Below, piece after piece: positions 1 to 45,609 of a stretch of 45,609 nt of DNA. Positions within the stretch are counted from its first letter, which is position 1, and the number at the start of each line of letters is the position of its first letter. The DNA comes from Candidatus Pacearchaeota archaeon (GTDB lineage: Archaea; Nanobdellota; Nanobdellia; Pacearchaeales; GW2011-AR1), in contig JBBDJR010000004.1 of assembly GCA_040879785.1 (NCBI GenBank), forward strand, positions 80,778 through 126,386, written 5' to 3'. The translations under genes and the position numbers were made by a program. The notes under the pieces were generated by a model. That model saw only the letters and a list, made by a program, of their open reading frames with translations. It did no database searches and was not told where the DNA came from.

Positions 1-456
1 AATACTCGAGACGATATCTTTCATAGGGATTCCTGCATGAGCAAGTGCCATCGCAGCAGCATTTATTCCTGCACATCTCGTGGATGCGTCTGCCTGGATT
101 ATATTTACATGAACATCAATAACCATGCTCGGGTATTTCTTAATCAAAAGCACAGGGTCAAGAGCCCAACCAGAGATTTTACTTATCTCAGTACTTCTTC
201 TGCTCGGACCCGGCCGAATTCTGTCCGTAACAGAGAAACTCATCATATTATAATTAAGTCTTAGGGTTCCTTTTTTAGGGTCTTGTTGATGTTGAGGGTG
301 CATTTTTTTTGGTCCGTAAACAGCAGCGATAGCGACGGTATCCCCAAATGAAAACTTCGCGCTTCCGTCTGCACTAGGCACAACTCCGACTTCTGCTTTC
401 ATCGGCCTTATCTCATCAATTTTTCTTCCGTCTGATCTCTTAAATTCTTGTGTCAT
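1..456 (-). CDS. rrp41: Exosome complex RNase PH-like subunit Rrp41 (3' end runs off the window)
   Basis: Not in the ORF track. Manual translation from the ATG at 456 gives MTQEFKRSDGRKIDEIRPMKAEVGVVPSADGSAKFSFGDTVAIAAVYGPK...RPGPSRRSTEIS...IQADASTRCAGINAA, an RNase PH fold, and the gene lies downstream of rrp4. Confidence 0.95.
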   Translation of the reverse strand, partial: MTQEFKRSDGRKIDEIRPMKAEVGVVPSADGSAKFSFGDTVAIAAVYGPKKMHPQHQQDPKKGTLRLNYNMMSFSVTDRIRPGPSRRSTEISKISGWALDPVLLIKKYPSMVIDVHVNIIQADASTRCAGINAAAMALAHAGIPMKDIVSSI

Positions 457-679
457 TTTGATTGTATTGTTGATTTTGATTTGGTGTTTGTTGAGAAAGG
501 ATAATAGCATATTGATCAACTGTTTTTTTCCCTAAACTAGATCTTACATCAGAATCCATAACTCGTGCTCTTAAGTTAGTCATGCTCTTGGAGATTCTTT
601 TAGAGTCTCCCTCATTCCTTGCATCTTTAACGTCCTTTGAGAGTTCGCTTAACATATTTCTATAATCTTCCTTCTCCAT
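440..679 (-). CDS. Hypothetical 79-aa protein between rrp4 and rrp41
   Basis: Starts 1 bp after the rrp4 stop and overlaps the rrp41 start by 17 bp; charged helical composition with an N/Q-rich tail. Confidence 0.65.
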   Translation of the reverse strand: MEKEDYRNMLSELSKDVKDARNEGDSKRISKSMTNLRARVMDSDVRSSLGKKTVDQYAIILSQQTPNQNQQYNQNDTRI

Positions 680-680
680 A

Positions 681-1367
681 TTACTTCTTCCCTCCGGATT
701 TTTCTTTTTTAAACCATTCTTCTACTTTTTCAGTCAGGCCCGAAGAGACCGACTTTTCCGTTGCAAACAAAATTGCTCTTTTAACAAGGAGCTCGTCTTC
801 AACATTATCTCCTTTTACCCAGACCAATCCATTCTGACCTACAGTAATATTGCACCCGGATTCGTTTTTTATAAGGTTTATCATGCTTCCCTCTCTTCCT
901 ATAATTCGTGGAACCTTGTTAGGATTTATCTTTATTATTGTTCCTTCGTCAACCCTTCCAAGACCTCTCGCTCTTATTGTTAAATCAACACCTCTATTTG
1001 TAACTCCTACAACTTTTGCCACAACCATATCGCCTATATCAAGAACGTCGCTTAATCCTTCCTTACTTACATATTTTGGAACTTCTTGCAAAGGAAGGAA
1101 TGCCTCTTCGGGAGCATCGATACTAATAACCCATCCGTAGAAAGTAATATTCTCTACTTTTCCTATTATTACATTTCCGTTTCTCGGCTGATAAACTCCG
1201 GATAGCGGAATTACCTTAACTAACTTGTTTGATTCTTCAGAGAGACCGTATTTTATTGAGACTATTTTACCATCTCTTTTCTCAGTACCTTCTCCTGGAA
1301 GATATCCTTCTCCCTCGATGATTACTTCACCTGGAATTACTACTTCTCTGTTTATTTTGTTTTCCAT
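681..1367 (-). CDS. rrp4: Exosome RNA-binding cap protein Rrp4 (S1 + KH)
   Basis: VVIPGE N-terminus, YQPRNGNVIIG, S1 domain, KH motif RIIGREGSMI, VGQNGLVWV. Confidence 0.95.
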   Translation of the reverse strand: MENKINREVVIPGEVIIEGEGYLPGEGTEKRDGKIVSIKYGLSEESNKLVKVIPLSGVYQPRNGNVIIGKVENITFYGWVISIDAPEEAFLPLQEVPKYVSKEGLSDVLDIGDMVVAKVVGVTNRGVDLTIRARGLGRVDEGTIIKINPNKVPRIIGREGSMINLIKNESGCNITVGQNGLVWVKGDNVEDELLVKRAILFATEKSVSSGLTEKVEEWFKKEKSGGKK

Positions 1368-2048
1368 TTAGTTTTCTTCAATTTCTTCTGTAACTGCAGA
1401 ACCCTGAGTTACTGAATTTAGTTTATCGTAAAATGAGAAAAGCTGAGTTCCGGATGGAACATCCACGACGACTTCAAGGTCCCCGTTACCTAACCATTTC
1501 TCGCTTTCTTTGTAACTATTTATTACTCCGTAAGCCTTACCTGTGTAAATCGCAGGAATTGTTATTTTTATTCTTTTCGTTTCCATTTTTATTGGAAGAA
1601 CCTTACTTAACTTCTCAACAATCTCTTTCATCTGGTCTTCAATAGAGCCGTTTTTTATGTTAATGTTTGCCTGCTCCAAGGCATTTTTTATTCTCTCCGA
1701 GGTGTGAGGATTTCCGGTCTGAGGGTCAATAGCACTTTTGGAAAGAACATCCACTACTTGCCTAATCTTCTTATCTTTTTCCTCATCTCTGTGTTCCTGT
1801 GTCAAAAGAACCTCCCCTTCCTTAACAATCTTATTTGCGATTTCATAAACATCTCCAGTCCCGAAAGCCTCCTCGAGGTCCTTATCAGAAGCCTTAAAAC
1901 CTTTCTTAGAATCGCTAAGGATACTGTCTATTTCCAAAAAATCAGAATCAGAACTCTCTCCTTTTCTAACTTTCAATGCTTTATCCAGATCGACTATAAT
2001 CTCAAAATTCTTCCCGTATTTTTTTATTCTTGCAGTAGTTTGTACCAT
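1368..2048 (-). CDS. Ribosome maturation factor SBDS/Sdo1
   Basis: ARIKKYGKNFEIIVD, DLEEAFGT, IDPQTGNPH motifs; conserved position between psmA and rrp4. Confidence 0.95.
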   Translation of the reverse strand: MVQTTARIKKYGKNFEIIVDLDKALKVRKGESSDSDFLEIDSILSDSKKGFKASDKDLEEAFGTGDVYEIANKIVKEGEVLLTQEHRDEEKDKKIRQVVDVLSKSAIDPQTGNPHTSERIKNALEQANINIKNGSIEDQMKEIVEKLSKVLPIKMETKRIKITIPAIYTGKAYGVINSYKESEKWLGNGDLEVVVDVPSGTQLFSFYDKLNSVTQGSAVTEEIEEN

Positions 2049-2049
2049 C

Positions 2050-2775
2050 TTACTTAATAAATTCGTTTAGCTTTTCCTTTGCTATTCTCTTTAATTGCGC
2101 ATCATCATTTTTAATATAAACAATCTCAAACCTATTAATGTCAAAGTTTTTCCCCTGAATATCCTTAAATATATCAAGAGCCAGCTTAGCACCTTTTTTT
2201 ATATTGTTATCTGATTTGTATTTCTCTCTTAGTTTTTCTTTTATCTCTTCGTCCCTTTCGCCTATTGCGTTTGCGTAGTATGAAAAATAGTTCCCAGTTA
2301 TGTCACTTGTGTAAAGCTCTGGTTTTTTATCTCTTATTCCTGCTAGCATGAATGAAACCCCAAAAGGTCTTGCTCCTCCGTATTGAGTAAATTGCTGTTT
2401 TACATTAGATATTTCTTTGATTATAAGTTCGGGTTCGATAAGCGAGTCGTAAGTTATTCTGTGTTGCTGTGCAACGACTTGTGCCCTCTCGACAAGAATC
2501 CTTCCGTCAGACACAACTCCTGCAATACTAGAAATGAGGTGAGAATCTATCTCATAAATCTTGTTTGATGATTGTTGAACAATGAGCCTATCAGTTATCC
2601 TTTTATCTGCTAGAATAAAAACACCGTCGGAACAAACCATTCCAATACTTGCACTTCCAAGCCTCACGGCTTTCTCTGCGTAAACAACTTGTAAAATTGT
2701 TCCTTCCGGAGAAAACATTGTTGCAGTTCTATCATAGCCCATTGCTTGATGCTGCATGTCTGTTGGCATTTCCAT
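2050..2775 (-). CDS. psmA: Proteasome alpha subunit
   Basis: GYDRTATMFSPEG and QFTQYGGARPFGVS signature motifs. Confidence 0.97.
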   Translation of the reverse strand: MEMPTDMQHQAMGYDRTATMFSPEGTILQVVYAEKAVRLGSASIGMVCSDGVFILADKRITDRLIVQQSSNKIYEIDSHLISSIAGVVSDGRILVERAQVVAQQHRITYDSLIEPELIIKEISNVKQQFTQYGGARPFGVSFMLAGIRDKKPELYTSDITGNYFSYYANAIGERDEEIKEKLREKYKSDNNIKKGAKLALDIFKDIQGKNFDINRFEIVYIKNDDAQLKRIAKEKLNEFIK

Positions 2776-2899
2776 TTGAATTTTCTGTTGGAGAATTGTA
2801 TAATCTGGTCTATCTTGCTATAATTCTCGATTTATTATCTCTTCTCAACCAAAACATAAAATTATGCCTTGTTTAAAAGGTTTTTGGTGCCAAAATCGC

Positions 2900-3169
2900 T
2901 CATCCTCTCAACCCTTTCAAGGTCCCGCTAACCTTTCTAACTTCCAGATTTCCAGGCCAGATTGCAAAGCACGCCCGGACAGAATCCACAGACTCACGAT
3001 TCGTAGAAATGATTGTACTATCTTTGCCAGATTTTATCCAGTTCAGCCCGACTTTTGATATTCCCAAAACACCAATTCCTTCAAGAATTGCCTTTTCAAT
3101 TTCATTGGCTTTGCCGCGAACAAGCAGATATCTTTTCTTTTCTCGCGCGCTCGGCTTCAAAGATTTCAT
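2900..3169 (-). CDS. RNase P protein Pop5/Rpp14 family
   Basis: LKPSAREKKRYLL and VSGTLKGL motifs; upstream of psmA as in the archaeal superoperon. Confidence 0.85.
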   Translation of the reverse strand: MKSLKPSAREKKRYLLVRGKANEIEKAILEGIGVLGISKVGLNWIKSGKDSTIISTNRESVDSVRACFAIWPGNLEVRKVSGTLKGLRG

Positions 3170-3211
3170 AAAGAAACAAAGAAAAAGACGTTTTTATATT
3201 TTTCACACAAT

Positions 3212-3472
3212 CTAGACCCTTCCAACAATCCCTTCCAAATTAACAATCCTTTCAACTTCCTCGCAGATATTTATTGTTTTTCTATAAGCCCTTACTTTTT
3301 CAGGCTCCTTAATCATCCCTATATATCCAAGAGTTCTTCTTAAGATTCCCTGGTTTTTATCATAGGATTCAACGGCCATTACTAATTCCTTATAAGACTT
3401 CTCAAGTAAATTATCCCGAATAATTATTCTCTCTTCTCTTGAGAACGGACTCTCGAAATATTTAATTTCCAT
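3212..3472 (-). CDS. Hypothetical protein
   Basis: 86-aa ATG ORF filling the intergenic space, with an AT-rich TATA-like region upstream. Confidence 0.55.
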   Translation of the reverse strand: MEIKYFESPFSREERIIIRDNLLEKSYKELVMAVESYDKNQGILRRTLGYIGMIKEPEKVRAYRKTINICEEVERIVNLEGIVGRV

Positions 3473-3625
3473 AATTATTTTTAGGCTAAGTTATGTTTAT
3501 AAAATTATCATAAAGGAATACAATACATTAAACTTTTAAATACAATTTCCCAATAAACTTTATAAAGAGGTGGAAATCATTAATAAGTGAATGCAGGTTT
3601 AGCGTTCTTTCAAAATTATATTAAA

Positions 3626-5053
3626 ATGGAAATATGCACTGTCGGAGGATTTGAAGAAGTAGGAAAAAACATGACTGCTGTGAAAGTCAACGATGATGTC
3701 TTTATTTTTGATATGGGTTTACATATACCTGGGATTGTTGAACTTCAAGAAGAGCATTTTACCGCTTTTACTCACAGGCTCAAGGATAATAAAAAGGGCA
3801 GAGGAAATCCTCATCAACAGAATACAAAAAATCAGAGAAAGCAAGGACAGCAACATTCTGAAAAAGAATTAAGAGAATTTGGAGCCATTCCTGATGACAG
3901 GGTTTTAAACAAATTAGGTTGGAGAGATAAAGTAAGGGCTATTTTTATTGGTCACGCGCATTTGGATCATGTAGGAGGAGTTCCCTATATTATAGAGAGA
4001 TATCCAGGGGTTCCAATATATGCAACTCCCTTTACTATGAAAGTACTTGAAGCGATTTCTGAAGACGAAGGAAAAAAATCAAATAACCAAAGAAAAGTCA
4101 TTCAAGCAAACTCAACTCATTCCGTTAAAGGAAAGTCCGGAAGTTACAAAGTAGATTTTATCCACACAACTCATTCAACAATTGATTGCGTCTTCGTTGC
4201 ATTACACACTCAGGAAGGCACATTTTTCTATGCACTGGATTTGAAATTTGATAATCATCCTACAATGGGAGACCCTCCAAAATATAAAAAGCTGAAAGAC
4301 ATAGGAAAGCAAGGAGTAAAGGTTCTTGTTATGGATGCACTTTATTCCGGAACAGAAAAAGAACCCGGGAGCGAAACAATCGCAAGGCATTTAGTTAAAG
4401 AGGCCTTTTTGAAAGTTAAGCGTTCTAAGCAAGCAGTTTTTGTAACAACTTTCTCATCCCATATCGAAAGACTGAATAGTATAGTTGAATTCGGAAAAAA
4501 GACGGGAAGAGAAATCGTTTTCTTAGGAAGAAGCTTAAACAAATATACAAGGGCCGCGATGGATGTCAATAAATGTCCTTTCAAGAACGATGTAAAACTA
4601 GTGAAATATAGTAAACAGGTTAACTCTTTCCTTAAGAATGTTGAAAAAAACAGAGGGAAATATTTGGTTGTTTGCACAGGACATCAGGCGGAGGAGAACT
4701 CAATCCTTGACAGAATTGTTAGGGGAGAAACTCCGTTTAAATTTAGAGCAGAAGATAACGTGGTCTTTTCTTCATCAGTTATTCCAACTCCAATTAATGT
4801 TGCAGCGAGGGAAAAGATGGATAGTAAACTGAGAAGAATGGGTGTGAAGTTGCAGACAGATGTTCACGTTTCGGGTCATGGAAGCAGAGAGGATATGAGA
4901 GACCTTATAAGAATGCTGAAGCCCGAACATATAATCCCTGCCCACGGAACACTCCAACAGGAAACACCTTTAGTTGAGCTTTCTTCAGAGATGGGTTACA
5001 AATTCGGAGAGACCTCACATCTTTCTACTAACGGGAAGGTTTTGAAATTCTAA
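3626..5053 (+). CDS. rnj: RNase J family beta-CASP ribonuclease
   Basis: MEICTVGGFEEVGKNMT, HAHLDH, THST, FSSHIER, HVSGH and IPAHG motifs. The ATG at 3626 is preferred over the track's GTG at 3587. Confidence 0.93.
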   Translation: MEICTVGGFEEVGKNMTAVKVNDDVFIFDMGLHIPGIVELQEEHFTAFTHRLKDNKKGRGNPHQQNTKNQRKQGQQHSEKELREFGAIPDDRVLNKLGWRDKVRAIFIGHAHLDHVGGVPYIIERYPGVPIYATPFTMKVLEAISEDEGKKSNNQRKVIQANSTHSVKGKSGSYKVDFIHTTHSTIDCVFVALHTQEGTFFYALDLKFDNHPTMGDPPKYKKLKDIGKQGVKVLVMDALYSGTEKEPGSETIARHLVKEAFLKVKRSKQAVFVTTFSSHIERLNSIVEFGKKTGREIVFLGRSLNKYTRAAMDVNKCPFKNDVKLVKYSKQVNSFLKNVEKNRGKYLVVCTGHQAEENSILDRIVRGETPFKFRAEDNVVFSSSVIPTPINVAAREKMDSKLRRMGVKLQTDVHVSGHGSREDMRDLIRMLKPEHIIPAHGTLQQETPLVELSSEMGYKFGETSHLSTNGKVLKF

Positions 5054-5096
5054 TAAATAAGAAATAATTTTTAAACTAACCTTTCTTTAATTTAAC

Positions 5097-5519
5097 ATGC
5101 CAATAACAGAAATTGTTGACGGATTGAAATATGCGCTTGCTCGGGGAGAGACCCTTGAGAAAGCCATGATGAGCTTTTTTAATGCTGGCTACACAAAGGA
5201 GGAAATTGAGCAGGCGGCAGCCTCTTTAAACACTCCGCAAATGCCTCAAGGCTACCCTGCAGGAACTAACTTACAGCAACCTTCCGCTCAGGGAACAGCC
5301 CAACAATCTCCTTCTCAAACACAACCCTCTCAGCAATTACAACAGTCCTCTCCACAAGTTGTCCAAAGAGTTTCGGATTACGGGTCAAAGCCAAGCTCGT
5401 CGGGAAAGGCAATAACATTTGTTCTAATTACAATTCTGATTTTTTTATTGGGAATTCTTGTTTCTGTTTTCCTTTTCAGAGAAGAACTGGCAGAATTTCT
5501 TAACTCCCTTCTAAGTTAA
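5097..5519 (+). CDS. Membrane-anchored protein with Q/S/P-rich linker
   Basis: N-terminal small helical domain (ALARGETLE...AGYTKEEIEQA), low-complexity linker, C-terminal TM helix. Confidence 0.75.
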   Translation: MPITEIVDGLKYALARGETLEKAMMSFFNAGYTKEEIEQAAASLNTPQMPQGYPAGTNLQQPSAQGTAQQSPSQTQPSQQLQQSSPQVVQRVSDYGSKPSSSGKAITFVLITILIFLLGILVSVFLFREELAEFLNSLLS

Positions 5520-5588
5520 ATTTAACCAAATGATTGACTGGACAACAATCAATTTTATATAGTTCTCGGTGAATTTGTTTTATATAAA

Positions 5589-6755
5589 ATGGTAAAATTT
5601 GCACACTTAGCAGACGTTCATCTCGGAGGATGGAAACACCAGTTGCTCCAGGATCTTAATTTACAATCTTTCAAAAAAGCCATAGACATATGCATAAACG
5701 AGAGGGTAGAGTTTGTTTTGATTGCAGGAGACTTATTTGATTCAGCATTTCCTCCGATAGATGTTCTTAAGGAAACTTTTGCAGAATTCAGAAGGTTAAA
5801 AGAAGCGGGAATCCCGTGCTTTATTATTGCAGGAAGTCACGACTATTCTGTCTCAGGAAAAACTTTTTTGGATGTGCTTGAAAAGGCAGGGTTTTGTAAA
5901 AATGTTGAAGACCACCAGGAAAAAGGTGATAAAATAATCCTTAACCCGACGTTATACAAGAATGTTGCAATTTACGGGTATCCTGGAAAAACCTCTGGAA
6001 TGGAGCTCGACGAATTAAAGAGAGCAGAGTTCAATGACTCTCCAGGAATGTTCAAGATATTCATGCTCCACACCACAATAGACAAGGCGAAAGGAAATCT
6101 CCCGATAGACTCGTTAGATACTTCCAAAGTCCCAAAAGCAGATTATTATGCATGCGGACATCTTCACATAGACTTCCAGTACGAAAACTTTGTTTATCCC
6201 GGACCGATATTCCCTAACAACTTTCAGGAATTGGAAGACCTTAATCACGGAAGGTTTTGCATAATAGATACTGGCCTAGACCCAAAAAATCAATTTAAAA
6301 GAGTTGAAATAAAAATTAAAGATGTTGTCTCACTGGAAATTGAGATTGATAATGCTCTTCTGGCAACGGAGAAGATAATTGCCGAACTAGAAAAAAGAGA
6401 CATTGAAGATAAAATAGTTCTTCTAAGATTGAAGGGTGCCCTTGAAAGCGGAAAGCACTCTGACATAAAATTCTCAAAAATAGAAGAGACAGCGGAGAGA
6501 AAGAATGCATACCTTCTACTAAGGAATACTCACGAGTTAAAGATGAAAGAGGTTGACACTGAATTTAAAGTAGAAGAAACAGAGAATATAGAAGAGGAAA
6601 CCGTAAAGATTTATCTTGACCAGAATCCATCTGATTTTAATAAAAATGTTTCTCCTATGATGAGAATTCTATCTACAGAAAGACAGGAAGGAGAAACCGC
6701 AGAGAGTTTTACAAAAAGACTTGTAGAAGAATCAAATAAAGTATTCAATTTATAA
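5589..6755 (+). CDS. mre11: DNA double-strand break repair nuclease Mre11
   Basis: Metallophosphoesterase motifs DVHLG, AGDLFD, GSHD, GHLH; directly upstream of rad50. Confidence 0.93.
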   Translation: MVKFAHLADVHLGGWKHQLLQDLNLQSFKKAIDICINERVEFVLIAGDLFDSAFPPIDVLKETFAEFRRLKEAGIPCFIIAGSHDYSVSGKTFLDVLEKAGFCKNVEDHQEKGDKIILNPTLYKNVAIYGYPGKTSGMELDELKRAEFNDSPGMFKIFMLHTTIDKAKGNLPIDSLDTSKVPKADYYACGHLHIDFQYENFVYPGPIFPNNFQELEDLNHGRFCIIDTGLDPKNQFKRVEIKIKDVVSLEIEIDNALLATEKIIAELEKRDIEDKIVLLRLKGALESGKHSDIKFSKIEETAERKNAYLLLRNTHELKMKEVDTEFKVEETENIEEETVKIYLDQNPSDFNKNVSPMMRILSTERQEGETAESFTKRLVEESNKVFNL

Positions 6756-6756
6756 A

Positions 6757-8820
6757 ATGAAACTAAAAAAGATAAGACTCAATAATATTAGAAGTTATAA
6801 GAATCAGGAAGTGACATTTCCCGAGGGCTCAATCCTTCTTTCAGGAGACATTGGTTCCGGAAAAACATCAGTTCTCCTCGGGATAGAGTTTGCTTTGTTC
6901 GGATTGCAACCGGGTCAGCGAGGAAATTCCTTGTTAAGAAATGGAGAAGACGAAGGCGGAGTAGAGATGGAGATGGATATTGATAATCAAAGTGTGATTG
7001 TAGAAAGAACGCTAAAAAGAGGAAAAACAGTTTCACAGGATTATTGTGCAATAACTGTCGACGGTGAAAAACAAGAGCTTTCGGTTACAGAATTAAAAGA
7101 TAAAGTTCTTGACATACTTAACTACCCAAAAGAATTCTCAAAAAAACAAAATATTTTGTATAAGTTCACGGTTTATACTCCACAAGAAGGGATGAAGCAA
7201 ATAATTCTGGAGAACCCTGAAATAAGAGTTAATACCTTAAGGCATATTTTTGGGATTGACAAGTATAAAAGAATAATTGAAAATGCATCTATTCTTTCTT
7301 CAAAACTAAGAGAAGAGAGAAGACTTAAGGAAGGAATGATAGACAGTCTGGAGGAAGATAAAAACTCCTTAACTTCAAAAGAAGAGGATTTAGAAACTAA
7401 ACAGTATAATCTTGCATCTATTGAAAAGGAGCTTTTTTCAAAAACAGAATCCAGAAAAAAAATTCAGGAAGAAAAAGAAGAAATCTCAAAAAAGATGGAG
7501 GAAAGGAGAAGTCTAAAACAAGAAATAGAAAAAACAAAGATAATGATTTCTAACAAAAAAGAGAGCCTGTCTGAAAATAGAAAAACAATGGAACATCTCG
7601 AATCCCAGATAAAAGAACTCTCAGATATTGATTTTGATGAAAAAAAGATTGAGAAACTCGAGGGAGATATTTCATCTAACAAAAAAGATAAAGAATTACT
7701 TAATGACGAGAATTTAAAGATAACATTTGAAATAGATTCTCTGAATTCAAAAAATAATGAGAATGAGAATTTAAGAAAAAAGATAACCGAAATTGATATT
7801 TGCCCGACTTGTCTTCAAAATGTTGACCCTACATATAGGAGCAATGTCGTCAACAAAGTAGATTCGGATATATCCTCAAATAAAAATAAGATGAACGAGC
7901 TTAAAGAAAGAAAAGAGATTATTTTGAGAAAGATTTCAAATATCGAAGAGCAAATAAAATCAAAAGAAAAAGAGCTCCAGGAATTAACGATATTAAAGTT
8001 TAAGGTTCAGAATGTTGAAGAGAGAAAGAAGAGGGTTGAAGAAATCAAAAAAACAAACGAATCTATAGAAAGTGATGTTAGTATACTCAATCAGCATATG
8101 GAATCTCTCAATAAGTCTGTATTTGATTTGAATAAGTACGAGAATATTTTCGAGTCAAAACAGCAGGAACTCGAGGATGCTATGAAAGACGAAAGAATGG
8201 CTGAGATAAAAGTGGCAGAACTAAGGAAAGAGATTGAGGTTTTTTCAAGGCAAATAGAAGAACTTAAAGAAAGAATAAATAAAACAGAGGAGATAAAAGA
8301 AAAAGTTAATTACCTTATAAAATTAGAGACATGGATTACAAAGAGTTTTGTTCCGATGGTTTCACTTACTGAGAAAAATGTGATGCTCAGACTTAAGAAA
8401 GAATTTTCGGAGCTCTTTTCAACATGGTTCCCTATGCTTGTGCCGGATAATTTTGATGTAAGCCTCGACGATAATTTTACTCCTGTGATGAGTTACCAGG
8501 ATTATGACATTGGTTACTCTGATCTTTCAGGAGGGGAAAGAACCGCTATTGCTTTAGCTTACAGACTTGCACTAAATCAGGTTGTCAATTCTCTTCTGGG
8601 AAAAATAAAAACTCGCGATATTGTTATTCTGGATGAGCCTACAGACGGATTTTCAGATATGCAAATTGATAAAATGAGGGATGTTTTCAGACAGCTTGAC
8701 GTCGCACAGTTAATAATCGTTAGCCACGAGCAGAAAATTGAAAGCTTTGTAGAAAATGTAATTCGATTTAAGAAAGAGCACGGAGTCTCAGAAGTTGAAT
8801 CTCAGGATTTTATTAGTTAA
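6757..8820 (+). CDS. rad50: Rad50 SMC-like ATPase
   Basis: Walker A GDIGSGKT, coiled coil with zinc hook CPTC, signature LSGGE, Walker B DEPT, H-loop VSH. Confidence 0.93.
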   Translation: MKLKKIRLNNIRSYKNQEVTFPEGSILLSGDIGSGKTSVLLGIEFALFGLQPGQRGNSLLRNGEDEGGVEMEMDIDNQSVIVERTLKRGKTVSQDYCAITVDGEKQELSVTELKDKVLDILNYPKEFSKKQNILYKFTVYTPQEGMKQIILENPEIRVNTLRHIFGIDKYKRIIENASILSSKLREERRLKEGMIDSLEEDKNSLTSKEEDLETKQYNLASIEKELFSKTESRKKIQEEKEEISKKMEERRSLKQEIEKTKIMISNKKESLSENRKTMEHLESQIKELSDIDFDEKKIEKLEGDISSNKKDKELLNDENLKITFEIDSLNSKNNENENLRKKITEIDICPTCLQNVDPTYRSNVVNKVDSDISSNKNKMNELKERKEIILRKISNIEEQIKSKEKELQELTILKFKVQNVEERKKRVEEIKKTNESIESDVSILNQHMESLNKSVFDLNKYENIFESKQQELEDAMKDERMAEIKVAELRKEIEVFSRQIEELKERINKTEEIKEKVNYLIKLETWITKSFVPMVSLTEKNVMLRLKKEFSELFSTWFPMLVPDNFDVSLDDNFTPVMSYQDYDIGYSDLSGGERTAIALAYRLALNQVVNSLLGKIKTRDIVILDEPTDGFSDMQIDKMRDVFRQLDVAQLIIVSHEQKIESFVENVIRFKKEHGVSEVESQDFIS

Positions 8821-10614
8821 TTAAATCTTTCCAAGTTTTTTGGCAAGAGATTCTGTTTCGTCAATCAGGCTTTCAACTTCTTTCAATCCTTTTTCCCAGA
8901 AATCTTTTTTGCTTATGTCAATACCTATTTTATTAAAAATATTTTTTGGAGAATCAGATGTTCCTGCATAAAGGAACTCCTTTACCCTTTCAACGTAATT
9001 TTTATCTTTCTTCACTAAAGACTGCAAGGATTTTGATATGAGAAGCCCTGAAGAATAAGAATAATTGTAAAAGTATTCTCTTATGTGAGGCCAGTAAACC
9101 CACCCTCTATCCATGTCATCACCTCTTTCAAAACTATCTCCCAGGTACTCTTTCATCTTTTCACTAAATAATTCTCCTATCTCATTTTTAGAAAGATACC
9201 CCTTTTCCCTGAATTTCTCATGAAGCACTTGTTCAAATTTGTAACATGCAATTTGTCTAAATATTGTTGAGATGTCTTCCTGAAGTTTCTGCATCATAAT
9301 AATCAGCCTATCTTCTTCATTGGCCGTTTTTAACAATTCATCTAAAACAAAATCTTCCATGAACGTGCTTGCAACTTCTGCAGTTGATTTTGGAGTCCCT
9401 ATGTTTAAGGCGTTGTTTTTTTCTTTCATAAGGCTCATATGGATTGCATGACCAATCTCATGCGCGAAAGTAGTCACATCCCTGATTCTTCCAGTGTAAT
9501 TGAGTAAAACAAATATAGGATTCTTTTTTAATGATGAGATGCAACACGCACCATCTCTTTTACCTTTTTTGGGAAGTGCATTTATCAAGCCTTCTTCCAA
9601 GAACTTATTCAATACTTCTCCGAATTTTTCATCCAATCTGGAAAAAACTTCTCTTATCAAATCCACAGAACTTTCATAGTCGAGGTTCTTTGAGATTTTT
9701 CCGAAATCAATACTTCTTTCTGAATAAGTAAATTTTTCCACGCCCATTAGTTTTGCTTTCAAAGAGTAAAATCTTTGGGAGATTCTAAAGTTATCTGAAA
9801 CGGAGTCAATCAGTGAGTCAACTATCTCTGTTTCAATGTCATCCTCAATATGTCTTGATTCATCAGGCCTCTTATAGTCTCTTAACTCATCATCCACTTT
9901 TTTATTTTCTAAAATAGCATTTAACTCATTTTCAGCTACGTCTTCATATCTCTTAATAATACTATTGAACGCTTTTGAAGCTTTTTCTCTTATCTCTTTT
10001 TGGGAATTATCCATTAAACTTCTTATTTCTGAATAACTCCTTTTTTCTCCCGTTTTTTCATCAAGAACAGCCTCTTCCTTAGACAAGAATCCCGAAAGCA
10101 TATCAACCCAAAACGAATAAGAAGAAGATGATTTTAGTGACATTATTTTTTCTTCTTTTTCTGTGAGAATATGTTTACCCTTAATAAATAATGATTCAAG
10201 GAGATGTTTATAATCTTTAAGAATACCTGATTTTAGAAATTCTTCTTGTTTATCCCTTGGAATTTTAGAAAGATTAATCTCGAAGAAATTTAATTTGTTG
10301 TTGATTTCTTTTCTGAAAGAGTCTGATTTATTTAACTTTGCTCTAATTTCAGGATTATTTTCATCAAGTTGTGTTTTCAAATAGAAATAATAATATTCGT
10401 CTCCTCCTTCAAGATAGTTCGCAGCCAGGTTTTCGTATTCATCAAGCGCTTCTTTCAGGGAAGACTCTTTTTCAAGATAACTTATATCTTTTCTCCATTT
10501 ATCTATGAAATCCTGGGTTTTCTCTCTAATTTTTTCTCTCTTCTCTTCAAAACTCCCTTCTTCAAGATAACTCAAGTCCCATTCTGTTTTCATCTCACTC
10601 AAAAGAGAGCTCAC
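8821..10614 (-). CDS. pepF: M3 family oligoendopeptidase F
   Basis: EWDLS N-terminus, HEIGH zinc motif, AEVASTFME, PHIREYFYNYSY. The true start may be the downstream ATG (MKTEWDL). Confidence 0.92.
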   Translation of the reverse strand: MSSLLSEMKTEWDLSYLEEGSFEEKREKIREKTQDFIDKWRKDISYLEKESSLKEALDEYENLAANYLEGGDEYYYFYLKTQLDENNPEIRAKLNKSDSFRKEINNKLNFFEINLSKIPRDKQEEFLKSGILKDYKHLLESLFIKGKHILTEKEEKIMSLKSSSSYSFWVDMLSGFLSKEEAVLDEKTGEKRSYSEIRSLMDNSQKEIREKASKAFNSIIKRYEDVAENELNAILENKKVDDELRDYKRPDESRHIEDDIETEIVDSLIDSVSDNFRISQRFYSLKAKLMGVEKFTYSERSIDFGKISKNLDYESSVDLIREVFSRLDEKFGEVLNKFLEEGLINALPKKGKRDGACCISSLKKNPIFVLLNYTGRIRDVTTFAHEIGHAIHMSLMKEKNNALNIGTPKSTAEVASTFMEDFVLDELLKTANEEDRLIIMMQKLQEDISTIFRQIACYKFEQVLHEKFREKGYLSKNEIGELFSEKMKEYLGDSFERGDDMDRGWVYWPHIREYFYNYSYSSGLLISKSLQSLVKKDKNYVERVKEFLYAGTSDSPKNIFNKIGIDISKKDFWEKGLKEVESLIDETESLAKKLGKI

Positions 10615-10775
10615 TTTAAATTAATTTCCCTACTTTACCAAAAGAAGCCTCTCCGAAAACTTTATAAAATAAGATTCTATTTAGTTTTTATAGGGTTGAT
10701 TCTAGGAAATACGCCGAAGCGTATCTCATTAGACAAATTATGTGAGGTTCTATAATTTAAGATATAAAAACAAAA

Positions 10776-11456
10776 ATGGAGCAAGAATTAAAAGATTCGG
10801 TTTTGAAGACAGGAACAACAATTCTAGGGATAGTCTGTAAAGACGGAGTTGTAATGGCTGCGGATCGGCAATCTACTCTCGGAGGGAGTATAGTGGTTAA
10901 TAAAAGATCTCAAAAAGTAAGGCAGATTAACGACTATGTTGTAATTTCTGGAACAGGATCTGTCTCAGATATACAAAGGACTGAGAAGATTCTTCCTGCA
11001 GAACTAAAACTTAAAGAATTGAGGTCAAAATCCCGACCTGCAATAAAACAAGTTGCTAGTTTGCTAGCATCTTATCTATATTCAAATATAAGGCAACCTT
11101 CAATGGTTCCAGCTATGGCCGGATTTTTGGTTTCAGGATTTGACGAAGATGGTTCTTCCCACCTATATTCCGCATTTCCTGATGGAAGCATAATAGAAGT
11201 CGAAGATTACGAAGCTAACTTAGGCTCAGGAATGCCCTACGTCCTCGGACTCCTGGAAAGACAATACAAAAAAGACATCTCTATAAAAGAAGGTGTTGAA
11301 TTAGCTAAAGAAGCATTAAAATCTTCAACGCAGAGAGATACCGGCTCGGGATACGGAATTGACGTTTACACAATCACAAAAGACGGAATTAAGAAAGTGG
11401 TTGAGCAGACTATAGAGCCCAATTATAAAGACGACCAAAAAGCTGAGAAAAAATAA
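10776..11456 (+). CDS. psmB: Proteasome beta subunit
   Basis: Propeptide ending LKTG followed by TTILG (catalytic Thr1); AADRQ, GSG and QRDTGSG motifs. Confidence 0.96.
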   Translation: MEQELKDSVLKTGTTILGIVCKDGVVMAADRQSTLGGSIVVNKRSQKVRQINDYVVISGTGSVSDIQRTEKILPAELKLKELRSKSRPAIKQVASLLASYLYSNIRQPSMVPAMAGFLVSGFDEDGSSHLYSAFPDGSIIEVEDYEANLGSGMPYVLGLLERQYKKDISIKEGVELAKEALKSSTQRDTGSGYGIDVYTITKDGIKKVVEQTIEPNYKDDQKAEKK

Positions 11457-11521
11457 CTACATAAAAAGGTGATACTGAAAACTTATTAATCTAAATCAGA
11501 GAATTATAAAATTATATTAAA

Positions 11522-13408
11522 ATGACAGACATTCTAAAACACGTAACTGAAAAGCTGGGAGGGAACATTACTGAGGCAAATTTTGAGGGTGCGAACATAG
11601 TTCTTTACACAGATAACGAGAAGTTTTTCAAGGAAGGAGAATCAAGAATCAAGGAAATCGTGGACGAACTGAAAAAAAGAATTGAACTTCGTGCAGACCC
11701 AAAAATACTCCCTAATGATGAAAAGGTTAAGAAAGATCTTGAAAGTATAATTCCCAAAGAGGCAGGGGTAGAAAAGATAATTTTTGATAACCAAAGAAGT
11801 ATAGTTGTTATAGAAGCAAAGAAACCAGGAATGGTCATTGGAAAACAAGGGTCAATTCTGGATCACATTAAAAAAGAAACTCTTTGGACTCCACAAGTTC
11901 AGAGAAGCCCCGCAATTAAAAGTAAGATAACCGACAACTTAAGGGAAGTCCTTTATGCAAACAACAACCACAGAAGAAAGTTCCTTAACGATGTTGGAAA
12001 AAAGATTTACAAAGAATGGAATCCTGATAAGGTTGAGGAATGGGTCAGGCTGACTTTTCTTGGAGGAGGAAGACAGGTCGGAAGAAGCTGTTTGCTTTTG
12101 CAGACTCCAAACTCAAAAATTCTTATTGATTGTGGAATCGACGTCGCTTCAAAAGGGAAAGACAAGTATCCTTATTTTGACGTCCCTGAATTTGATATAA
12201 GAAATCTTGATGCGGTTGTTTTAAGCCACGCGCACATGGACCACGTCGGGCTGATTCCGTACTTATTCAAAATGGGGTATAAGGGCCCAGTATATATGAC
12301 TCCTCCTTCCATGGACTTGGCAGCTTTGACCTCTCTTGATTTTATTGGAGTATCTTACAAACAAGCCTCAAAACCACTCTTCAGCTCAAAAGACATAAAA
12401 GAAATGGTGAAGCATACAATCTGCCTGAACTTTAATGAAGTCACAGACATAGCTCCTGATGTGAGAATAACGATGTACAATGCAGGGCACGTTCTCGGAA
12501 GCGCGATGGTCCATTTTAATATCGGAAACGGCCTTCATAACTTTCTTTATACTGCAGACTATAAATATTCAAGAACAAGACTTTTAGATTCTGCCATCAC
12601 AAATTTCCCCAGAGTCGAATCGATACTTACAGAATCCACTTACGGATCAAAACACGATGTTCTCCCTCCTCTAAAAGAATCTGAAGACAGATTCCTTGAG
12701 ATAGTAAAAGAAACAATAGCAAAAAAAGGAAAGGTTTTAATTCCAGAATTAGGTCTCGGCCACGCACAGGAAACCGTGATTAGAGTTGAGGAAGCAGTAA
12801 GGCAAGGAAAACTCCCAAATATCCCAATTTATATTCAGGGACTGGTTTGGGACATAAATGCAATTCATACTGCCTACCCTGATTTTTTAAGCAATAATGT
12901 CCGTTTAAAGATTTTCCAGGATAATAACCCTTTCGTTTCAGACATCTTCAAAAGGATAGGTTCGCGTGCAGAGATGCAAGAAGTTATCGAAGGAGGACCA
13001 TGTATGGTAATCGCAACATCAGGAATGCTTACGGGGGGAGCAAGTGTAGAATACTTTAAGAATTTTGCAGGAAATCCCAACAATACCATGATAATCAGTT
13101 GTTACCAAGGGGTCGGCTCTCTTGGAAGACAAGTTCAGGAAGGAGCCAAAGAAGTTATGGTTGAAGATGAAGACGGAACCAGAAAAATAGATGTTAAAAT
13201 GAGGATTGAAACTTTAAGTGGTTTTAGCGCCCACGCCGGAAGAAACGAAATTATGAGCTTCTTTAATAACATGAGGCCTAAACCAAAAAGAATTATGATA
13301 AATCACGGAGAGGTTTCAAAATCTCTTGACCTTGCATCTTCTTTATATAAAACAAACCGCGTTGAAACCTCCGTCCCAAGGATTCTCGAGACTGTTAGGT
13401 TGAGGTAA
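11522..13408 (+). CDS. beta-CASP ribonuclease aCPSF1 (FttA) with N-terminal KH domains
   Basis: KPGMVIGKQG KH motif, VGRSC, HAHMDH, AGHVLGSA, TESTYG, FSAHAG; conserved adjacency to psmB. Confidence 0.95.
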   Translation: MTDILKHVTEKLGGNITEANFEGANIVLYTDNEKFFKEGESRIKEIVDELKKRIELRADPKILPNDEKVKKDLESIIPKEAGVEKIIFDNQRSIVVIEAKKPGMVIGKQGSILDHIKKETLWTPQVQRSPAIKSKITDNLREVLYANNNHRRKFLNDVGKKIYKEWNPDKVEEWVRLTFLGGGRQVGRSCLLLQTPNSKILIDCGIDVASKGKDKYPYFDVPEFDIRNLDAVVLSHAHMDHVGLIPYLFKMGYKGPVYMTPPSMDLAALTSLDFIGVSYKQASKPLFSSKDIKEMVKHTICLNFNEVTDIAPDVRITMYNAGHVLGSAMVHFNIGNGLHNFLYTADYKYSRTRLLDSAITNFPRVESILTESTYGSKHDVLPPLKESEDRFLEIVKETIAKKGKVLIPELGLGHAQETVIRVEEAVRQGKLPNIPIYIQGLVWDINAIHTAYPDFLSNNVRLKIFQDNNPFVSDIFKRIGSRAEMQEVIEGGPCMVIATSGMLTGGASVEYFKNFAGNPNNTMIISCYQGVGSLGRQVQEGAKEVMVEDEDGTRKIDVKMRIETLSGFSAHAGRNEIMSFFNNMRPKPKRIMINHGEVSKSLDLASSLYKTNRVETSVPRILETVRLR

Positions 13409-13570
13409 AGGAATTTTTGTGGACACTAAAACTTAAAAACTATTCTCACATATAAAATTATGAGGTTTTTATTAATGATACTGGAGAATTTCAGATTGAT
13501 ATCTGATTTTGTAAAGAGTCATTTAAACTTCTAATTTAAAAGAGGTCTGACGAATAACCAAAGAGATTAA

Positions 13571-14512
13571 ATGAAACACAATATAAAAATAACAATTGTT
13601 CTTATTGCAATGTTTATTATAACCCAGTTTATAGGGTTGTATGTTGTGGGACATTATCTCGGGGCGGAAAACGCACTGCCTTTTAATTTAGATCAGCCCA
13701 CTCCGGAAACAGACTCTGACTATTACGGATTCTTCTCAACGATAATCATAGCATTCGTAATTGCAATTGCATTGTTTTTTCTTTTAACGAAATTCAAAAT
13801 AAGTTTTGTTTTAAGAGCATGGTTTTTTATTGTAGTCGCCATCGCACTCTCGATATCTCTCATTAGCATATTTTCTCCTTTTGTCCAATACGCTTTCCTT
13901 ATCTCTCTAATAATTTCATTCTCTCTTGCTTTCATAAAAATCTACGGGCGAAACTTTTTCATCCATAATTTCACAGAGCTCTTAATCTATCCCGGAATTG
14001 CAGCAATCTTCGTTCCGATACTTAATGTTTATACTGTTCTGGCATTACTATTAATCATCTCCGTTTATGATGCATGGGCAGTCTGGCACTCAGGAGTAAT
14101 GCAAAAAATGGCAAAGTACCAGATAGATAACTTGAAGATTTTTGCGGGATTCTTTGTTCCTTACGCGTCAAAAAACATGAAGTCAAAAATAAAGAAATGG
14201 AAGAAGACTCTTTCAAAGTCCGAACTTAAAAAGAAAAAGATAAAAGTTAGTGTTGCAATTCTCGGCGGAGGAGATGTCGTTTTCCCAATCATAACTGCAG
14301 GTGTTGTGATGAATACAGTTTCAATCGCAATGCCGTTTGGTCTCAAGGAATTTATCGGAGGATTCTGGCCTGCAGTGTTTGTGATTGCAGGAGCCACTCT
14401 CGGACTTGTGTATTTATTCTTCTTCTCAGAAAAAAGGAAATTCTATCCTGCGATGCCTTTCATAACTGCAGGAATTCTGTTAGGAATGTTAGCTAGTTAT
14501 TTGGTCTTTTGA
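13571..14512 (+). CDS. Presenilin/signal-peptide-peptidase family intramembrane aspartyl protease
   Basis: Multiple TM helices with catalytic YD (SVYDAWAVW), GxGD (LGGGD) and PAL-like (YPAMP) motifs. Confidence 0.9.
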   Translation: MKHNIKITIVLIAMFIITQFIGLYVVGHYLGAENALPFNLDQPTPETDSDYYGFFSTIIIAFVIAIALFFLLTKFKISFVLRAWFFIVVAIALSISLISIFSPFVQYAFLISLIISFSLAFIKIYGRNFFIHNFTELLIYPGIAAIFVPILNVYTVLALLLIISVYDAWAVWHSGVMQKMAKYQIDNLKIFAGFFVPYASKNMKSKIKKWKKTLSKSELKKKKIKVSVAILGGGDVVFPIITAGVVMNTVSIAMPFGLKEFIGGFWPAVFVIAGATLGLVYLFFFSEKRKFYPAMPFITAGILLGMLASYLVF

Positions 14513-14873
14513 GGTTGATATTTAGTTCTCTCAATTCTCTCAATTTTCTTTCTCTTTCAAGATTCTCTATCTTTAGATCCTCTCCATATTTAACAATCCT
14601 TCCTAAGTGATTCTCTTCTGATGATTCTCTCATCATATTAAATTGATTTATATCTGCTTCAAAATCCTTTTCTAATTCGGTAAAATAAGAACTTCCATCA
14701 GAATTGTATTCTCTCCAGATGACATTAGATAATCTAACTTTTCCTCCAGGCCTATCGTAACTCTCTATTATTCCCGAGATGGTTGAATCTCTCCTCATAA
14801 GATCTACATACTTTCCTTCATTCCTTTCATAAAAGTCTTTTTCTCTTTGGCTCATTCCATAATCATTATCCAT
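14493..14873 (-). CDS. Hypothetical protein, possibly Sm/LSm-like fold
   Basis: 126-aa ORF; GKYVDL..DSTISGIIESYD...VRLSNV loosely resembles an Sm1 motif. Confidence 0.55.
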   Translation of the reverse strand: MDNDYGMSQREKDFYERNEGKYVDLMRRDSTISGIIESYDRPGGKVRLSNVIWREYNSDGSSYFTELEKDFEADINQFNMMRESSEENHLGRIVKYGEDLKIENLERERKLRELRELNINLKRPNN

Positions 14874-14976
14874 GATATACCTTCGTTAAACCAATTTAAA
14901 AACCTTTCCATAATGTTCTTACTTTAGAAAAGTAACATATAGTAAGATTTATAAATGGAGAGTTTGTAGGATTTGT

Positions 14977-15327
14977 ATGGAAAGCAAACAATTATACGAC
15001 CTTGGAGAAGAGAACTATAATTTGACAATTCCCAGCTCTTCTGAGAAAAAAGCAAATCAAATAGGAGACGGTCTCGGAGAGATCTTAAAGAGAAAAGGAT
15101 TTGAACATCTTATGGTTAAAGATAGAGAGAAATCTACCTCTGAAACCTATACAAAAGATAATATCTCTGCCGGGATTCGTGTAAAGGGTAAAAGTAGAAA
15201 TCATAAGGATTATAAAACAATTGTAAGTCTCAGCTCTGAAAATTTGTGGAACAATCCTGAATTTCAAGGACTGGTAGGAACGATAGATAATTATAGAATA
15301 AATATGGGAACGGAGGCTGTAAATTAA
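14977..15327 (+). CDS. Hypothetical protein
   Basis: 116-aa ATG ORF preceded by a TTTATAAA box; the next ORF starts 1 bp after its stop. Confidence 0.65.
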   Translation: MESKQLYDLGEENYNLTIPSSSEKKANQIGDGLGEILKRKGFEHLMVKDREKSTSETYTKDNISAGIRVKGKSRNHKDYKTIVSLSSENLWNNPEFQGLVGTIDNYRINMGTEAVN

Positions 15328-15328
15328 A

Positions 15329-15706
15329 ATGAATCTAAAAAATAAAATGGTAAGCACTGCGACAGGAATAGGATTGTTAGCTATGTCTGCATGTGCATCT
15401 GTTCAGGACAGATCTGACAACGAATCTATTGGCCATACAATTGAGGGAGGTTGTGTGCCTGGGGCTATTGTTCGAATTTCATATGATGATGAGATGTCAT
15501 GGAGAACGATTGTCGTCAAATCTAATTACGATGAACATTACGTTAGTGCAAAAGATTACCCTGCGAACAAAAATGGAAAATTTGATGAAGTGACAACAAG
15601 TGATTTTGAGATGAATCACCCACTAGAAAAATACAATAATTCTCCTACATTAGAGGATATTTATAATAAAATTAAATCAGGAGATGAAAGTGTAAAATGC
15701 TCGTGA
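15329..15706 (+). CDS. Hypothetical secreted or lipoprotein-like protein
   Basis: Basic N-terminus, hydrophobic stretch and lipobox-like MSAC; overlaps the start of the TrmB gene. Confidence 0.6.
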   Translation: MNLKNKMVSTATGIGLLAMSACASVQDRSDNESIGHTIEGGCVPGAIVRISYDDEMSWRTIVVKSNYDEHYVSAKDYPANKNGKFDEVTTSDFEMNHPLEKYNNSPTLEDIYNKIKSGDESVKCS

Positions 15707-16485
15707 AACAGGAAATTGTAAATAAAATAAGAGATTATTTTGAACTTAATTCTTACGAGACGAAGGTCTGGCTGGCGTTGCTTGGAAAAGGTGTTGCATC
15801 GGCGGGACAAATAGCAGAGATTTCTCGCGTGCCTCGTTCAAGGACCTATGATGTTCTGGAAACTCTCGAGAAAAAAGGATTCGCTATTGTCAAACTCGGA
15901 AAGCCCATAAAATACATTGGTGTAAAACCTCACATGGTTCTCGAAAAAATGAAGAATAATGCAAAGAAAGAAGCGGAAGAAAAAATACTCACGCTTACAA
16001 ACCTTAGAAACACTGACGAATTCACAAAAATTGAAGAACTCTATAAAGAAGGGCTAAATCCTGAGAAAAGAGAAGATCTTTCTGTAGCTCTTAGAGGGAA
16101 ATCCAACATATCCAACTATATGAGAGACATCCTTCATAACGCTTCGGAAGAGGTAATAATTTGCACAAATGCCGAGGATGTAAACTCAAAAATGAAACTT
16201 TTCAAACAAACTCTCGAGATACTTGATAAAAGAGGGATAAAGGCAAAGATTGCTCTTTCAGGAAACAAAGAGCTTGTAAAGAAGATATCAGACGACCTTG
16301 AAATCAAAATTAAGAAAATAGATATTGATGCTAAGTTTTTCATAATTGACAGGAAAGAGATTTTGTTTTACATTTCTAAGGAAAGAGACAACGATAAGGA
16401 CGACACTGCTATTTGGATAAATTCAGAGTTCTTCGCCCAGGCCTTCGCAACGCTCTTTGACAAAGCTGTTGGAGGTAAAAATTAA
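15697..16485 (+). CDS. TrmB family transcriptional regulator
   Basis: LNSYETKVWLALL...SRVPRSRTYDVLETLEKKGF winged HTH plus a C-terminal effector domain (FFIIDRKEIL). Confidence 0.92.
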   Translation: MLVKQEIVNKIRDYFELNSYETKVWLALLGKGVASAGQIAEISRVPRSRTYDVLETLEKKGFAIVKLGKPIKYIGVKPHMVLEKMKNNAKKEAEEKILTLTNLRNTDEFTKIEELYKEGLNPEKREDLSVALRGKSNISNYMRDILHNASEEVIICTNAEDVNSKMKLFKQTLEILDKRGIKAKIALSGNKELVKKISDDLEIKIKKIDIDAKFFIIDRKEILFYISKERDNDKDDTAIWINSEFFAQAFATLFDKAVGGKN

Positions 16486-16590
16486 TATGAATAAGTTACA
16501 GAATATTGGCAAGCCAATTTTTAACATTAAATATACAAAACATAATTAAACAAAAAAACAATTAAAAACACTCGCGAGGATAAATAAACC

Positions 16591-16932
16591 ATGGAATACA
16601 AAACAATAACAGAAAATCTGTCTGAAGGAATAATGATTGTTCCCGCGTTAGTTATGTCATCAATAGTTATGTCCAGAATAGCAAGGGAGAATAGGTACAA
16701 AGAGACGGAAAGATTCTTGTCAGAGTTTAGTATTGATGAATTGGAACAAGTAACTTCAAACAGAGAAGATGCGGGTCTGACATCAAAAATCTTAAGGTCT
16801 TTTTCCAGAGAAGAACTGGATGCTGGAACAGTTGAAGATTATATCCCGACCGGTTTAGAATATAATACTGCAAAAGGCATCTTAGATACAAGGTATTTTT
16901 GCAAACGTGTTGAGGACATTACCAGCAACTGA
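16591..16932 (+). CDS. Hypothetical membrane-anchored protein
   Basis: 113-aa ORF with an N-terminal hydrophobic segment. Confidence 0.55.
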   Translation: MEYKTITENLSEGIMIVPALVMSSIVMSRIARENRYKETERFLSEFSIDELEQVTSNREDAGLTSKILRSFSREELDAGTVEDYIPTGLEYNTAKGILDTRYFCKRVEDITSN

Positions 16933-16987
16933 TTTAGGATTAATTATAGATTAGATTAAACGACCCTGATGATAAATTTAGGATAAT

Positions 16988-17431
16988 ATGAAAGCAAAAA
17001 TAAAGGAATTTAAGGAAGTTGAAAAAGAAATTGAAGTTGGTAAAAAGGGCGACCCGATATTATTGAGGCCTTCAAGAAAACTTAAGAGAAGAGATCACCA
17101 TATTTTTGGGATTTTGGAGGGAATTGTTGATGATTATTTTATTGGAGGAATGGGTGGAGGGAAACATGTTCCTGCCATAAAGTTTTCTGGAAATTCTTAT
17201 AAACTTTCCTTTAGTGATGTCATAGGTGTCGAAATACCAGAACTTAAAAAAAGAATGTCAAGTGGATGGCCACTCAGACATTACCAGATAAACCAGACAG
17301 AAGAAATAATTTCAGGATTTGACAAAATAATAAAATATTTAGATAATTATGAAGACACCAGATTCAAAGGTCACGCGGATTTGATAAGAAAAGTCAAAGA
17401 TAATTATAATACTTCTGGTAACGCCAAATAG
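16988..17431 (+). CDS. Hypothetical protein
   Basis: 147-aa ATG ORF, convergent with cca; no recognised motif. Confidence 0.6.
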   Translation: MKAKIKEFKEVEKEIEVGKKGDPILLRPSRKLKRRDHHIFGILEGIVDDYFIGGMGGGKHVPAIKFSGNSYKLSFSDVIGVEIPELKKRMSSGWPLRHYQINQTEEIISGFDKIIKYLDNYEDTRFKGHADLIRKVKDNYNTSGNAK

Positions 17432-17433
17432 GT

Positions 17434-18720
17434 TCAGACAATCCTGAGGTAAGTTATATTCATTTCTTTAAGTTTCTTTAAGTTTCTTAACTTCCAATTC
17501 TTGAAGAATTCTTCTCCTGAAAAGTCAAATCTCTTTTTTGAATATAACCTGCCCTCTTTAGTAAATGTGGATTTATGTTTTCTTTTAAATTTCTTAACGT
17601 GTTTCTCCTGACTTTTCAACGGGCCTTTTGCAATGACTTCCTTTTTCCTTTTAACAACAAAAAAGAACTTTGCGCTTTTTCCTTTTTCATATTCAAATCC
17701 ATTACTCTTCACATCAAAATACTCTCCAATCTCTTCCCTAAGATGCTCATAAAACTTCTTTAATTTACTTCCTGCGATATCTCCTTCTTGTTTATTAGTT
17801 TTAGCCTCAATTAAAATAAATTCATTGCCTCTTCTTTCTGCGTTTTTCTTAATCTTTTCTATATCAACACTTTTTTTCTCAAATGCACTTATCCTTGGAT
17901 TCTTCAAGAAATTCTTGCAGGCTTTTTGAAACTTTCCGAATGTCTCTTTGGAAAGCGCGGCCAAAACATTCCGAGTTTTATATGTAGGGTCAACAAGAAT
18001 TACCGGCGACTGCAGTTTTGATTCATTTAAATCCAGAAGAACGTTCCTTTTGTTTTTATGGTGTTTTTCTATATCAATAACTAATTTTTCTTCCTTGACT
18101 TTTACCATTGCCTTCATAAATTTTAGAAAACTTTTGTAATTATAAATCAAGAGCTCAAGGCCGTAACCCGAAAAACCGTTTATGTAAGATTCTGCTCCGT
18201 AACAATTATTAGCATAACAAAACGCCTTCGCGAGTTTTATCTCGTTAGGTATTTTTGTTCCTTTAATTCTTTTTTTAATATAAGTGACGTGAGAATAAGA
18301 AAGGTCTGTTATGTTCTCTGCTTCTTTTGGTCTTCTTATTTTCTTAACAGGAATTATCTCAAATACAAGATCGTCTGAGATTTTTATCCTAAAATAATCT
18401 CTTGACCCATGAATTCTTTGAATATGTAGATCTCCTGATTTATTTAGAATTTTCCAAGTTAATTCTGAAAGTTCATTGTTGCTATGTTTTTTCCCGAACC
18501 GGATAAAAATATCAATGTCATAAATATCTTTCTTTACCATAGTCTCTTTCGCAAGGCTACCTCCTACAAAGGCATCCGCATCTAAACCAGATTTTCTAAT
18601 ATTATCTCTTAGTTCTTTAAGAAATCTTCTTGTTAAATCTTCTATTTCTTTTATCCGTCCCCTATCTAATTCTAATTTATTAGAAACCTCTTTCAAAACA
18701 GAATTAATCTTCTTTGCCAT
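17434..18720 (-). CDS. cca: Archaeal class I CCA-adding tRNA nucleotidyltransferase
   Basis: GGSLAKET...YDIDIF, CYGAESYINGFSGYGLELL and LVDPT..RNV motifs. Confidence 0.92.
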   Translation of the reverse strand: MAKKINSVLKEVSNKLELDRGRIKEIEDLTRRFLKELRDNIRKSGLDADAFVGGSLAKETMVKKDIYDIDIFIRFGKKHSNNELSELTWKILNKSGDLHIQRIHGSRDYFRIKISDDLVFEIIPVKKIRRPKEAENITDLSYSHVTYIKKRIKGTKIPNEIKLAKAFCYANNCYGAESYINGFSGYGLELLIYNYKSFLKFMKAMVKVKEEKLVIDIEKHHKNKRNVLLDLNESKLQSPVILVDPTYKTRNVLAALSKETFGKFQKACKNFLKNPRISAFEKKSVDIEKIKKNAERRGNEFILIEAKTNKQEGDIAGSKLKKFYEHLREEIGEYFDVKSNGFEYEKGKSAKFFFVVKRKKEVIAKGPLKSQEKHVKKFKRKHKSTFTKEGRLYSKKRFDFSGEEFFKNWKLRNLKKLKEMNITYLRIV

Positions 18721-18774
18721 GAATACTAAAAAATAATAATGTTTATAAGTTTATTGAGAATCATTATTCTTAAA

Positions 18775-19173
18775 TTATTTTTCTTTGTCGCTTAAACTCT
18801 TCACATTAGCACTCAACGTAGAAGCAAGGTCGACAATATATTTTCCTTCTTCAAGTTTATATATTAACGGCCTGTCTTTGCTAAATAGTTTTATTAAATC
18901 AAGCTCAAATTTTCCTTCCCCTGTAACTCTTATAGATTCAATATCAAGAATTACAGGCGCTTCCTCGTCGGTTATTCCTACAACATCCCTTATATCTTTT
19001 TCAATTTTCTTCTTTTCTTTGTCCGGAATATCAATAGGGTTTTCCTTCACTTTATTTAACTGATCATCTCTTATGTAAAAAAAGAAACGCCCCTTACAGT
19101 CGGCACATCCTTCTAAAAGCTCCCTGCTTCCTGGAGGAATGATTCTCGAACACTTAACACACTGATGAGGCAT
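18775..19173 (-). CDS. oapC: Zn-ribbon protein, OapC/DUF2072 family
   Basis: MPHQCVKC...GCADCKGRFFFY, IESIRV..EGKFELDL; third gene of the oapABC-type trio. Confidence 0.85.
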   Translation of the reverse strand: MPHQCVKCSRIIPPGSRELLEGCADCKGRFFFYIRDDQLNKVKENPIDIPDKEKKKIEKDIRDVVGITDEEAPVILDIESIRVTGEGKFELDLIKLFSKDRPLIYKLEEGKYIVDLASTLSANVKSLSDKEK

Positions 19174-19223
19174 TTATTAGAAAAGAAAGCGAGAATTATA
19201 AAGTTTTGTATTAAATACAAAAA

Positions 19224-19637
19224 TCACTTCTTCAACAGCAACTCAATCTTTTTAGGATTTCTTTTAATTTCCTTAACGATTGTTGCAGGTCCGATAATCG
19301 TAACTGCTCCTAAATCTCCGCCAGTTAAAACTTTCGCAAGATTTTTTTTAATCTTGTCAAGGAATTTTATTTTACTTTCCCCGTTTTCAGAGATAACTGC
19401 CAACTCTATTCCACTAAAGTTTTTTACATGACCTGCCATGGCCATCGTATCTCCTATCAGCCTTGTTTCTTCATCAGGTCTAAGCCTACCCTGGAGTATC
19501 AGGATATTATTTCCTAGGACTATTCCAAGTATTTTCTTTATTCTCTGAGTGCCGTCAAGATCTCTTATTTCAGAGTACGGAAGGAATTGTATCGAAAACC
19601 CCTTTATCTTTCCAAGCCCCTTTTTCTTTTTCACCAT
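19224..19637 (-). CDS. oapB: OapB/DUF2073 family protein
   Basis: RLRPDEETRLI, FSGIELA and VTIIGPA motifs; lies between the GTPase and Zn-ribbon genes. Confidence 0.85.
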   Translation of the reverse strand: MVKKKKGLGKIKGFSIQFLPYSEIRDLDGTQRIKKILGIVLGNNILILQGRLRPDEETRLIGDTMAMAGHVKNFSGIELAVISENGESKIKFLDKIKKNLAKVLTGGDLGAVTIIGPATIVKEIKRNPKKIELLLKK

Positions 19638-19677
19638 TGTTCTTTATAATATATATTGTAAAATATACTTTTTAATT

Positions 19678-20322
19678 TTATTGAACTTTCTTTGCTACTT
19701 TAAATATTGATTCGTAAAACTCCTCGAGATTTTTCCCATATCTCGCACTTATTCCTACAACATCATATTCAGGGAATGCAGACTCAATCTTTTTCATGTT
19801 AGCCTTTTTGAGATCAACCTTGTTAGCAACTATCAACACAGGAATTTTTCTTGCAACCAGATTTCCTATTATTGTTATATTAACCTGATTGTAAGGGTTT
19901 TGCGTGGCGTCAAGAACAATAACGACAACATCCATATCATCAAGCCATTTTATGCTTTCCACAACTCCCTGTGTTGCTTCTTTGGCCCTGTTCTTAGCAT
20001 CCTTTTTCTTCATCTTGAATTTTAGGAAATCTTCATAATCTATTTTTGTAGAGATTCCAGGAGTATCAATCATCTTAAAGGTCATTTTTTTACCTTTGTA
20101 ACCTATCTCGACTTTTTCCTTAAACTGGATATTTCTCGTTTCGTGGGGAATTTTACTCACACTTCCAATCTCCTCCCCAGTAAAATCCTTACATATTCTG
20201 TTTGCCAGACTCGTCTTTCCCGCATTTGGAGGCCCGTAAAACCCGAGTTTTAACTCTCTTTTCCTTCTAAAAATGTTAGAAAAGACCTTCCTAAAGAAGT
20301 TTGCAAGTATATTCTTTGCCAT
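19678..20322 (-). CDS. oapA: Era-like GTP-binding protein OapA
   Basis: GPPNAGKTSLANRI, PHETR, DTPG, RAKEATQGV, NKVD and SA motifs. Confidence 0.9.
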   Translation of the reverse strand: MAKNILANFFRKVFSNIFRRKRELKLGFYGPPNAGKTSLANRICKDFTGEEIGSVSKIPHETRNIQFKEKVEIGYKGKKMTFKMIDTPGISTKIDYEDFLKFKMKKKDAKNRAKEATQGVVESIKWLDDMDVVVIVLDATQNPYNQVNITIIGNLVARKIPVLIVANKVDLKKANMKKIESAFPEYDVVGISARYGKNLEEFYESIFKVAKKVQ

Positions 20323-20347
20323 TTTATTTATTTGTTAGGTATCTTTA

Positions 20348-20863
20348 TTAAATTTTGTGTTCTTGAGTTTGTATTTGATTTTGTTTTTTAATCTTCCTGA
20401 AGAAATTTTTCCCTTGTTGGCTGAATCCCAAGTACCATATAATAAGACCATTGATTATAATTGATTCTATACCGGAAAAACCAATCTCTCCATATGTAAG
20501 TCTAAAAACCATTCCTCCTAACGAAAAAAGGATCCCTACGCTGGAAAGAGTTATCGAGGTCATCCTCGCCCAGTTTTCTTTTCTCCTTAAATCTCTCCCT
20601 ACATAAAAATTGAGCACACCAAATCCTACAAAAAGCACGAAAGCAACAATAAATATCGAATCTGGGATAGAAATTCCTATGATACCAAACATACTATTTA
20701 TTAAATTTCTTGAAAAAATTAATAATGCCCCTAATACTATGAAAATTACTGCAGACACATAATGGAGAAATGAGATTATCCATATTCCCCATGGCATACT
20801 GCCTTTCATAGAATTTTTCTTTTGGGGGTCTCTAAACTTATTGAATTTATATGAATTTTCCAT
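20348..20863 (-). CDS. Hypothetical 4-TM membrane protein
   Basis: Four hydrophobic helices with a RKENWAR loop. Confidence 0.75.
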   Translation of the reverse strand: MENSYKFNKFRDPQKKNSMKGSMPWGIWIISFLHYVSAVIFIVLGALLIFSRNLINSMFGIIGISIPDSIFIVAFVLFVGFGVLNFYVGRDLRRKENWARMTSITLSSVGILFSLGGMVFRLTYGEIGFSGIESIIINGLIIWYLGFSQQGKNFFRKIKKQNQIQTQEHKI

Positions 20864-20874
20864 TTGATTACCTT

Positions 20875-23547
20875 TTACCTTTTCCCATGAGGCCTGTGTC
20901 CGCGTGGAGGTTTTGAAGGACCTTCGTCACCTGTTTTGCTAAATCCCTTCGGAAGCGGAAGCTCAATCATACCAGTTCTTCTTCCTTCATACTTTTTCAT
21001 AACATAATTTATCTGCTCTGAATCCCATTCGGATTTTTTAAGCTTACTCCTAATCTCACTTTTCGTAAGACCTCTCTTTTTTGCGCTATTCACATAATTA
21101 ATTACATTATATAAATCATTTTTATTAGGGAAGAGGTATTTTTCGTATTTCTTTTTGTACCATTGCTGAAGAACTATATATGATGTAACTCCAATAACTA
21201 CTAAAAATACGATACTTAAAATAAGAATTATCGTCCTTGAATTATCGTCAGGGAGAGGCAATGTTCTCTCTAAATCCAGCCTGTCTATTGAGGGAGAAAC
21301 GAATGCAGGAATTGTGTTGAAGTCAACATTTTCGGTAGAGTAAAAACTCACTCTTCGATTATCTCTTAGGTTTACATAGTAATAATTACCTTGTTCTTCG
21401 GCTCCTCTATCAAATATAATCCCTTGTTTGGGAACTATAAGATAATAATCATAATTAATATCTTTCTTTTCTTCAACCACAAACTCAAACGCGTTTGCCA
21501 GTCGTTTTACTCCTGGATCATATTCTGCAGAAAACTCTCTAAAGTTGACGGTTATGTCAATATTATCATGTTGCCAGGCATTCACTGCATTTTGATAATC
21601 CCCTTCTCTTTGAGAATTATATTCTCCTCCCCCGATCGCTTCAACAACACTCATCTCAACAATGTCTTCGCTATAGATAAAAGGAAACGAATCTGCAATC
21701 TCCGACTCCCGGACTGATCTAGGAATTCTTGAGTTTAGGTCCACGAGGTCTCCAACCATCTCCAAGTACTCGGACCCGTTTTTTGCTTCTTCAAATCTAC
21801 CTTCCAGAACCTCAATTTCAGACGATAAATTCTCCACCCTCAAAACGGATTTTAGAACTCTTTGGTTGAACGAGTTTTGTGCATTAATATCCCCCTTTAC
21901 TCTATCTAGATTTGATTTCATTTTTTCCAGTGTTGAGTTTATATGGTCTTTAGGAGAAATTACTTCAATCTCAAAAGTTCCTGAAGAGCTCAAACCCCTC
22001 GTATCCGTGACACTCAGCTCAAGAGTGTAATTTTTGATTTCAGAATAAATATGAACAATCTTATTTGATGAAACAGAGTCTGTTCTCTCATCTCCGAAAT
22101 CCCAGTTGTAATTTGTTACGCTTGCGTTTTCAGGTACGCTTACTTCAACTTCAAAAATAGTCTCAAACCCTGCAGCTGTTGTTAAAGGGTTCAGCGATTC
22201 GATTATCGGGACGTTCTTGACTTTTATATCTTCAGAAACAATTGGCTCTCCATCAAGCTTCAAAACAAAAGTATAATTTCCGAGCTCAGAAGGAACACTA
22301 AGACCCGCGTTGTCAAGGAAAAGTCTCTGGAACTCTGGGTTGGAAGTTATTAACGGGGCGGACGTTTCTACGTCGTGTATATTTGTTTTATCTACACGAT
22401 CTGCGTCGTCATAATATTTAAAGACCATATTTTTTAAATCTATTTTTTGAGAATTTTCATGAGATGTGAATCTTATCGGAACGACGCACCCTCCAGAGCC
22501 ACTGCAGTCATTGCCATATCTGTCCGAGATATACTTATCGATATAATCATTCAGGCTGTTTATTGTCCCGTAGCTGTTAACCTCACTGTTGTTTAATGTA
22601 AAACTTCCTACCTCATCAAATTCTCCTTGTTTTGCAAATACATCATAAAGTCTCTCACCTTCTTCAGTAGTGTACCTGTTAATCCCGTATTCTGCTTCTG
22701 CAGTATCTTTAATACAGACAGAGTATTCTTTTTCTTCTGTTACAGAGAAATCCTCATTATTTGTCTTTTTAGCTATACATTCCACCGAGTCCGTCGGGCC
22801 TTCATACCCTTTTACTTCACAAGCCCCTTTAGTGTTCTTCTCATTATCAACTATACTAATCTTAAAATTTGCTATTCCACCATCATTGTCAATTACATTT
22901 CCTCCTATCTTTACGTTTGGTGAGTGCGTGAGGTTTATTTCCGAACAACGTTCGCTTGAGGTTAATTCCACCTTTGTCGGGCTTCCTTCAAACTCAGGTG
23001 TTTCTTTAGAACCAAAATCTCCCGTGCTTTTTGTGGGACCCCACTCCACACTCCCATCATCCAAGAAGTCAACGATAAGTTGTCGTTTATCTGAATCTCC
23101 GGCATCACTTTGAACATCCATGTAAAAAGATTCCATTTCTCTGAAACTGCTATCCAGTCTAATTCCTACCAATTTTGATTTTCCATCACCCAATGTAAAA
23201 CTTTTTGAACTAGTTCCCGGACCGGTAACACTATAACTTGTATTACAATCTGTCGGAGAGCAGTTGAATTTGTAAGAAGGGTTTACTTTAAGTAATTCTT
23301 CAAGAGATATATTTGATTTGTTTGTTCCATCAAACGAGGCCTCCAAAACAGAATCTCCGGGCTCGTCTTTAATGCTCATATTTACCCAGCCTTTTATATC
23401 CATTTCTGGACCGTAAACTTTTGATATTGATCTGTTAGGTTCTCCTATAGAAAACTCTGCGGGAACAAACGGAATTACCACTAATCCGAGAATTACCAAG
23501 GCCAAAATAGCCAGCATCCTATAATCAACTTTTTTTAATCTCACCAT
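20875..23547 (-). CDS. Large PKD-domain cell-surface membrane protein
   Basis: Signal peptide, PKD motif YNWDFGD...HIY...YTLELSVTD, coiled coil, C-terminal TM and cytoplasmic helical domain. Confidence 0.85.
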   Translation of the reverse strand: MVRLKKVDYRMLAILALVILGLVVIPFVPAEFSIGEPNRSISKVYGPEMDIKGWVNMSIKDEPGDSVLEASFDGTNKSNISLEELLKVNPSYKFNCSPTDCNTSYSVTGPGTSSKSFTLGDGKSKLVGIRLDSSFREMESFYMDVQSDAGDSDKRQLIVDFLDDGSVEWGPTKSTGDFGSKETPEFEGSPTKVELTSSERCSEINLTHSPNVKIGGNVIDNDGGIANFKISIVDNEKNTKGACEVKGYEGPTDSVECIAKKTNNEDFSVTEEKEYSVCIKDTAEAEYGINRYTTEEGERLYDVFAKQGEFDEVGSFTLNNSEVNSYGTINSLNDYIDKYISDRYGNDCSGSGGCVVPIRFTSHENSQKIDLKNMVFKYYDDADRVDKTNIHDVETSAPLITSNPEFQRLFLDNAGLSVPSELGNYTFVLKLDGEPIVSEDIKVKNVPIIESLNPLTTAAGFETIFEVEVSVPENASVTNYNWDFGDERTDSVSSNKIVHIYSEIKNYTLELSVTDTRGLSSSGTFEIEVISPKDHINSTLEKMKSNLDRVKGDINAQNSFNQRVLKSVLRVENLSSEIEVLEGRFEEAKNGSEYLEMVGDLVDLNSRIPRSVRESEIADSFPFIYSEDIVEMSVVEAIGGGEYNSQREGDYQNAVNAWQHDNIDITVNFREFSAEYDPGVKRLANAFEFVVEEKKDINYDYYLIVPKQGIIFDRGAEEQGNYYYVNLRDNRRVSFYSTENVDFNTIPAFVSPSIDRLDLERTLPLPDDNSRTIILILSIVFLVVIGVTSYIVLQQWYKKKYEKYLFPNKNDLYNVINYVNSAKKRGLTKSEIRSKLKKSEWDSEQINYVMKKYEGRRTGMIELPLPKGFSKTGDEGPSKPPRGHRPHGKR

Positions 23548-23618
23548 CTTTTAATAACCTTATAGAACTTAGTTAAAACATATTTATAAATTTGTTTATG
23601 TCTGTCTGGAGGGTTCAT

Positions 23619-24155
23619 TCATCTAAATCTTTCGGGAATATGATTATTATCGTTCCAATACTTAAGTCTCCAGTTTTCAAACTTATCTACCCAATATATA
23701 GAGTTTATCCCCGTTTCTCTTTGCCTAAACCTAATAGTTTTATCTAAGTCTAATTCTAAAAAATAAGACAGGATTATTCTATTTGTGAGCCCGTGACAAA
23801 TTATCAACACTCTTTTTTTATCATCAGGATTTTTTGATATCTTTTTGAGGAAAGATATTAATTCTTCGTAATGTCTCTTTTCTTTTTTACCCCATTTAGG
23901 TTTTCTTTCATGAAATATTTCTGTTTCAAACTCATTAAGTGATTCTTTTACCCTGGGCCTCACCCTTATTTTCTTAGAAACAATTTCTGCAGTTCGTTTT
24001 GCCCTATCCAGATTACTGCAATAAAATTCATCAAATTTCTTAAATTTTCTCAGTCTTTTGGCAAGATATTTTGCTTGTTTAATCCCTTTCTTTGTTAGAG
24101 ATGGATTTTCACCCATTCCTTCCTTGTCGGCGTGCCTGATAAAAATAATCTCCAT
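23619..24155 (-). CDS. Histidine phosphatase (phosphoglycerate mutase-like) family protein
   Basis: IRHA, LTKKGIKQA, SNLDRAKRTA, LNE and ICHG motifs. Confidence 0.9.
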   Translation of the reverse strand: MEIIFIRHADKEGMGENPSLTKKGIKQAKYLAKRLRKFKKFDEFYCSNLDRAKRTAEIVSKKIRVRPRVKESLNEFETEIFHERKPKWGKKEKRHYEELISFLKKISKNPDDKKRVLIICHGLTNRIILSYFLELDLDKTIRFRQRETGINSIYWVDKFENWRLKYWNDNNHIPERFR

Positions 24156-24197
24156 ATTCTAACCATAAAGAATCCACGACTTAAAAATTAATCCCTC

Positions 24198-24279
24198 CTT
24201 CTTACCCTTCCGACTCTTATGTTCTTTCTTTTAAAAGAAGAAATTGAGATGTGTATTAACTAAACAGTTACAATCAGAA
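24198..24279 (-). repeat. Degenerate copy of the 3' end of gene 29890..31344
   Basis: cttcttacccttccgactc...tctttctt and tacaatcagaa match about 29893-29978; encodes a KKEHKSRKGKK-like remnant. Confidence 0.6.
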
Positions 24280-24435
24280 AAACTTAAATAGTATCATATT
24301 CTCTTAGAAATATTAAAATGTAATGCCCACAATCAAGAATTTAAATCTCTAGAGGGATTAAAAATTCAAATATTTTCAGGTTATGTTATCTTATAAAGGG
24401 ATTAAAACAACAGGATTTAAAGGATATATAATAAT

Positions 24436-25194
24436 ATGAAAAAGGATAAATTAATTTTTGAGGAAATAAGAAATGAAGCTAAAAAGAATAATTCTATAGT
24501 TTGTGTTATGGTAAGAGGATCCTACGTAGAGGAAGGAGGATTAGATAAAAGTAGCAGTGATATCGATTTCTCAGTAATCATAAGGGGAGATGCCAGAGTA
24601 GAAGAGATTATTAATTTTAAAAAGAAATTTAATAAGATAACAAAGAAGTATGGGATACGTATCTCCTCCACTGTTGTAGGGATTGACCAGATAAAGAGGG
24701 ATTTAAAAAGAGGGATACATCTTCACGGAGCAATATCTTCTTCATTTGTATTTCAATTAGCAAGATCCAAAATAATATATGGCGAAGATATGAAAAAAGT
24801 CTTTAGTTCTTTTAAACACTATGATCCTTACACCCCTTATTTTAATGCTGTTAGATTTATAGATAAATTATTTAAAGATTATTTTAAAAAAGAGAGAAGA
24901 AAAAAAGGAATAAACTACTCATTCATTCTTGCTAGAGAATGTGGAGTAACAAAAGGAGTTACAACTTCTAAAAAAAAGATTCTTATAGATATTTTTAAAA
25001 AGCAAATAAGCGAGGAGCAGGGAAAAAATTTAGAGTCTATAATGAAAATGAGGGTAAAACTAAATCTTACAAAAAAAGACCTTCAGATTATATATACTTT
25101 CCTAAAATTTTGTAGAGATTATTTAGGAGAATTTTTGGGTAAGAGTATTCTTAAGGATATTAAAGAGGTAAATTCCTCGAACAAAAATGAATAA
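24436..25194 (+). CDS. Pol-beta superfamily nucleotidyltransferase with helical C-terminal domain
   Basis: VRGSY...SSDIDF (GS...DxD) motif. Confidence 0.8.
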   Translation: MKKDKLIFEEIRNEAKKNNSIVCVMVRGSYVEEGGLDKSSSDIDFSVIIRGDARVEEIINFKKKFNKITKKYGIRISSTVVGIDQIKRDLKRGIHLHGAISSSFVFQLARSKIIYGEDMKKVFSSFKHYDPYTPYFNAVRFIDKLFKDYFKKERRKKGINYSFILARECGVTKGVTTSKKKILIDIFKKQISEEQGKNLESIMKMRVKLNLTKKDLQIIYTFLKFCRDYLGEFLGKSILKDIKEVNSSNKNE

Positions 25195-25798
25195 TAATCC
25201 AAAAATAATCTTAATTGGAGGTCCTCCTGTGGTTGGAAAAACTAGCTTAGCTCATGAGTTATCAAAAAAGACAGGAATAAAGAGGGTTATAGATGTTGAC
25301 GTATTAAGAGATGTGTTAAGAAAGGAAAAGTTTTCAAGAGAAGAGCCATATATTTATCATTATTCAACAACTGCCTGGAGAATAAAAGGGAAATATACTC
25401 AAAAGAATCTGATTGATGCCTATATTAATTATTGTCAGGACTTGAGAAAAGCTATAGAATCTGTGATAGAAAGTTCATATAAGTTTAAGATAGATACAAT
25501 AATTGAGGGAGTACATTTGTTGCCTGAATTTTTTGAGGAATATCTTCATAAGGAGAATTTTAAGTTTTTTATATTATATTTAGGTAAAAAAGATTATATA
25601 AAGAATATACAAAGAAGAAAAGAGGAGAACCATAACGTCAATGTTAAATATTTACTCGAAAATGTTGATAAGGCAGTTCTGATCGGAGAATATTTAATGA
25701 GGCAATCAAAAAAAAGAGGGATTCCTTTAATCCATAATGCTTCAATCAAAAAATCCTGCAATAAAATAATTAAATTTATGAAAATTAAGAATGAGTAA
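25187..25798 (+). CDS. P-loop kinase, 2-phosphoglycerate-kinase-like
   Basis: GGPPVVGKTS, DVLRDVLR, YSTTAW, IIEGVHLLP. Confidence 0.85.
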   Translation: MNNNPKIILIGGPPVVGKTSLAHELSKKTGIKRVIDVDVLRDVLRKEKFSREEPYIYHYSTTAWRIKGKYTQKNLIDAYINYCQDLRKAIESVIESSYKFKIDTIIEGVHLLPEFFEEYLHKENFKFFILYLGKKDYIKNIQRRKEENHNVNVKYLLENVDKAVLIGEYLMRQSKKRGIPLIHNASIKKSCNKIIKFMKIKNE

Positions 25799-26426
25799 TG
25801 TAATTGGGATTGAAGGAATAGACAATAGTGGAAAAACCAGTACAATAGACTTTTTAATCAAGAAAATTGAGAAAGAAGGTTTTTGTGTGAGTACTGCTCC
25901 GAAAAGGGTGGGATTAGAAGAGAGGTTTCCGAGTTCTTTGGAAGAGAGAAAGATATGGTATAGAAAAGGTAATCCAAATGAAATAATTGAGACAAATCTT
26001 TCCAGTGCATTAAAAAGAAACAAAAAAGTTAAGAGTATGGAGGATGACATAGTCTTTGAGAGTAGAGGATATACTACAATACTTTCATCTATGATTGCTA
26101 TGGCTATGCATAGGTATCAAATAAATTATTGGGACGGGAAAATGATTGTCGATGAGATTAATAAAAAGATAAATTATTCTCCCCTGGAATCTCAAACTTA
26201 TTGCCTAAGTTTTGGGAGAGATTTTGACAATGCATTTGATGAAATCAAAAAAAGAGATATTAAAGGAGAATTAAATCAGGGATTCAAAGATTACCTCAAA
26301 AATTTTAATTATGCTTTTGAGAGATTTTCAAAAGAACAAAATAATCTACTTAAACTTAGTGCTTATTCCTCAATTGAACAAAATGCGGAGATTATAATGG
26401 GGGCTCTCTTAAAAAATGAAAACTAA
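25791..26426 (+). CDS. Thymidylate-kinase-like P-loop kinase
   Basis: IGIEGIDNSGKTS; VFESRG in place of the usual DR motif. Confidence 0.75.
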   Translation: MSNVIGIEGIDNSGKTSTIDFLIKKIEKEGFCVSTAPKRVGLEERFPSSLEERKIWYRKGNPNEIIETNLSSALKRNKKVKSMEDDIVFESRGYTTILSSMIAMAMHRYQINYWDGKMIVDEINKKINYSPLESQTYCLSFGRDFDNAFDEIKKRDIKGELNQGFKDYLKNFNYAFERFSKEQNNLLKLSAYSSIEQNAEIIMGALLKNEN

Positions 26427-26850
26427 ATACATGAAGTCCGCTGGAGGAGTTGTTTTTTATATTATAGGTGGTAAAATAAGGTATTTATTATTAAGGCATA
26501 AAAAAACAGGATCTCACTGGGGTTTTCCTAAGGGGAGAGTAGAAGTGAACGAAACTGAAAAACAAACTGCTCTAAGGGAAATTAGGGAGGAAACAGGGAT
26601 AAATAATCTAAAAGCATTAAATTCTTTTAGAGAAATAGAGAGATATTCTTTTTTCAAAAATAATATAAAGATTAAGAAAAAGGTAATTTATTTTCTGGTA
26701 GAAGTTGATTCTTTAAATGTAACCCTCTCCGAAGAACATCTTGAATCTTGCTGGGAGGAATTTTCTGAAGCAATTGAGAAGTTGAAAGATAAAGAAACAA
26801 AAGAAGTGTTAATTAAAGCAAATGAAGAGTTAAGATGGAAGATAAAATAA
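26416..26850 (+). CDS. Nudix hydrolase (Ap4A hydrolase-like)
   Basis: SAGGVVF, HWGFPKGRVE..ETEKQTALREIREETG Nudix box, LSEEH. Confidence 0.92.
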   Translation: MKTKYMKSAGGVVFYIIGGKIRYLLLRHKKTGSHWGFPKGRVEVNETEKQTALREIREETGINNLKALNSFREIERYSFFKNNIKIKKKVIYFLVEVDSLNVTLSEEHLESCWEEFSEAIEKLKDKETKEVLIKANEELRWKIK

Positions 26851-27572
26851 TGATTATCTCTTTTCCAAAATGTGGGAGAACATGGTTCACAATGATTTTA
26901 GGAAGAGCTTTACAAAATTTTTACAAATTCTCAGAAAGATTCATTATTTGTACAGAAGATTTGTCTCAAAGAATAGATGAAATTCCCAATATAAAGATTA
27001 TACATGAAGGTAGTCCTCATTTAAAATCACCTCTTCAAATACAGAAATATTTTGATAAGAATCAAAGTAATTATAGAAACGTAAAAGCGATAATCTTGAG
27101 GAGAGATATTAGAGATGTATTTGTGTCTTATTTTCTTCATATGAAAAAAAGGAAGAAAGGAAGAGAAAGATATAAAGGAGATATCTCAAAATTTATACGG
27201 AGGAAGAAAGGAAGTGCAAGATCTTTTATAAAATATTATAATTACTTAGAAAGAAACAGGAGAATTTTTGGAGACGTCTTATTCTTAGATTATGAAGATC
27301 TTCTGGACAATGGCTTCAAAGAAGTGAAAAAAGCGTTTAAATTTATGGGGTTGTCTTTTATCCCAGATAGGATTATAAAAGAAGCAATAAGTTATTGTTC
27401 TTTTAAAAACATGAAGAATATGGAAAAACAAAATAGATTTAATGTTAAAAGATTAAGGCCCGGAAATATAAAAGATCCAGATTCTTATAAAGTGAGAAAA
27501 GGAATGAAAGGAGATTATATTAATTACTTAAATAAAAAAGATATAGATTACCTGGAAAGCAATTATGTCTAA
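26835..27572 (+). CDS. PAPS-dependent sulfotransferase family protein
   Basis: 5'-PSB loop SFPKCGRTW, 3'-PB RDIRDVFVSY, YEDL, SFKNMK, VRKG..GD. Confidence 0.9.
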   Translation: MEDKIMIISFPKCGRTWFTMILGRALQNFYKFSERFIICTEDLSQRIDEIPNIKIIHEGSPHLKSPLQIQKYFDKNQSNYRNVKAIILRRDIRDVFVSYFLHMKKRKKGRERYKGDISKFIRRKKGSARSFIKYYNYLERNRRIFGDVLFLDYEDLLDNGFKEVKKAFKFMGLSFIPDRIIKEAISYCSFKNMKNMEKQNRFNVKRLRPGNIKDPDSYKVRKGMKGDYINYLNKKDIDYLESNYV

Positions 27573-28179
27573 TAACAATGACATGAATAACCCTTATATA
27601 ACCCCTCAAAATATTGCTAAAAAGGTTATCCCTATTGTTAAATATATCAATGATTTTAAGCCTCACTATACAATTTGTTGTGATAGAAGTGCCAGAATAA
27701 TAGGATATTCTGTTTTTAAATTATATGGTAAAATGTATGGTTCTTTTCCTACTTTTGATTCCACCATGAGGTTTAGAAAGATAAGCAAGAAAGATAGTGA
27801 AGAATCTCTAAAAGATTACCTAAGACCGACTATAGAAGAAATAGCGATGATTTCTAAGAGGCCAAGAGTGTTGATAATTGATGATTGGATTAGGACAGGG
27901 AGAACCCATGAGAATGTTAGACAAATGTTTAAAGAAATAGGGAAAAATTCTATAGACCTAAGATATGCCACTCTTTTGGCTAAGCCAGGAGAAAAAAAGA
28001 TAGACATTTATTGCGAGGAATGTGATGAAAGCCATTTCGTAAAAACTAGCAGATTTCGTAATAATCCCTTAATCCTAGGAGTTGATTATAAAGGGTTTGA
28101 GGCAATACCAATAAGAAGTGAGGAAATGAGAAGTTATAGGAATAAAATCAATCAATCCATAGACAGGCTATTTCCATAA
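27565..28179 (+). CDS. Type I phosphoribosyltransferase-like protein
   Basis: PRPP-binding motif VLIIDDWIRTGRT. Confidence 0.8.
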   Translation: MSNNNDMNNPYITPQNIAKKVIPIVKYINDFKPHYTICCDRSARIIGYSVFKLYGKMYGSFPTFDSTMRFRKISKKDSEESLKDYLRPTIEEIAMISKRPRVLIIDDWIRTGRTHENVRQMFKEIGKNSIDLRYATLLAKPGEKKIDIYCEECDESHFVKTSRFRNNPLILGVDYKGFEAIPIRSEEMRSYRNKINQSIDRLFP

Positions 28180-28180
28180 T

Positions 28181-28657
28181 TTATTTTACTAGATTTATTA
28201 CTTCTTCAGGAGTATTCGCGATGAGGATGTTATCTCCTCCAACTTCTTTTAAAAAATCTTTTGACTTTTGGTTATCGTTTAATAAGATAATTTTCCTTCC
28301 CGCCTTGATTCCCAAAGCTATTTCTGAGAGAGTTCCAGGACCCAATCCGCAAGCAATTATTACATCACTTGATAAAACATTAATATTGTTTCTTGCACTT
28401 CCCATTCCGGTGATAATTGGGATGTCAACATATTTTGAGAGGCCATCGTTATTTTTTGAAGAGGATATCCCTACAGTCATTCCTTTATTTGATTTCGCTC
28501 CCTTGTTTACAGCTTCCATAACACCTATATTCTTCCCTCCTGTAAGTAAGACCCAATCATTTTCAGCTATCAATTTTCCCAGTTTTTCCGCATTAACCAA
28601 GTCTTCTTTAGTTGCTTTTTTTCCGGGACCCATAACTCCAACAATTTTCTTTCTCAT
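28181..28657 (-). CDS. LOG/SLOG family nucleotide-binding protein
   Basis: VGVMGPG, LTGG..GVMEAV..GA, TGMGSARN and GTLSEI motifs. Confidence 0.9.
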   Translation of the reverse strand: MRKKIVGVMGPGKKATKEDLVNAEKLGKLIAENDWVLLTGGKNIGVMEAVNKGAKSNKGMTVGISSSKNNDGLSKYVDIPIITGMGSARNNINVLSSDVIIACGLGPGTLSEIALGIKAGRKIILLNDNQKSKDFLKEVGGDNILIANTPEEVINLVK

Positions 28658-28744
28658 ATGAAATTAAATAAGAAGAGATTTATAATACTTTTGTAGACTC
28701 TTTATATGAAACTAAAATATAACCAGAAAACCTAATTTTATAAT

Positions 28745-28870
28745 TTACTTCTTACTCTTCCGACTCCCGTGCTCTTTCTTCTTCCCAGTTTTCTTCATAT
28801 TCAAAATCATATACACTGCTACAATCAGAATTGCTAAGATAAAGATATATGCATTGAAGAAAGGAGAGAT
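28745..28870 (-). pseudogene. Orphan 3' end (PFF + TM + basic tail) of gene 29890..31344
   Basis: Translates to ISPFFNAYIFILAILIVAVYMILNMKKTGKKKEHGSRKSKK*, versus IALPFFNVYSFLIAILLIVAVYMILNMKKTGKKKEHGSRKKGKK* in the intact gene; an in-frame stop lies just upstream and no start codon precedes the PFF motif. Confidence 0.85.
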
Positions 28871-28937
28871 TCTAGGATAGTCTTAGTTAACCCTACAAAA
28901 GAGAAAGATTTATATATATGTAGGGATAACTAATAAA

Positions 28938-29876
28938 ATGCATTTCAAAACAAAATCAATAAAGGGAAGGAAATATAAGTATGCTGCAAAATCAATAAGG
29001 CTTCCAAATAAAAAAATTCTTTCTATTGAAAAGATATACAAAGATGAGAGTAAAGAGGAATTGGAAGGATATTTTGATAAAAAAGAAAAAGATGAATACC
29101 TAAAATATATGTTAAAGAATTTCAAAACTGACCACATATTTGACGAAATTCAGATGAAAAAAATAGAGGAAATTAGGGTGAATTACAAGAAAATTCTAAA
29201 AAAACTAAGTAGGGCTTCATTAAAGGATTTATTGGACAGATTTACTGCTAATTTTACTTATGAGAATAATGCTCTTGAAGGAAACTCTCTCACTCTAAAA
29301 GATGTAGCGATTGTAATGTTTGAAAACGCTTCAATAAAAGGGAAGGATTTAAGAGAAATTTATGAAACAAGGAATTCAAGAGAAGTTGTTGAAATGATAA
29401 TTAAGAATAAGTTTAGTATATCTCAAGAGGACATAATTAAAATACACAAGATTTTAATGAAAGATATGGATGTTGATACAGGATATAAAAAATTTCCAAA
29501 CCAGATAGTTGGAAAAAAAGTGAAAACAACTCCTCCCGAGAAAGTTCAGGAAGAAATGGAGAAATTAGTTAATTGGTATAATTCAAATAAAAATAGAATC
29601 CATCCTTTAAGAATCGTCGCCATTTTCCATGGGAAATTCGAGAAAATCCACCCTTTTGAGGATGGTAACGGAAGAGTCGGAAGATTTTTGATTAATGTGA
29701 TCCTGATAGAAAACAAATATCTTCCAATGATTATAAGAAAATCACAAAGATTGGCATATTTGACTACCCTGGAAAAATTTGATGATGATCACGAAGATAA
29801 TTTAATAAGATTTGTTTTGGAGAAATTTAAAGAGACGTATAGAAAATTTTTTGAAGTTTATGTTAATTATTTATGA
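28938..29876 (+). CDS. Fic family protein
   Basis: Canonical HPFEDGNGRVGR motif and NNALEGNSL inhibitory-type motif. Confidence 0.93.
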   Translation: MHFKTKSIKGRKYKYAAKSIRLPNKKILSIEKIYKDESKEELEGYFDKKEKDEYLKYMLKNFKTDHIFDEIQMKKIEEIRVNYKKILKKLSRASLKDLLDRFTANFTYENNALEGNSLTLKDVAIVMFENASIKGKDLREIYETRNSREVVEMIIKNKFSISQEDIIKIHKILMKDMDVDTGYKKFPNQIVGKKVKTTPPEKVQEEMEKLVNWYNSNKNRIHPLRIVAIFHGKFEKIHPFEDGNGRVGRFLINVILIENKYLPMIIRKSQRLAYLTTLEKFDDDHEDNLIRFVLEKFKETYRKFFEVYVNYL

Positions 29877-29889
29877 TAATTTATTTTCC

Positions 29890-31344
29890 CTACTTCTTAC
29901 CCTTCTTCCGACTCCCGTGCTCTTTCTTCTTCCCCGTTTTCTTCATATTCAAAATCATGTAAACTGCTACAATCAGAAGTATGGCTATTAAGAAGCTGTA
30001 AACATTAAAGAACGGCAGAGCTATTTGCGCAGGGCATAGTGCAACCCTCGAGTCGCTTTGACATGTTTCCATCTGTTTTTCTGAATCAAGATAGCACAAT
30101 CCGTCATCAAGAACATAATTATCAAGACAACCATCTTCGCCTGGTTCCTCACCAATATTCCCGTCATGCCATTCCCATTCGGCCGTCCAGTTGAAAGTTA
30201 TAAATTCGTCGGTTTCACAGCTTCCGGTTACATCTTCACGTGTATATGTACATGTTCCACCGTCAGTTCCGTCTCCGTCAGTGTTCCACTTTGCATCACA
30301 CTCATTCTCTCCTGAATCCCAATAACACTCACAGTTTCTTTCCTCGTCGCAAAATCCATCCCCCATGTTATATCCTTCCCCCGATTCAACAGTGTGTTTT
30401 GCTGTAATACATAGGTCTGCTTCACATCTGTCTTTATTATAATCCCAGCATAAGTTAATTTCTTCCGCCTCACACCATTCCGGCTTACCCTCAGTCACAA
30501 GAAGCGAGTTGCTGCTATCTTCAAACTCGTTATCATTCCCCACGACCGTCGCAGTAAAAGTATACTTGTCATCGTGGACCGGCTCCGCCGTCCAGGTTCC
30601 TGTCGCGTTTCCGCTATCGTCAAAATTCACATTCTCCGGGTTTGTACATCCGTCAATATCAGAACATGAAGTTCCGCCCCGGAAGACTTCGATTGAGATT
30701 TGTGCTCCCCCAGGAGCATCACTGCAAGCAGGGGTTCCTTCAACAATAAACCCCGCATTACTCCCTTCAGAGGCCGAAATGCCATCCCAACTTGCAGAAG
30801 TTAGGTCGCAATCTGCAGGATCAAAAACAGGAGTAGCACAAATCTTTGATTCATAATTATCTTCTTCTGGTTTTTCGGAGTGCGCATTCGAAAAACTCTT
30901 ATCTTCGTTTGTAGACAAGTAAATAATCTCAATTTTTGGAATATCTTCTTCCTCTGTAGAATTACCACATTCTTTTGTTGCATCAATTGATTCTACTTCT
31001 TTAAAACCACTATAACAGGCATCAGCATCATAATATGAGGAAAGTAAGTCAGGCACTTCGGCATGAGCATTAGTTGATGATGAAATTCCTAAGAACTTTT
31101 CATTTCCATCACACGATGTACTTCCACCCCCAAAATCACAGCATAAAACTTTCTTACCTGGAAAATCAGGCTGGTTTGCCAAGGCAACATGCGCGTTCGT
31201 AAATTCTGAGAGTCTGAGAACAATATTATTATCTCCATCACAGTTGTTTGAATTTACATATGTACAAGTCTGCGCAGAAACGCTCCCAACACTTACGACT
31301 AATAGAAACAGCCCAAGCAAAAATAGTATTCCTTTCAACCTCAT
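29890..31344 (-). CDS. Cys-rich acidic surface protein with C-terminal LPFF-TM-basic anchor
   Basis: Signal peptide, three NAH-containing repeats, Ig-like middle region, Cys-rich stalk, sorting-signal-like C-terminus. Confidence 0.85.
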   Translation of the reverse strand: MRLKGILFLLGLFLLVVSVGSVSAQTCTYVNSNNCDGDNNIVLRLSEFTNAHVALANQPDFPGKKVLCCDFGGGSTSCDGNEKFLGISSSTNAHAEVPDLLSSYYDADACYSGFKEVESIDATKECGNSTEEEDIPKIEIIYLSTNEDKSFSNAHSEKPEEDNYESKICATPVFDPADCDLTSASWDGISASEGSNAGFIVEGTPACSDAPGGAQISIEVFRGGTSCSDIDGCTNPENVNFDDSGNATGTWTAEPVHDDKYTFTATVVGNDNEFEDSSNSLLVTEGKPEWCEAEEINLCWDYNKDRCEADLCITAKHTVESGEGYNMGDGFCDEERNCECYWDSGENECDAKWNTDGDGTDGGTCTYTREDVTGSCETDEFITFNWTAEWEWHDGNIGEEPGEDGCLDNYVLDDGLCYLDSEKQMETCQSDSRVALCPAQIALPFFNVYSFLIAILLIVAVYMILNMKKTGKKKEHGSRKKGKK

Positions 31345-31369
31345 TTTCTTAATATACTAGTAAAATACG

Positions 31370-31419
31370 TTTTATAAATATTGCTCTAATGTAGTTGTGT
31401 TATTTTTTGATTGTTAGAG
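31370..31419. repeat. Junction repeat R1, copy 1 (50 bp, contains a TATA box)
   Basis: ttttataaatattgctctaatgtagttgtgtt[a/g]ttttttgattgttagag; 49/50 identical to 35969-36018. Confidence 0.9.
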
Positions 31420-31480
31420 ATTAAGAATGTTTAAATTCAATTACAACAAAATTTAAATAGCTTGAAAACTAAGAAAAGCC

Positions 31481-31630
31481 ATGGAAACCCTTGAGACAAC
31501 TTTAGAGAAAGTTGAGTTAAAGACTGAAGAAGAAAAAACCTTACCTATGGAAAGGTCTCTTTACGAAGGACTTCAAAAAATATCGGATGAAGTCTATAGT
31601 GGACCAACGAGTATTAAATATTGGATGTAA
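31481..31630 (+). CDS. Putative RiPP precursor peptide (49 aa)
   Basis: Not in the ORF track. METLETTLEKVELKTEEEKTLPMERSLYEGLQKISDEVYSGPTSIKYWM*; a TTTAAATA box lies about 25 bp upstream and it is the first gene before the ChaN-like and ThiF genes. Confidence 0.7.
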   Translation: METLETTLEKVELKTEEEKTLPMERSLYEGLQKISDEVYSGPTSIKYWM

Positions 31631-31649
31631 ATCTTCCTTTGAGTAAGAA

Positions 31650-32228
31650 ATGGATATATCTTTTATTTTTATAGGTAGTACTCATTCTTTTTTAGATGAT
31701 TTCTCAAAACAAAAAGAAATAATAGAGTCAGTAAAACCCAAATTTCTATTAAGTGAAGAATTAGAAAATTTAAAATTAGATAAGGAAGATAGGTTTAAAG
31801 AAATTCTGGAGAAAAAATTTATTTCAGATATGACTTCTTTTGGTGAAGTTGAAAAACTGGTAAAATTGTGTTTTGAAAAAAAGATTAAACTAATTGGAAT
31901 TGACTTTCATAACTTTGGATTTGACGAAAATCTACAAAGAAAAATAAAGAATCAAAAAGAACTTACAAATGAAGAGGAAGAAATTTTAGAAGAGCTAACA
32001 AAAAAAAGAGAAAAACACCATCTTTCAAAGATTTTGGAATATAAATCAAAAACAAAACTTCCAATAGTTATTATTCTTGGTTGTTGGCATTTAAGAAAAG
32101 ATTCTTTATTAAGAAAAAGATTAGAAAACTATAAAATTATCGCTCCGTTGGATGAAACTGGAGAGGTCTTGTTTGAACCAAGCAATAAAGAAATTAAATA
32201 TGGAGAGATAATTTCAAATGGACAATAA
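31650..32228 (+). CDS. ChaN/EreA/TIKI superfamily-like hydrolase
   Basis: FIGSTH, LLSEE, LIGID, KRE and ILGCWHL pattern of the EreA/ChaN/TIKI fold. Confidence 0.65.
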   Translation: MDISFIFIGSTHSFLDDFSKQKEIIESVKPKFLLSEELENLKLDKEDRFKEILEKKFISDMTSFGEVEKLVKLCFEKKIKLIGIDFHNFGFDENLQRKIKNQKELTNEEEEILEELTKKREKHHLSKILEYKSKTKLPIVIILGCWHLRKDSLLRKRLENYKIIAPLDETGEVLFEPSNKEIKYGEIISNGQ

Positions 32229-33228
32229 GCTAAAACTCAAGGATTCGTTGTATATCTTAAGAGATACTGAAGATAATTATGTTTTTATTTCAACTGCAAC
32301 ACGAAGAATAAAAAAATTTCAAGTAGACTCTTTAGTTAAGGATGTGATTGCTTCCCTTGATTCCGAGCAAACAGAACAAGATTTAAATAAAAGGTTATCT
32401 TCTAAATATGGTTCTCAAGATATAAATTCTTGTTTAAATGCTTTAGAAAAAGAAGGGATTGTTAGAAAATATGAATCTGATTTAGAAAAAGGAAGGCATT
32501 ACAAGCAATTATTATTTTTGGATGAACTTACAGATTCAAGGGAAGAAACTTTAGAATTACAAAAAAGAATAGAAAATTCTAAAGTTGCAGTTTTTGGGGT
32601 GGGCGGAATTGGAACTTGGATTGTAAATGGATTGTATCAAATTGGTGTAGGAGAAATAAGAATCACTGACCCTGATGTTGTAGAGGAAAGTAATTTTAAC
32701 AGGCAGTTATTTTTTGATTCAGGAGATGTTGGTGAGTATAAGGTTAATGTTGTAAAAGAAAAATTAGGGGAGGCAAATATAATACCCTTCAAGAAAAGAG
32801 TTGAACCAAATCAGGATTTGGAGAATATTGTTTTTGGTTGTAATTTTTTAGTAAATTGTGCAGATTCTCCATCGGTTGCAGAAACAACAAGAATTATTGA
32901 TAGTTATGCTAATCAGCACGAAATTGCTTATTGTGTTGCGGGAGGATATAACCTACATTTGGGAATGGTTGGTCCAGTCATTATTCCAGGAGTTACTAAA
33001 ACTTTTGACGATTTTATAGGATATCAGAAAGTAATGGATCCATTAAGAGATTTGGAAAAGATAAGGGACATCAAACAAACAGGAAACCTTGGGCCAATTG
33101 CCGGAGCAGTGGCAAATATTCAAACAATGGAAATTTTTAAGTATCTTACAGGAAAGGGAAGAATAAATCTGAATAGATTCGCAGAAATAGACTTTATGGA
33201 TTTTGGGATTGAATGGAGAGAGTTTTAA
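32218..33228 (+). CDS. ThiF/E1-like adenylyltransferase with N-terminal RRE-like winged-helix domain (MccB/PaaA-like)
   Basis: VFGVGGIG, DPDVVEESNFNRQ, YKV and CADSP motifs; about 85-aa N-terminal extension of three strands then helices; no CxxC zinc motifs. Confidence 0.88.
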   Translation: MDNKLKLKDSLYILRDTEDNYVFISTATRRIKKFQVDSLVKDVIASLDSEQTEQDLNKRLSSKYGSQDINSCLNALEKEGIVRKYESDLEKGRHYKQLLFLDELTDSREETLELQKRIENSKVAVFGVGGIGTWIVNGLYQIGVGEIRITDPDVVEESNFNRQLFFDSGDVGEYKVNVVKEKLGEANIIPFKKRVEPNQDLENIVFGCNFLVNCADSPSVAETTRIIDSYANQHEIAYCVAGGYNLHLGMVGPVIIPGVTKTFDDFIGYQKVMDPLRDLEKIRDIKQTGNLGPIAGAVANIQTMEIFKYLTGKGRINLNRFAEIDFMDFGIEWREF

Positions 33229-33274
33229 GAGATTAATAATCAATTTTTAATCAAACATCATTATCCTAAAACCC

Positions 33275-35254
33275 TCAATCACTTGAATTTGTATGCCAGT
33301 AAAAACCTCCCTTGCGTGCGTACTTGTTCTCAGGTCCGAAATCAGAACCTATAATATTGTCGTTTGTAAAGAAATCCCATTGAGGGAATCCTTCATCATC
33401 CCAAATAAATGTTGAATACTTTTTATCTTCGCTTCCAAGTTCATGATATAAAATATCTCCTGCTTTTTCATCCCATACTCCTGCTTCTGGCTCACCCGAT
33501 GGAGAAGAGCCGATTGTTTTTCCATAAGGGTCATCAGGATGACTTCCAGACTTCACAAACATATGCCAAAATTCGTGTGTTGTTGTTCCGCTTCCTGCCC
33601 TAGGAACCAAGTAAATTGTTCCACGTGAAACAAAACCTCCTGTAGTGTAGGGTTTTGCCTGCCCTGCTCTGCCTCCAACATCAAAAACTTTTCTCGGAGA
33701 AACAATAATTGTTCCTTGAGAAGGTCTTATATTATCAACCTTGTCGGTTGTGCCACAATCAACAATATAAGAATTTCCTTCATCGTTTCCAAATACAATT
33801 TGATTTTCGTTTATTTGATAGTTCCCTGTGAATCTGCTAACGTGGTCTGGACTCATGATTACATCTCTGATGTTTTCGTATCTTTCATCGTTGAAGGTTG
33901 CATCTTCGTCACAAGGATCACTTTCCAAGACCCTTATTCTTTCCAATCCCTCAAAATCTCCATAGTCGTCATTTATGTTTTTAAGATATCTTCCGTCAAA
34001 ATCAAACTTGGTTGGCGCTCCTATGAATTGAAGAAACTCTTTAAATTCCTCTTTATGCTCATCACGCGAAACCCCCATAATCGTAATGTCCGAATTGTAT
34101 CTTTCGTCCTCAGGATTTGTTATGTAAGAGGGAATCGTCTCAGTTCTTACATAGCCGGTGGTATCGTTGGGAGTTCCATGAAATGCCTGAACGACCAGCA
34201 TTTCTTCAAGCTCCGAGGCTTTTTTCTTTAACTTAAATTCAAAGTTTCCATCGGCGTCTGTGATGTAATTTCCTTCAGCGTCAGCTTTTTCTGTCTCAAG
34301 ATGATTCCAGGTTTCATCCTCGTCTGTTTTATGAATTTCATAAACTCTCATCGCTGATTTTTCTCCTCCAAGCGTCTCAACGTTTTTTACGGTTCCCGAA
34401 ATAACGGGAAATGATTTTATTTCTGCAGGCAAATCATAGGAAGAATTTTCTACGGTGAATGTAGTGTCCCACGGCTCGTGATAATCTGCTCCAATAGATA
34501 TATTTATATTGTTTTCTTCTGAAGTTAAGAAATTACCTTTCTGTAAATTCTGCGACCGTCCCGATTGTTTATTCTTAAACCGAGAGTCTGAAAAAGCTCC
34601 CGAGCCGGCAGAATGGCTTATGCTGACATTATTATGATTTCCTCCTCCGACACTGGTCATTTTTTCCGTGGAGCTGTTTTCTCCGTCGTCATCGGTTATT
34701 CTAAACAAATAAGTCCCGGGAGTATTTATTCCGCTTATGTTGAACACATGGTCTCCTCGAGATAAATCCACAGTTTTTCCTGAAAGTCTTTGTCCTAAAA
34801 TGTTGTATACCTCTACATCATGCGCTCCCCCTGTGGGTGTTGTATAAACTACGTTCGTACTTGGATTAAACGGGTTCGGATAGTTGCTACTTAAATTATA
34901 TCCTGTTGGAATTTCTTCAGACCCGTCATCTTCTGCGCTTACTACTGTCTTAAACGATAGAGGACCCCATCTTCCATCACTTCTCGTAGTGAGTGTCGTG
35001 TCCTTCATAGACTCTCCGTTTTCGTATCTTATGTTAACCTCCGCACCGCTAACATCTTCTCCAAGATTATTTGTCACGTAACCACTTAAACTAACCCCCT
35101 CTTCCTGACTTACCCTATATTCATTTTGTTGTTTGTTGTTATACGCTTCCACATTTTGAAACGAAGGAATTGACGTAGCGAGAACTAATGAGCCTAAGGC
35201 AGCTAGGCCGAATGTTTTTGCCCGGTAGACTAGGTTTTCAAGAGTTTTACCCAT
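33275..35254 (-). CDS. Secreted acidic protein with internal T9SS-CTD-like Ig domain and HExxH motif (paralog 1)
   Basis: Signal peptide; YNLSSNYPNPFNPST...VYNILGQ...GTYLFRI; THEFWH. Confidence 0.85.
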   Translation of the reverse strand: MGKTLENLVYRAKTFGLAALGSLVLATSIPSFQNVEAYNNKQQNEYRVSQEEGVSLSGYVTNNLGEDVSGAEVNIRYENGESMKDTTLTTRSDGRWGPLSFKTVVSAEDDGSEEIPTGYNLSSNYPNPFNPSTNVVYTTPTGGAHDVEVYNILGQRLSGKTVDLSRGDHVFNISGINTPGTYLFRITDDDGENSSTEKMTSVGGGNHNNVSISHSAGSGAFSDSRFKNKQSGRSQNLQKGNFLTSEENNINISIGADYHEPWDTTFTVENSSYDLPAEIKSFPVISGTVKNVETLGGEKSAMRVYEIHKTDEDETWNHLETEKADAEGNYITDADGNFEFKLKKKASELEEMLVVQAFHGTPNDTTGYVRTETIPSYITNPEDERYNSDITIMGVSRDEHKEEFKEFLQFIGAPTKFDFDGRYLKNINDDYGDFEGLERIRVLESDPCDEDATFNDERYENIRDVIMSPDHVSRFTGNYQINENQIVFGNDEGNSYIVDCGTTDKVDNIRPSQGTIIVSPRKVFDVGGRAGQAKPYTTGGFVSRGTIYLVPRAGSGTTTHEFWHMFVKSGSHPDDPYGKTIGSSPSGEPEAGVWDEKAGDILYHELGSEDKKYSTFIWDDEGFPQWDFFTNDNIIGSDFGPENKYARKGGFYWHTNSSD

Positions 35255-35279
35255 TTTAGGTTAAATCCTGTATCATTCC

Positions 35280-35334
35280 AATACACAGAAATATAATAAA
35301 CTTACTATTTAAATCTTTAGATTGTTGTCACTTA
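35280..35334. repeat. Junction repeat R2, copy 1 (55 bp, upstream of T9SS-like paralog 1)
   Basis: 54/55 identical to 41168-41222. Confidence 0.9.
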
Positions 35335-35358
35335 AAAGGGAGTAACATGTAACAAGGC

Positions 35359-35922
35359 CTAATCATAATAGAAACAACATACCTGTCCTTCTGTTGGCGG
35401 CTCGTCTGAGCGCTCGTCTTCTCTGTTAATTACAAACTCGCCTTCTCTGTCTGGACATTCTCCTTCAGAAGTTGCATCTACCCACTCGCTGTTTAAACCG
35501 CCCTCACATGTGTTGTCTGTTTCTTCCTCTTCTTCACAATCAATCGCAGGGCAGGGCTGTACTCCGTATCGTGCATAATCAGGATTTGTTGCAAGCTCGT
35601 TACATGTAGCTATTAAGTTTTCATCTGCTCTCCTTTCAACATCACAAAAAGCAGTGATGCTATTTGAATCACAGTGATTTTGACATTGAACATTTGTTGG
35701 GTTCGGCTGCTCCTCCCTATCAGAAACCAGAATATAAACAACCGAAGCTGCTATGAGAATAAAAATAATCGTTATTGCTATTGCAAGTGTTTTTGTATTC
35801 ATTTTGTTTCCCGTATGTCCGTGACGAGCGCCGTGTCTTCCGCGATGGACCGTATTGTTTTTAGAATGATTCGCGCGCCCGTGATTTGATTTATGTCCGC
35901 CATGTTTCTTAGGATATTTCAT
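35359..35922 (-). CDS. Membrane protein with His/basic N-terminal tail and Cys-rich ectodomain (paralog 1)
   Basis: MKYPKKHGGH..., one TM helix, Cys-rich domain ending in CC. Confidence 0.85.
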   Translation of the reverse strand: MKYPKKHGGHKSNHGRANHSKNNTVHRGRHGARHGHTGNKMNTKTLAIAITIIFILIAASVVYILVSDREEQPNPTNVQCQNHCDSNSITAFCDVERRADENLIATCNELATNPDYARYGVQPCPAIDCEEEEETDNTCEGGLNSEWVDATSEGECPDREGEFVINREDERSDEPPTEGQVCCFYYD

Positions 35923-35977
35923 TTGTTTAACTTAGCCCTCTTTTACACACCTTCTATAACAAAACTGCTTTTATAAA
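35715..35977. repeat. Repeat R3, copy 1 (263 bp: promoter plus 5' coding part)
   Basis: No differences seen by eye versus 42394-42656. Confidence 0.92.
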
Positions 35978-36018
35978 TATTGCTCTAATGTAGTTGTGTT
36001 GTTTTTTGATTGTTAGAG
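35969..36018. repeat. Junction repeat R1, copy 2
   Basis: 49/50 identical to 31370-31419. Confidence 0.9.
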
Positions 36019-36093
36019 TTAAGGAAATAAGAGATATCTAATTAATTAAAATATTCTTGTTTTTGGGATAGAATAATGCCTCTTAGAAGGAAA

Positions 36094-36939
36094 TTAGATA
36101 AAAAAGGGGCTCTGCCTGAATTCTTCAGATTTCTTCTTTAATAACTGTTTCCATGAGATATTTTTATTCTTCTCTAAATAATCTTCAATTAAGTAATATC
36201 CTATTGTATAACCTGTACCTGAAACATATTTCCCTCCTCCAAAAAACAAATCAGAATGAATACCTGGATTATCATTCATTGTTTTATCTAAAAATGACTT
36301 TAGTTCTTTTAATATTTTCTTGGCTTCATTCCTTGAAACAACCTTTGTGAAAGAATTTCTATTGTCGTCAAGAAATCCTTTTTGAAAATGTTCTGCCAAC
36401 CCATCTGCAACTAAATGTTCAAAGAGAGTCATATCATAAGAATAATAGTCTTGTAAACAATGAGCCAATTCATGTAAAATAGTGCTTTTTAAATTTAGTT
36501 CCCAATTTTGAACAGGATTTATGAATATATGTAAAATATCATCCCAAGCAAGCAGACCCCAAACACCGCCGAGACTCTCAACTACAAACCTGGATTTCGT
36601 CGGGAAGATATAAATTAAAATTTCCCTTCTACCTAATAAGTCTTTTATTTTTTCGAAGATTCCCTCTATTACATTCGTCATTTCTGATAAATTTATTTTT
36701 CCGCTAAAAAGTTCTACTTGCTCATCCTTGAATAAAGAATCTGTTAAATTATGCCTAAAATCTTCTTTATCCATGCATCCTCCAAAATGATCTTTTTCCT
36801 TAAGGGTTTCTATATCCTCACATATCTGATCTAAAAAAAGATCCTTGTCCCTCATAATGCTTATTCTATCTAGAAAAGAAAAAGTTTTCACATCTAAATT
36901 TCCATCTTTTAATCTAATTTTCACATTCTTACGTTCCAT
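36094..36939 (-). CDS. DUF2268-type putative Zn-dependent protease
   Basis: ILHELAH, ADGLAEHF, LFFGG and GYTIGYYLI motifs. Confidence 0.85.
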   Translation of the reverse strand: MERKNVKIRLKDGNLDVKTFSFLDRISIMRDKDLFLDQICEDIETLKEKDHFGGCMDKEDFRHNLTDSLFKDEQVELFSGKINLSEMTNVIEGIFEKIKDLLGRREILIYIFPTKSRFVVESLGGVWGLLAWDDILHIFINPVQNWELNLKSTILHELAHCLQDYYSYDMTLFEHLVADGLAEHFQKGFLDDNRNSFTKVVSRNEAKKILKELKSFLDKTMNDNPGIHSDLFFGGGKYVSGTGYTIGYYLIEDYLEKNKNISWKQLLKKKSEEFRQSPFFI

Positions 36940-36963
36940 AATTTTGGAAGAATAAACAGGCTT

Positions 36964-37677
36964 TTATTCTTTTCTCTTTCCTACATTTATTGTATAAACA
37001 GGTATTTCACCTTCAGTGAGATCCAATATTTGAATTAATGCATCATCTACAAATCCGCTAACAGGACAAGCCCCAATTCCATTTTCTGCAGCTGATAAGA
37101 CAATATTTTGCCCCATGTGCCCTGCTTCAAGGTATGAGAAAGGAAGGGCCTTATGTCTATATTTAACTTCTGAGCGAGAGATAACTGATGTTAATGCAAG
37201 GGTTGCCGCAGGATTAATGATGTTTGTTCCCATTATCTCTCCTTGCCTATTCTCCAAGTCTTTCTCCAACAATGTTTCGAGCGAACAATTATCTACATTA
37301 AAATGATATGCTCCTTTGTTTAGCCCCTCTATATTATATCCAATCATGTAGATCTCAATAGGAAATCGTGCACCTGCAGAAGGGTAAGTTCTTCTTTCAG
37401 GATCTCGTGAATAATCTAATATGCTACAAGAATTTAGTAGTCTAGATATTTCTTCTAAACTCATAGGTTGATCTGAAAACTCTCGAATAGACTCTCTTGA
37501 TTGTAGAATTTTCTGAAGATAACCATCTCCTACTTTTGGAAGAGGATTTTGAGAAAGTCTAGGATACGATTTTTTGAAAATATGGACAAACTCTACAGGC
37601 ATCTCGCTATCACCAATATTCCACTCTATATCTTCTAATTTTAATTTCTCATAAAAATTTCTTGTTTCTTCTAACAT
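36964..37677 (-). CDS. SagB/McbC-type FMN-dependent azoline dehydrogenase
   Basis: RESIREF, RTYPSAGARFPIEIY, catalytic KY (SEVKY), LEAGHMGQN, GFVDD. Confidence 0.92.
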   Translation of the reverse strand: MLEETRNFYEKLKLEDIEWNIGDSEMPVEFVHIFKKSYPRLSQNPLPKVGDGYLQKILQSRESIREFSDQPMSLEEISRLLNSCSILDYSRDPERRTYPSAGARFPIEIYMIGYNIEGLNKGAYHFNVDNCSLETLLEKDLENRQGEIMGTNIINPAATLALTSVISRSEVKYRHKALPFSYLEAGHMGQNIVLSAAENGIGACPVSGFVDDALIQILDLTEGEIPVYTINVGKRKE

Positions 37678-37678
37678 T

Positions 37679-38911
37679 TTAAGTTAAGGGATGTGGTTTA
37701 AGTGATTTATCTTCTTTTACTTCACCATAATGTATGCTATATAATGCTTTTGCCCTTTCATCCAAATATAAAGGATGTAATTCAGGGATTATTATCTTTT
37801 TAGTTTCAAACCCTTCCTTTTTTAATTCGGGAAGAGTAATATCTACTTCAAAAATGTTAAATTTTCTTTCTCCTAACTTTGATAAAATTTCCTGTGGATT
37901 GTTCACCCTAGATTTAAGAGAAGAATAAGAAATCTCTTTCTCTGATTCTAACCAGAAACTCAAATCGTTTATTCTTTCAAGTGGCTGCCAATATACAAAT
38001 CTGTCTTCTAGTGAGAAAATTTCATCTTCGTTCGGAGCTCCTTCAGAAAAACTACCCTCCTTGAATAAGCGAGCATGTCTTCTGCATTGTATTGCCTCTA
38101 AAATGGATTTATAGGCGGAATCTTCATAAGTAAAATCTGAAGCAGAACCGACATCTACTGCAGGACCAAATCCAGTTTTATCAATAACAGCACTTATTAC
38201 TGTGGGAACATCTAAATCAGAAGTTGCATCAAAAGCAAACACCTCTAGATTATATCTTTTTAGATATTCTTCTAATTGTCCAATTTTTCCATTGAAATCG
38301 ATGATTCTTGGCAATTCCGTTCTTGAAATATAAGGATAGATACAAGAGTCTCTCTCAATAACCTCCAGCAAACCAGAATTAAGTGCTCTATCTGTTCCTT
38401 CCTTTCCAAACGCAGTTCCTGTACTTATACTTTCTTTCCTAATTCCAAATTCCCCTTTAAAGAGATTAGATAAATAAACAAGCTGGGCAGGGATAAACTT
38501 AACCCCTCCATTGATTAGATCTCTAGATTGAACCCATAAATAATCGGATTCTCTTGCATCCTTTTTAAATTTTTCTCTATCTCCTATTTGTTCATTGGAA
38601 TAACAACAAAATATCCCCGGATCAACCATTTCCTCCTTATCATCAAATTTTTGGACAAATAATCTATCTTTACGAGGGTTATCTATACATAACCTTTCTA
38701 GGTATTCTGCTACGGATTTTACTCTTGATAATGTTTCATGGGGATGATATCCCTGCCCATGGTCTCCATCGGTTGAATATCTCTCTTGTGCAGTTTCATT
38801 AGGTAAAGTTAAGAAATTTGGTATTTTTGGTTCATCTGTTATATATGGTACACTCTCTTCTGGAGAAGACAGCCCTATATTTCTAATCCTTGTTAATATT
38901 TCTTCTAGCAT
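37679..38911 (-). CDS. YcaO cyclodehydratase
   Basis: AEYLER, IPAQLVY, STGTA and GLLEVIERD ATP-binding motifs; Pro-rich C-terminus PELHPL...KPHPLT. Confidence 0.93.
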   Translation of the reverse strand: MLEEILTRIRNIGLSSPEESVPYITDEPKIPNFLTLPNETAQERYSTDGDHGQGYHPHETLSRVKSVAEYLERLCIDNPRKDRLFVQKFDDKEEMVDPGIFCCYSNEQIGDREKFKKDARESDYLWVQSRDLINGGVKFIPAQLVYLSNLFKGEFGIRKESISTGTAFGKEGTDRALNSGLLEVIERDSCIYPYISRTELPRIIDFNGKIGQLEEYLKRYNLEVFAFDATSDLDVPTVISAVIDKTGFGPAVDVGSASDFTYEDSAYKSILEAIQCRRHARLFKEGSFSEGAPNEDEIFSLEDRFVYWQPLERINDLSFWLESEKEISYSSLKSRVNNPQEILSKLGERKFNIFEVDITLPELKKEGFETKKIIIPELHPLYLDERAKALYSIHYGEVKEDKSLKPHPLT

Positions 38912-38943
38912 ATTGAGTTTCCTATCACCCCAATATTGTATAA

Positions 38944-39156
38944 TTATCTCTCTAAGGTTTTCTCTACTTTTTCTACAAGGCTATTCCCTCTAGCCATACT
39001 TGCTGAGGACCTACTTGAACATTTAGAGCCACACTTAGAGTTTCCTACAGCATAGGCAGTATTCTCATTTGGGGAATATCCCATCTGATATGCAGCATCC
39101 TCTATAATTGGGCTCCTTTCAAGCAATTCTTTCCTATTTTGGTATTTGTTTTCCAT
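38944..39156 (-). CDS. Putative azole-RiPP precursor peptide (70 aa)
   Basis: Directly upstream of YcaO; central NSKCGSKCSSRSSAS Cys/Ser-rich segment between charged flanks. Confidence 0.78.
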   Translation of the reverse strand: MENKYQNRKELLERSPIIEDAAYQMGYSPNENTAYAVGNSKCGSKCSSRSSASMARGNSLVEKVEKTLER

Positions 39157-39221
39157 ATAATCTCTTATGATTTAAGCTTTATAAGAATTTCTATACTTTA
39201 TTTTACGACTAAAAATGACCC

Positions 39222-41141
39222 CTAAAAATCGCTCTGCCAATAAAATCCGTTTTGATGTGATTCTTTCCCATCAGGACCGAATTCAAGTCCGAGGATATTG
39301 TCTACTTCATCGAAACGAGGATATCTCAATCCATCAAATCTTATAAACTGAGACCATCTTCCGTCATCATATCCGAGTTCGTAATATAACATTTTTCCCG
39401 ATTTTTCGTCCGCGGGACCTGCTGTTGATCTGTTTCCTTTAGTAGACCCAATTGTCTCGTCCGCTAGGTTCTCAGGGTGTGGACTCCCTACAAACATATG
39501 CCAGAATTCGTGCGTTGTCGTCCAATCTCCCGTGTTTGGAGATAGATAAATCACTCCGCCCCTGACAAGGGTTCCAGATTTACTCTGTACTGCTAGTCCT
39601 GCCCTGCCCCCCACACCAAAATCAGACCTAGGAGAAACAACATACACTCCGGGATTTGGAGAGATATTATACTCTGGCTCAAATGAACTACAATTAACGG
39701 TATAATGTTCGTCCTCGGCATCTCCAATTAATATCTGATTTTCTTCTATAGGGGAAGGAGTTCTAAGTTTGTTAACGTGCTCTGGACTAAGGATAATCTC
39801 CTCAATGTTTTCCTGCTTTTCTCTGTCAATTGTTGCACTATCATCACAAGGGTCTTTATCAAGAATCACAAATTTTTCATCTCCGCTAAGCTCTGGTTTT
39901 AATTTATTGAAATATCTATTATCGATATCTGCTTTATTTGGATTAAGCCCCTCCCATTCTTTTACATGTGCATTATATTCTTCAGGATTATCTCCGTATG
40001 GCTTAAACGGCACACTAACAAATTCAAATTCAGGATTATACTCTGGACTTTCAGGACTGACTAATTTTGAAGGAATCGTCTCGGTTCTTACATAGCCAGT
40101 TCTGTTGTCTGGAGTTCCGTGAGCAGCCTGGACAATAATCATCTCAAGGTCAGATAAATCTTCTTTTTCAATTATCTTTATTTTAAATTCACCATTATCA
40201 TTAGTGATATAGTTTTCCTCTGAATCAGCATCCTTTATTTTTAGCTGATTCCATTCAGGATCGTAAATCCTCATAGTTGATTTTTCTCCTTCGAGAGTTT
40301 CATTACTTATTACAGCCCCTTCAAGATATCCATATACCTTCTTCTCAAGAACAGTATTTATTTGGTCTGGTGAAGATTCAAAAGTGAATGTGGTGGTCCA
40401 GGGTGTATAATGCTCTGCCGTTATTGAAACATACACTTCATCTTCCGAGTTTGTTGTTCCCACCTGCCTTTTATCAATCCTATTATTGTTTACAAAGTTT
40501 GCCGAACTTCCTGTGGAATGGCTCACGCTAATATTATTTTCTCTCCCACCTCCAATACTAGTCATTTTCTCAGTAAGCCTACTTTTAGGATCTGAAGTAT
40601 TATGCCCACTAAAGAAATAAACTCCAGGAACAGTCACACCTCCAATAGAGAAACTATTATCTCCTTGATTCAAATCTTTTGTTTCTTTATACAATTCCTG
40701 TCCTAGGATATTGTGTATTGTTATTATGTGAGGACCTCTTTCCGGAGTGGTATAAACTACATTTGTCCTAGGATTAAATGGATTTGGATAGTTACTACTT
40801 AAAGAATATCTGTTAGGAACCTCTCCAGGATTTTCTGCACTCGTAACTGTTTTTTTTAAATCCCATTCTCCTGCATAATTTGTGGTTAGAGTTGTATCTA
40901 AATCAGCATAACGCACATTTACATTAGCCCCTTCAATTCCATCCTCGGAGCCGTTTGTTACATATCCTCTTAAATCAATTTCTCTATCTTCCTGAGTCAC
41001 ATATTCTTGAGTTCCCTGAGCTTTTGAAGAGTATGCTGTTCCCTGAATCTGTGGAGATGACATATTAAAGACTAATCCAAGAGTAGCAGCCGTCCCAAAA
41101 ACTTTGGTCTTATGTAGTAGACTTTCAAGCGTTTTATTCAT
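39222..41141 (-). CDS. Secreted acidic protein with internal T9SS-CTD-like Ig domain and HExxH motif (paralog 2)
   Basis: YSLSSNYPNPFNPRT...HNILGQ...GVYFF; GYVRTETIPS and THEFWHMFV are shared with paralog 1. Confidence 0.85.
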   Translation of the reverse strand: MNKTLESLLHKTKVFGTAATLGLVFNMSSPQIQGTAYSSKAQGTQEYVTQEDREIDLRGYVTNGSEDGIEGANVNVRYADLDTTLTTNYAGEWDLKKTVTSAENPGEVPNRYSLSSNYPNPFNPRTNVVYTTPERGPHIITIHNILGQELYKETKDLNQGDNSFSIGGVTVPGVYFFSGHNTSDPKSRLTEKMTSIGGGRENNISVSHSTGSSANFVNNNRIDKRQVGTTNSEDEVYVSITAEHYTPWTTTFTFESSPDQINTVLEKKVYGYLEGAVISNETLEGEKSTMRIYDPEWNQLKIKDADSEENYITNDNGEFKIKIIEKEDLSDLEMIIVQAAHGTPDNRTGYVRTETIPSKLVSPESPEYNPEFEFVSVPFKPYGDNPEEYNAHVKEWEGLNPNKADIDNRYFNKLKPELSGDEKFVILDKDPCDDSATIDREKQENIEEIILSPEHVNKLRTPSPIEENQILIGDAEDEHYTVNCSSFEPEYNISPNPGVYVVSPRSDFGVGGRAGLAVQSKSGTLVRGGVIYLSPNTGDWTTTHEFWHMFVGSPHPENLADETIGSTKGNRSTAGPADEKSGKMLYYELGYDDGRWSQFIRFDGLRYPRFDEVDNILGLEFGPDGKESHQNGFYWQSDF

Positions 41142-41167
41142 TTTATAGCCTATTAGACATTATTTTT

Positions 41168-41222
41168 AATACACAGAAATATAATAAGCTTACTATTTAA
41201 ATCTTTAGATTGTTGTCACTTA
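41168..41222. repeat. Junction repeat R2, copy 2
   Basis: 54/55 identical to 35280-35334. Confidence 0.9.
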
Positions 41223-41296
41223 GAAGTGAGTTAGAATGAGACTACCTCAATTAGGCTTTAGTTATTTTTATAAATAAGAAAGCTATATATTTTTTA

Positions 41297-41977
41297 ATGT
41301 TTAAAAGACCTAAAAGAAGAATGCCCAAATTTGGCGGAAATTTTTCCCCTGAGAAGCGTCCAACAAACATGCCCTTCATAATTCTTGGAGGGACTTTTGC
41401 TGTTGCATTGATTGGTATTGTTTTGTTATTCTTTGTCTCTGAGTGGGATTTTTCTGGAAGCGAATCTAATGAGGAGGTTCCTTCTGAAACGAGAGAATCC
41501 GCAGAATTAGCGGTTTCATGCAATGACTGGGATTGTTTAATAGAGAACTCCAAAAACTGCAATCTTGCAAAAGCGACCTTAAACTCAACAATTAATTTTT
41601 TTGGGGCAATAATAACCACTACTTCTTCTTATGAGATAAAAGAGTCGGAAATAGGGGTGTGTGAACTTTATACAATAAATAAGTACCAAACTATAGGTTA
41701 TGATGAAGAGATAGTTGAGCAAAAGTTGGAAGAAGGAATGACAGATGAAGAAATTGAACAAGAAATAAAGGACGTAAATGAAGAAGTATCTGAATTTGAG
41801 AAGACGGGTTCTGTATGCAGGTTTGAGCCGACTTCGGATTTAACTGAATATCTGACATTATTAGATGAAGGAGTTTTCGATTTTAGTATATCAGGAGGAC
41901 TAACGCCCGAAGGGTTTGAAGGAGAAACAACTGCCGGAGGCATTACATTAGATTGTGATACTCTAACTCTAGATTAG
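41297..41977 (+). CDS. Membrane-anchored acidic extracellular protein
   Basis: Basic N-terminus, TM helix, CNDWDCLIENSKNC motif; a TTTATAAA box lies upstream. Confidence 0.8.
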   Translation: MFKRPKRRMPKFGGNFSPEKRPTNMPFIILGGTFAVALIGIVLLFFVSEWDFSGSESNEEVPSETRESAELAVSCNDWDCLIENSKNCNLAKATLNSTINFFGAIITTTSSYEIKESEIGVCELYTINKYQTIGYDEEIVEQKLEEGMTDEEIEQEIKDVNEEVSEFEKTGSVCRFEPTSDLTEYLTLLDEGVFDFSISGGLTPEGFEGETTAGGITLDCDTLTLD

Positions 41978-42049
41978 AAAGAAGGATTTGCATTTTGTGA
42001 TTAATTCCAACAACAAGGTTAAGAGAAATAGAAACAATTAATATTTAGT

Positions 42050-42601
42050 CTACCTACAGCAAACCATGCCTTCTTCCGGAGGATTATCTGAAGCAGGTAT
42101 TTCTTTCCTTGCTTTTAGTCCAAACTGCTCACAGGTTCCGTCTGCCTGAGGTTCTTCCCATATTCCGCCCAAACCTTCTACACAGGTCTGATCTACTTCC
42201 TCCTCTTCTTCACAATCAATCGCAGGGCAGGTTTCTACACCATATTGTGCATAATCAGGATTTGTCGCAAGCTCGTTGCATGTTGTTCTTAACTCCTCAT
42301 CAGCATTTACCCTAAAATCACAAAATCCTGTTTTTTGCTCACTCTCACAGAGGAATGCACACTGTTCCGAAATCGGATCCGGCTGCTCCTCTCCCCTATC
42401 AGAAACCAGAATATAAACAACCGAAGCTGCTATGAGAATAAAAATAATCGTTATTGCTATTGCAAGTGTTTTTGTATTCATTTTGTTTCCCGTATGTCCG
42501 TGACGAGCGCCGTGTCTTCCGCGATGGACCGTATTGTTTTTAGAATGATTCGCGCGCCCGTGATTTGATTTATGTCCGCCATGTTTCTTAGGATATTTCA
42601 T
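42050..42601 (-). CDS. Membrane protein with His/basic N-terminal tail and Cys-rich ectodomain (paralog 2)
   Basis: First 69 aa identical to 35359..35922; ectodomain diverged with conserved Cys spacing. Confidence 0.85.
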   Translation of the reverse strand: MKYPKKHGGHKSNHGRANHSKNNTVHRGRHGARHGHTGNKMNTKTLAIAITIIFILIAASVVYILVSDRGEEQPDPISEQCAFLCESEQKTGFCDFRVNADEELRTTCNELATNPDYAQYGVETCPAIDCEEEEEVDQTCVEGLGGIWEEPQADGTCEQFGLKARKEIPASDNPPEEGMVCCR

Positions 42602-42656
42602 TTGTTTAACTTAGCCCTCTTTTACACACCTTCTATAACAAAACTGCTTTTATAAA
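42394..42656. repeat. Repeat R3, copy 2
   Basis: Matches 35715-35977 at an offset of 6679 bp. Confidence 0.92.
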
Positions 42657-42694
42657 CATTTTTATGTCCGAATCTATTATAGGTTAGATGAGAT

Positions 42695-42856
42695 ATGAGC
42701 GTTGACAAACATCAAATTAAATTATGGAGTGTTCCAGAAGTAGAAGCTATGCTAACTGCTAGAGAAATATCTCATAATGTAAGAAGGGGCTATTCAGGAA
42801 AGAGAGAAGAGAATGGAGTTCCTATCTTTGTTTTGGAAGGGCTTAAAAAAGAATAA
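42695..42856 (+). CDS. Small ORF or gene remnant (53 aa)
   Basis: Not in the ORF track. MSVDKHQIKLWSVPEVEAMLTAREISHNVRRGYSGKREENGVPIFVLEGLKKE*; ends 14 bp before the Nudix gene. Confidence 0.4.
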   Translation: MSVDKHQIKLWSVPEVEAMLTAREISHNVRRGYSGKREENGVPIFVLEGLKKE

Positions 42857-42870
42857 ATATTTATAATAAA

Positions 42871-43371
42871 ATGAAAGATAAGGTAAATTGGCAAGGGAAA
42901 ACTTATGAAATGGAATGGTTAGATGAATTTGATGATCTTTTTTTAGATAAATTACAACAGGTTTATGGATTTCTTTTTGATGACAAGGGGAATATCTGTA
43001 TCGTAAGGCCTACTGAAAAAAGAGGATGGAGGCTTCCAGGTGGAGGACCAGAAAAACAAGATAAAGATTGGAGAGAAACAATTATCAGGGAAGCTATTGA
43101 GGAAGCAGACATTGAAATAGAAAAAGATTCTCTAAAAATTGTTGGATTAATTAAAAATACTCCAATTAGTAAAAATTGCGAAAGAGAAGAAGGTTATGCC
43201 TTAAGAGTTGTTGGAAATATAAGTTCAATTAATAGTCAAACAGAAGATATTGCTGAGGGTCTGATTAATGAAAGGAAATTTGTCAAACCAGAAGAATTTT
43301 TGGACTATTGCCAGTGGGGAAAATTCGGAGAATTTCAAATAAAAAAAGCATTGGGGGTTTATAGGAAATGA
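42871..43371 (+). CDS. Nudix hydrolase
   Basis: WRLPGGGPE...RETIIREAIEEAD variant Nudix box. Confidence 0.88.
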   Translation: MKDKVNWQGKTYEMEWLDEFDDLFLDKLQQVYGFLFDDKGNICIVRPTEKRGWRLPGGGPEKQDKDWRETIIREAIEEADIEIEKDSLKIVGLIKNTPISKNCEREEGYALRVVGNISSINSQTEDIAEGLINERKFVKPEEFLDYCQWGKFGEFQIKKALGVYRK

Positions 43372-44105
43372 AAAAACAATTTTATGACTTGTGGAGAAAT
43401 AAATCTGAATTAGAAAATGCAGGAATACAAAATCTAAAACTTTCAAAAAAATTAATTTTAGAAAATATTCCTTCAAATGAAATTGTTTCTATTTATGTTA
43501 AAGGAAGTTTTGTAAGAAGAGAGATGGTATCTAAAAGTGATATTGATATTATAACTGTTTTAAAGACTAAGAAGCATTTTGGAAAGATAAAAAAATTAGA
43601 TAAGTGGGGAGAAAGATCAAACTTAAAACCTTATCCTCAATTTTTAGGTTATTCTTTATGGGAATTAAAAACAGGAAAAAGGATTAAAAATAATATTGGA
43701 GGCGCTTCCCCTTCCAGAATGGTTAAGCACTTAAAGGAATATAAATTAATTTATGGAAGAGATTTAGTAAAAGAAAATCTTTTCACAAGAACCGATGAAG
43801 AAGATTTAGAAAAATTAGCCAATGTCTTTAGAAAAGAATTCATTCCACAATATGAAAGAGGTAATTTTTCTTTCGGAATGTTGATAAAACAAACATTTTG
43901 GTTAATAGAAAATGAACAAAAAGTAAAAGGAAAAAATCCACCTCATCAATGGAAGAAATTAAGGGATTCTATAAAAGATAGAAATCATATAATTTACGAT
44001 GCATGGAGATTAAGGGAAATTCCAAGTAAAGACAAAGCCATAAGAAAAGAGTATGTTAACAAATTAAAAAAATATATTAAAAAAAACCGTAGATTATTAG
44101 AATAA
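43368..44105 (+). CDS. Pol-beta superfamily nucleotidyltransferase
   Basis: IYVKGSFVRREMVSKSDIDI; ATGA overlap with the upstream Nudix gene. Confidence 0.82.
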   Translation: MKKQFYDLWRNKSELENAGIQNLKLSKKLILENIPSNEIVSIYVKGSFVRREMVSKSDIDIITVLKTKKHFGKIKKLDKWGERSNLKPYPQFLGYSLWELKTGKRIKNNIGGASPSRMVKHLKEYKLIYGRDLVKENLFTRTDEEDLEKLANVFRKEFIPQYERGNFSFGMLIKQTFWLIENEQKVKGKNPPHQWKKLRDSIKDRNHIIYDAWRLREIPSKDKAIRKEYVNKLKKYIKKNRRLLE

Positions 44106-44106
44106 T

Positions 44107-44550
44107 ATGAAGAAAAAAATATTAACTTTTGTTGTGAATAGGGGAAAATTCTTAGCTTTGCATAGCGAGCCTCATCCCGACCACGGTAAGGGAGGATGGT
44201 TTGTAGTAACTGGAGGTGTTGAAGAGAATGAAACTCACGAAGAAGCTGTGGCAAGAGAGATATTAGAAGAGACGGGATTGGCTGTAGATGAAATAATTCC
44301 TTTAAACTGGGGTTCAATCTACAACTGGTGGGATGAATTATGTGAAGAATTAAATTTCATCTCATTTGTAAAATCTGGAGAAATGATTCTAAATGAAGAA
44401 CATTCAAAATTTGATTGGCTAGAAATTGATGAATTTATTGAGAGAATTAAATGGGATGATGATAAAGAATTATTAAAAACAATCTTAGAGAAAGCACTTA
44501 ACAAAGAAAAACACTTTCATAAGATGACCGTTAAAGATTATCGGAAATAA
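44107..44550 (+). CDS. Nudix hydrolase
   Basis: VTGGVEENETHEEAVAREILEETGL, LNEEH. Confidence 0.9.
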   Translation: MKKKILTFVVNRGKFLALHSEPHPDHGKGGWFVVTGGVEENETHEEAVAREILEETGLAVDEIIPLNWGSIYNWWDELCEELNFISFVKSGEMILNEEHSKFDWLEIDEFIERIKWDDDKELLKTILEKALNKEKHFHKMTVKDYRK

Positions 44551-44689
44551 AAAATTTCTAAAATTAATTAGAATAATTTAATTTGTGTAGCGTCTTCTTT
44601 TTAGAAAAAAAGAAACAAAAAAGCACGTGTCTCTTTGATACATAGCTCCAAGAGTAGTATCTTCCATCTGTGTAAATAACTCCCATCTT

Positions 44690-44734
44690 CTAAAACCCTC
44701 AATCACTTGAATTTGTTTGCCAATAAAATCCGCC
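44690..44734 (-). pseudogene. Orphan 3' end of a T9SS-like paralog
   Basis: 41/45 identical to 33266-33310; encodes GGFYWQTNSSD* versus GGFYWHTNSSD*. Confidence 0.8.
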
Positions 44735-44779
44735 TATTCATCAAACCATGCATTCCCAAGAACATATTTGAGTCTTAAT

Positions 44780-45453
44780 GTGGAGCGGGAAATCCACATT
44801 CTTTCAAGATGTGGATGAGAGCGATTGATTTTTATTTCTAGGTTGATTTGATTATGAATGGGCTGGTTACTAGCCCATTGAAAGTTCTAACAATAGTCGG
44901 AGCTTTCTAAACTAAATAAATCTTTCGGAGGCAAAATGGAAAAACAAATTTTGATTAGCGAGAGCTACGGAGAAAAGTATGATAAGGGAAATCACAGCGT
45001 GGGTATATCGATGTGGCACTTTGAATGGTGCACAAAATACAGATACAAGATGTTTAGGAAAGAAGAGCAAAGAAATTTGATAACTGCTTGCATAAGACGT
45101 GCAGCGTTGCTACTAAAAACCCCCCTGCGGGTTTTTGATCCTGCGACCATCCTTCTACAAGATTGAGATAATGGAATTAAATGTCCAACCTGAACATGTA
45201 CATTGTGTCGTTGGGATAAAATTGAGCTTTAGTCCAGCTTATGCTCTGCAAATATTAAAAGGAATTTCTGCAAGATTGTTCTTTAAGAATAATCCAAAAG
45301 CAAGGTTAAGATATCCTAAAGGTCATTTGTGGAGTCCTGGAAAGTTTGCGACAAGTCTTGGGTTTATACAGGTTGAACAAGCAAAGAATTATGTACAGAA
45401 TCAAGACATTCACGTATAGAAGCCTTGCCTTTCTAAGGCAAGGAGTGGGTCAC
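44780..45453 (+). mobile_element. IS200/IS605-family element carrying tnpA only
   Basis: Left hairpin atccacat...atgtggat (44792-44816) after TTAAT; right hairpin ccttgcctt-tct-aaggcaagg (45423-45443) followed by ...GGTCAC; HUH transposase between them. The left boundary is approximate. Confidence 0.8.
44936..45419 (+). pseudogene. tnpA: Y1 HUH transposase TnpA split into two frames by a 43-bp insert
   Basis: WHFEWCTKYRY in frame 1; EHVH, LKGISAR, LWSPG and YVQNQ in the +1 frame. Confidence 0.88.
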
Positions 45454-45559
45454 GTTTTATAATCCTGCTCTTGAAACAATTTTTTTTGCCTTACTTTTCC
45501 CAAGAAAGAAGAGCTTTTTTAAAAGGGCGGTTTCTTTTTATACTAATAAAACTGTTAAT

Positions 45560-45609
45560 TGAGAAGAAATCTCCATCCTTTAGGATGGAGTGAGTCCCTC
45601 CCCACTAGT
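45560..45609 (+). mobile_element. Probable left end of a second IS200/IS605-family element (runs off the window)
   Basis: TTAAT...gaaat followed by the hairpin ctccatcct-tt-aggatggag (45571-45590), the same layout as at 44775-44816. Confidence 0.55.

Follow-up and report, generated by a model that had tools for sequence, protein, structure and literature searches.

Repeated surface-gene tails and accessory genes in a conserved cell-surface gene cluster of a Pacearchaeota archaeon

The sequence analysed here (the window) comprises 45,609 nt of Candidatus Pacearchaeota archaeon (GCA_040879785.1, contig JBBDJR010000004.1, positions 80,778-126,386, forward strand), and all coordinates below are window positions. 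It appears to contain a flexible genomic island (24198..44734) which expanded within the conserved surface-gene cluster of a Pacearchaeota-like archaeon, an explanation that, with its mechanism, we give an even chance of being correct. The island contains two kinds of repeats: promoter and 5'-end blocks of surface-protein genes (56-276 nt, 93-100% identity) and orphaned 3' ends of two surface genes, one of which, g11, encodes a Cys-rich surface protein. We propose that the 3' end of g11 took up accessory DNA on at least two occasions. Each time, g11 would have kept a complete tail, and a second copy of this tail (the last ~100 bases), with no gene attached, would have been pushed downstream, where it would now lie just upstream of the next gene on the same strand. 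The incoming DNA may itself have carried the conserved stretch that begins with the CPAQIxLPFF motif and ends with the stop codon, and this second tail may have recombined with the resident one through host homologous recombination. A circular molecule could have integrated by one crossover (Campbell-type), or sister chromosomes could have exchanged unequally. Either route would duplicate the tail without an integrase. Gene conversion among the promoter blocks probably acted in addition to such homology-driven insertion (Campbell-type or displacement).

Conserved gene order and accessory genes

The comparison set consists of 76 related g11 loci, all from metagenome-assembled genomes or single-cell assemblies. 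The source lineage of the window is Pacearchaeota-like (DPANN), a tiny symbiotic-type archaeon. The order conserved in the 76 loci is g16-like gene, g11, PKD-protein gene, GTPase, OapB, OapC and CCA, with homologs near g11 in 60 (PKD protein), 54 (GTPase), 52 (OapB), 49 (OapC) and 47 (CCA) of them. The PKD-gene homolog lies directly downstream of g11 in 60 of the 76 loci, and a g16-like gene directly upstream in 13. The ancestral order was probably (g15-like), g16-like, g11, PKD-protein, GTPase, OapB, OapC and CCA on a single strand. At most 340 bp separates the g11 stop codon and the PKD start in 45 of the 55 measurable loci, against 605-4230 bp in the other 10. In the window this gap is 6342 bp and holds accessory genes split by two orphan g11 tails (Table 1). 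The g11 protein has a signal peptide and TNAH repeats, and at its C-terminus the CPAQIxLPFF motif precedes a membrane anchor and a basic tail.

The original prediction regarded the DNA between the repeats as accessory cargo, and the comparison agrees: none of 13 cargo proteins has a homolog within 10 kb of g11 in any of the 76 loci. Cargo A (GC3 0.24-0.28) has no homologs near g11 in these loci save one weak Nudix match, "RiPP 2" has none, and in slot N only the last Nudix protein is matched in relatives (L013, 61%). The histidine phosphatase gene is found in just three of the 76 loci, there on the other side of g11. The cargo genes have their own upstream regions, are mostly opposite in direction to the surface genes and have a GC3 of 0.16-0.29, modestly below that of the core (0.29-0.37). 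The Fic protein has more than 1200 homologs at 63-75% identity, and those with names are from Pacearchaeota or Nanoarchaeota; because the family is conserved at this level across the lineage, the gene need not be foreign. Overall, the cargo, with its enzymes of nucleotide modification, Nudix/NTase genes, Fic gene and two clusters for peptide modification, looks like conflict/defence-type accessory genes that come from within this archaeal lineage. The labels first given to the cargo were borne out by Pfam, with one caveat. "RiPP 1" is uncertain, as its genes for the 49-aa and 192-aa products have counterparts (73% and 78% identity) adjoining g11 in the closest relative, L001, where there is no ThiF.

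Table 1. Genes, orphan tails and repeats of the island and its edges.
Feature	Position	Strand	Basis or remark
PKD-domain surface protein (890 aa)	20875..23547	-	Pfam PKD; core edge of island
Histidine phosphatase gene	23619..24155	-	Pfam His_Phos_1; between orphan tail 1 and PKD gene
Orphan g11 tail 1	24192..24280	-	blastn 24192-24230; extension to 24280 by eye
Cargo A: NTase, P-loop kinase, Tmk-like, Nudix, sulfotransferase, PRTase	24436..28179	+	Pfam; six overlapping genes
SLOG cluster-4 protein gene	28181..28657	-	Pfam LDcluster4, E = 1.9e-50
Orphan g11 tail 2	28746..28868	-	tail HMM E = 5.9e-11; gene body absent
Cargo B: single Fic-domain gene	28938..29876	+	Pfam Fic; PADLOC PDC-S04/SoFic
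g11, Cys-rich surface protein (484 aa)	29890..31344	-	45 homologs, alignment, 76 related loci
D6, g11 promoter block	31370..31427	-	TATA box 26-37 nt upstream of ATG
Cargo slot "RiPP 1": 49-aa ORF, 192-aa protein, ThiF/E1-like enzyme	31481..33228	+	Pfam ThiF
g15, HExxH-bearing secreted protein (659 aa)	33275..35254	-	repeated tail 33266-33310
D5, g15 promoter block	35280..35343	-	64 nt, 95% to 41168-41231
g16, small membrane protein (187 aa)	35359..35922	-	
Chimeric g16 promoter and 5' end	35706..36026	-	D1 35706-35981 + D6' 35969-36026
Cargo slot "RiPP 2": 70-aa ORF, YcaO, SagB-like nitroreductase, DUF2268 protease	36094..39156	-	Pfam
g21, paralog of g15	39222..41141	-	43% aa
D5', g21 promoter block	41168..41231	-	
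g22, 226-aa membrane protein	41297..41977	+	one 30% homolog, L067
g23, paralog of g16	42050..42601	-	
D1', g23 5' end and promoter block	42385..42660	-	
Cargo slot N: 53-aa ORF, Nudix, NTase, Nudix	42695..44550	+	Pfam
Orphan g15-type tail	44690..44734	-	GGFYWQTNSSD-stop + 9 nt
IS200-type Y1 transposase gene, split into two frames	44936..45419	+	Pfam Y1_Tnp on second ORF
Repeat D1 (R3 in the original prediction)	35706-35981 vs 42385-42660		276 nt, 99%; repeat search + self-blastn
Repeat D5	35280-35343 vs 41168-41231		64 nt, 95%; 1 mismatch in first 55 nt
Repeat D6	31370-31427 vs 35969-36026		58 nt, 93%; 1 mismatch in first 50 nt
Repeat, g11 tail	29891-30020 (intact) vs 28746-28868 (orphan 2)		130 nt, 84%; 75-nt core 96%
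Repeat, g15 tail	33266-33310 vs 44690-44734		45 nt, 91%, E = 3e-11

Orphan g11 tails and their recurrence in relatives

Self-blastn recovered six self-matches in the 45.6 kb, all within 28.7-44.7 kb, and none in the core half (1-24 kb). With the repeat search, it located the repeats where they had originally been described. They are, as claimed, promoter blocks or 3' tails of genes for surface proteins. That repeats coincide with cargo boundaries is partly trivial, because promoters and gene ends mark gene boundaries by definition.

The two orphan g11 tails have the same orientation and graded preservation, and their minus-strand translation gives the g11 membrane anchor with its basic tail. 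The tail homology begins at the conserved C-terminal motif and ends at the stop codon: orphan tail 2 translates as PFFNAY..ILAILIVAVYMILNMKKTGKKKEHGSRKSKK-stop, and its homology with g11 spans the PFFN motif to the stop, with none beyond. Orphan tail 1 is short and degraded (42 nt in the blastn-aligned part, 81% match to the g11 tail), reads ..KKEHKSRKGKK.. and sits 35 nt upstream of the phosphatase start. Although degraded, this third g11-tail copy, which had been suggested near 24198, is real, with E = 4e-5 against the whole window and a score reached in none of 200 shuffles of that spacer. The minus-strand series is g11, Fic, orphan tail 2, SLOG with the six-gene operon, orphan tail 1, phosphatase and PKD gene. 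Orphan tail 1, the most degraded copy, is probably the oldest, and the newest insert would be the one nearest g11, where the Fic gene converges on g11 and abuts orphan tail 2 with its 5' end. The SLOG gene follows immediately after orphan tail 2 and shares its strand.

The layout of tail, cargo and orphan tail recurs at g11 in L061 and L065. In L061, the g11 3' end recurs as a 77-nt copy (89.6%) immediately upstream of the PKD gene, at the ancestral g11 position; a third tail copy spans 34 nt, and radical SAM/SPASM and GNAT cargo lies between the copies. In L065, a 122-nt orphan tail follows a two-gene insert, and its first 50 nt are near-identical to the g11 tail, the remainder being diverged. 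Because the g11 proteins of L061 and L065 are just 28-31% identical to that of the window and the cargo differs, these events are independent; they tie the tails to insertions and support a recurrent insertion process that duplicates the tail. Orphan tails flank cargo in only 2 of the 69 related loci with a recognisable tail; extra tail-like matches occurred in 13 loci, of which we judged three to be real, the other 10 being A-rich matches of at most 79% identity. Moreover, of the 10 relatives whose g11/PKD gap holds cargo, nine lack an orphan tail, which means that cargo does not usually enter by tail duplication. Against the closest relative, L001, synteny breaks just past the h192 stop, where no repeat lies.

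Promoter blocks and the possibility of old paralogs

Upstream of g11 there are two units, each made up of a g16-like gene, a g15-like gene and cargo, and past them lies the tail of a third gene of the g15 type. The repeated units have near-identical promoter/5' blocks, diverged bodies and different cargo. The strong divergence of the bodies, as first noted, was confirmed: g15 and g21 share 43% amino acid and 59% nucleotide identity, and g16 and g23 are identical over the first 207 of 207 coding nt and then ~60% identical after codon 69. The identical run in D1 (~263 nt) consists of these 207 nt and upstream sequence up to one TATA-box mismatch. In the g16 promoter, sequence of the g11 promoter (D6') is joined to that of the g23 promoter (D1) at their common TATA box, which makes it a chimera. 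This chimera and the 263-nt identical tract, which breaks off abruptly inside g16/g23, indicate that recombination at the blocks has happened; recombination or gene conversion at the promoter/5' blocks of the upstream units is thereby shown in part. D6 also aligns with the region upstream of g11 in L001, and in L038 a 56-nt block (95%) is common to the promoters of the g16-like gene and g11. 

The repeats could instead mark paralogy rather than a mechanism of insertion. Tandem surface-gene paralogs of old duplication (g11; the g16/g15 pair) would have been kept alike in their promoters, signal/anchor ends and tails by gene conversion, later deletions and unrelated cargo insertions would have removed the gene bodies, and the tails that carry the promoter of the next gene would have survived. 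We consider this unlikely. It draws on L010, whose two full-length tandem g11 paralogs with a common 151-nt tail (89%) mean that the orphans could be the remains of such paralogs, on the tandem paralogs of L013, and on the resemblance of the two g16/g15 units to a tandem duplication (spacings 6679 and 5888 bp), the left-hand unit being ~790 bp longer through extra sequence of which g22 is part. The promoter blocks common to neighbouring surface genes in L018, L023 and L043 as well as L038 also fit it, as do the positions of the orphans 35-88 nt upstream of same-strand genes and the PKD TATA box of L061, which abuts the stop codon of the orphan tail. However, the gene body is wholly absent in three lineages (5 orphans), the cargo begins 69-155 nt from the orphan 5' end, and the cargo 5' end faces the orphan in every case. 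Furthermore, the L061 orphan sits exactly where a single-copy g11 ends in 45 of 55 relatives, which insertion into one gene fits better than loss of an extra copy.

Site-specific elements, assembly and comparable systems

Integrative elements carry the 3' end of their target gene, and in tRNA-gene islands and cis-mobilisable elements this end is duplicated as flanking direct repeats, with the target left intact and the elements accreting in tandem. The inserts might accordingly be remnants of site-specific elements that targeted the g11 3' end, with a replacement tail in the attachment site, tandem accretion and an integrase since lost or encoded elsewhere, as in cis-mobilisable elements. Direct repeats of the target 3' end do flank the inserts, the target is intact, the newest insert is beside the gene, and the L065 repeat, a 50-nt near-identical core followed by divergence, is like attL/attR pairs. 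Nevertheless, we find this explanation quite improbable. As originally noted for the window, no integrase or recombinase domain was found by Pfam in its 54 scanned ORFs, nor in the scanned inserted ORFs of L061 and L065; the split Y1 transposase gene starts 200 nt past the island end, and the interval between this gene and the orphan g15-type tail holds hairpins recognised by fold and sequence (44780-44820 and 44857-44885). The inserts are also very small (1.0 kb, one or two genes, down to a single gene), the repeats lack a fixed core and vary in length and 5' end among events (34, 77, 122 and ~123 nt), and the best-conserved patch falls in different parts of the tail. The orphan 5' ends lie at three different tail positions (HMM positions 10 and 2, and the last ~77 nt in L061), which argues against a fixed att core.

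An assembly artefact, in which a metagenome contig joined strain variants at repeats into an array present in no single cell, is very improbable. In its favour, the contig evidently comes from an uncultured lineage whose relatives are all MAGs or single-cell assemblies, the 263-nt identical tract exceeds short-read length and the two units look like alleles with diverged bodies and identical ends. Against it, most repeats are non-identical (84-96%) and one is heavily decayed, unlike graph collapse, the g16 chimera changes over within 13-17 nt of TATA sequence common to both promoters, which is below the k-mer length usual in assembly, two direct repeat copies in one linear path allow one ordering only, the same layout occurs in two further assemblies from other studies, and the left-hand gene order agrees with 76 loci.

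Integron-like exchange of cassettes, as in the original prediction, goes beyond the evidence, since neither a cassette in two different contexts among the window and the relatives compared, nor evidence of cassette excision or re-use, nor a common cassette promoter or fixed recombination site was found. Homology-driven insertion with gene conversion is the best reading, held with confidence that is evenly balanced against doubt, and the original interpretation as a whole is partly supported. Like integrons, the island has ordered small gene units separated by a repeated element, with the newest adjoining the insertion point. Unlike integrons, it has no IntI integrase, attI/attC structure or common Pc promoter, its units have their own upstream regions and varied orientation, and the repeated element is the coding end of a gene and varies in extent.

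Several known systems resemble the island in part. In aquatic flexible genomic islands (replacement or additive) and the cell-wall island of Haloquadratum walsbyi, surface-gene clusters are, in the parts of these accounts that concern them, the seat of strain- or species-level variation and a mosaic of conserved and variable sequence for which homologous recombination is invoked (PMC4033161, PMC4535781). Replacement islands, as characterized in those parts, differ in that whole clusters are swapped between conserved flanks and no serial orphan gene ends are left. The archaeal VARTIG hypervariable modules of Thermococcales likewise encode a surface protein that is secreted or anchored and bears a C-terminal sorting-type signal, and they have unique downstream gene combinations, with inter-strain recombination inferred and no integrase identified in the sections describing them (PMC8416519). 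They belong to a different protein family (Ig domains) and lineage, their variation lies in the distal Ig domain, and orphan tails are not among the features that these sections describe. The C-terminal or sequential displacement arrays of polymorphic toxin loci (Rhs, CDI and Vibrio T6SS effector-immunity clusters) are similar in that entry is at the 3' part of a conserved gene, the old end is orphaned downstream, and successive events build the array with no need for a dedicated recombinase. For the Vibrio T6SS clusters, the sections on array formation propose homologous and homology-facilitated illegitimate recombination as the source of such sequential arrays, and the authors call them reminiscent of integrons (PMC5361080). 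The displaced piece there is a toxin domain and the cargo comprises cognate immunity genes, whereas here the piece is a membrane anchor with a basic tail, the cargo consists of unrelated enzymes mostly on the opposite strand, and the host is a DPANN archaeon, with the pattern in three loci only.

Repeats, gene content and gene order of the window

The repeat search and a sensitive self-blastn found six self-matches in 45.6 kb, all of which lie within 28.7-44.7 kb (see table), and self-blastn found none in the first 24 kb. The repeats of the original prediction were all recovered at the places claimed: those described as 50 and 55 bp with one mismatch correspond to nucleotides 1-50 of D6 and 1-55 of D5, respectively, while that described as 263 bp and identical is found in D1 as 207 identical coding nucleotides plus the upstream sequence up to a single TATA-box mismatch. 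The third copy of the 3' end (tail) of g11, a gene encoding a Cys-rich surface protein of 484 aa, is degraded yet real, with a significant 42-nt core (E = 4e-5 against the whole window) whose score is reached by 0 of 200 spacer shuffles. On the minus strand, the g11 orphans, which are tail copies without a gene body, read as a membrane anchor and a basic tail (PFFNAY..ILAILIVAVYMILNMKKTGKKKEHGSRKSKK-stop), of which the degraded copy retains the remnant ..KKEHKSRKGKK.., and the g15-type orphan corresponds to the final 11 codons of a g15-type gene.

Positions of repeats, genes and orphan tails in the window and in three related loci
Feature	Locus	Position	Matching copy	Length and identity
D1, promoter/5'-end block	window	35706-35981	42385-42660	276 nt, 99%
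D5, promoter/5'-end block	window	35280-35343	41168-41231	64 nt, 95%
D6, promoter/5'-end block	window	31370-31427	35969-36026	58 nt, 93%
g11 3' end and orphan 2	window	29891-30020	28746-28868	130 nt, 84%; 75-nt core 96%
Orphan 1 (third g11-tail copy)	window	~24192-24280		
g15 3' end and g15-type orphan	window	33266-33310	44690-44734	45 nt, 91%
g15 and g21 bodies	window	33294-35343	39235-41231	2.1 kb, 59%
Identical N-terminal segment of g16 and g23	window	35716-35922	42395-42601	69 residues
Conserved g11 cluster	window	17434-31344		
g11 C-terminal motif, helix and basic tail	window	29890-30020		
Fic gene	window	28938-29876		
Histidine phosphatase gene	window	23619-24155		
49-aa ORF and 192-aa protein gene	window	31481-32228	L001 2874-3619	73% and 78%
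tnpA, first frame	window	44936-45166		
tnpA, second frame	window	45135-45419		
Hairpins upstream of tnpA	window	44780-44820, 44857-44885		
Hairpin downstream of tnpA	window	~45421-45444		
Hairpin-like stretch at tnpA frame change	window	45095-45150		
Last part of g11 and orphan tail	L061	11346-11421	14664-14740	77 nt, 89.6%
Third copy, stop-plus-TATA block	L061	13871-13904		34 nt
PKD gene start	L061	14771		
g11 end	L065	843		
Two opposite-strand genes	L065	863-1733		
Orphan tail	L065	1821-1940		
Insert, orphan tail and ParE-type toxin pair	L065	863-2406		

The left half of the window contains archaeal housekeeping genes (exosome, proteasome, SBDS, RNase J, Mre11/Rad50, FttA, CCA enzyme and OapB/OapC). 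In the right half, where the predicted gene labels agree with the Pfam content, the surface-protein genes g11, g15, g21, g16, g23 and g22 are interspersed with accessory genes (cargo). The paralogs g15 and g21 encode HExxH proteins of 659 and 639 aa that are 43% identical, while g16 and g23 encode proteins of 187 and 183 aa. By Pfam, the cargo consists of a six-gene nucleotide-enzyme operon with a SLOG protein, a Fic protein, a gene trio containing ThiF, a YcaO/SagB-like/DUF2268 cluster with a 70-aa ORF and a Nudix/NTase/Nudix cluster. Among these, Fic alone is a strong PADLOC match (candidates PDC-S04/SoFic), the matches of Nudix, PRTase, NTase and ThiF are weak, and PADLOC found no complete known defence system among the window genes. 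As the Fic family is lineage-typical and well conserved, with more than 1200 homologs of 63-75% identity from the same lineages, exotic horizontal transfer is unsupported for Fic. Composition was also considered as a sign of foreign cargo and rejected, the GC3 of the cargo being just modestly below that of the core genes. The window contains no tRNA genes, which were considered as insertion targets, and no match to Rfam families at gathering score. The Fic protein has no 100% entry in the protein collection (best 75%), while g11 and g15 do have one; the Fic gene may be differently called, or uncalled, in the source annotation.

Along the minus strand, the array reads orphan g15-type tail, Nudix/NTase cargo, g23, g22, g21, YcaO cluster, g16, g15, ThiF trio, g11, Fic, orphan 2, SLOG and operon, orphan 1, phosphatase and PKD gene, a conserved surface gene. 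The unit of g16-like gene, g15-like gene and cargo is present twice, with spacings of 6679 and 5888, and the difference of ~790 bp is extra sequence that includes g22. The upstream region of g11 is orthologous to that of the closest related locus, L001. That of g16 is a chimera, in which the TATA box and distal part match the g11 promoter (D6) and the TATA-proximal part matches g23 (D1). All 207 of 207 coding nucleotides are identical between g16 and g23 before identity falls abruptly to ~60%, a pattern that indicates a recombination or gene-conversion tract rather than selection on the protein. Promoter and 5' blocks in the island have recombined, and related loci share such blocks as well: in L038, a 56-nt promoter/5'-UTR block is common to the g16-like gene and g11 (95%), with weaker sharing in L018, L023 and L043. 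The residues identical between g16 and g23 comprise a stretch rich in His, Arg, Gly and Asn and, after it, a membrane helix; translation may in fact start at an internal Met, residue 41. Most tblastn matches in relatives start at about residues 63-77 and leave the N-terminal part uncovered, and some start at 19-41.

The g11 cluster and its junction with the PKD gene in relatives

Because the g15 family is almost orphan, with only the two window copies and one 55% match on a 2.7-kb contig scoring strongly, g11 was chosen for comparison. Forty-five g11 homologs were aligned (A2), and searching the GTDB species genomes with this alignment gave 76 loci (L001-L076), from which the source contig is absent; the relatives compared are different species, not strains. 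Named homologs come from Candidatus Pacearchaeota and related DPANN archaea, and L001 is closest, with amino acid identities of 45% for g11, 92% for the GTPase and 86% for FttA. The 54 window proteins were searched against the 76 loci by tblastn, which revealed a strongly conserved, co-oriented gene order around g11. Homologs were found for the PKD protein in 60 of the 76 loci, the GTPase in 54, OapB in 52, OapC in 49 and CCA in 47, while a g16-like gene lies directly upstream of g11 in 13 and is itself preceded by a g15-like gene in L003, L015 and L066. The island thus sits inside a conserved surface-gene cluster.

The full conserved order is g16-like, g11, PKD-protein, GTPase, OapB, OapC and CCA, followed on the opposite strand by TrmB, SPP and FttA; it spans MAGs labelled Pacearchaeota, Woesearchaeota and Nanoarchaeota and ties surface-protein genes to those of origin-associated proteins. 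The cluster from g16 to OapC is a useful anchor for comparing such genomes. In the window, A2 and the 76 loci, the C-terminus of the g11 family carries a seemingly invariant C-P-A-Q-I/V-x-L-P-F-F motif, with a membrane helix and then a Lys/Arg tail behind it. This C-terminus is matched by no Pfam model and might serve Pacearchaeota-type DPANN archaea as an archaeal sorting or anchoring signal, as yet undescribed.

The gap between the g11 stop and the PKD start, measurable in 55 loci, is at most 340 bp in 45 of them and 605-4230 bp in the other 10; at 6342 bp, the window is the most expanded version among the loci compared. The gene content of the ten enlarged gaps varies, ranging from a ChaN/Tiki-like protein next to an MvdD-type ATP-grasp enzyme and an 86-aa ORF (L005) to a radical SAM/SPASM protein with a GNAT (L061), an ArsP permease, thioredoxin and ArsR regulator (L022), a methyltransferase (L030) and other surface proteins. 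By tblastn, none of the 76 loci contains a homolog of 13 cargo proteins of the window (both NTases, kinase, Tmk-like, sulfotransferase, PRTase, SLOG, Fic, ThiF, DUF2268, SagB-like, YcaO and Nudix2). Gap sizes and contents together identify the g11/PKD junction as a recurrent seat of accessory genes, where cassettes are present or absent among relatives at one conserved locus, as in additive flexible islands. Cargo has been added at gene junctions.

In the window, the histidine phosphatase gene stands between the PKD gene and orphan 1, but only three relatives, L009, L059 and L070, have it (61-65% amino acid identity), and there it is found on the opposite side of g11, so that it also moves around the cluster. 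On the other flank of g11, a 49-aa ORF and the 192-aa protein gene that share the slot of ThiF are much better conserved in L001 than g11 itself (45%), and a ThiF gene is absent from L001. By eye, the 192-aa protein resembles the ChaN-like protein of L005. The first ORF of L001 was considered as a g15 homolog, which would have meant a cargo swap in the same slot, and was rejected for want of significant similarity.

Orphan g11 tails in the window and in relatives

Used as a profile, the C-terminal region of g11 (CPAQIxLPFF, anchor and basic tail) detected gene-less tail copies in the window and L065 only. When the loci were self-blasted with low-complexity filtering, an A-rich orphan in L061 was missed that a filter-free nucleotide search recovered; the latter gave extra matches in 13 loci, of which three (L010, L061 and L065) were accepted and ten, being weak and A-rich, were dropped. 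The layout of tail, cargo and orphan tail is therefore found in the window and in two of the 69 relatives with a recognizable tail (L061 and L065). Their g11 proteins are just 28-31% identical to that of the window and their cargo differs, so that the events are independent. In L065, two opposite-strand genes separate g11 from an orphan that is near-identical to the intact tail over its first 50 nt, which encode ECPAQIALPFFG, and has diverged beyond them. In L061, a 246-aa protein, the radical SAM/SPASM protein and the GNAT lie between the tail copies, a short third copy is also present, and the orphan directly precedes the PKD start, the place at which g11 terminates in most relatives. The L065 insert resembles toxin-antitoxin cargo: its 187-aa protein, which has no Pfam match at 1e-3, carries by eye a GS..D.D nucleotidyltransferase-like motif and overlaps a 116-aa protein, and a ParE-type toxin pair follows the orphan tail.

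In all events, homology stops at the stop codon (+0-5 nt), the gene body is wholly gone and the 5' end of the cargo faces the orphan, at a distance of 69-155 nt in the window and 87-91 nt in L065 and L061. The next gene on the same strand begins just downstream of the orphan; in the window this gene is SLOG for one orphan and the phosphatase for the other, and in L061 it is the PKD gene. The events differ in the 5'-end position of the orphan, in the best-conserved part of the tail and in repeat length (34, 77, 122 and ~123 nt); both window orphans start right at the conserved PFFN motif or close to it. Additions at the 3' end of g11 have thus gone together with tail duplication repeatedly and independently. 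Against the stronger form of the original prediction, nine of the ten relatives with cargo in the g11/PKD gap have no orphan tail, and where synteny with L001 breaks, right past the stop of the 192-aa protein gene, the window has no repeat.

Comparison with known systems and proposed mode of insertion

The predicted integron-like, integrase-free exchange of cassettes stands in part: the island is flexible and was built through recombination at conserved short blocks, and one gene bears a displacement-type signature. The absence of an integrase from the window is borne out, and no intI lies beside the array: Pfam found integrase or recombinase domains in none of the 54 window ORFs. The integron-like mechanism is not supported, there being no fixed site, common promoter or uniform orientation. 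Instead of attC palindromes, the window repeats are direct copies of coding 3' ends and promoter blocks, and instead of promoterless cassettes in one orientation, the cargo lies on both strands, with 69-155 nt of its own upstream sequence between it and the repeats. We likewise found no sign of cassette exchange or excision, and no cassette in two places. As to integrative elements, Pfam found no integrase in the window inserts or in the scanned insert ORFs of L061 and L065, and the variable repeat extents do not correspond to an identical att core at a fixed position.

We infer that, among described processes, the nearest is the sequential or C-terminal displacement known from Rhs, CDI and T6SS loci, for which the authors invoke homologous and homology-facilitated illegitimate recombination and remark on a likeness to integrons (PMC5361080). 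As in such arrays, an intact gene is accompanied by orphan 3' copies that keep a conserved piece (window, L061 and L065). Unlike in such arrays, the tails are membrane anchors, each copy lacks a toxin domain with a cognate immunity gene, and the cargo (Fic, SLOG and nucleotide enzymes) shows no pairing of toxin tips and immunity genes. Surface-gene islands of Haloquadratum and other aquatic microbes are described as varying by homologous recombination (PMC4535781, PMC4033161), and a hypervariable surface module without integrase is described from Thermococcales (PMC8416519). Keyword searches of the literature turned up no account, for DPANN archaea, of cargo flanked by orphan anchor tails.

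We propose that incoming DNA would carry a tail copy and recombine with the resident tail, leaving a duplication, either through a Campbell-type single crossover of a circle or through unequal exchange between sister chromosomes. Tail-carrying DNA of this kind would fit with repeat ends that vary, with the absence of an integrase and with local patches of near-identity (an exact run of 31 nt in the window and 50 nt in L065) that resemble crossover zones. The orphans are graded, with a copy of 96% core identity by Fic and a decayed copy farther away, which suggests that the newest insert is nearest g11. The orphans may instead be the remains of tandem paralogs kept alike by conversion. This alternative has real support in L010, where two full-length tandem g11 paralogs have a common 151-nt tail at 89%, and in L013.

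DPANN archaea have tiny genomes and few recognizable mobile elements, yet variable sets of surface and conflict genes, and to our knowledge, how they gain these genes is poorly understood. The locus offers a concrete, datable trace, consisting of serial orphan gene ends at one conserved junction in three lineages, and suggests that the insertions arose through ordinary homologous recombination at a conserved, short stretch of coding sequence. Such insertion, if general, would explain integrase-free gene flow in these lineages, and orphan tails would be a simple search key for recently acquired genes in metagenome-assembled archaeal genomes. A more far-reaching idea, which we consider doubtful, is that the DPANN surface-gene tail from CPAQIxLPFF to the stop is a portable homology module, such that small accessory units would travel with a tail copy, be captured at the resident tail by host homologous recombination, pile up as tail-cargo-tail arrays and be able to loop back out between tails. 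Were this true, the module would be an integrase-free archaeal counterpart of integron and displacement arrays that feeds defence and conflict genes into reduced symbiont genomes.

The second mark of additive flexible islands is not seen, the only gene of its kind being a split tnpA at the far edge of the window, a short way beyond the predicted island. This IS200-type Y1 transposase gene (Y1_Tnp domain, E = 1.9e-18) is spread over two frames, with hairpins on both sides, and the window ends 190 nt past it. As the left side of the element is at most ~45 nt from the orphan g15-type tail, the element may have truncated that g15-type gene. At the frame change of tnpA lies a G/C hairpin-like stretch (A-run, C-run, TGCGGG and T-run), which may represent a small insertion by which the gene was disrupted.

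Follow-up and report, generated by a model that had tools for sequence, protein, structure and literature searches.

A stretch of 45,609 nucleotides from a Candidatus Pacearchaeota genome (contig JBBDJR010000004.1), here called the window, carries six intact open reading frames on the plus strand between positions 24436 and 28179. These encode a nucleotidyltransferase (NTase), two P-loop kinases (Kin1 and Kin2), a Nudix hydrolase, a sulfotransferase and a phosphoribosyltransferase (PRTase), and a convergent SLOG gene lies beside them (Table 1). A preliminary description, made from the letters alone, had named these six enzyme families. We find all six, with Kin2 and the PRTase scoring below the curated Pfam cut-offs. 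The catalytic motifs are intact throughout, and membrane segments are predicted in none of the six proteins, all of which are soluble.

Table 1. Genes and repeat copies of the cassette, in window coordinates
Feature	Length (aa)	Coordinates	Strand	Description
NTase	252	24436..25194	+	Pol-beta-fold nucleotidyltransferase; N-terminal catalytic domain, C-terminal helical domain
Kin1	203	25187..25798	+	P-loop kinase, distant member of the 2-phosphoglycerate kinase family
Kin2	211	25791..26426	+	dTMP-kinase / deoxynucleoside-kinase-like P-loop kinase, rare family
Nudix hydrolase	144	26416..26850	+	asymmetric Ap4A-hydrolase type
Sulfotransferase	245	26835..27572	+	PAPS-type, cytosolic SULT-like
PRTase	204	27565..28179	+	type I phosphoribosyltransferase, HGPRT-like
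SLOG (LDcluster4) protein		28181..28657	-	convergent to the operon, within the same repeat-bounded cassette
Repeat copy 1		24198..24290	-	diverged remnant of a surface-protein gene 3' end; left cassette border
Repeat copy 2		28745..28850	-	remnant of a surface-protein 3' end; closes the operon cassette on its right and opens the Fic cassette on its left
Repeat copy 3		29890..29978	-	real 3' end of a surface-protein gene

The genes are tightly coupled. All five junctions were said to overlap by 8–16 bp, and they do so by 8, 8, 11, 16 and 8 bp. Only 3 of the 25 other same-strand adjacent pairs in the 46-gene list of the window overlap, which argues for operon coupling beyond the window's general compactness. 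The block had also been described as more AT-rich than the core genes. The six genes have a GC content of 0.274–0.324, against a mean of 0.355 (sd 0.042) for 39 genes outside the block, and with the SLOG gene included the comparison gives p = 0.004 (Mann-Whitney). The shift is modest and not unique within the window. Other genes of low GC are the Fic gene (0.283), a 192-aa ORF at 31650 (0.252) and a second NTase at 43368 (0.257). The window also holds a Nudix-NTase-Nudix trio at 42871–44550, which lacks any sulfotransferase.

Repeat copies bracket the block together with the SLOG gene, as had been noted, and were located at 24198–24230 and 28748–28780; to these we add a third at 29896–29928. 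Copies 2 and 3 match at 96% identity across 75 nt, while copies 1 and 2 share 85% identity over 33 nt in an alignment that runs on to about 90 nt. The 24-nt repeat core was observed twice against zero occurrences expected. Copy 3 encodes the membrane anchor and lysine-rich tail of a 484-aa surface protein (29890–31344, minus strand). No intact gene was found at the other two: copy 1 has no intact ORF, and copy 2 retains only a 23-aa ORF that repeats the C-terminal tail of the same surface protein. The bracketing repeats are, on sequence grounds, 3'-end remnants left by a surface-protein gene. The adjoining cassette, likewise bounded by repeats, carries the Fic gene (PADLOC PDC-S04, 2.7e-41; SoFic, 1.2e-31).

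The first gene is confirmed as an ANT-like Pol-beta nucleotidyltransferase. It matches Pfam Polbeta (8e-7) and carries the GS...DID motif at residues 28–44. The AF2 model (pLDDT 70.5, moderate confidence) has AAD(9), AadA, ANT(4') and also LinB as its nearest solved folds, with foldseek TM-scores of only ~0.45–0.5 and identities of 14–17%. The sole NCBIfam match is ANT(9), at 0.0016 and 17.8 bits where the cut-off is 340, and the neighbours in the Atlas are NTP_transf_2 and GlnD-like. Kin1 has its Walker A motif at residues 12–19 and matches NCBIfam NF003259 (2.1e-36), yet at 125.8 bits, with the cut-off set at 343. Its AF2 model (pLDDT 82) resembles adenylate, shikimate and NMP kinases, and its family search returned four matches. 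Kin2 reaches Pfam Thymidylate_kin with 5e-5 and a score of 23.5, under the cut-off of 27. Its family profile matches solved thymidylate kinases at 3.5e-12, with TM-scores of 0.73–0.85 to dTMPK models in the Atlas, and the family comprises only 39 representative clusters in 1.84 billion.

The Nudix hydrolase (Pfam NUDIX, 1.4e-18; Nudix box at residues 40–61) has CT771, the C. elegans Ap4A hydrolase and human NUDT2 as its best solved relatives. The sulfotransferase matches Sulfotransfer_1 (1.4e-24) and SULT1A structures (4.7e-13), and judged by its motifs (PKCGRTW, 11–17; RDIRDVFVS, 90–98; RKGMKGD, 221–227) and its relatives, 49 of 51 of which conserve His57, it retains all PAPS-binding motifs and catalytic residues. 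The PRTase scores 7.3e-5 and 22.6 with Pfam Pribosyltran, under the cut-off of 26.3, and 0.0031 with the solved HGPRT 6igs; its PRPP loop, VLIIDDWIRTGRT, occupies residues 102–114. It is an orphan by sequence, the word-based search having recovered the protein itself alone (1 match among 40 candidates). The convergent SLOG protein (LDcluster4, 1.9e-50; PDB 6y01, 1.7e-52) is, by sequence similarity, a close relative of the Moco carrier protein, matching that of Chlamydomonas (2iz5) at 2.2e-39.

Are these genes one functional unit, or a random accretion? From 459 relatives of the sulfotransferase we kept 80 neighbourhoods, 78 bacterial and two archaeal. The latter, L001 and L002, lie in genomes from Nanoarchaeota and Woesearchaeota, the only other archaeal genomes recovered, so that synteny is based on three genomes. 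In both, an NTase, a Kin2-like dual kinase, a Nudix and an orthologous sulfotransferase stand side by side. The four-family core (sulfotransferase, Nudix, dTMP-kinase-like kinase and Pol-beta NTase) occurs in three different gene orders, with a second P-loop kinase alongside, and the four DPANN-type sulfotransferases form one clade (support 100/96). Kin2 aligns with the N-terminal half of the archaeal dual kinase (hhalign probability 95.7%). A shallow profile comparison showed no link between the window NTase and the NTases of L001 and L002, which are tied to it only through fusion proteins and a multiple alignment.

Fusions in other organisms pair Nudix with sulfotransferase, kinase with NTase and kinase with kinase. 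For example, L001 has a fused Nudix-sulfotransferase protein of 402 aa whose domain order follows that of the window genes, and its Nudix domain is 43% identical to ours. Kin2-NTase fusions were seen in 3 of 8 Kin2 relatives scanned (of 39 found), and their NTase halves align full length with the window NTase. The view that the genes form one unit is thus upheld by a core kept in both of the other archaeal loci and by these fusions. The expected synteny extends to the four core families and not to the PRTase, Kin1 and SLOG genes, which are found in neither archaeal locus and near none of the 80 sulfotransferases. The nucleotide-making substrate step hence falls outside the conserved core. No convincing match to the operon partner genes was found in the 78 bacterial loci. 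The suggested common theme of nucleotide and PAPS chemistry is also supported, by the likenesses to thymidylate kinase, Ap4A hydrolase and HGPRT and by the intact SULT motifs.

We tentatively propose, with rather less than even confidence, that the operon encodes a cytosolic accessory pathway for tailoring a small, nucleotide-like molecule, with PAPS-dependent O-sulfation as its end or as one of its steps. As part of the same tentative reading, it would be accessory, probably laterally acquired and translationally coupled, in a DPANN-type host, a small and probably symbiotic archaeon. In a step special to this genome, the HGPRT-like PRTase would couple a free base with PRPP to give a nucleoside 5'-monophosphate. 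Phosphates would then be added by Kin2, which is NMP-kinase-like, and by Kin1, which is like small-molecule hydroxyl kinases. The NTase would nucleotidylate the intermediate at a hydroxyl, and the sulfotransferase would move sulfate from PAPS to a hydroxyl; genes beyond the window or the host would have to supply this PAPS. The Nudix enzyme may cut an intermediate or by-product joined through pyrophosphate, which would serve to trim, to recycle or to protect the cell itself. The resulting metabolite, of nucleoside or nucleotide type and sulfated, would act as an antimetabolite or a signal. Weighing against this pathway are the missing sulfate-activation genes among the 49 window ORFs scanned, the place of the PRTase, Kin1 and SLOG genes outside the conserved core, the lack of convincing partner matches in the bacterial loci, the polysaccharide genes that recur among the 80 loci, the drug-modifying folds nearest to the NTase, which suit detoxification as well, and the three-genome basis of synteny; the APS-kinase family gene beside the L001 fusion speaks for it.

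The sulfate could instead go to a sugar, i.e. a glycan precursor, a glycolipid or the sugar of a glycoprotein, with the kinases, NTase and Nudix making, activating or regulating a sugar or the sulfate donor. We consider this unlikely, at perhaps one chance among several. Recurrent neighbours among the 80 sulfotransferase loci are glycosyltransferases (GT4, 13), epimerases (11), flippases (9) and UDP-glucose dehydrogenases (8), which suggests that the wider family acts on sugars; the DPANN sulfotransferases, however, are a separate clade in a different gene context. The cassette does have surface-protein genes on either side, with their 3' ends as its borders, and the modelled NTase fold is similar to that of enzymes acting on hydroxyls of amino sugars. 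A review, in the part drawn on here, reports archaeal N-glycans that are sulfated and mentions uncharacterised DPANN sulfotransferases from another Pfam family (PMC11625862). Against this, no glycosyltransferase, flippase or sugar-nucleotide enzyme occurs in the cassette or beside the L001 and L002 modules, all six proteins are soluble, and the dTMP-kinase-like, Ap4A-hydrolase-like and PRTase partners are enzymes of nucleotides, not sugars.

Improbable, in our view, is an island for inactivating xenobiotics or antibiotics, in which NTase, kinases and sulfotransferase each mask hydroxyls of a toxic small molecule, such as an antibiotic (aminoglycoside-like or nucleoside) that neighbours produce, while Nudix and PRTase clean nucleotide pools. 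The solved folds and the lone NCBIfam match of the NTase lean this way, as do the xenobiotic-conjugating SULT1 enzymes that are the nearest solved relatives of the sulfotransferase and the low-GC, repeat-bounded, accessory look of the cassette. The two-domain build of AAD(9), AadA and ANT(4'), a Pol-beta catalytic domain plus a helical one, is common to the NTase as modelled. However, the foldseek similarity to these aminoglycoside O-nucleotidyltransferases is low, and the NTase sits among nucleotide enzymes in an operon rather than in a resistance cassette. Neither dTMP-kinase-like nor 2PGK-like P-loop kinases are known as drug-kinase families. Enzymes that act in turn on a single substrate would explain the five overlaps and the fusions of Nudix with sulfotransferase and of kinase with NTase better than resistance genes that work independently.

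An anti-virus role, raised in the preliminary description, would have a nucleotide made, modified or depleted on infection, much as in defence systems centred on nucleotides, with the PRTase and SLOG genes loosely mirroring ShosTA; it too seems improbable. ShosA is DprA-like. According to the excerpted sources, ShosT is the PRTase toxin of a two-protein toxin-antitoxin defence system (PMC11961720, PMC12961424), and in ShosTA, as in the window, a PRTase adjoins a SLOG-superfamily protein (PMC11961720). The PRTase indeed matches PADLOC ShosT (7.8e-5) and PRTase_III-A (2.9e-4), but the former match is limited to 55 residues about the PRPP loop. The window SLOG gene, moreover, is convergent and not co-transcribed, it encodes a relative of the Moco carrier protein whose sole PADLOC match is PsyrA (0.0059), and the PRTase-SLOG pair is missing from L001 and L002. 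The low GC of the cassette, the Fic gene next door and a match of the Nudix to the defence candidate PDC-S07 (1.1e-9) are consistent with defence, yet the PADLOC models match none of Kin1, Kin2 and the sulfotransferase and yield no complete known system, and this part of the description went unsupported. We saw no sensor or effector domain, and in L001 the module is surrounded by ribosomal-protein, gyrB and kae1 genes, with no evident defence island.

It had also been remarked that no classical ATP sulfurylase is present, and the Pfam scan agrees, with neither ATP sulfurylase nor APS kinase found among the 49 distinct window ORFs scanned (E-value limits 0.01 or 1e-4), while the sulfotransferase keeps every PAPS-binding motif. 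Might the operon then run its own PAPS cycle? The PRTase would make AMP, a kinase would act as adenylate or APS kinase, the NTase would adenylylate sulfate to APS, the Nudix would clear ADP or Ap4A by-products, and the sulfotransferase would consume the PAPS. An APS-kinase family gene (56.6 bits against a cut-off of 21.1) adjoins the L001 fusion, and the Kin1 profile aligns with its product (hhalign 90.6%) over 57 columns that cover the P-loop and the next motif. We nevertheless regard this cycle as very unlikely, and the suggestion that NTase and kinase supply PAPS went unsupported. The NTase model is O-adenylyltransferase-like, and Pol-beta NTases are known for using hydroxyls as acceptors. 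For Kin1, APS kinase is absent among the structure matches listed, and the NCBIfam APS-kinase match (0.0022) is confined to the P-loop region. The trio at 42871–44550 indicates that the NTase is not tied to sulfation, and canonical sulfate-activation genes may lie outside the window.

Lastly, the idea that unrelated salvage or house-cleaning genes (HGPRT, NMP kinases, a MutT-like Nudix) simply lie adjacent in a compact genome is disfavoured and about the least probable of all since, although several members come from families with housekeeping roles, DPANN archaea rely on salvage and this genome packs its genes tightly in general, the Kin1, Kin2 and PRTase families are rare, the scores fall well under equivalog cut-offs, GC is lowered, repeats form the borders, and linkage is kept, with fusions to the sulfotransferase.

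The tailoring pathway that we tentatively favour has partial parallels in known systems. In the portion of the published account used here, the ascamycin cluster unites an adenine PRTase, a sulfotransferase, an APS kinase and a sulfate adenylyltransferase, and the product nucleoside of such clusters bears sulfur-oxygen chemistry at a ribose hydroxyl (PMC4257720). The ascamycin/dealanylascamycin (acm) and nucleocidin clusters of Streptomyces, which belong to sulfamoyl or sulfated purine nucleoside antibiotics, combine an adenine-type PRTase, a PAPS-type sulfotransferase and P-loop kinases (PMC4257720), a combination to which our operon may be analogous. They differ in having, as that portion describes them, their own sulfate adenylyltransferase and APS kinase along with radical-SAM, amidinotransferase and other tailoring genes, all of them absent from the operon, and in showing there neither a Pol-beta NTase nor an Ap4A-hydrolase-type Nudix, both of which the operon has. 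The hosts also differ, Streptomyces there and here an archaeon with a tiny accessory cassette.

The cluster for tubercidin, a 7-deazapurine nucleoside, contains the PRTase TubE, the tailoring Nudix TubG and the kinase-family TubH; an unusual nucleoside monophosphate is made from free base and PRPP by the PRTase, and the Nudix performs a tailoring hydrolysis (partial account, PMC6112128). The operon likewise has a PRTase, a Nudix and a kinase-family gene, a likeness that would be one of logic only: the pathway, so far as this account goes, has neither sulfotransferase nor NTase, and TubH is of the carbohydrate-kinase family, not a P-loop kinase. NAD salvage offers a similar analogy. There, as excerpts of the source have it, the PRTase NadV accompanies the adenylyltransferase NadM fused to a Nudix, and the order of events, base and PRPP to mononucleotide, nucleotidyltransferase to dinucleotide, with a Nudix fused or linked, may resemble that of the operon (PMC9503650). 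NadV is, however, a TIM-barrel PRTase and the NadM/NadR adenylyltransferase domain belongs to the HIGH superfamily (same excerpts), whereas the operon PRTase is of type I and its NTase has the Pol-beta fold; and the NAD salvage modules are without a sulfotransferase, which the operon has.

We consider it very probable, on synteny evidence from three genomes, that the genes of the operon form a real functional unit. Its six open reading frames (ORFs) encode an NTase, two P-loop kinases (Kin1, related to 2-phosphoglycerate kinases, and the dTMP-kinase-like Kin2), a Nudix protein, a sulfotransferase and an HGPRT-like phosphoribosyltransferase (PRTase). All six lie on the forward strand at exactly the positions of the preliminary description, and all five junctions do overlap, by 8, 8, 11, 16 and 8 bp. 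Of the 25 other pairs of same-strand neighbours in a 46-gene list of the window, just 3 overlap, so five consecutive overlaps exceed the general compactness of this genome. The block is also more AT-rich, as had been noticed: GC contents are 0.274-0.324 in the six genes, whereas 39 other genes average 0.355 (sd 0.042), and the difference is significant when the convergent SLOG gene is counted with the six (p = 0.004). This shift is real but modest, and some other genes of the window have it too. The genes encoded around the operon are archaeal (proteasome alpha and beta subunits, Rrp4, SBDS, FttA, OapB/OapC and a CCA-adding enzyme domain), and two of the operon proteins have their nearest named relatives in Nanoarchaeota and Woesearchaeota assemblies, so that the host is probably of DPANN type.

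Positions of features in the window and in two related archaeal loci (L001, Nanoarchaeota; L002, Woesearchaeota)
Sequence	Feature	Position	Strand	GC
Window	Histidine-phosphatase (branch 1) gene	23619-24155
Window	Repeat copy 1	24198
Window	Six-gene operon	24436-28179	+
Window	SLOG gene	28181-28657	-
Window	Repeat copy 2	28748
Window	Fic-domain gene	28938-29876		0.283
Window	Surface-protein gene	29890-31344	-
Window	Repeat copy 3	29896
Window	ThiF/E1-like gene and 192-aa ORF	31650-33228		0.252 (ORF)
Window	YcaO, nitroreductase-family and DUF2268 genes	36094-38911	-
Window	Nudix, NTase, Nudix trio	42871-44550		low
Window	IS200-like Y1 transposase	44936-45419
L001	390-aa protein	6348-7535
L001	APS-kinase family gene	8756-9190
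L001	Two tandem P-loop kinase genes	15039-16171
L002	390-aa protein	4071-5222

In order to find the operon elsewhere, an alignment of the sulfotransferase was scanned against one genome per species. This returned 459 relatives, and among the best 80 loci, which were kept, 78 are bacterial and 2 archaeal. The archaeal loci, L001 and L002, carry sulfotransferases 46% and 42% identical to that of the window, and they alone host convincing partners of the window proteins; in the bacterial loci tblastn gave two weak Nudix matches. The NTase, Kin1, PRTase, SLOG, Fic and upstream histidine-phosphatase proteins of the window had tblastn matches in none of the 80 loci. Domain scans and all-against-all BLAST identify a block of five genes common to L001 and L002: an NTase (53% identity between the loci), a 400-aa dual P-loop kinase (45%), a Nudix protein (42%), a 390-aa protein with no assigned family (41%) and the sulfotransferase (61%). 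The sulfotransferase adjoins kinase, NTase and Nudix genes in three arrangements, namely as one operon in the window, divergently in L001 and convergently in L002. The preliminary description had allowed for the genes being a random accretion, with no synteny elsewhere. This does not hold for the core, which recurs in L001 and L002. The PRTase, Kin1 and the SLOG gene are not conserved there and, from these comparisons, appear to be additions of the window's genome.

Gene fusions tie the module together further. L001 encodes its sulfotransferase and a Nudix domain as one fused protein; this Nudix domain shares 43% identity with the Nudix protein of the window, and the order of the domains is the order of the genes in the window. 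Homology to Kin2 is seen in the N-terminal half of the dual kinase (hhalign 95.7%, 198 columns). Kin2 itself is rare, with only 39 representative clusters of relatives in an exhaustive search of 1.84 billion proteins. Eight of these 39 clusters were scanned with Pfam, and three proved to be Kin2-NTase fusions (437-450 aa) and one another dual kinase. The NTase halves of the fusions can be aligned from end to end with the window NTase, the L001 and L002 NTases and the second NTase of the window. Shallow profile comparisons found no link between the window NTase and those of L001 and L002, none between the PRTase and the 390-aa protein, and a match of the P-loop only (probability 9%) between Kin1 and the C-terminal half of the dual kinase. 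The 390-aa protein matches no Pfam family even at E = 10, except weakly DUF7132, and has no match in the PDB; its L001 copy has none in PHROGs. A protein-kinase-like or APH-like kinase, suggested by eye from a QGDP...N...FDFD pattern, found no Pfam or PDB support. Elsewhere in L001, two P-loop kinases encoded in tandem resemble an anti-phage dCTP deaminase model of NCBIfam in its N-terminal kinase part (1.4e-14 and 1.9e-10).

All six operon proteins are predicted to be soluble, and each has the motifs of its own family. Every one belongs to a known family as a new or distant member, and hardly any names came from cluster look-ups. One distant member is Kin1. Its best family match is 2-phosphoglycerate kinase (NCBIfam NF003259, 2.1e-36), restricted to the C-terminal kinase part (model positions 91-288 of 306). 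A true 2-phosphoglycerate kinase is rejected at 125.8 bits against an equivalog cut-off of 343, and Kin1 is only a distant relative of that family. The Kin1 structural model (pLDDT 82) matches adenylate, NMP and shikimate kinases without preference, and an APS kinase was not singled out by the fold search. A word-based search retained four of 117 candidates as Kin1 relatives. Kin2 carries the P-loop GIDNSGKT at residues 9-16, its family profile finds solved thymidylate kinases at 3.5e-12, and Atlas TM-scores to dTMP kinase models are 0.73-0.85. It falls short of filed membership with both Pfam Thymidylate_kin (23.5 bits, cut-off 27) and TIGR00041 (26.9 bits, cut-off 83.25), so that we describe it as a relative of the dTMP kinases in fold and profile. 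The family consensus DRGY, with a nearly invariant R and G, is presumably the DRY motif of dTMP kinases, in which Asp-Arg holds the acceptor phosphate; the window Kin2 reads SRGY, keeping the Arg and losing the Asp.

The Nudix box GX5EX7REUXEEXGU is complete at residues 40-61 (GRVEVNETEKQTALREIREETG), and the protein scores 67.7 bits with Pfam NUDIX (cut-off 21.1). By sequence it comes closest, among solved proteins, to asymmetric Ap4A hydrolases (CT771, 1.6e-13; C. elegans Ap4A hydrolase, 3.3e-13; human NUDT2, 1.2e-11), and it reaches none of the NCBIfam equivalog cut-offs. The PRTase, of type I, has a complete PRPP-binding loop, with a hydrophobic run, two acidic residues and xxxTGxT, at residues 102-114 (VLIIDDWIRTGRT). 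It scores below the Pfam cut-off (22.6 against 26.3 bits) and matches HGPRT weakly (6igs, 0.0031, residues 11-156); the word-based search returned only the protein itself from 40 candidates. The product of the convergent gene, a SLOG (LDcluster4) protein, matches PDB 6y01 at 1.7e-52 and the Chlamydomonas Moco carrier protein 2iz5 at 2.2e-39, and these matches place it close to the Moco carrier protein family.

The members of the module use ATP or NTPs, PRPP and PAPS, and three kinds of gene fusion link them. Our best reading, which we put forward tentatively, is a pathway that tailors and sulfates a nucleotide-like small molecule. We infer a nucleotide-like substrate because Kin2 is a relative of NMP/dNMP kinases, the Nudix protein is probably of the dinucleoside-polyphosphate type and a purine-type PRTase has been added.

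The sulfotransferase is placed in the cytosolic SULT type by Pfam (Sulfotransfer_1, 1.4e-24) and by SULT1 structures (4.7e-13). The 5'-phosphosulfate-binding loop PKxGxTW is present as PKCGRTW (residues 11-17), with K12, G14, T16 and W17 conserved in 84-90% of 51 relatives. The 3'-phosphate-binding motif (R...S; RDIRDVFVS, 90-98) and the C-terminal RKGxxGD (RKGMKGD, 221-227) align with the motifs of SULT1A2, and R90, S98, R221 and G223 are conserved in 90-96% of the same relatives. His57, found in 49 of the 51, is the SULT catalytic histidine by its position in the family alignment; the HMMER pairwise alignment to SULT1A2 is shifted there. Since the PAPS motifs and the histidine are all present, the protein should bind PAPS and be active. 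Word-based searching kept five of 193 candidates as relatives, and a predicted complex with the Nudix protein scored 0.00 against a mark of 0.32, which speaks neither for nor against binding.

In the wider family the picture is a different one. The commonest neighbours across the 80 loci are GT4 glycosyltransferases (13) and NAD-dependent epimerases (11), followed by Wzx-type flippases (9), UDP-glucose dehydrogenases (8) and more sulfotransferases, while various other recurrent neighbours merely reflect conserved gene order in Chloroflexota. Because of these GT4, epimerase, flippase and UDP-glucose dehydrogenase neighbours, the wider family resembles sugar or polysaccharide sulfotransferases. 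In a maximum-likelihood tree of 55 sulfotransferases, unrooted in substance, one clade (support 100/96) unites the window protein with its nearest metagenomic relative and the L001 and L002 proteins, and the other sequences of known origin are bacterial. This DPANN clade has shifted to a different context, that of nucleotide enzymes.

The setting of the operon also has a surface-related side. The operon and SLOG gene had been described as bracketed by two copies of a repeat; the bracketing stands, and the copies number three. Copies 2 and 3 share 75 nt at 96% identity, and a 24-nt core is present two times where no occurrence is expected. Copy 3 is the true 3' end of a gene for a 484-aa cysteine-rich surface protein, coding for its membrane anchor and lysine-rich tail. 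Copies 1 and 2 are remnants without an intact gene, although in copy 2 a 23-aa ORF still duplicates the tail. Two cassettes thus lie between the three copies, the operon with its convergent SLOG gene and a single Fic gene, a layout which suggests that insertion or replacement took place repeatedly at the 3' end of the surface-protein gene. No integrase was seen in the window, which also contains no tRNA and no Rfam family, and therefore no tRNA-type integration site. Sulfation of a glycan or of the cell surface would fit both the bacterial contexts of the sulfotransferase and the surface-gene setting of the cassette; we consider this unlikely.

Several neighbouring genes deserve mention in their own right. 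A histidine-phosphatase gene flanks repeat copy 1 on the outside and lies on the opposite strand; its best NCBIfam rows, alpha-ribazole phosphatase and archaeal dPGM, are both far below cut-off, and tblastn did not find it in L001 or L002. Beyond the surface-protein gene, a ThiF/E1-like gene overlaps by 11 bp a 192-aa ORF without a Pfam family. Further on, genes for a YcaO cyclodehydratase, a nitroreductase-family protein and a DUF2268 zinc-protease-like protein follow consecutively, a set that we take to be typical of azole-forming peptide (RiPP) maturation.

The operon NTase scores above the Pfam Polbeta cut-off (29.6 against 26.9 bits), and G28, S29, D42 and D44 of its hG[GS] and DxD catalytic motif are invariant in seven aligned sequences. 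Membership of a named aminoglycoside NTase family was rejected (NCBIfam ANT(9), 17.8 bits, cut-off 340). A moderately confident AlphaFold2 model (pLDDT 70.5) has as its nearest matches the two-domain O-adenylyltransferases AAD(9), AadA and ANT(4'), and after them GlnE, LinB and MNT proteins, all with TM-scores of about 0.45-0.5; ESM Atlas neighbours are NTP_transf_2 and GlnD-like. The resemblance to aminoglycoside NTases is one of fold only. The window holds a second Pol-beta NTase (245 aa), encoded between two Nudix genes (166 aa before it, 147 aa after it), with a 4-bp overlap at one junction of this trio and 1 bp between the genes at the other. Identity to the operon proteins is 28% over 117 aa for this NTase and 30% for the last Nudix. 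The trio has no sulfotransferase, so the NTase and Nudix pair recurs without one. Just downstream is an IS200-like transposase split into two overlapping ORFs, the second matching Pfam Y1_Tnp (1.9e-18) from model position 39. The ANT-like and SULT-like folds could also belong to an island for the inactivation of xenobiotics, a reading that we regard as unlikely.

Could the operon be a nucleotide-based defence system? The Fic cassette adjoins it, and operon proteins have single weak or partial matches in PADLOC-DB 2.0 (PDC-S07, 1.1e-9; PDC-S09, 0.0033; ShosT, 7.8e-5). However, no named system in that database has all of its components present, the setting in L001 is one of housekeeping genes, and the anti-viral module once proposed for this operon is now improbable. 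Kin1, Kin2 and the sulfotransferase have no PADLOC-DB 2.0 match. Searching 50,697 phage records by tblastn gave no match to Kin2, the sulfotransferase, the NTase or Kin1; PHROGs returned only generic Nudix and kinase matches, and a Foldseek comparison of the NTase model with viral models only generic NTases. The Fic protein itself strongly matches the PADLOC candidates PDC-S04 (2.7e-41) and SoFic (1.2e-31).

The preliminary description was right that the window has no classical ATP sulfurylase: neither this enzyme nor an APS kinase is among the 49 ORFs scanned. It had further proposed that the NTase and a kinase supply PAPS unconventionally; in the boldest form of a sulfated-nucleotide pathway, a Pol-beta NTase and a non-canonical P-loop kinase might self-supply activated sulfate, replacing ATP sulfurylase and APS kinase. 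What bears on it comes from L001, where an APS-kinase family gene (56.6 bits, cut-off 21.1) lies directly beside the Nudix-sulfotransferase fusion and the ORFs scanned include no ATP sulfurylase. The Kin1 profile aligns with the product of that gene over the P-loop region only. Nothing beyond these two observations favours an unconventional supply, and we hold it to be very unlikely. The L001 gene encodes 144 aa, is convergent with the fusion and lies directly downstream of kae1. Plain housekeeping as the role of the operon is the weakest alternative, and highly improbable.

In our rating the operon may represent a pathway that tailors nucleotides in DPANN archaea and has an unusual arm for sulfation. 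These archaea are thought to live off hosts with a minimal metabolism, and spending PAPS, PRPP and ATP on one small molecule would indicate chemistry of symbiosis, competition or virus defence. The gene fusions offer a concrete and cheap set of enzymes for expression and assay. A sulfated nucleotide as the product would be a new class among nucleotide-derived natural products or signals; with any other product, a sulfotransferase clade new to archaea and an uncommon family of kinases would still have been defined. A literature search for sulfotransferases together with these partners, or in DPANN or other archaea, found no characterised DPANN sulfotransferase. Nor did the papers searched describe any sulfotransferase whose gene is linked to those of a Nudix protein, an NTase and nucleotide kinases. 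Archaeal sulfotransferase candidates of another Pfam family are called uncharacterised in a review (PMC11625862).

In the tailoring and sulfation pathway that we favour, the PRTase would convert a base to a nucleoside monophosphate, to which the kinases would attach phosphates. The ANT-like NTase could then put a nucleotidyl group on a hydroxyl, the sulfotransferase would add sulfate, and the Nudix protein might trim or recycle pyrophosphate-linked species. That an undescribed DPANN pathway makes a sulfated nucleotide or dinucleotide, as an antimetabolite, a symbiont-host signal or an RNA or nucleotide end-cap, is doubtful. The closest printed parallels are the nucleoside-antibiotic clusters of Streptomyces. 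The ascamycin cluster contains an adenine PRTase, a sulfotransferase, an APS kinase and a sulfate adenylyltransferase (PMC4257720), and the tubercidin cluster combines the PRTase TubE with a tailoring Nudix protein, TubG (PMC6112128).
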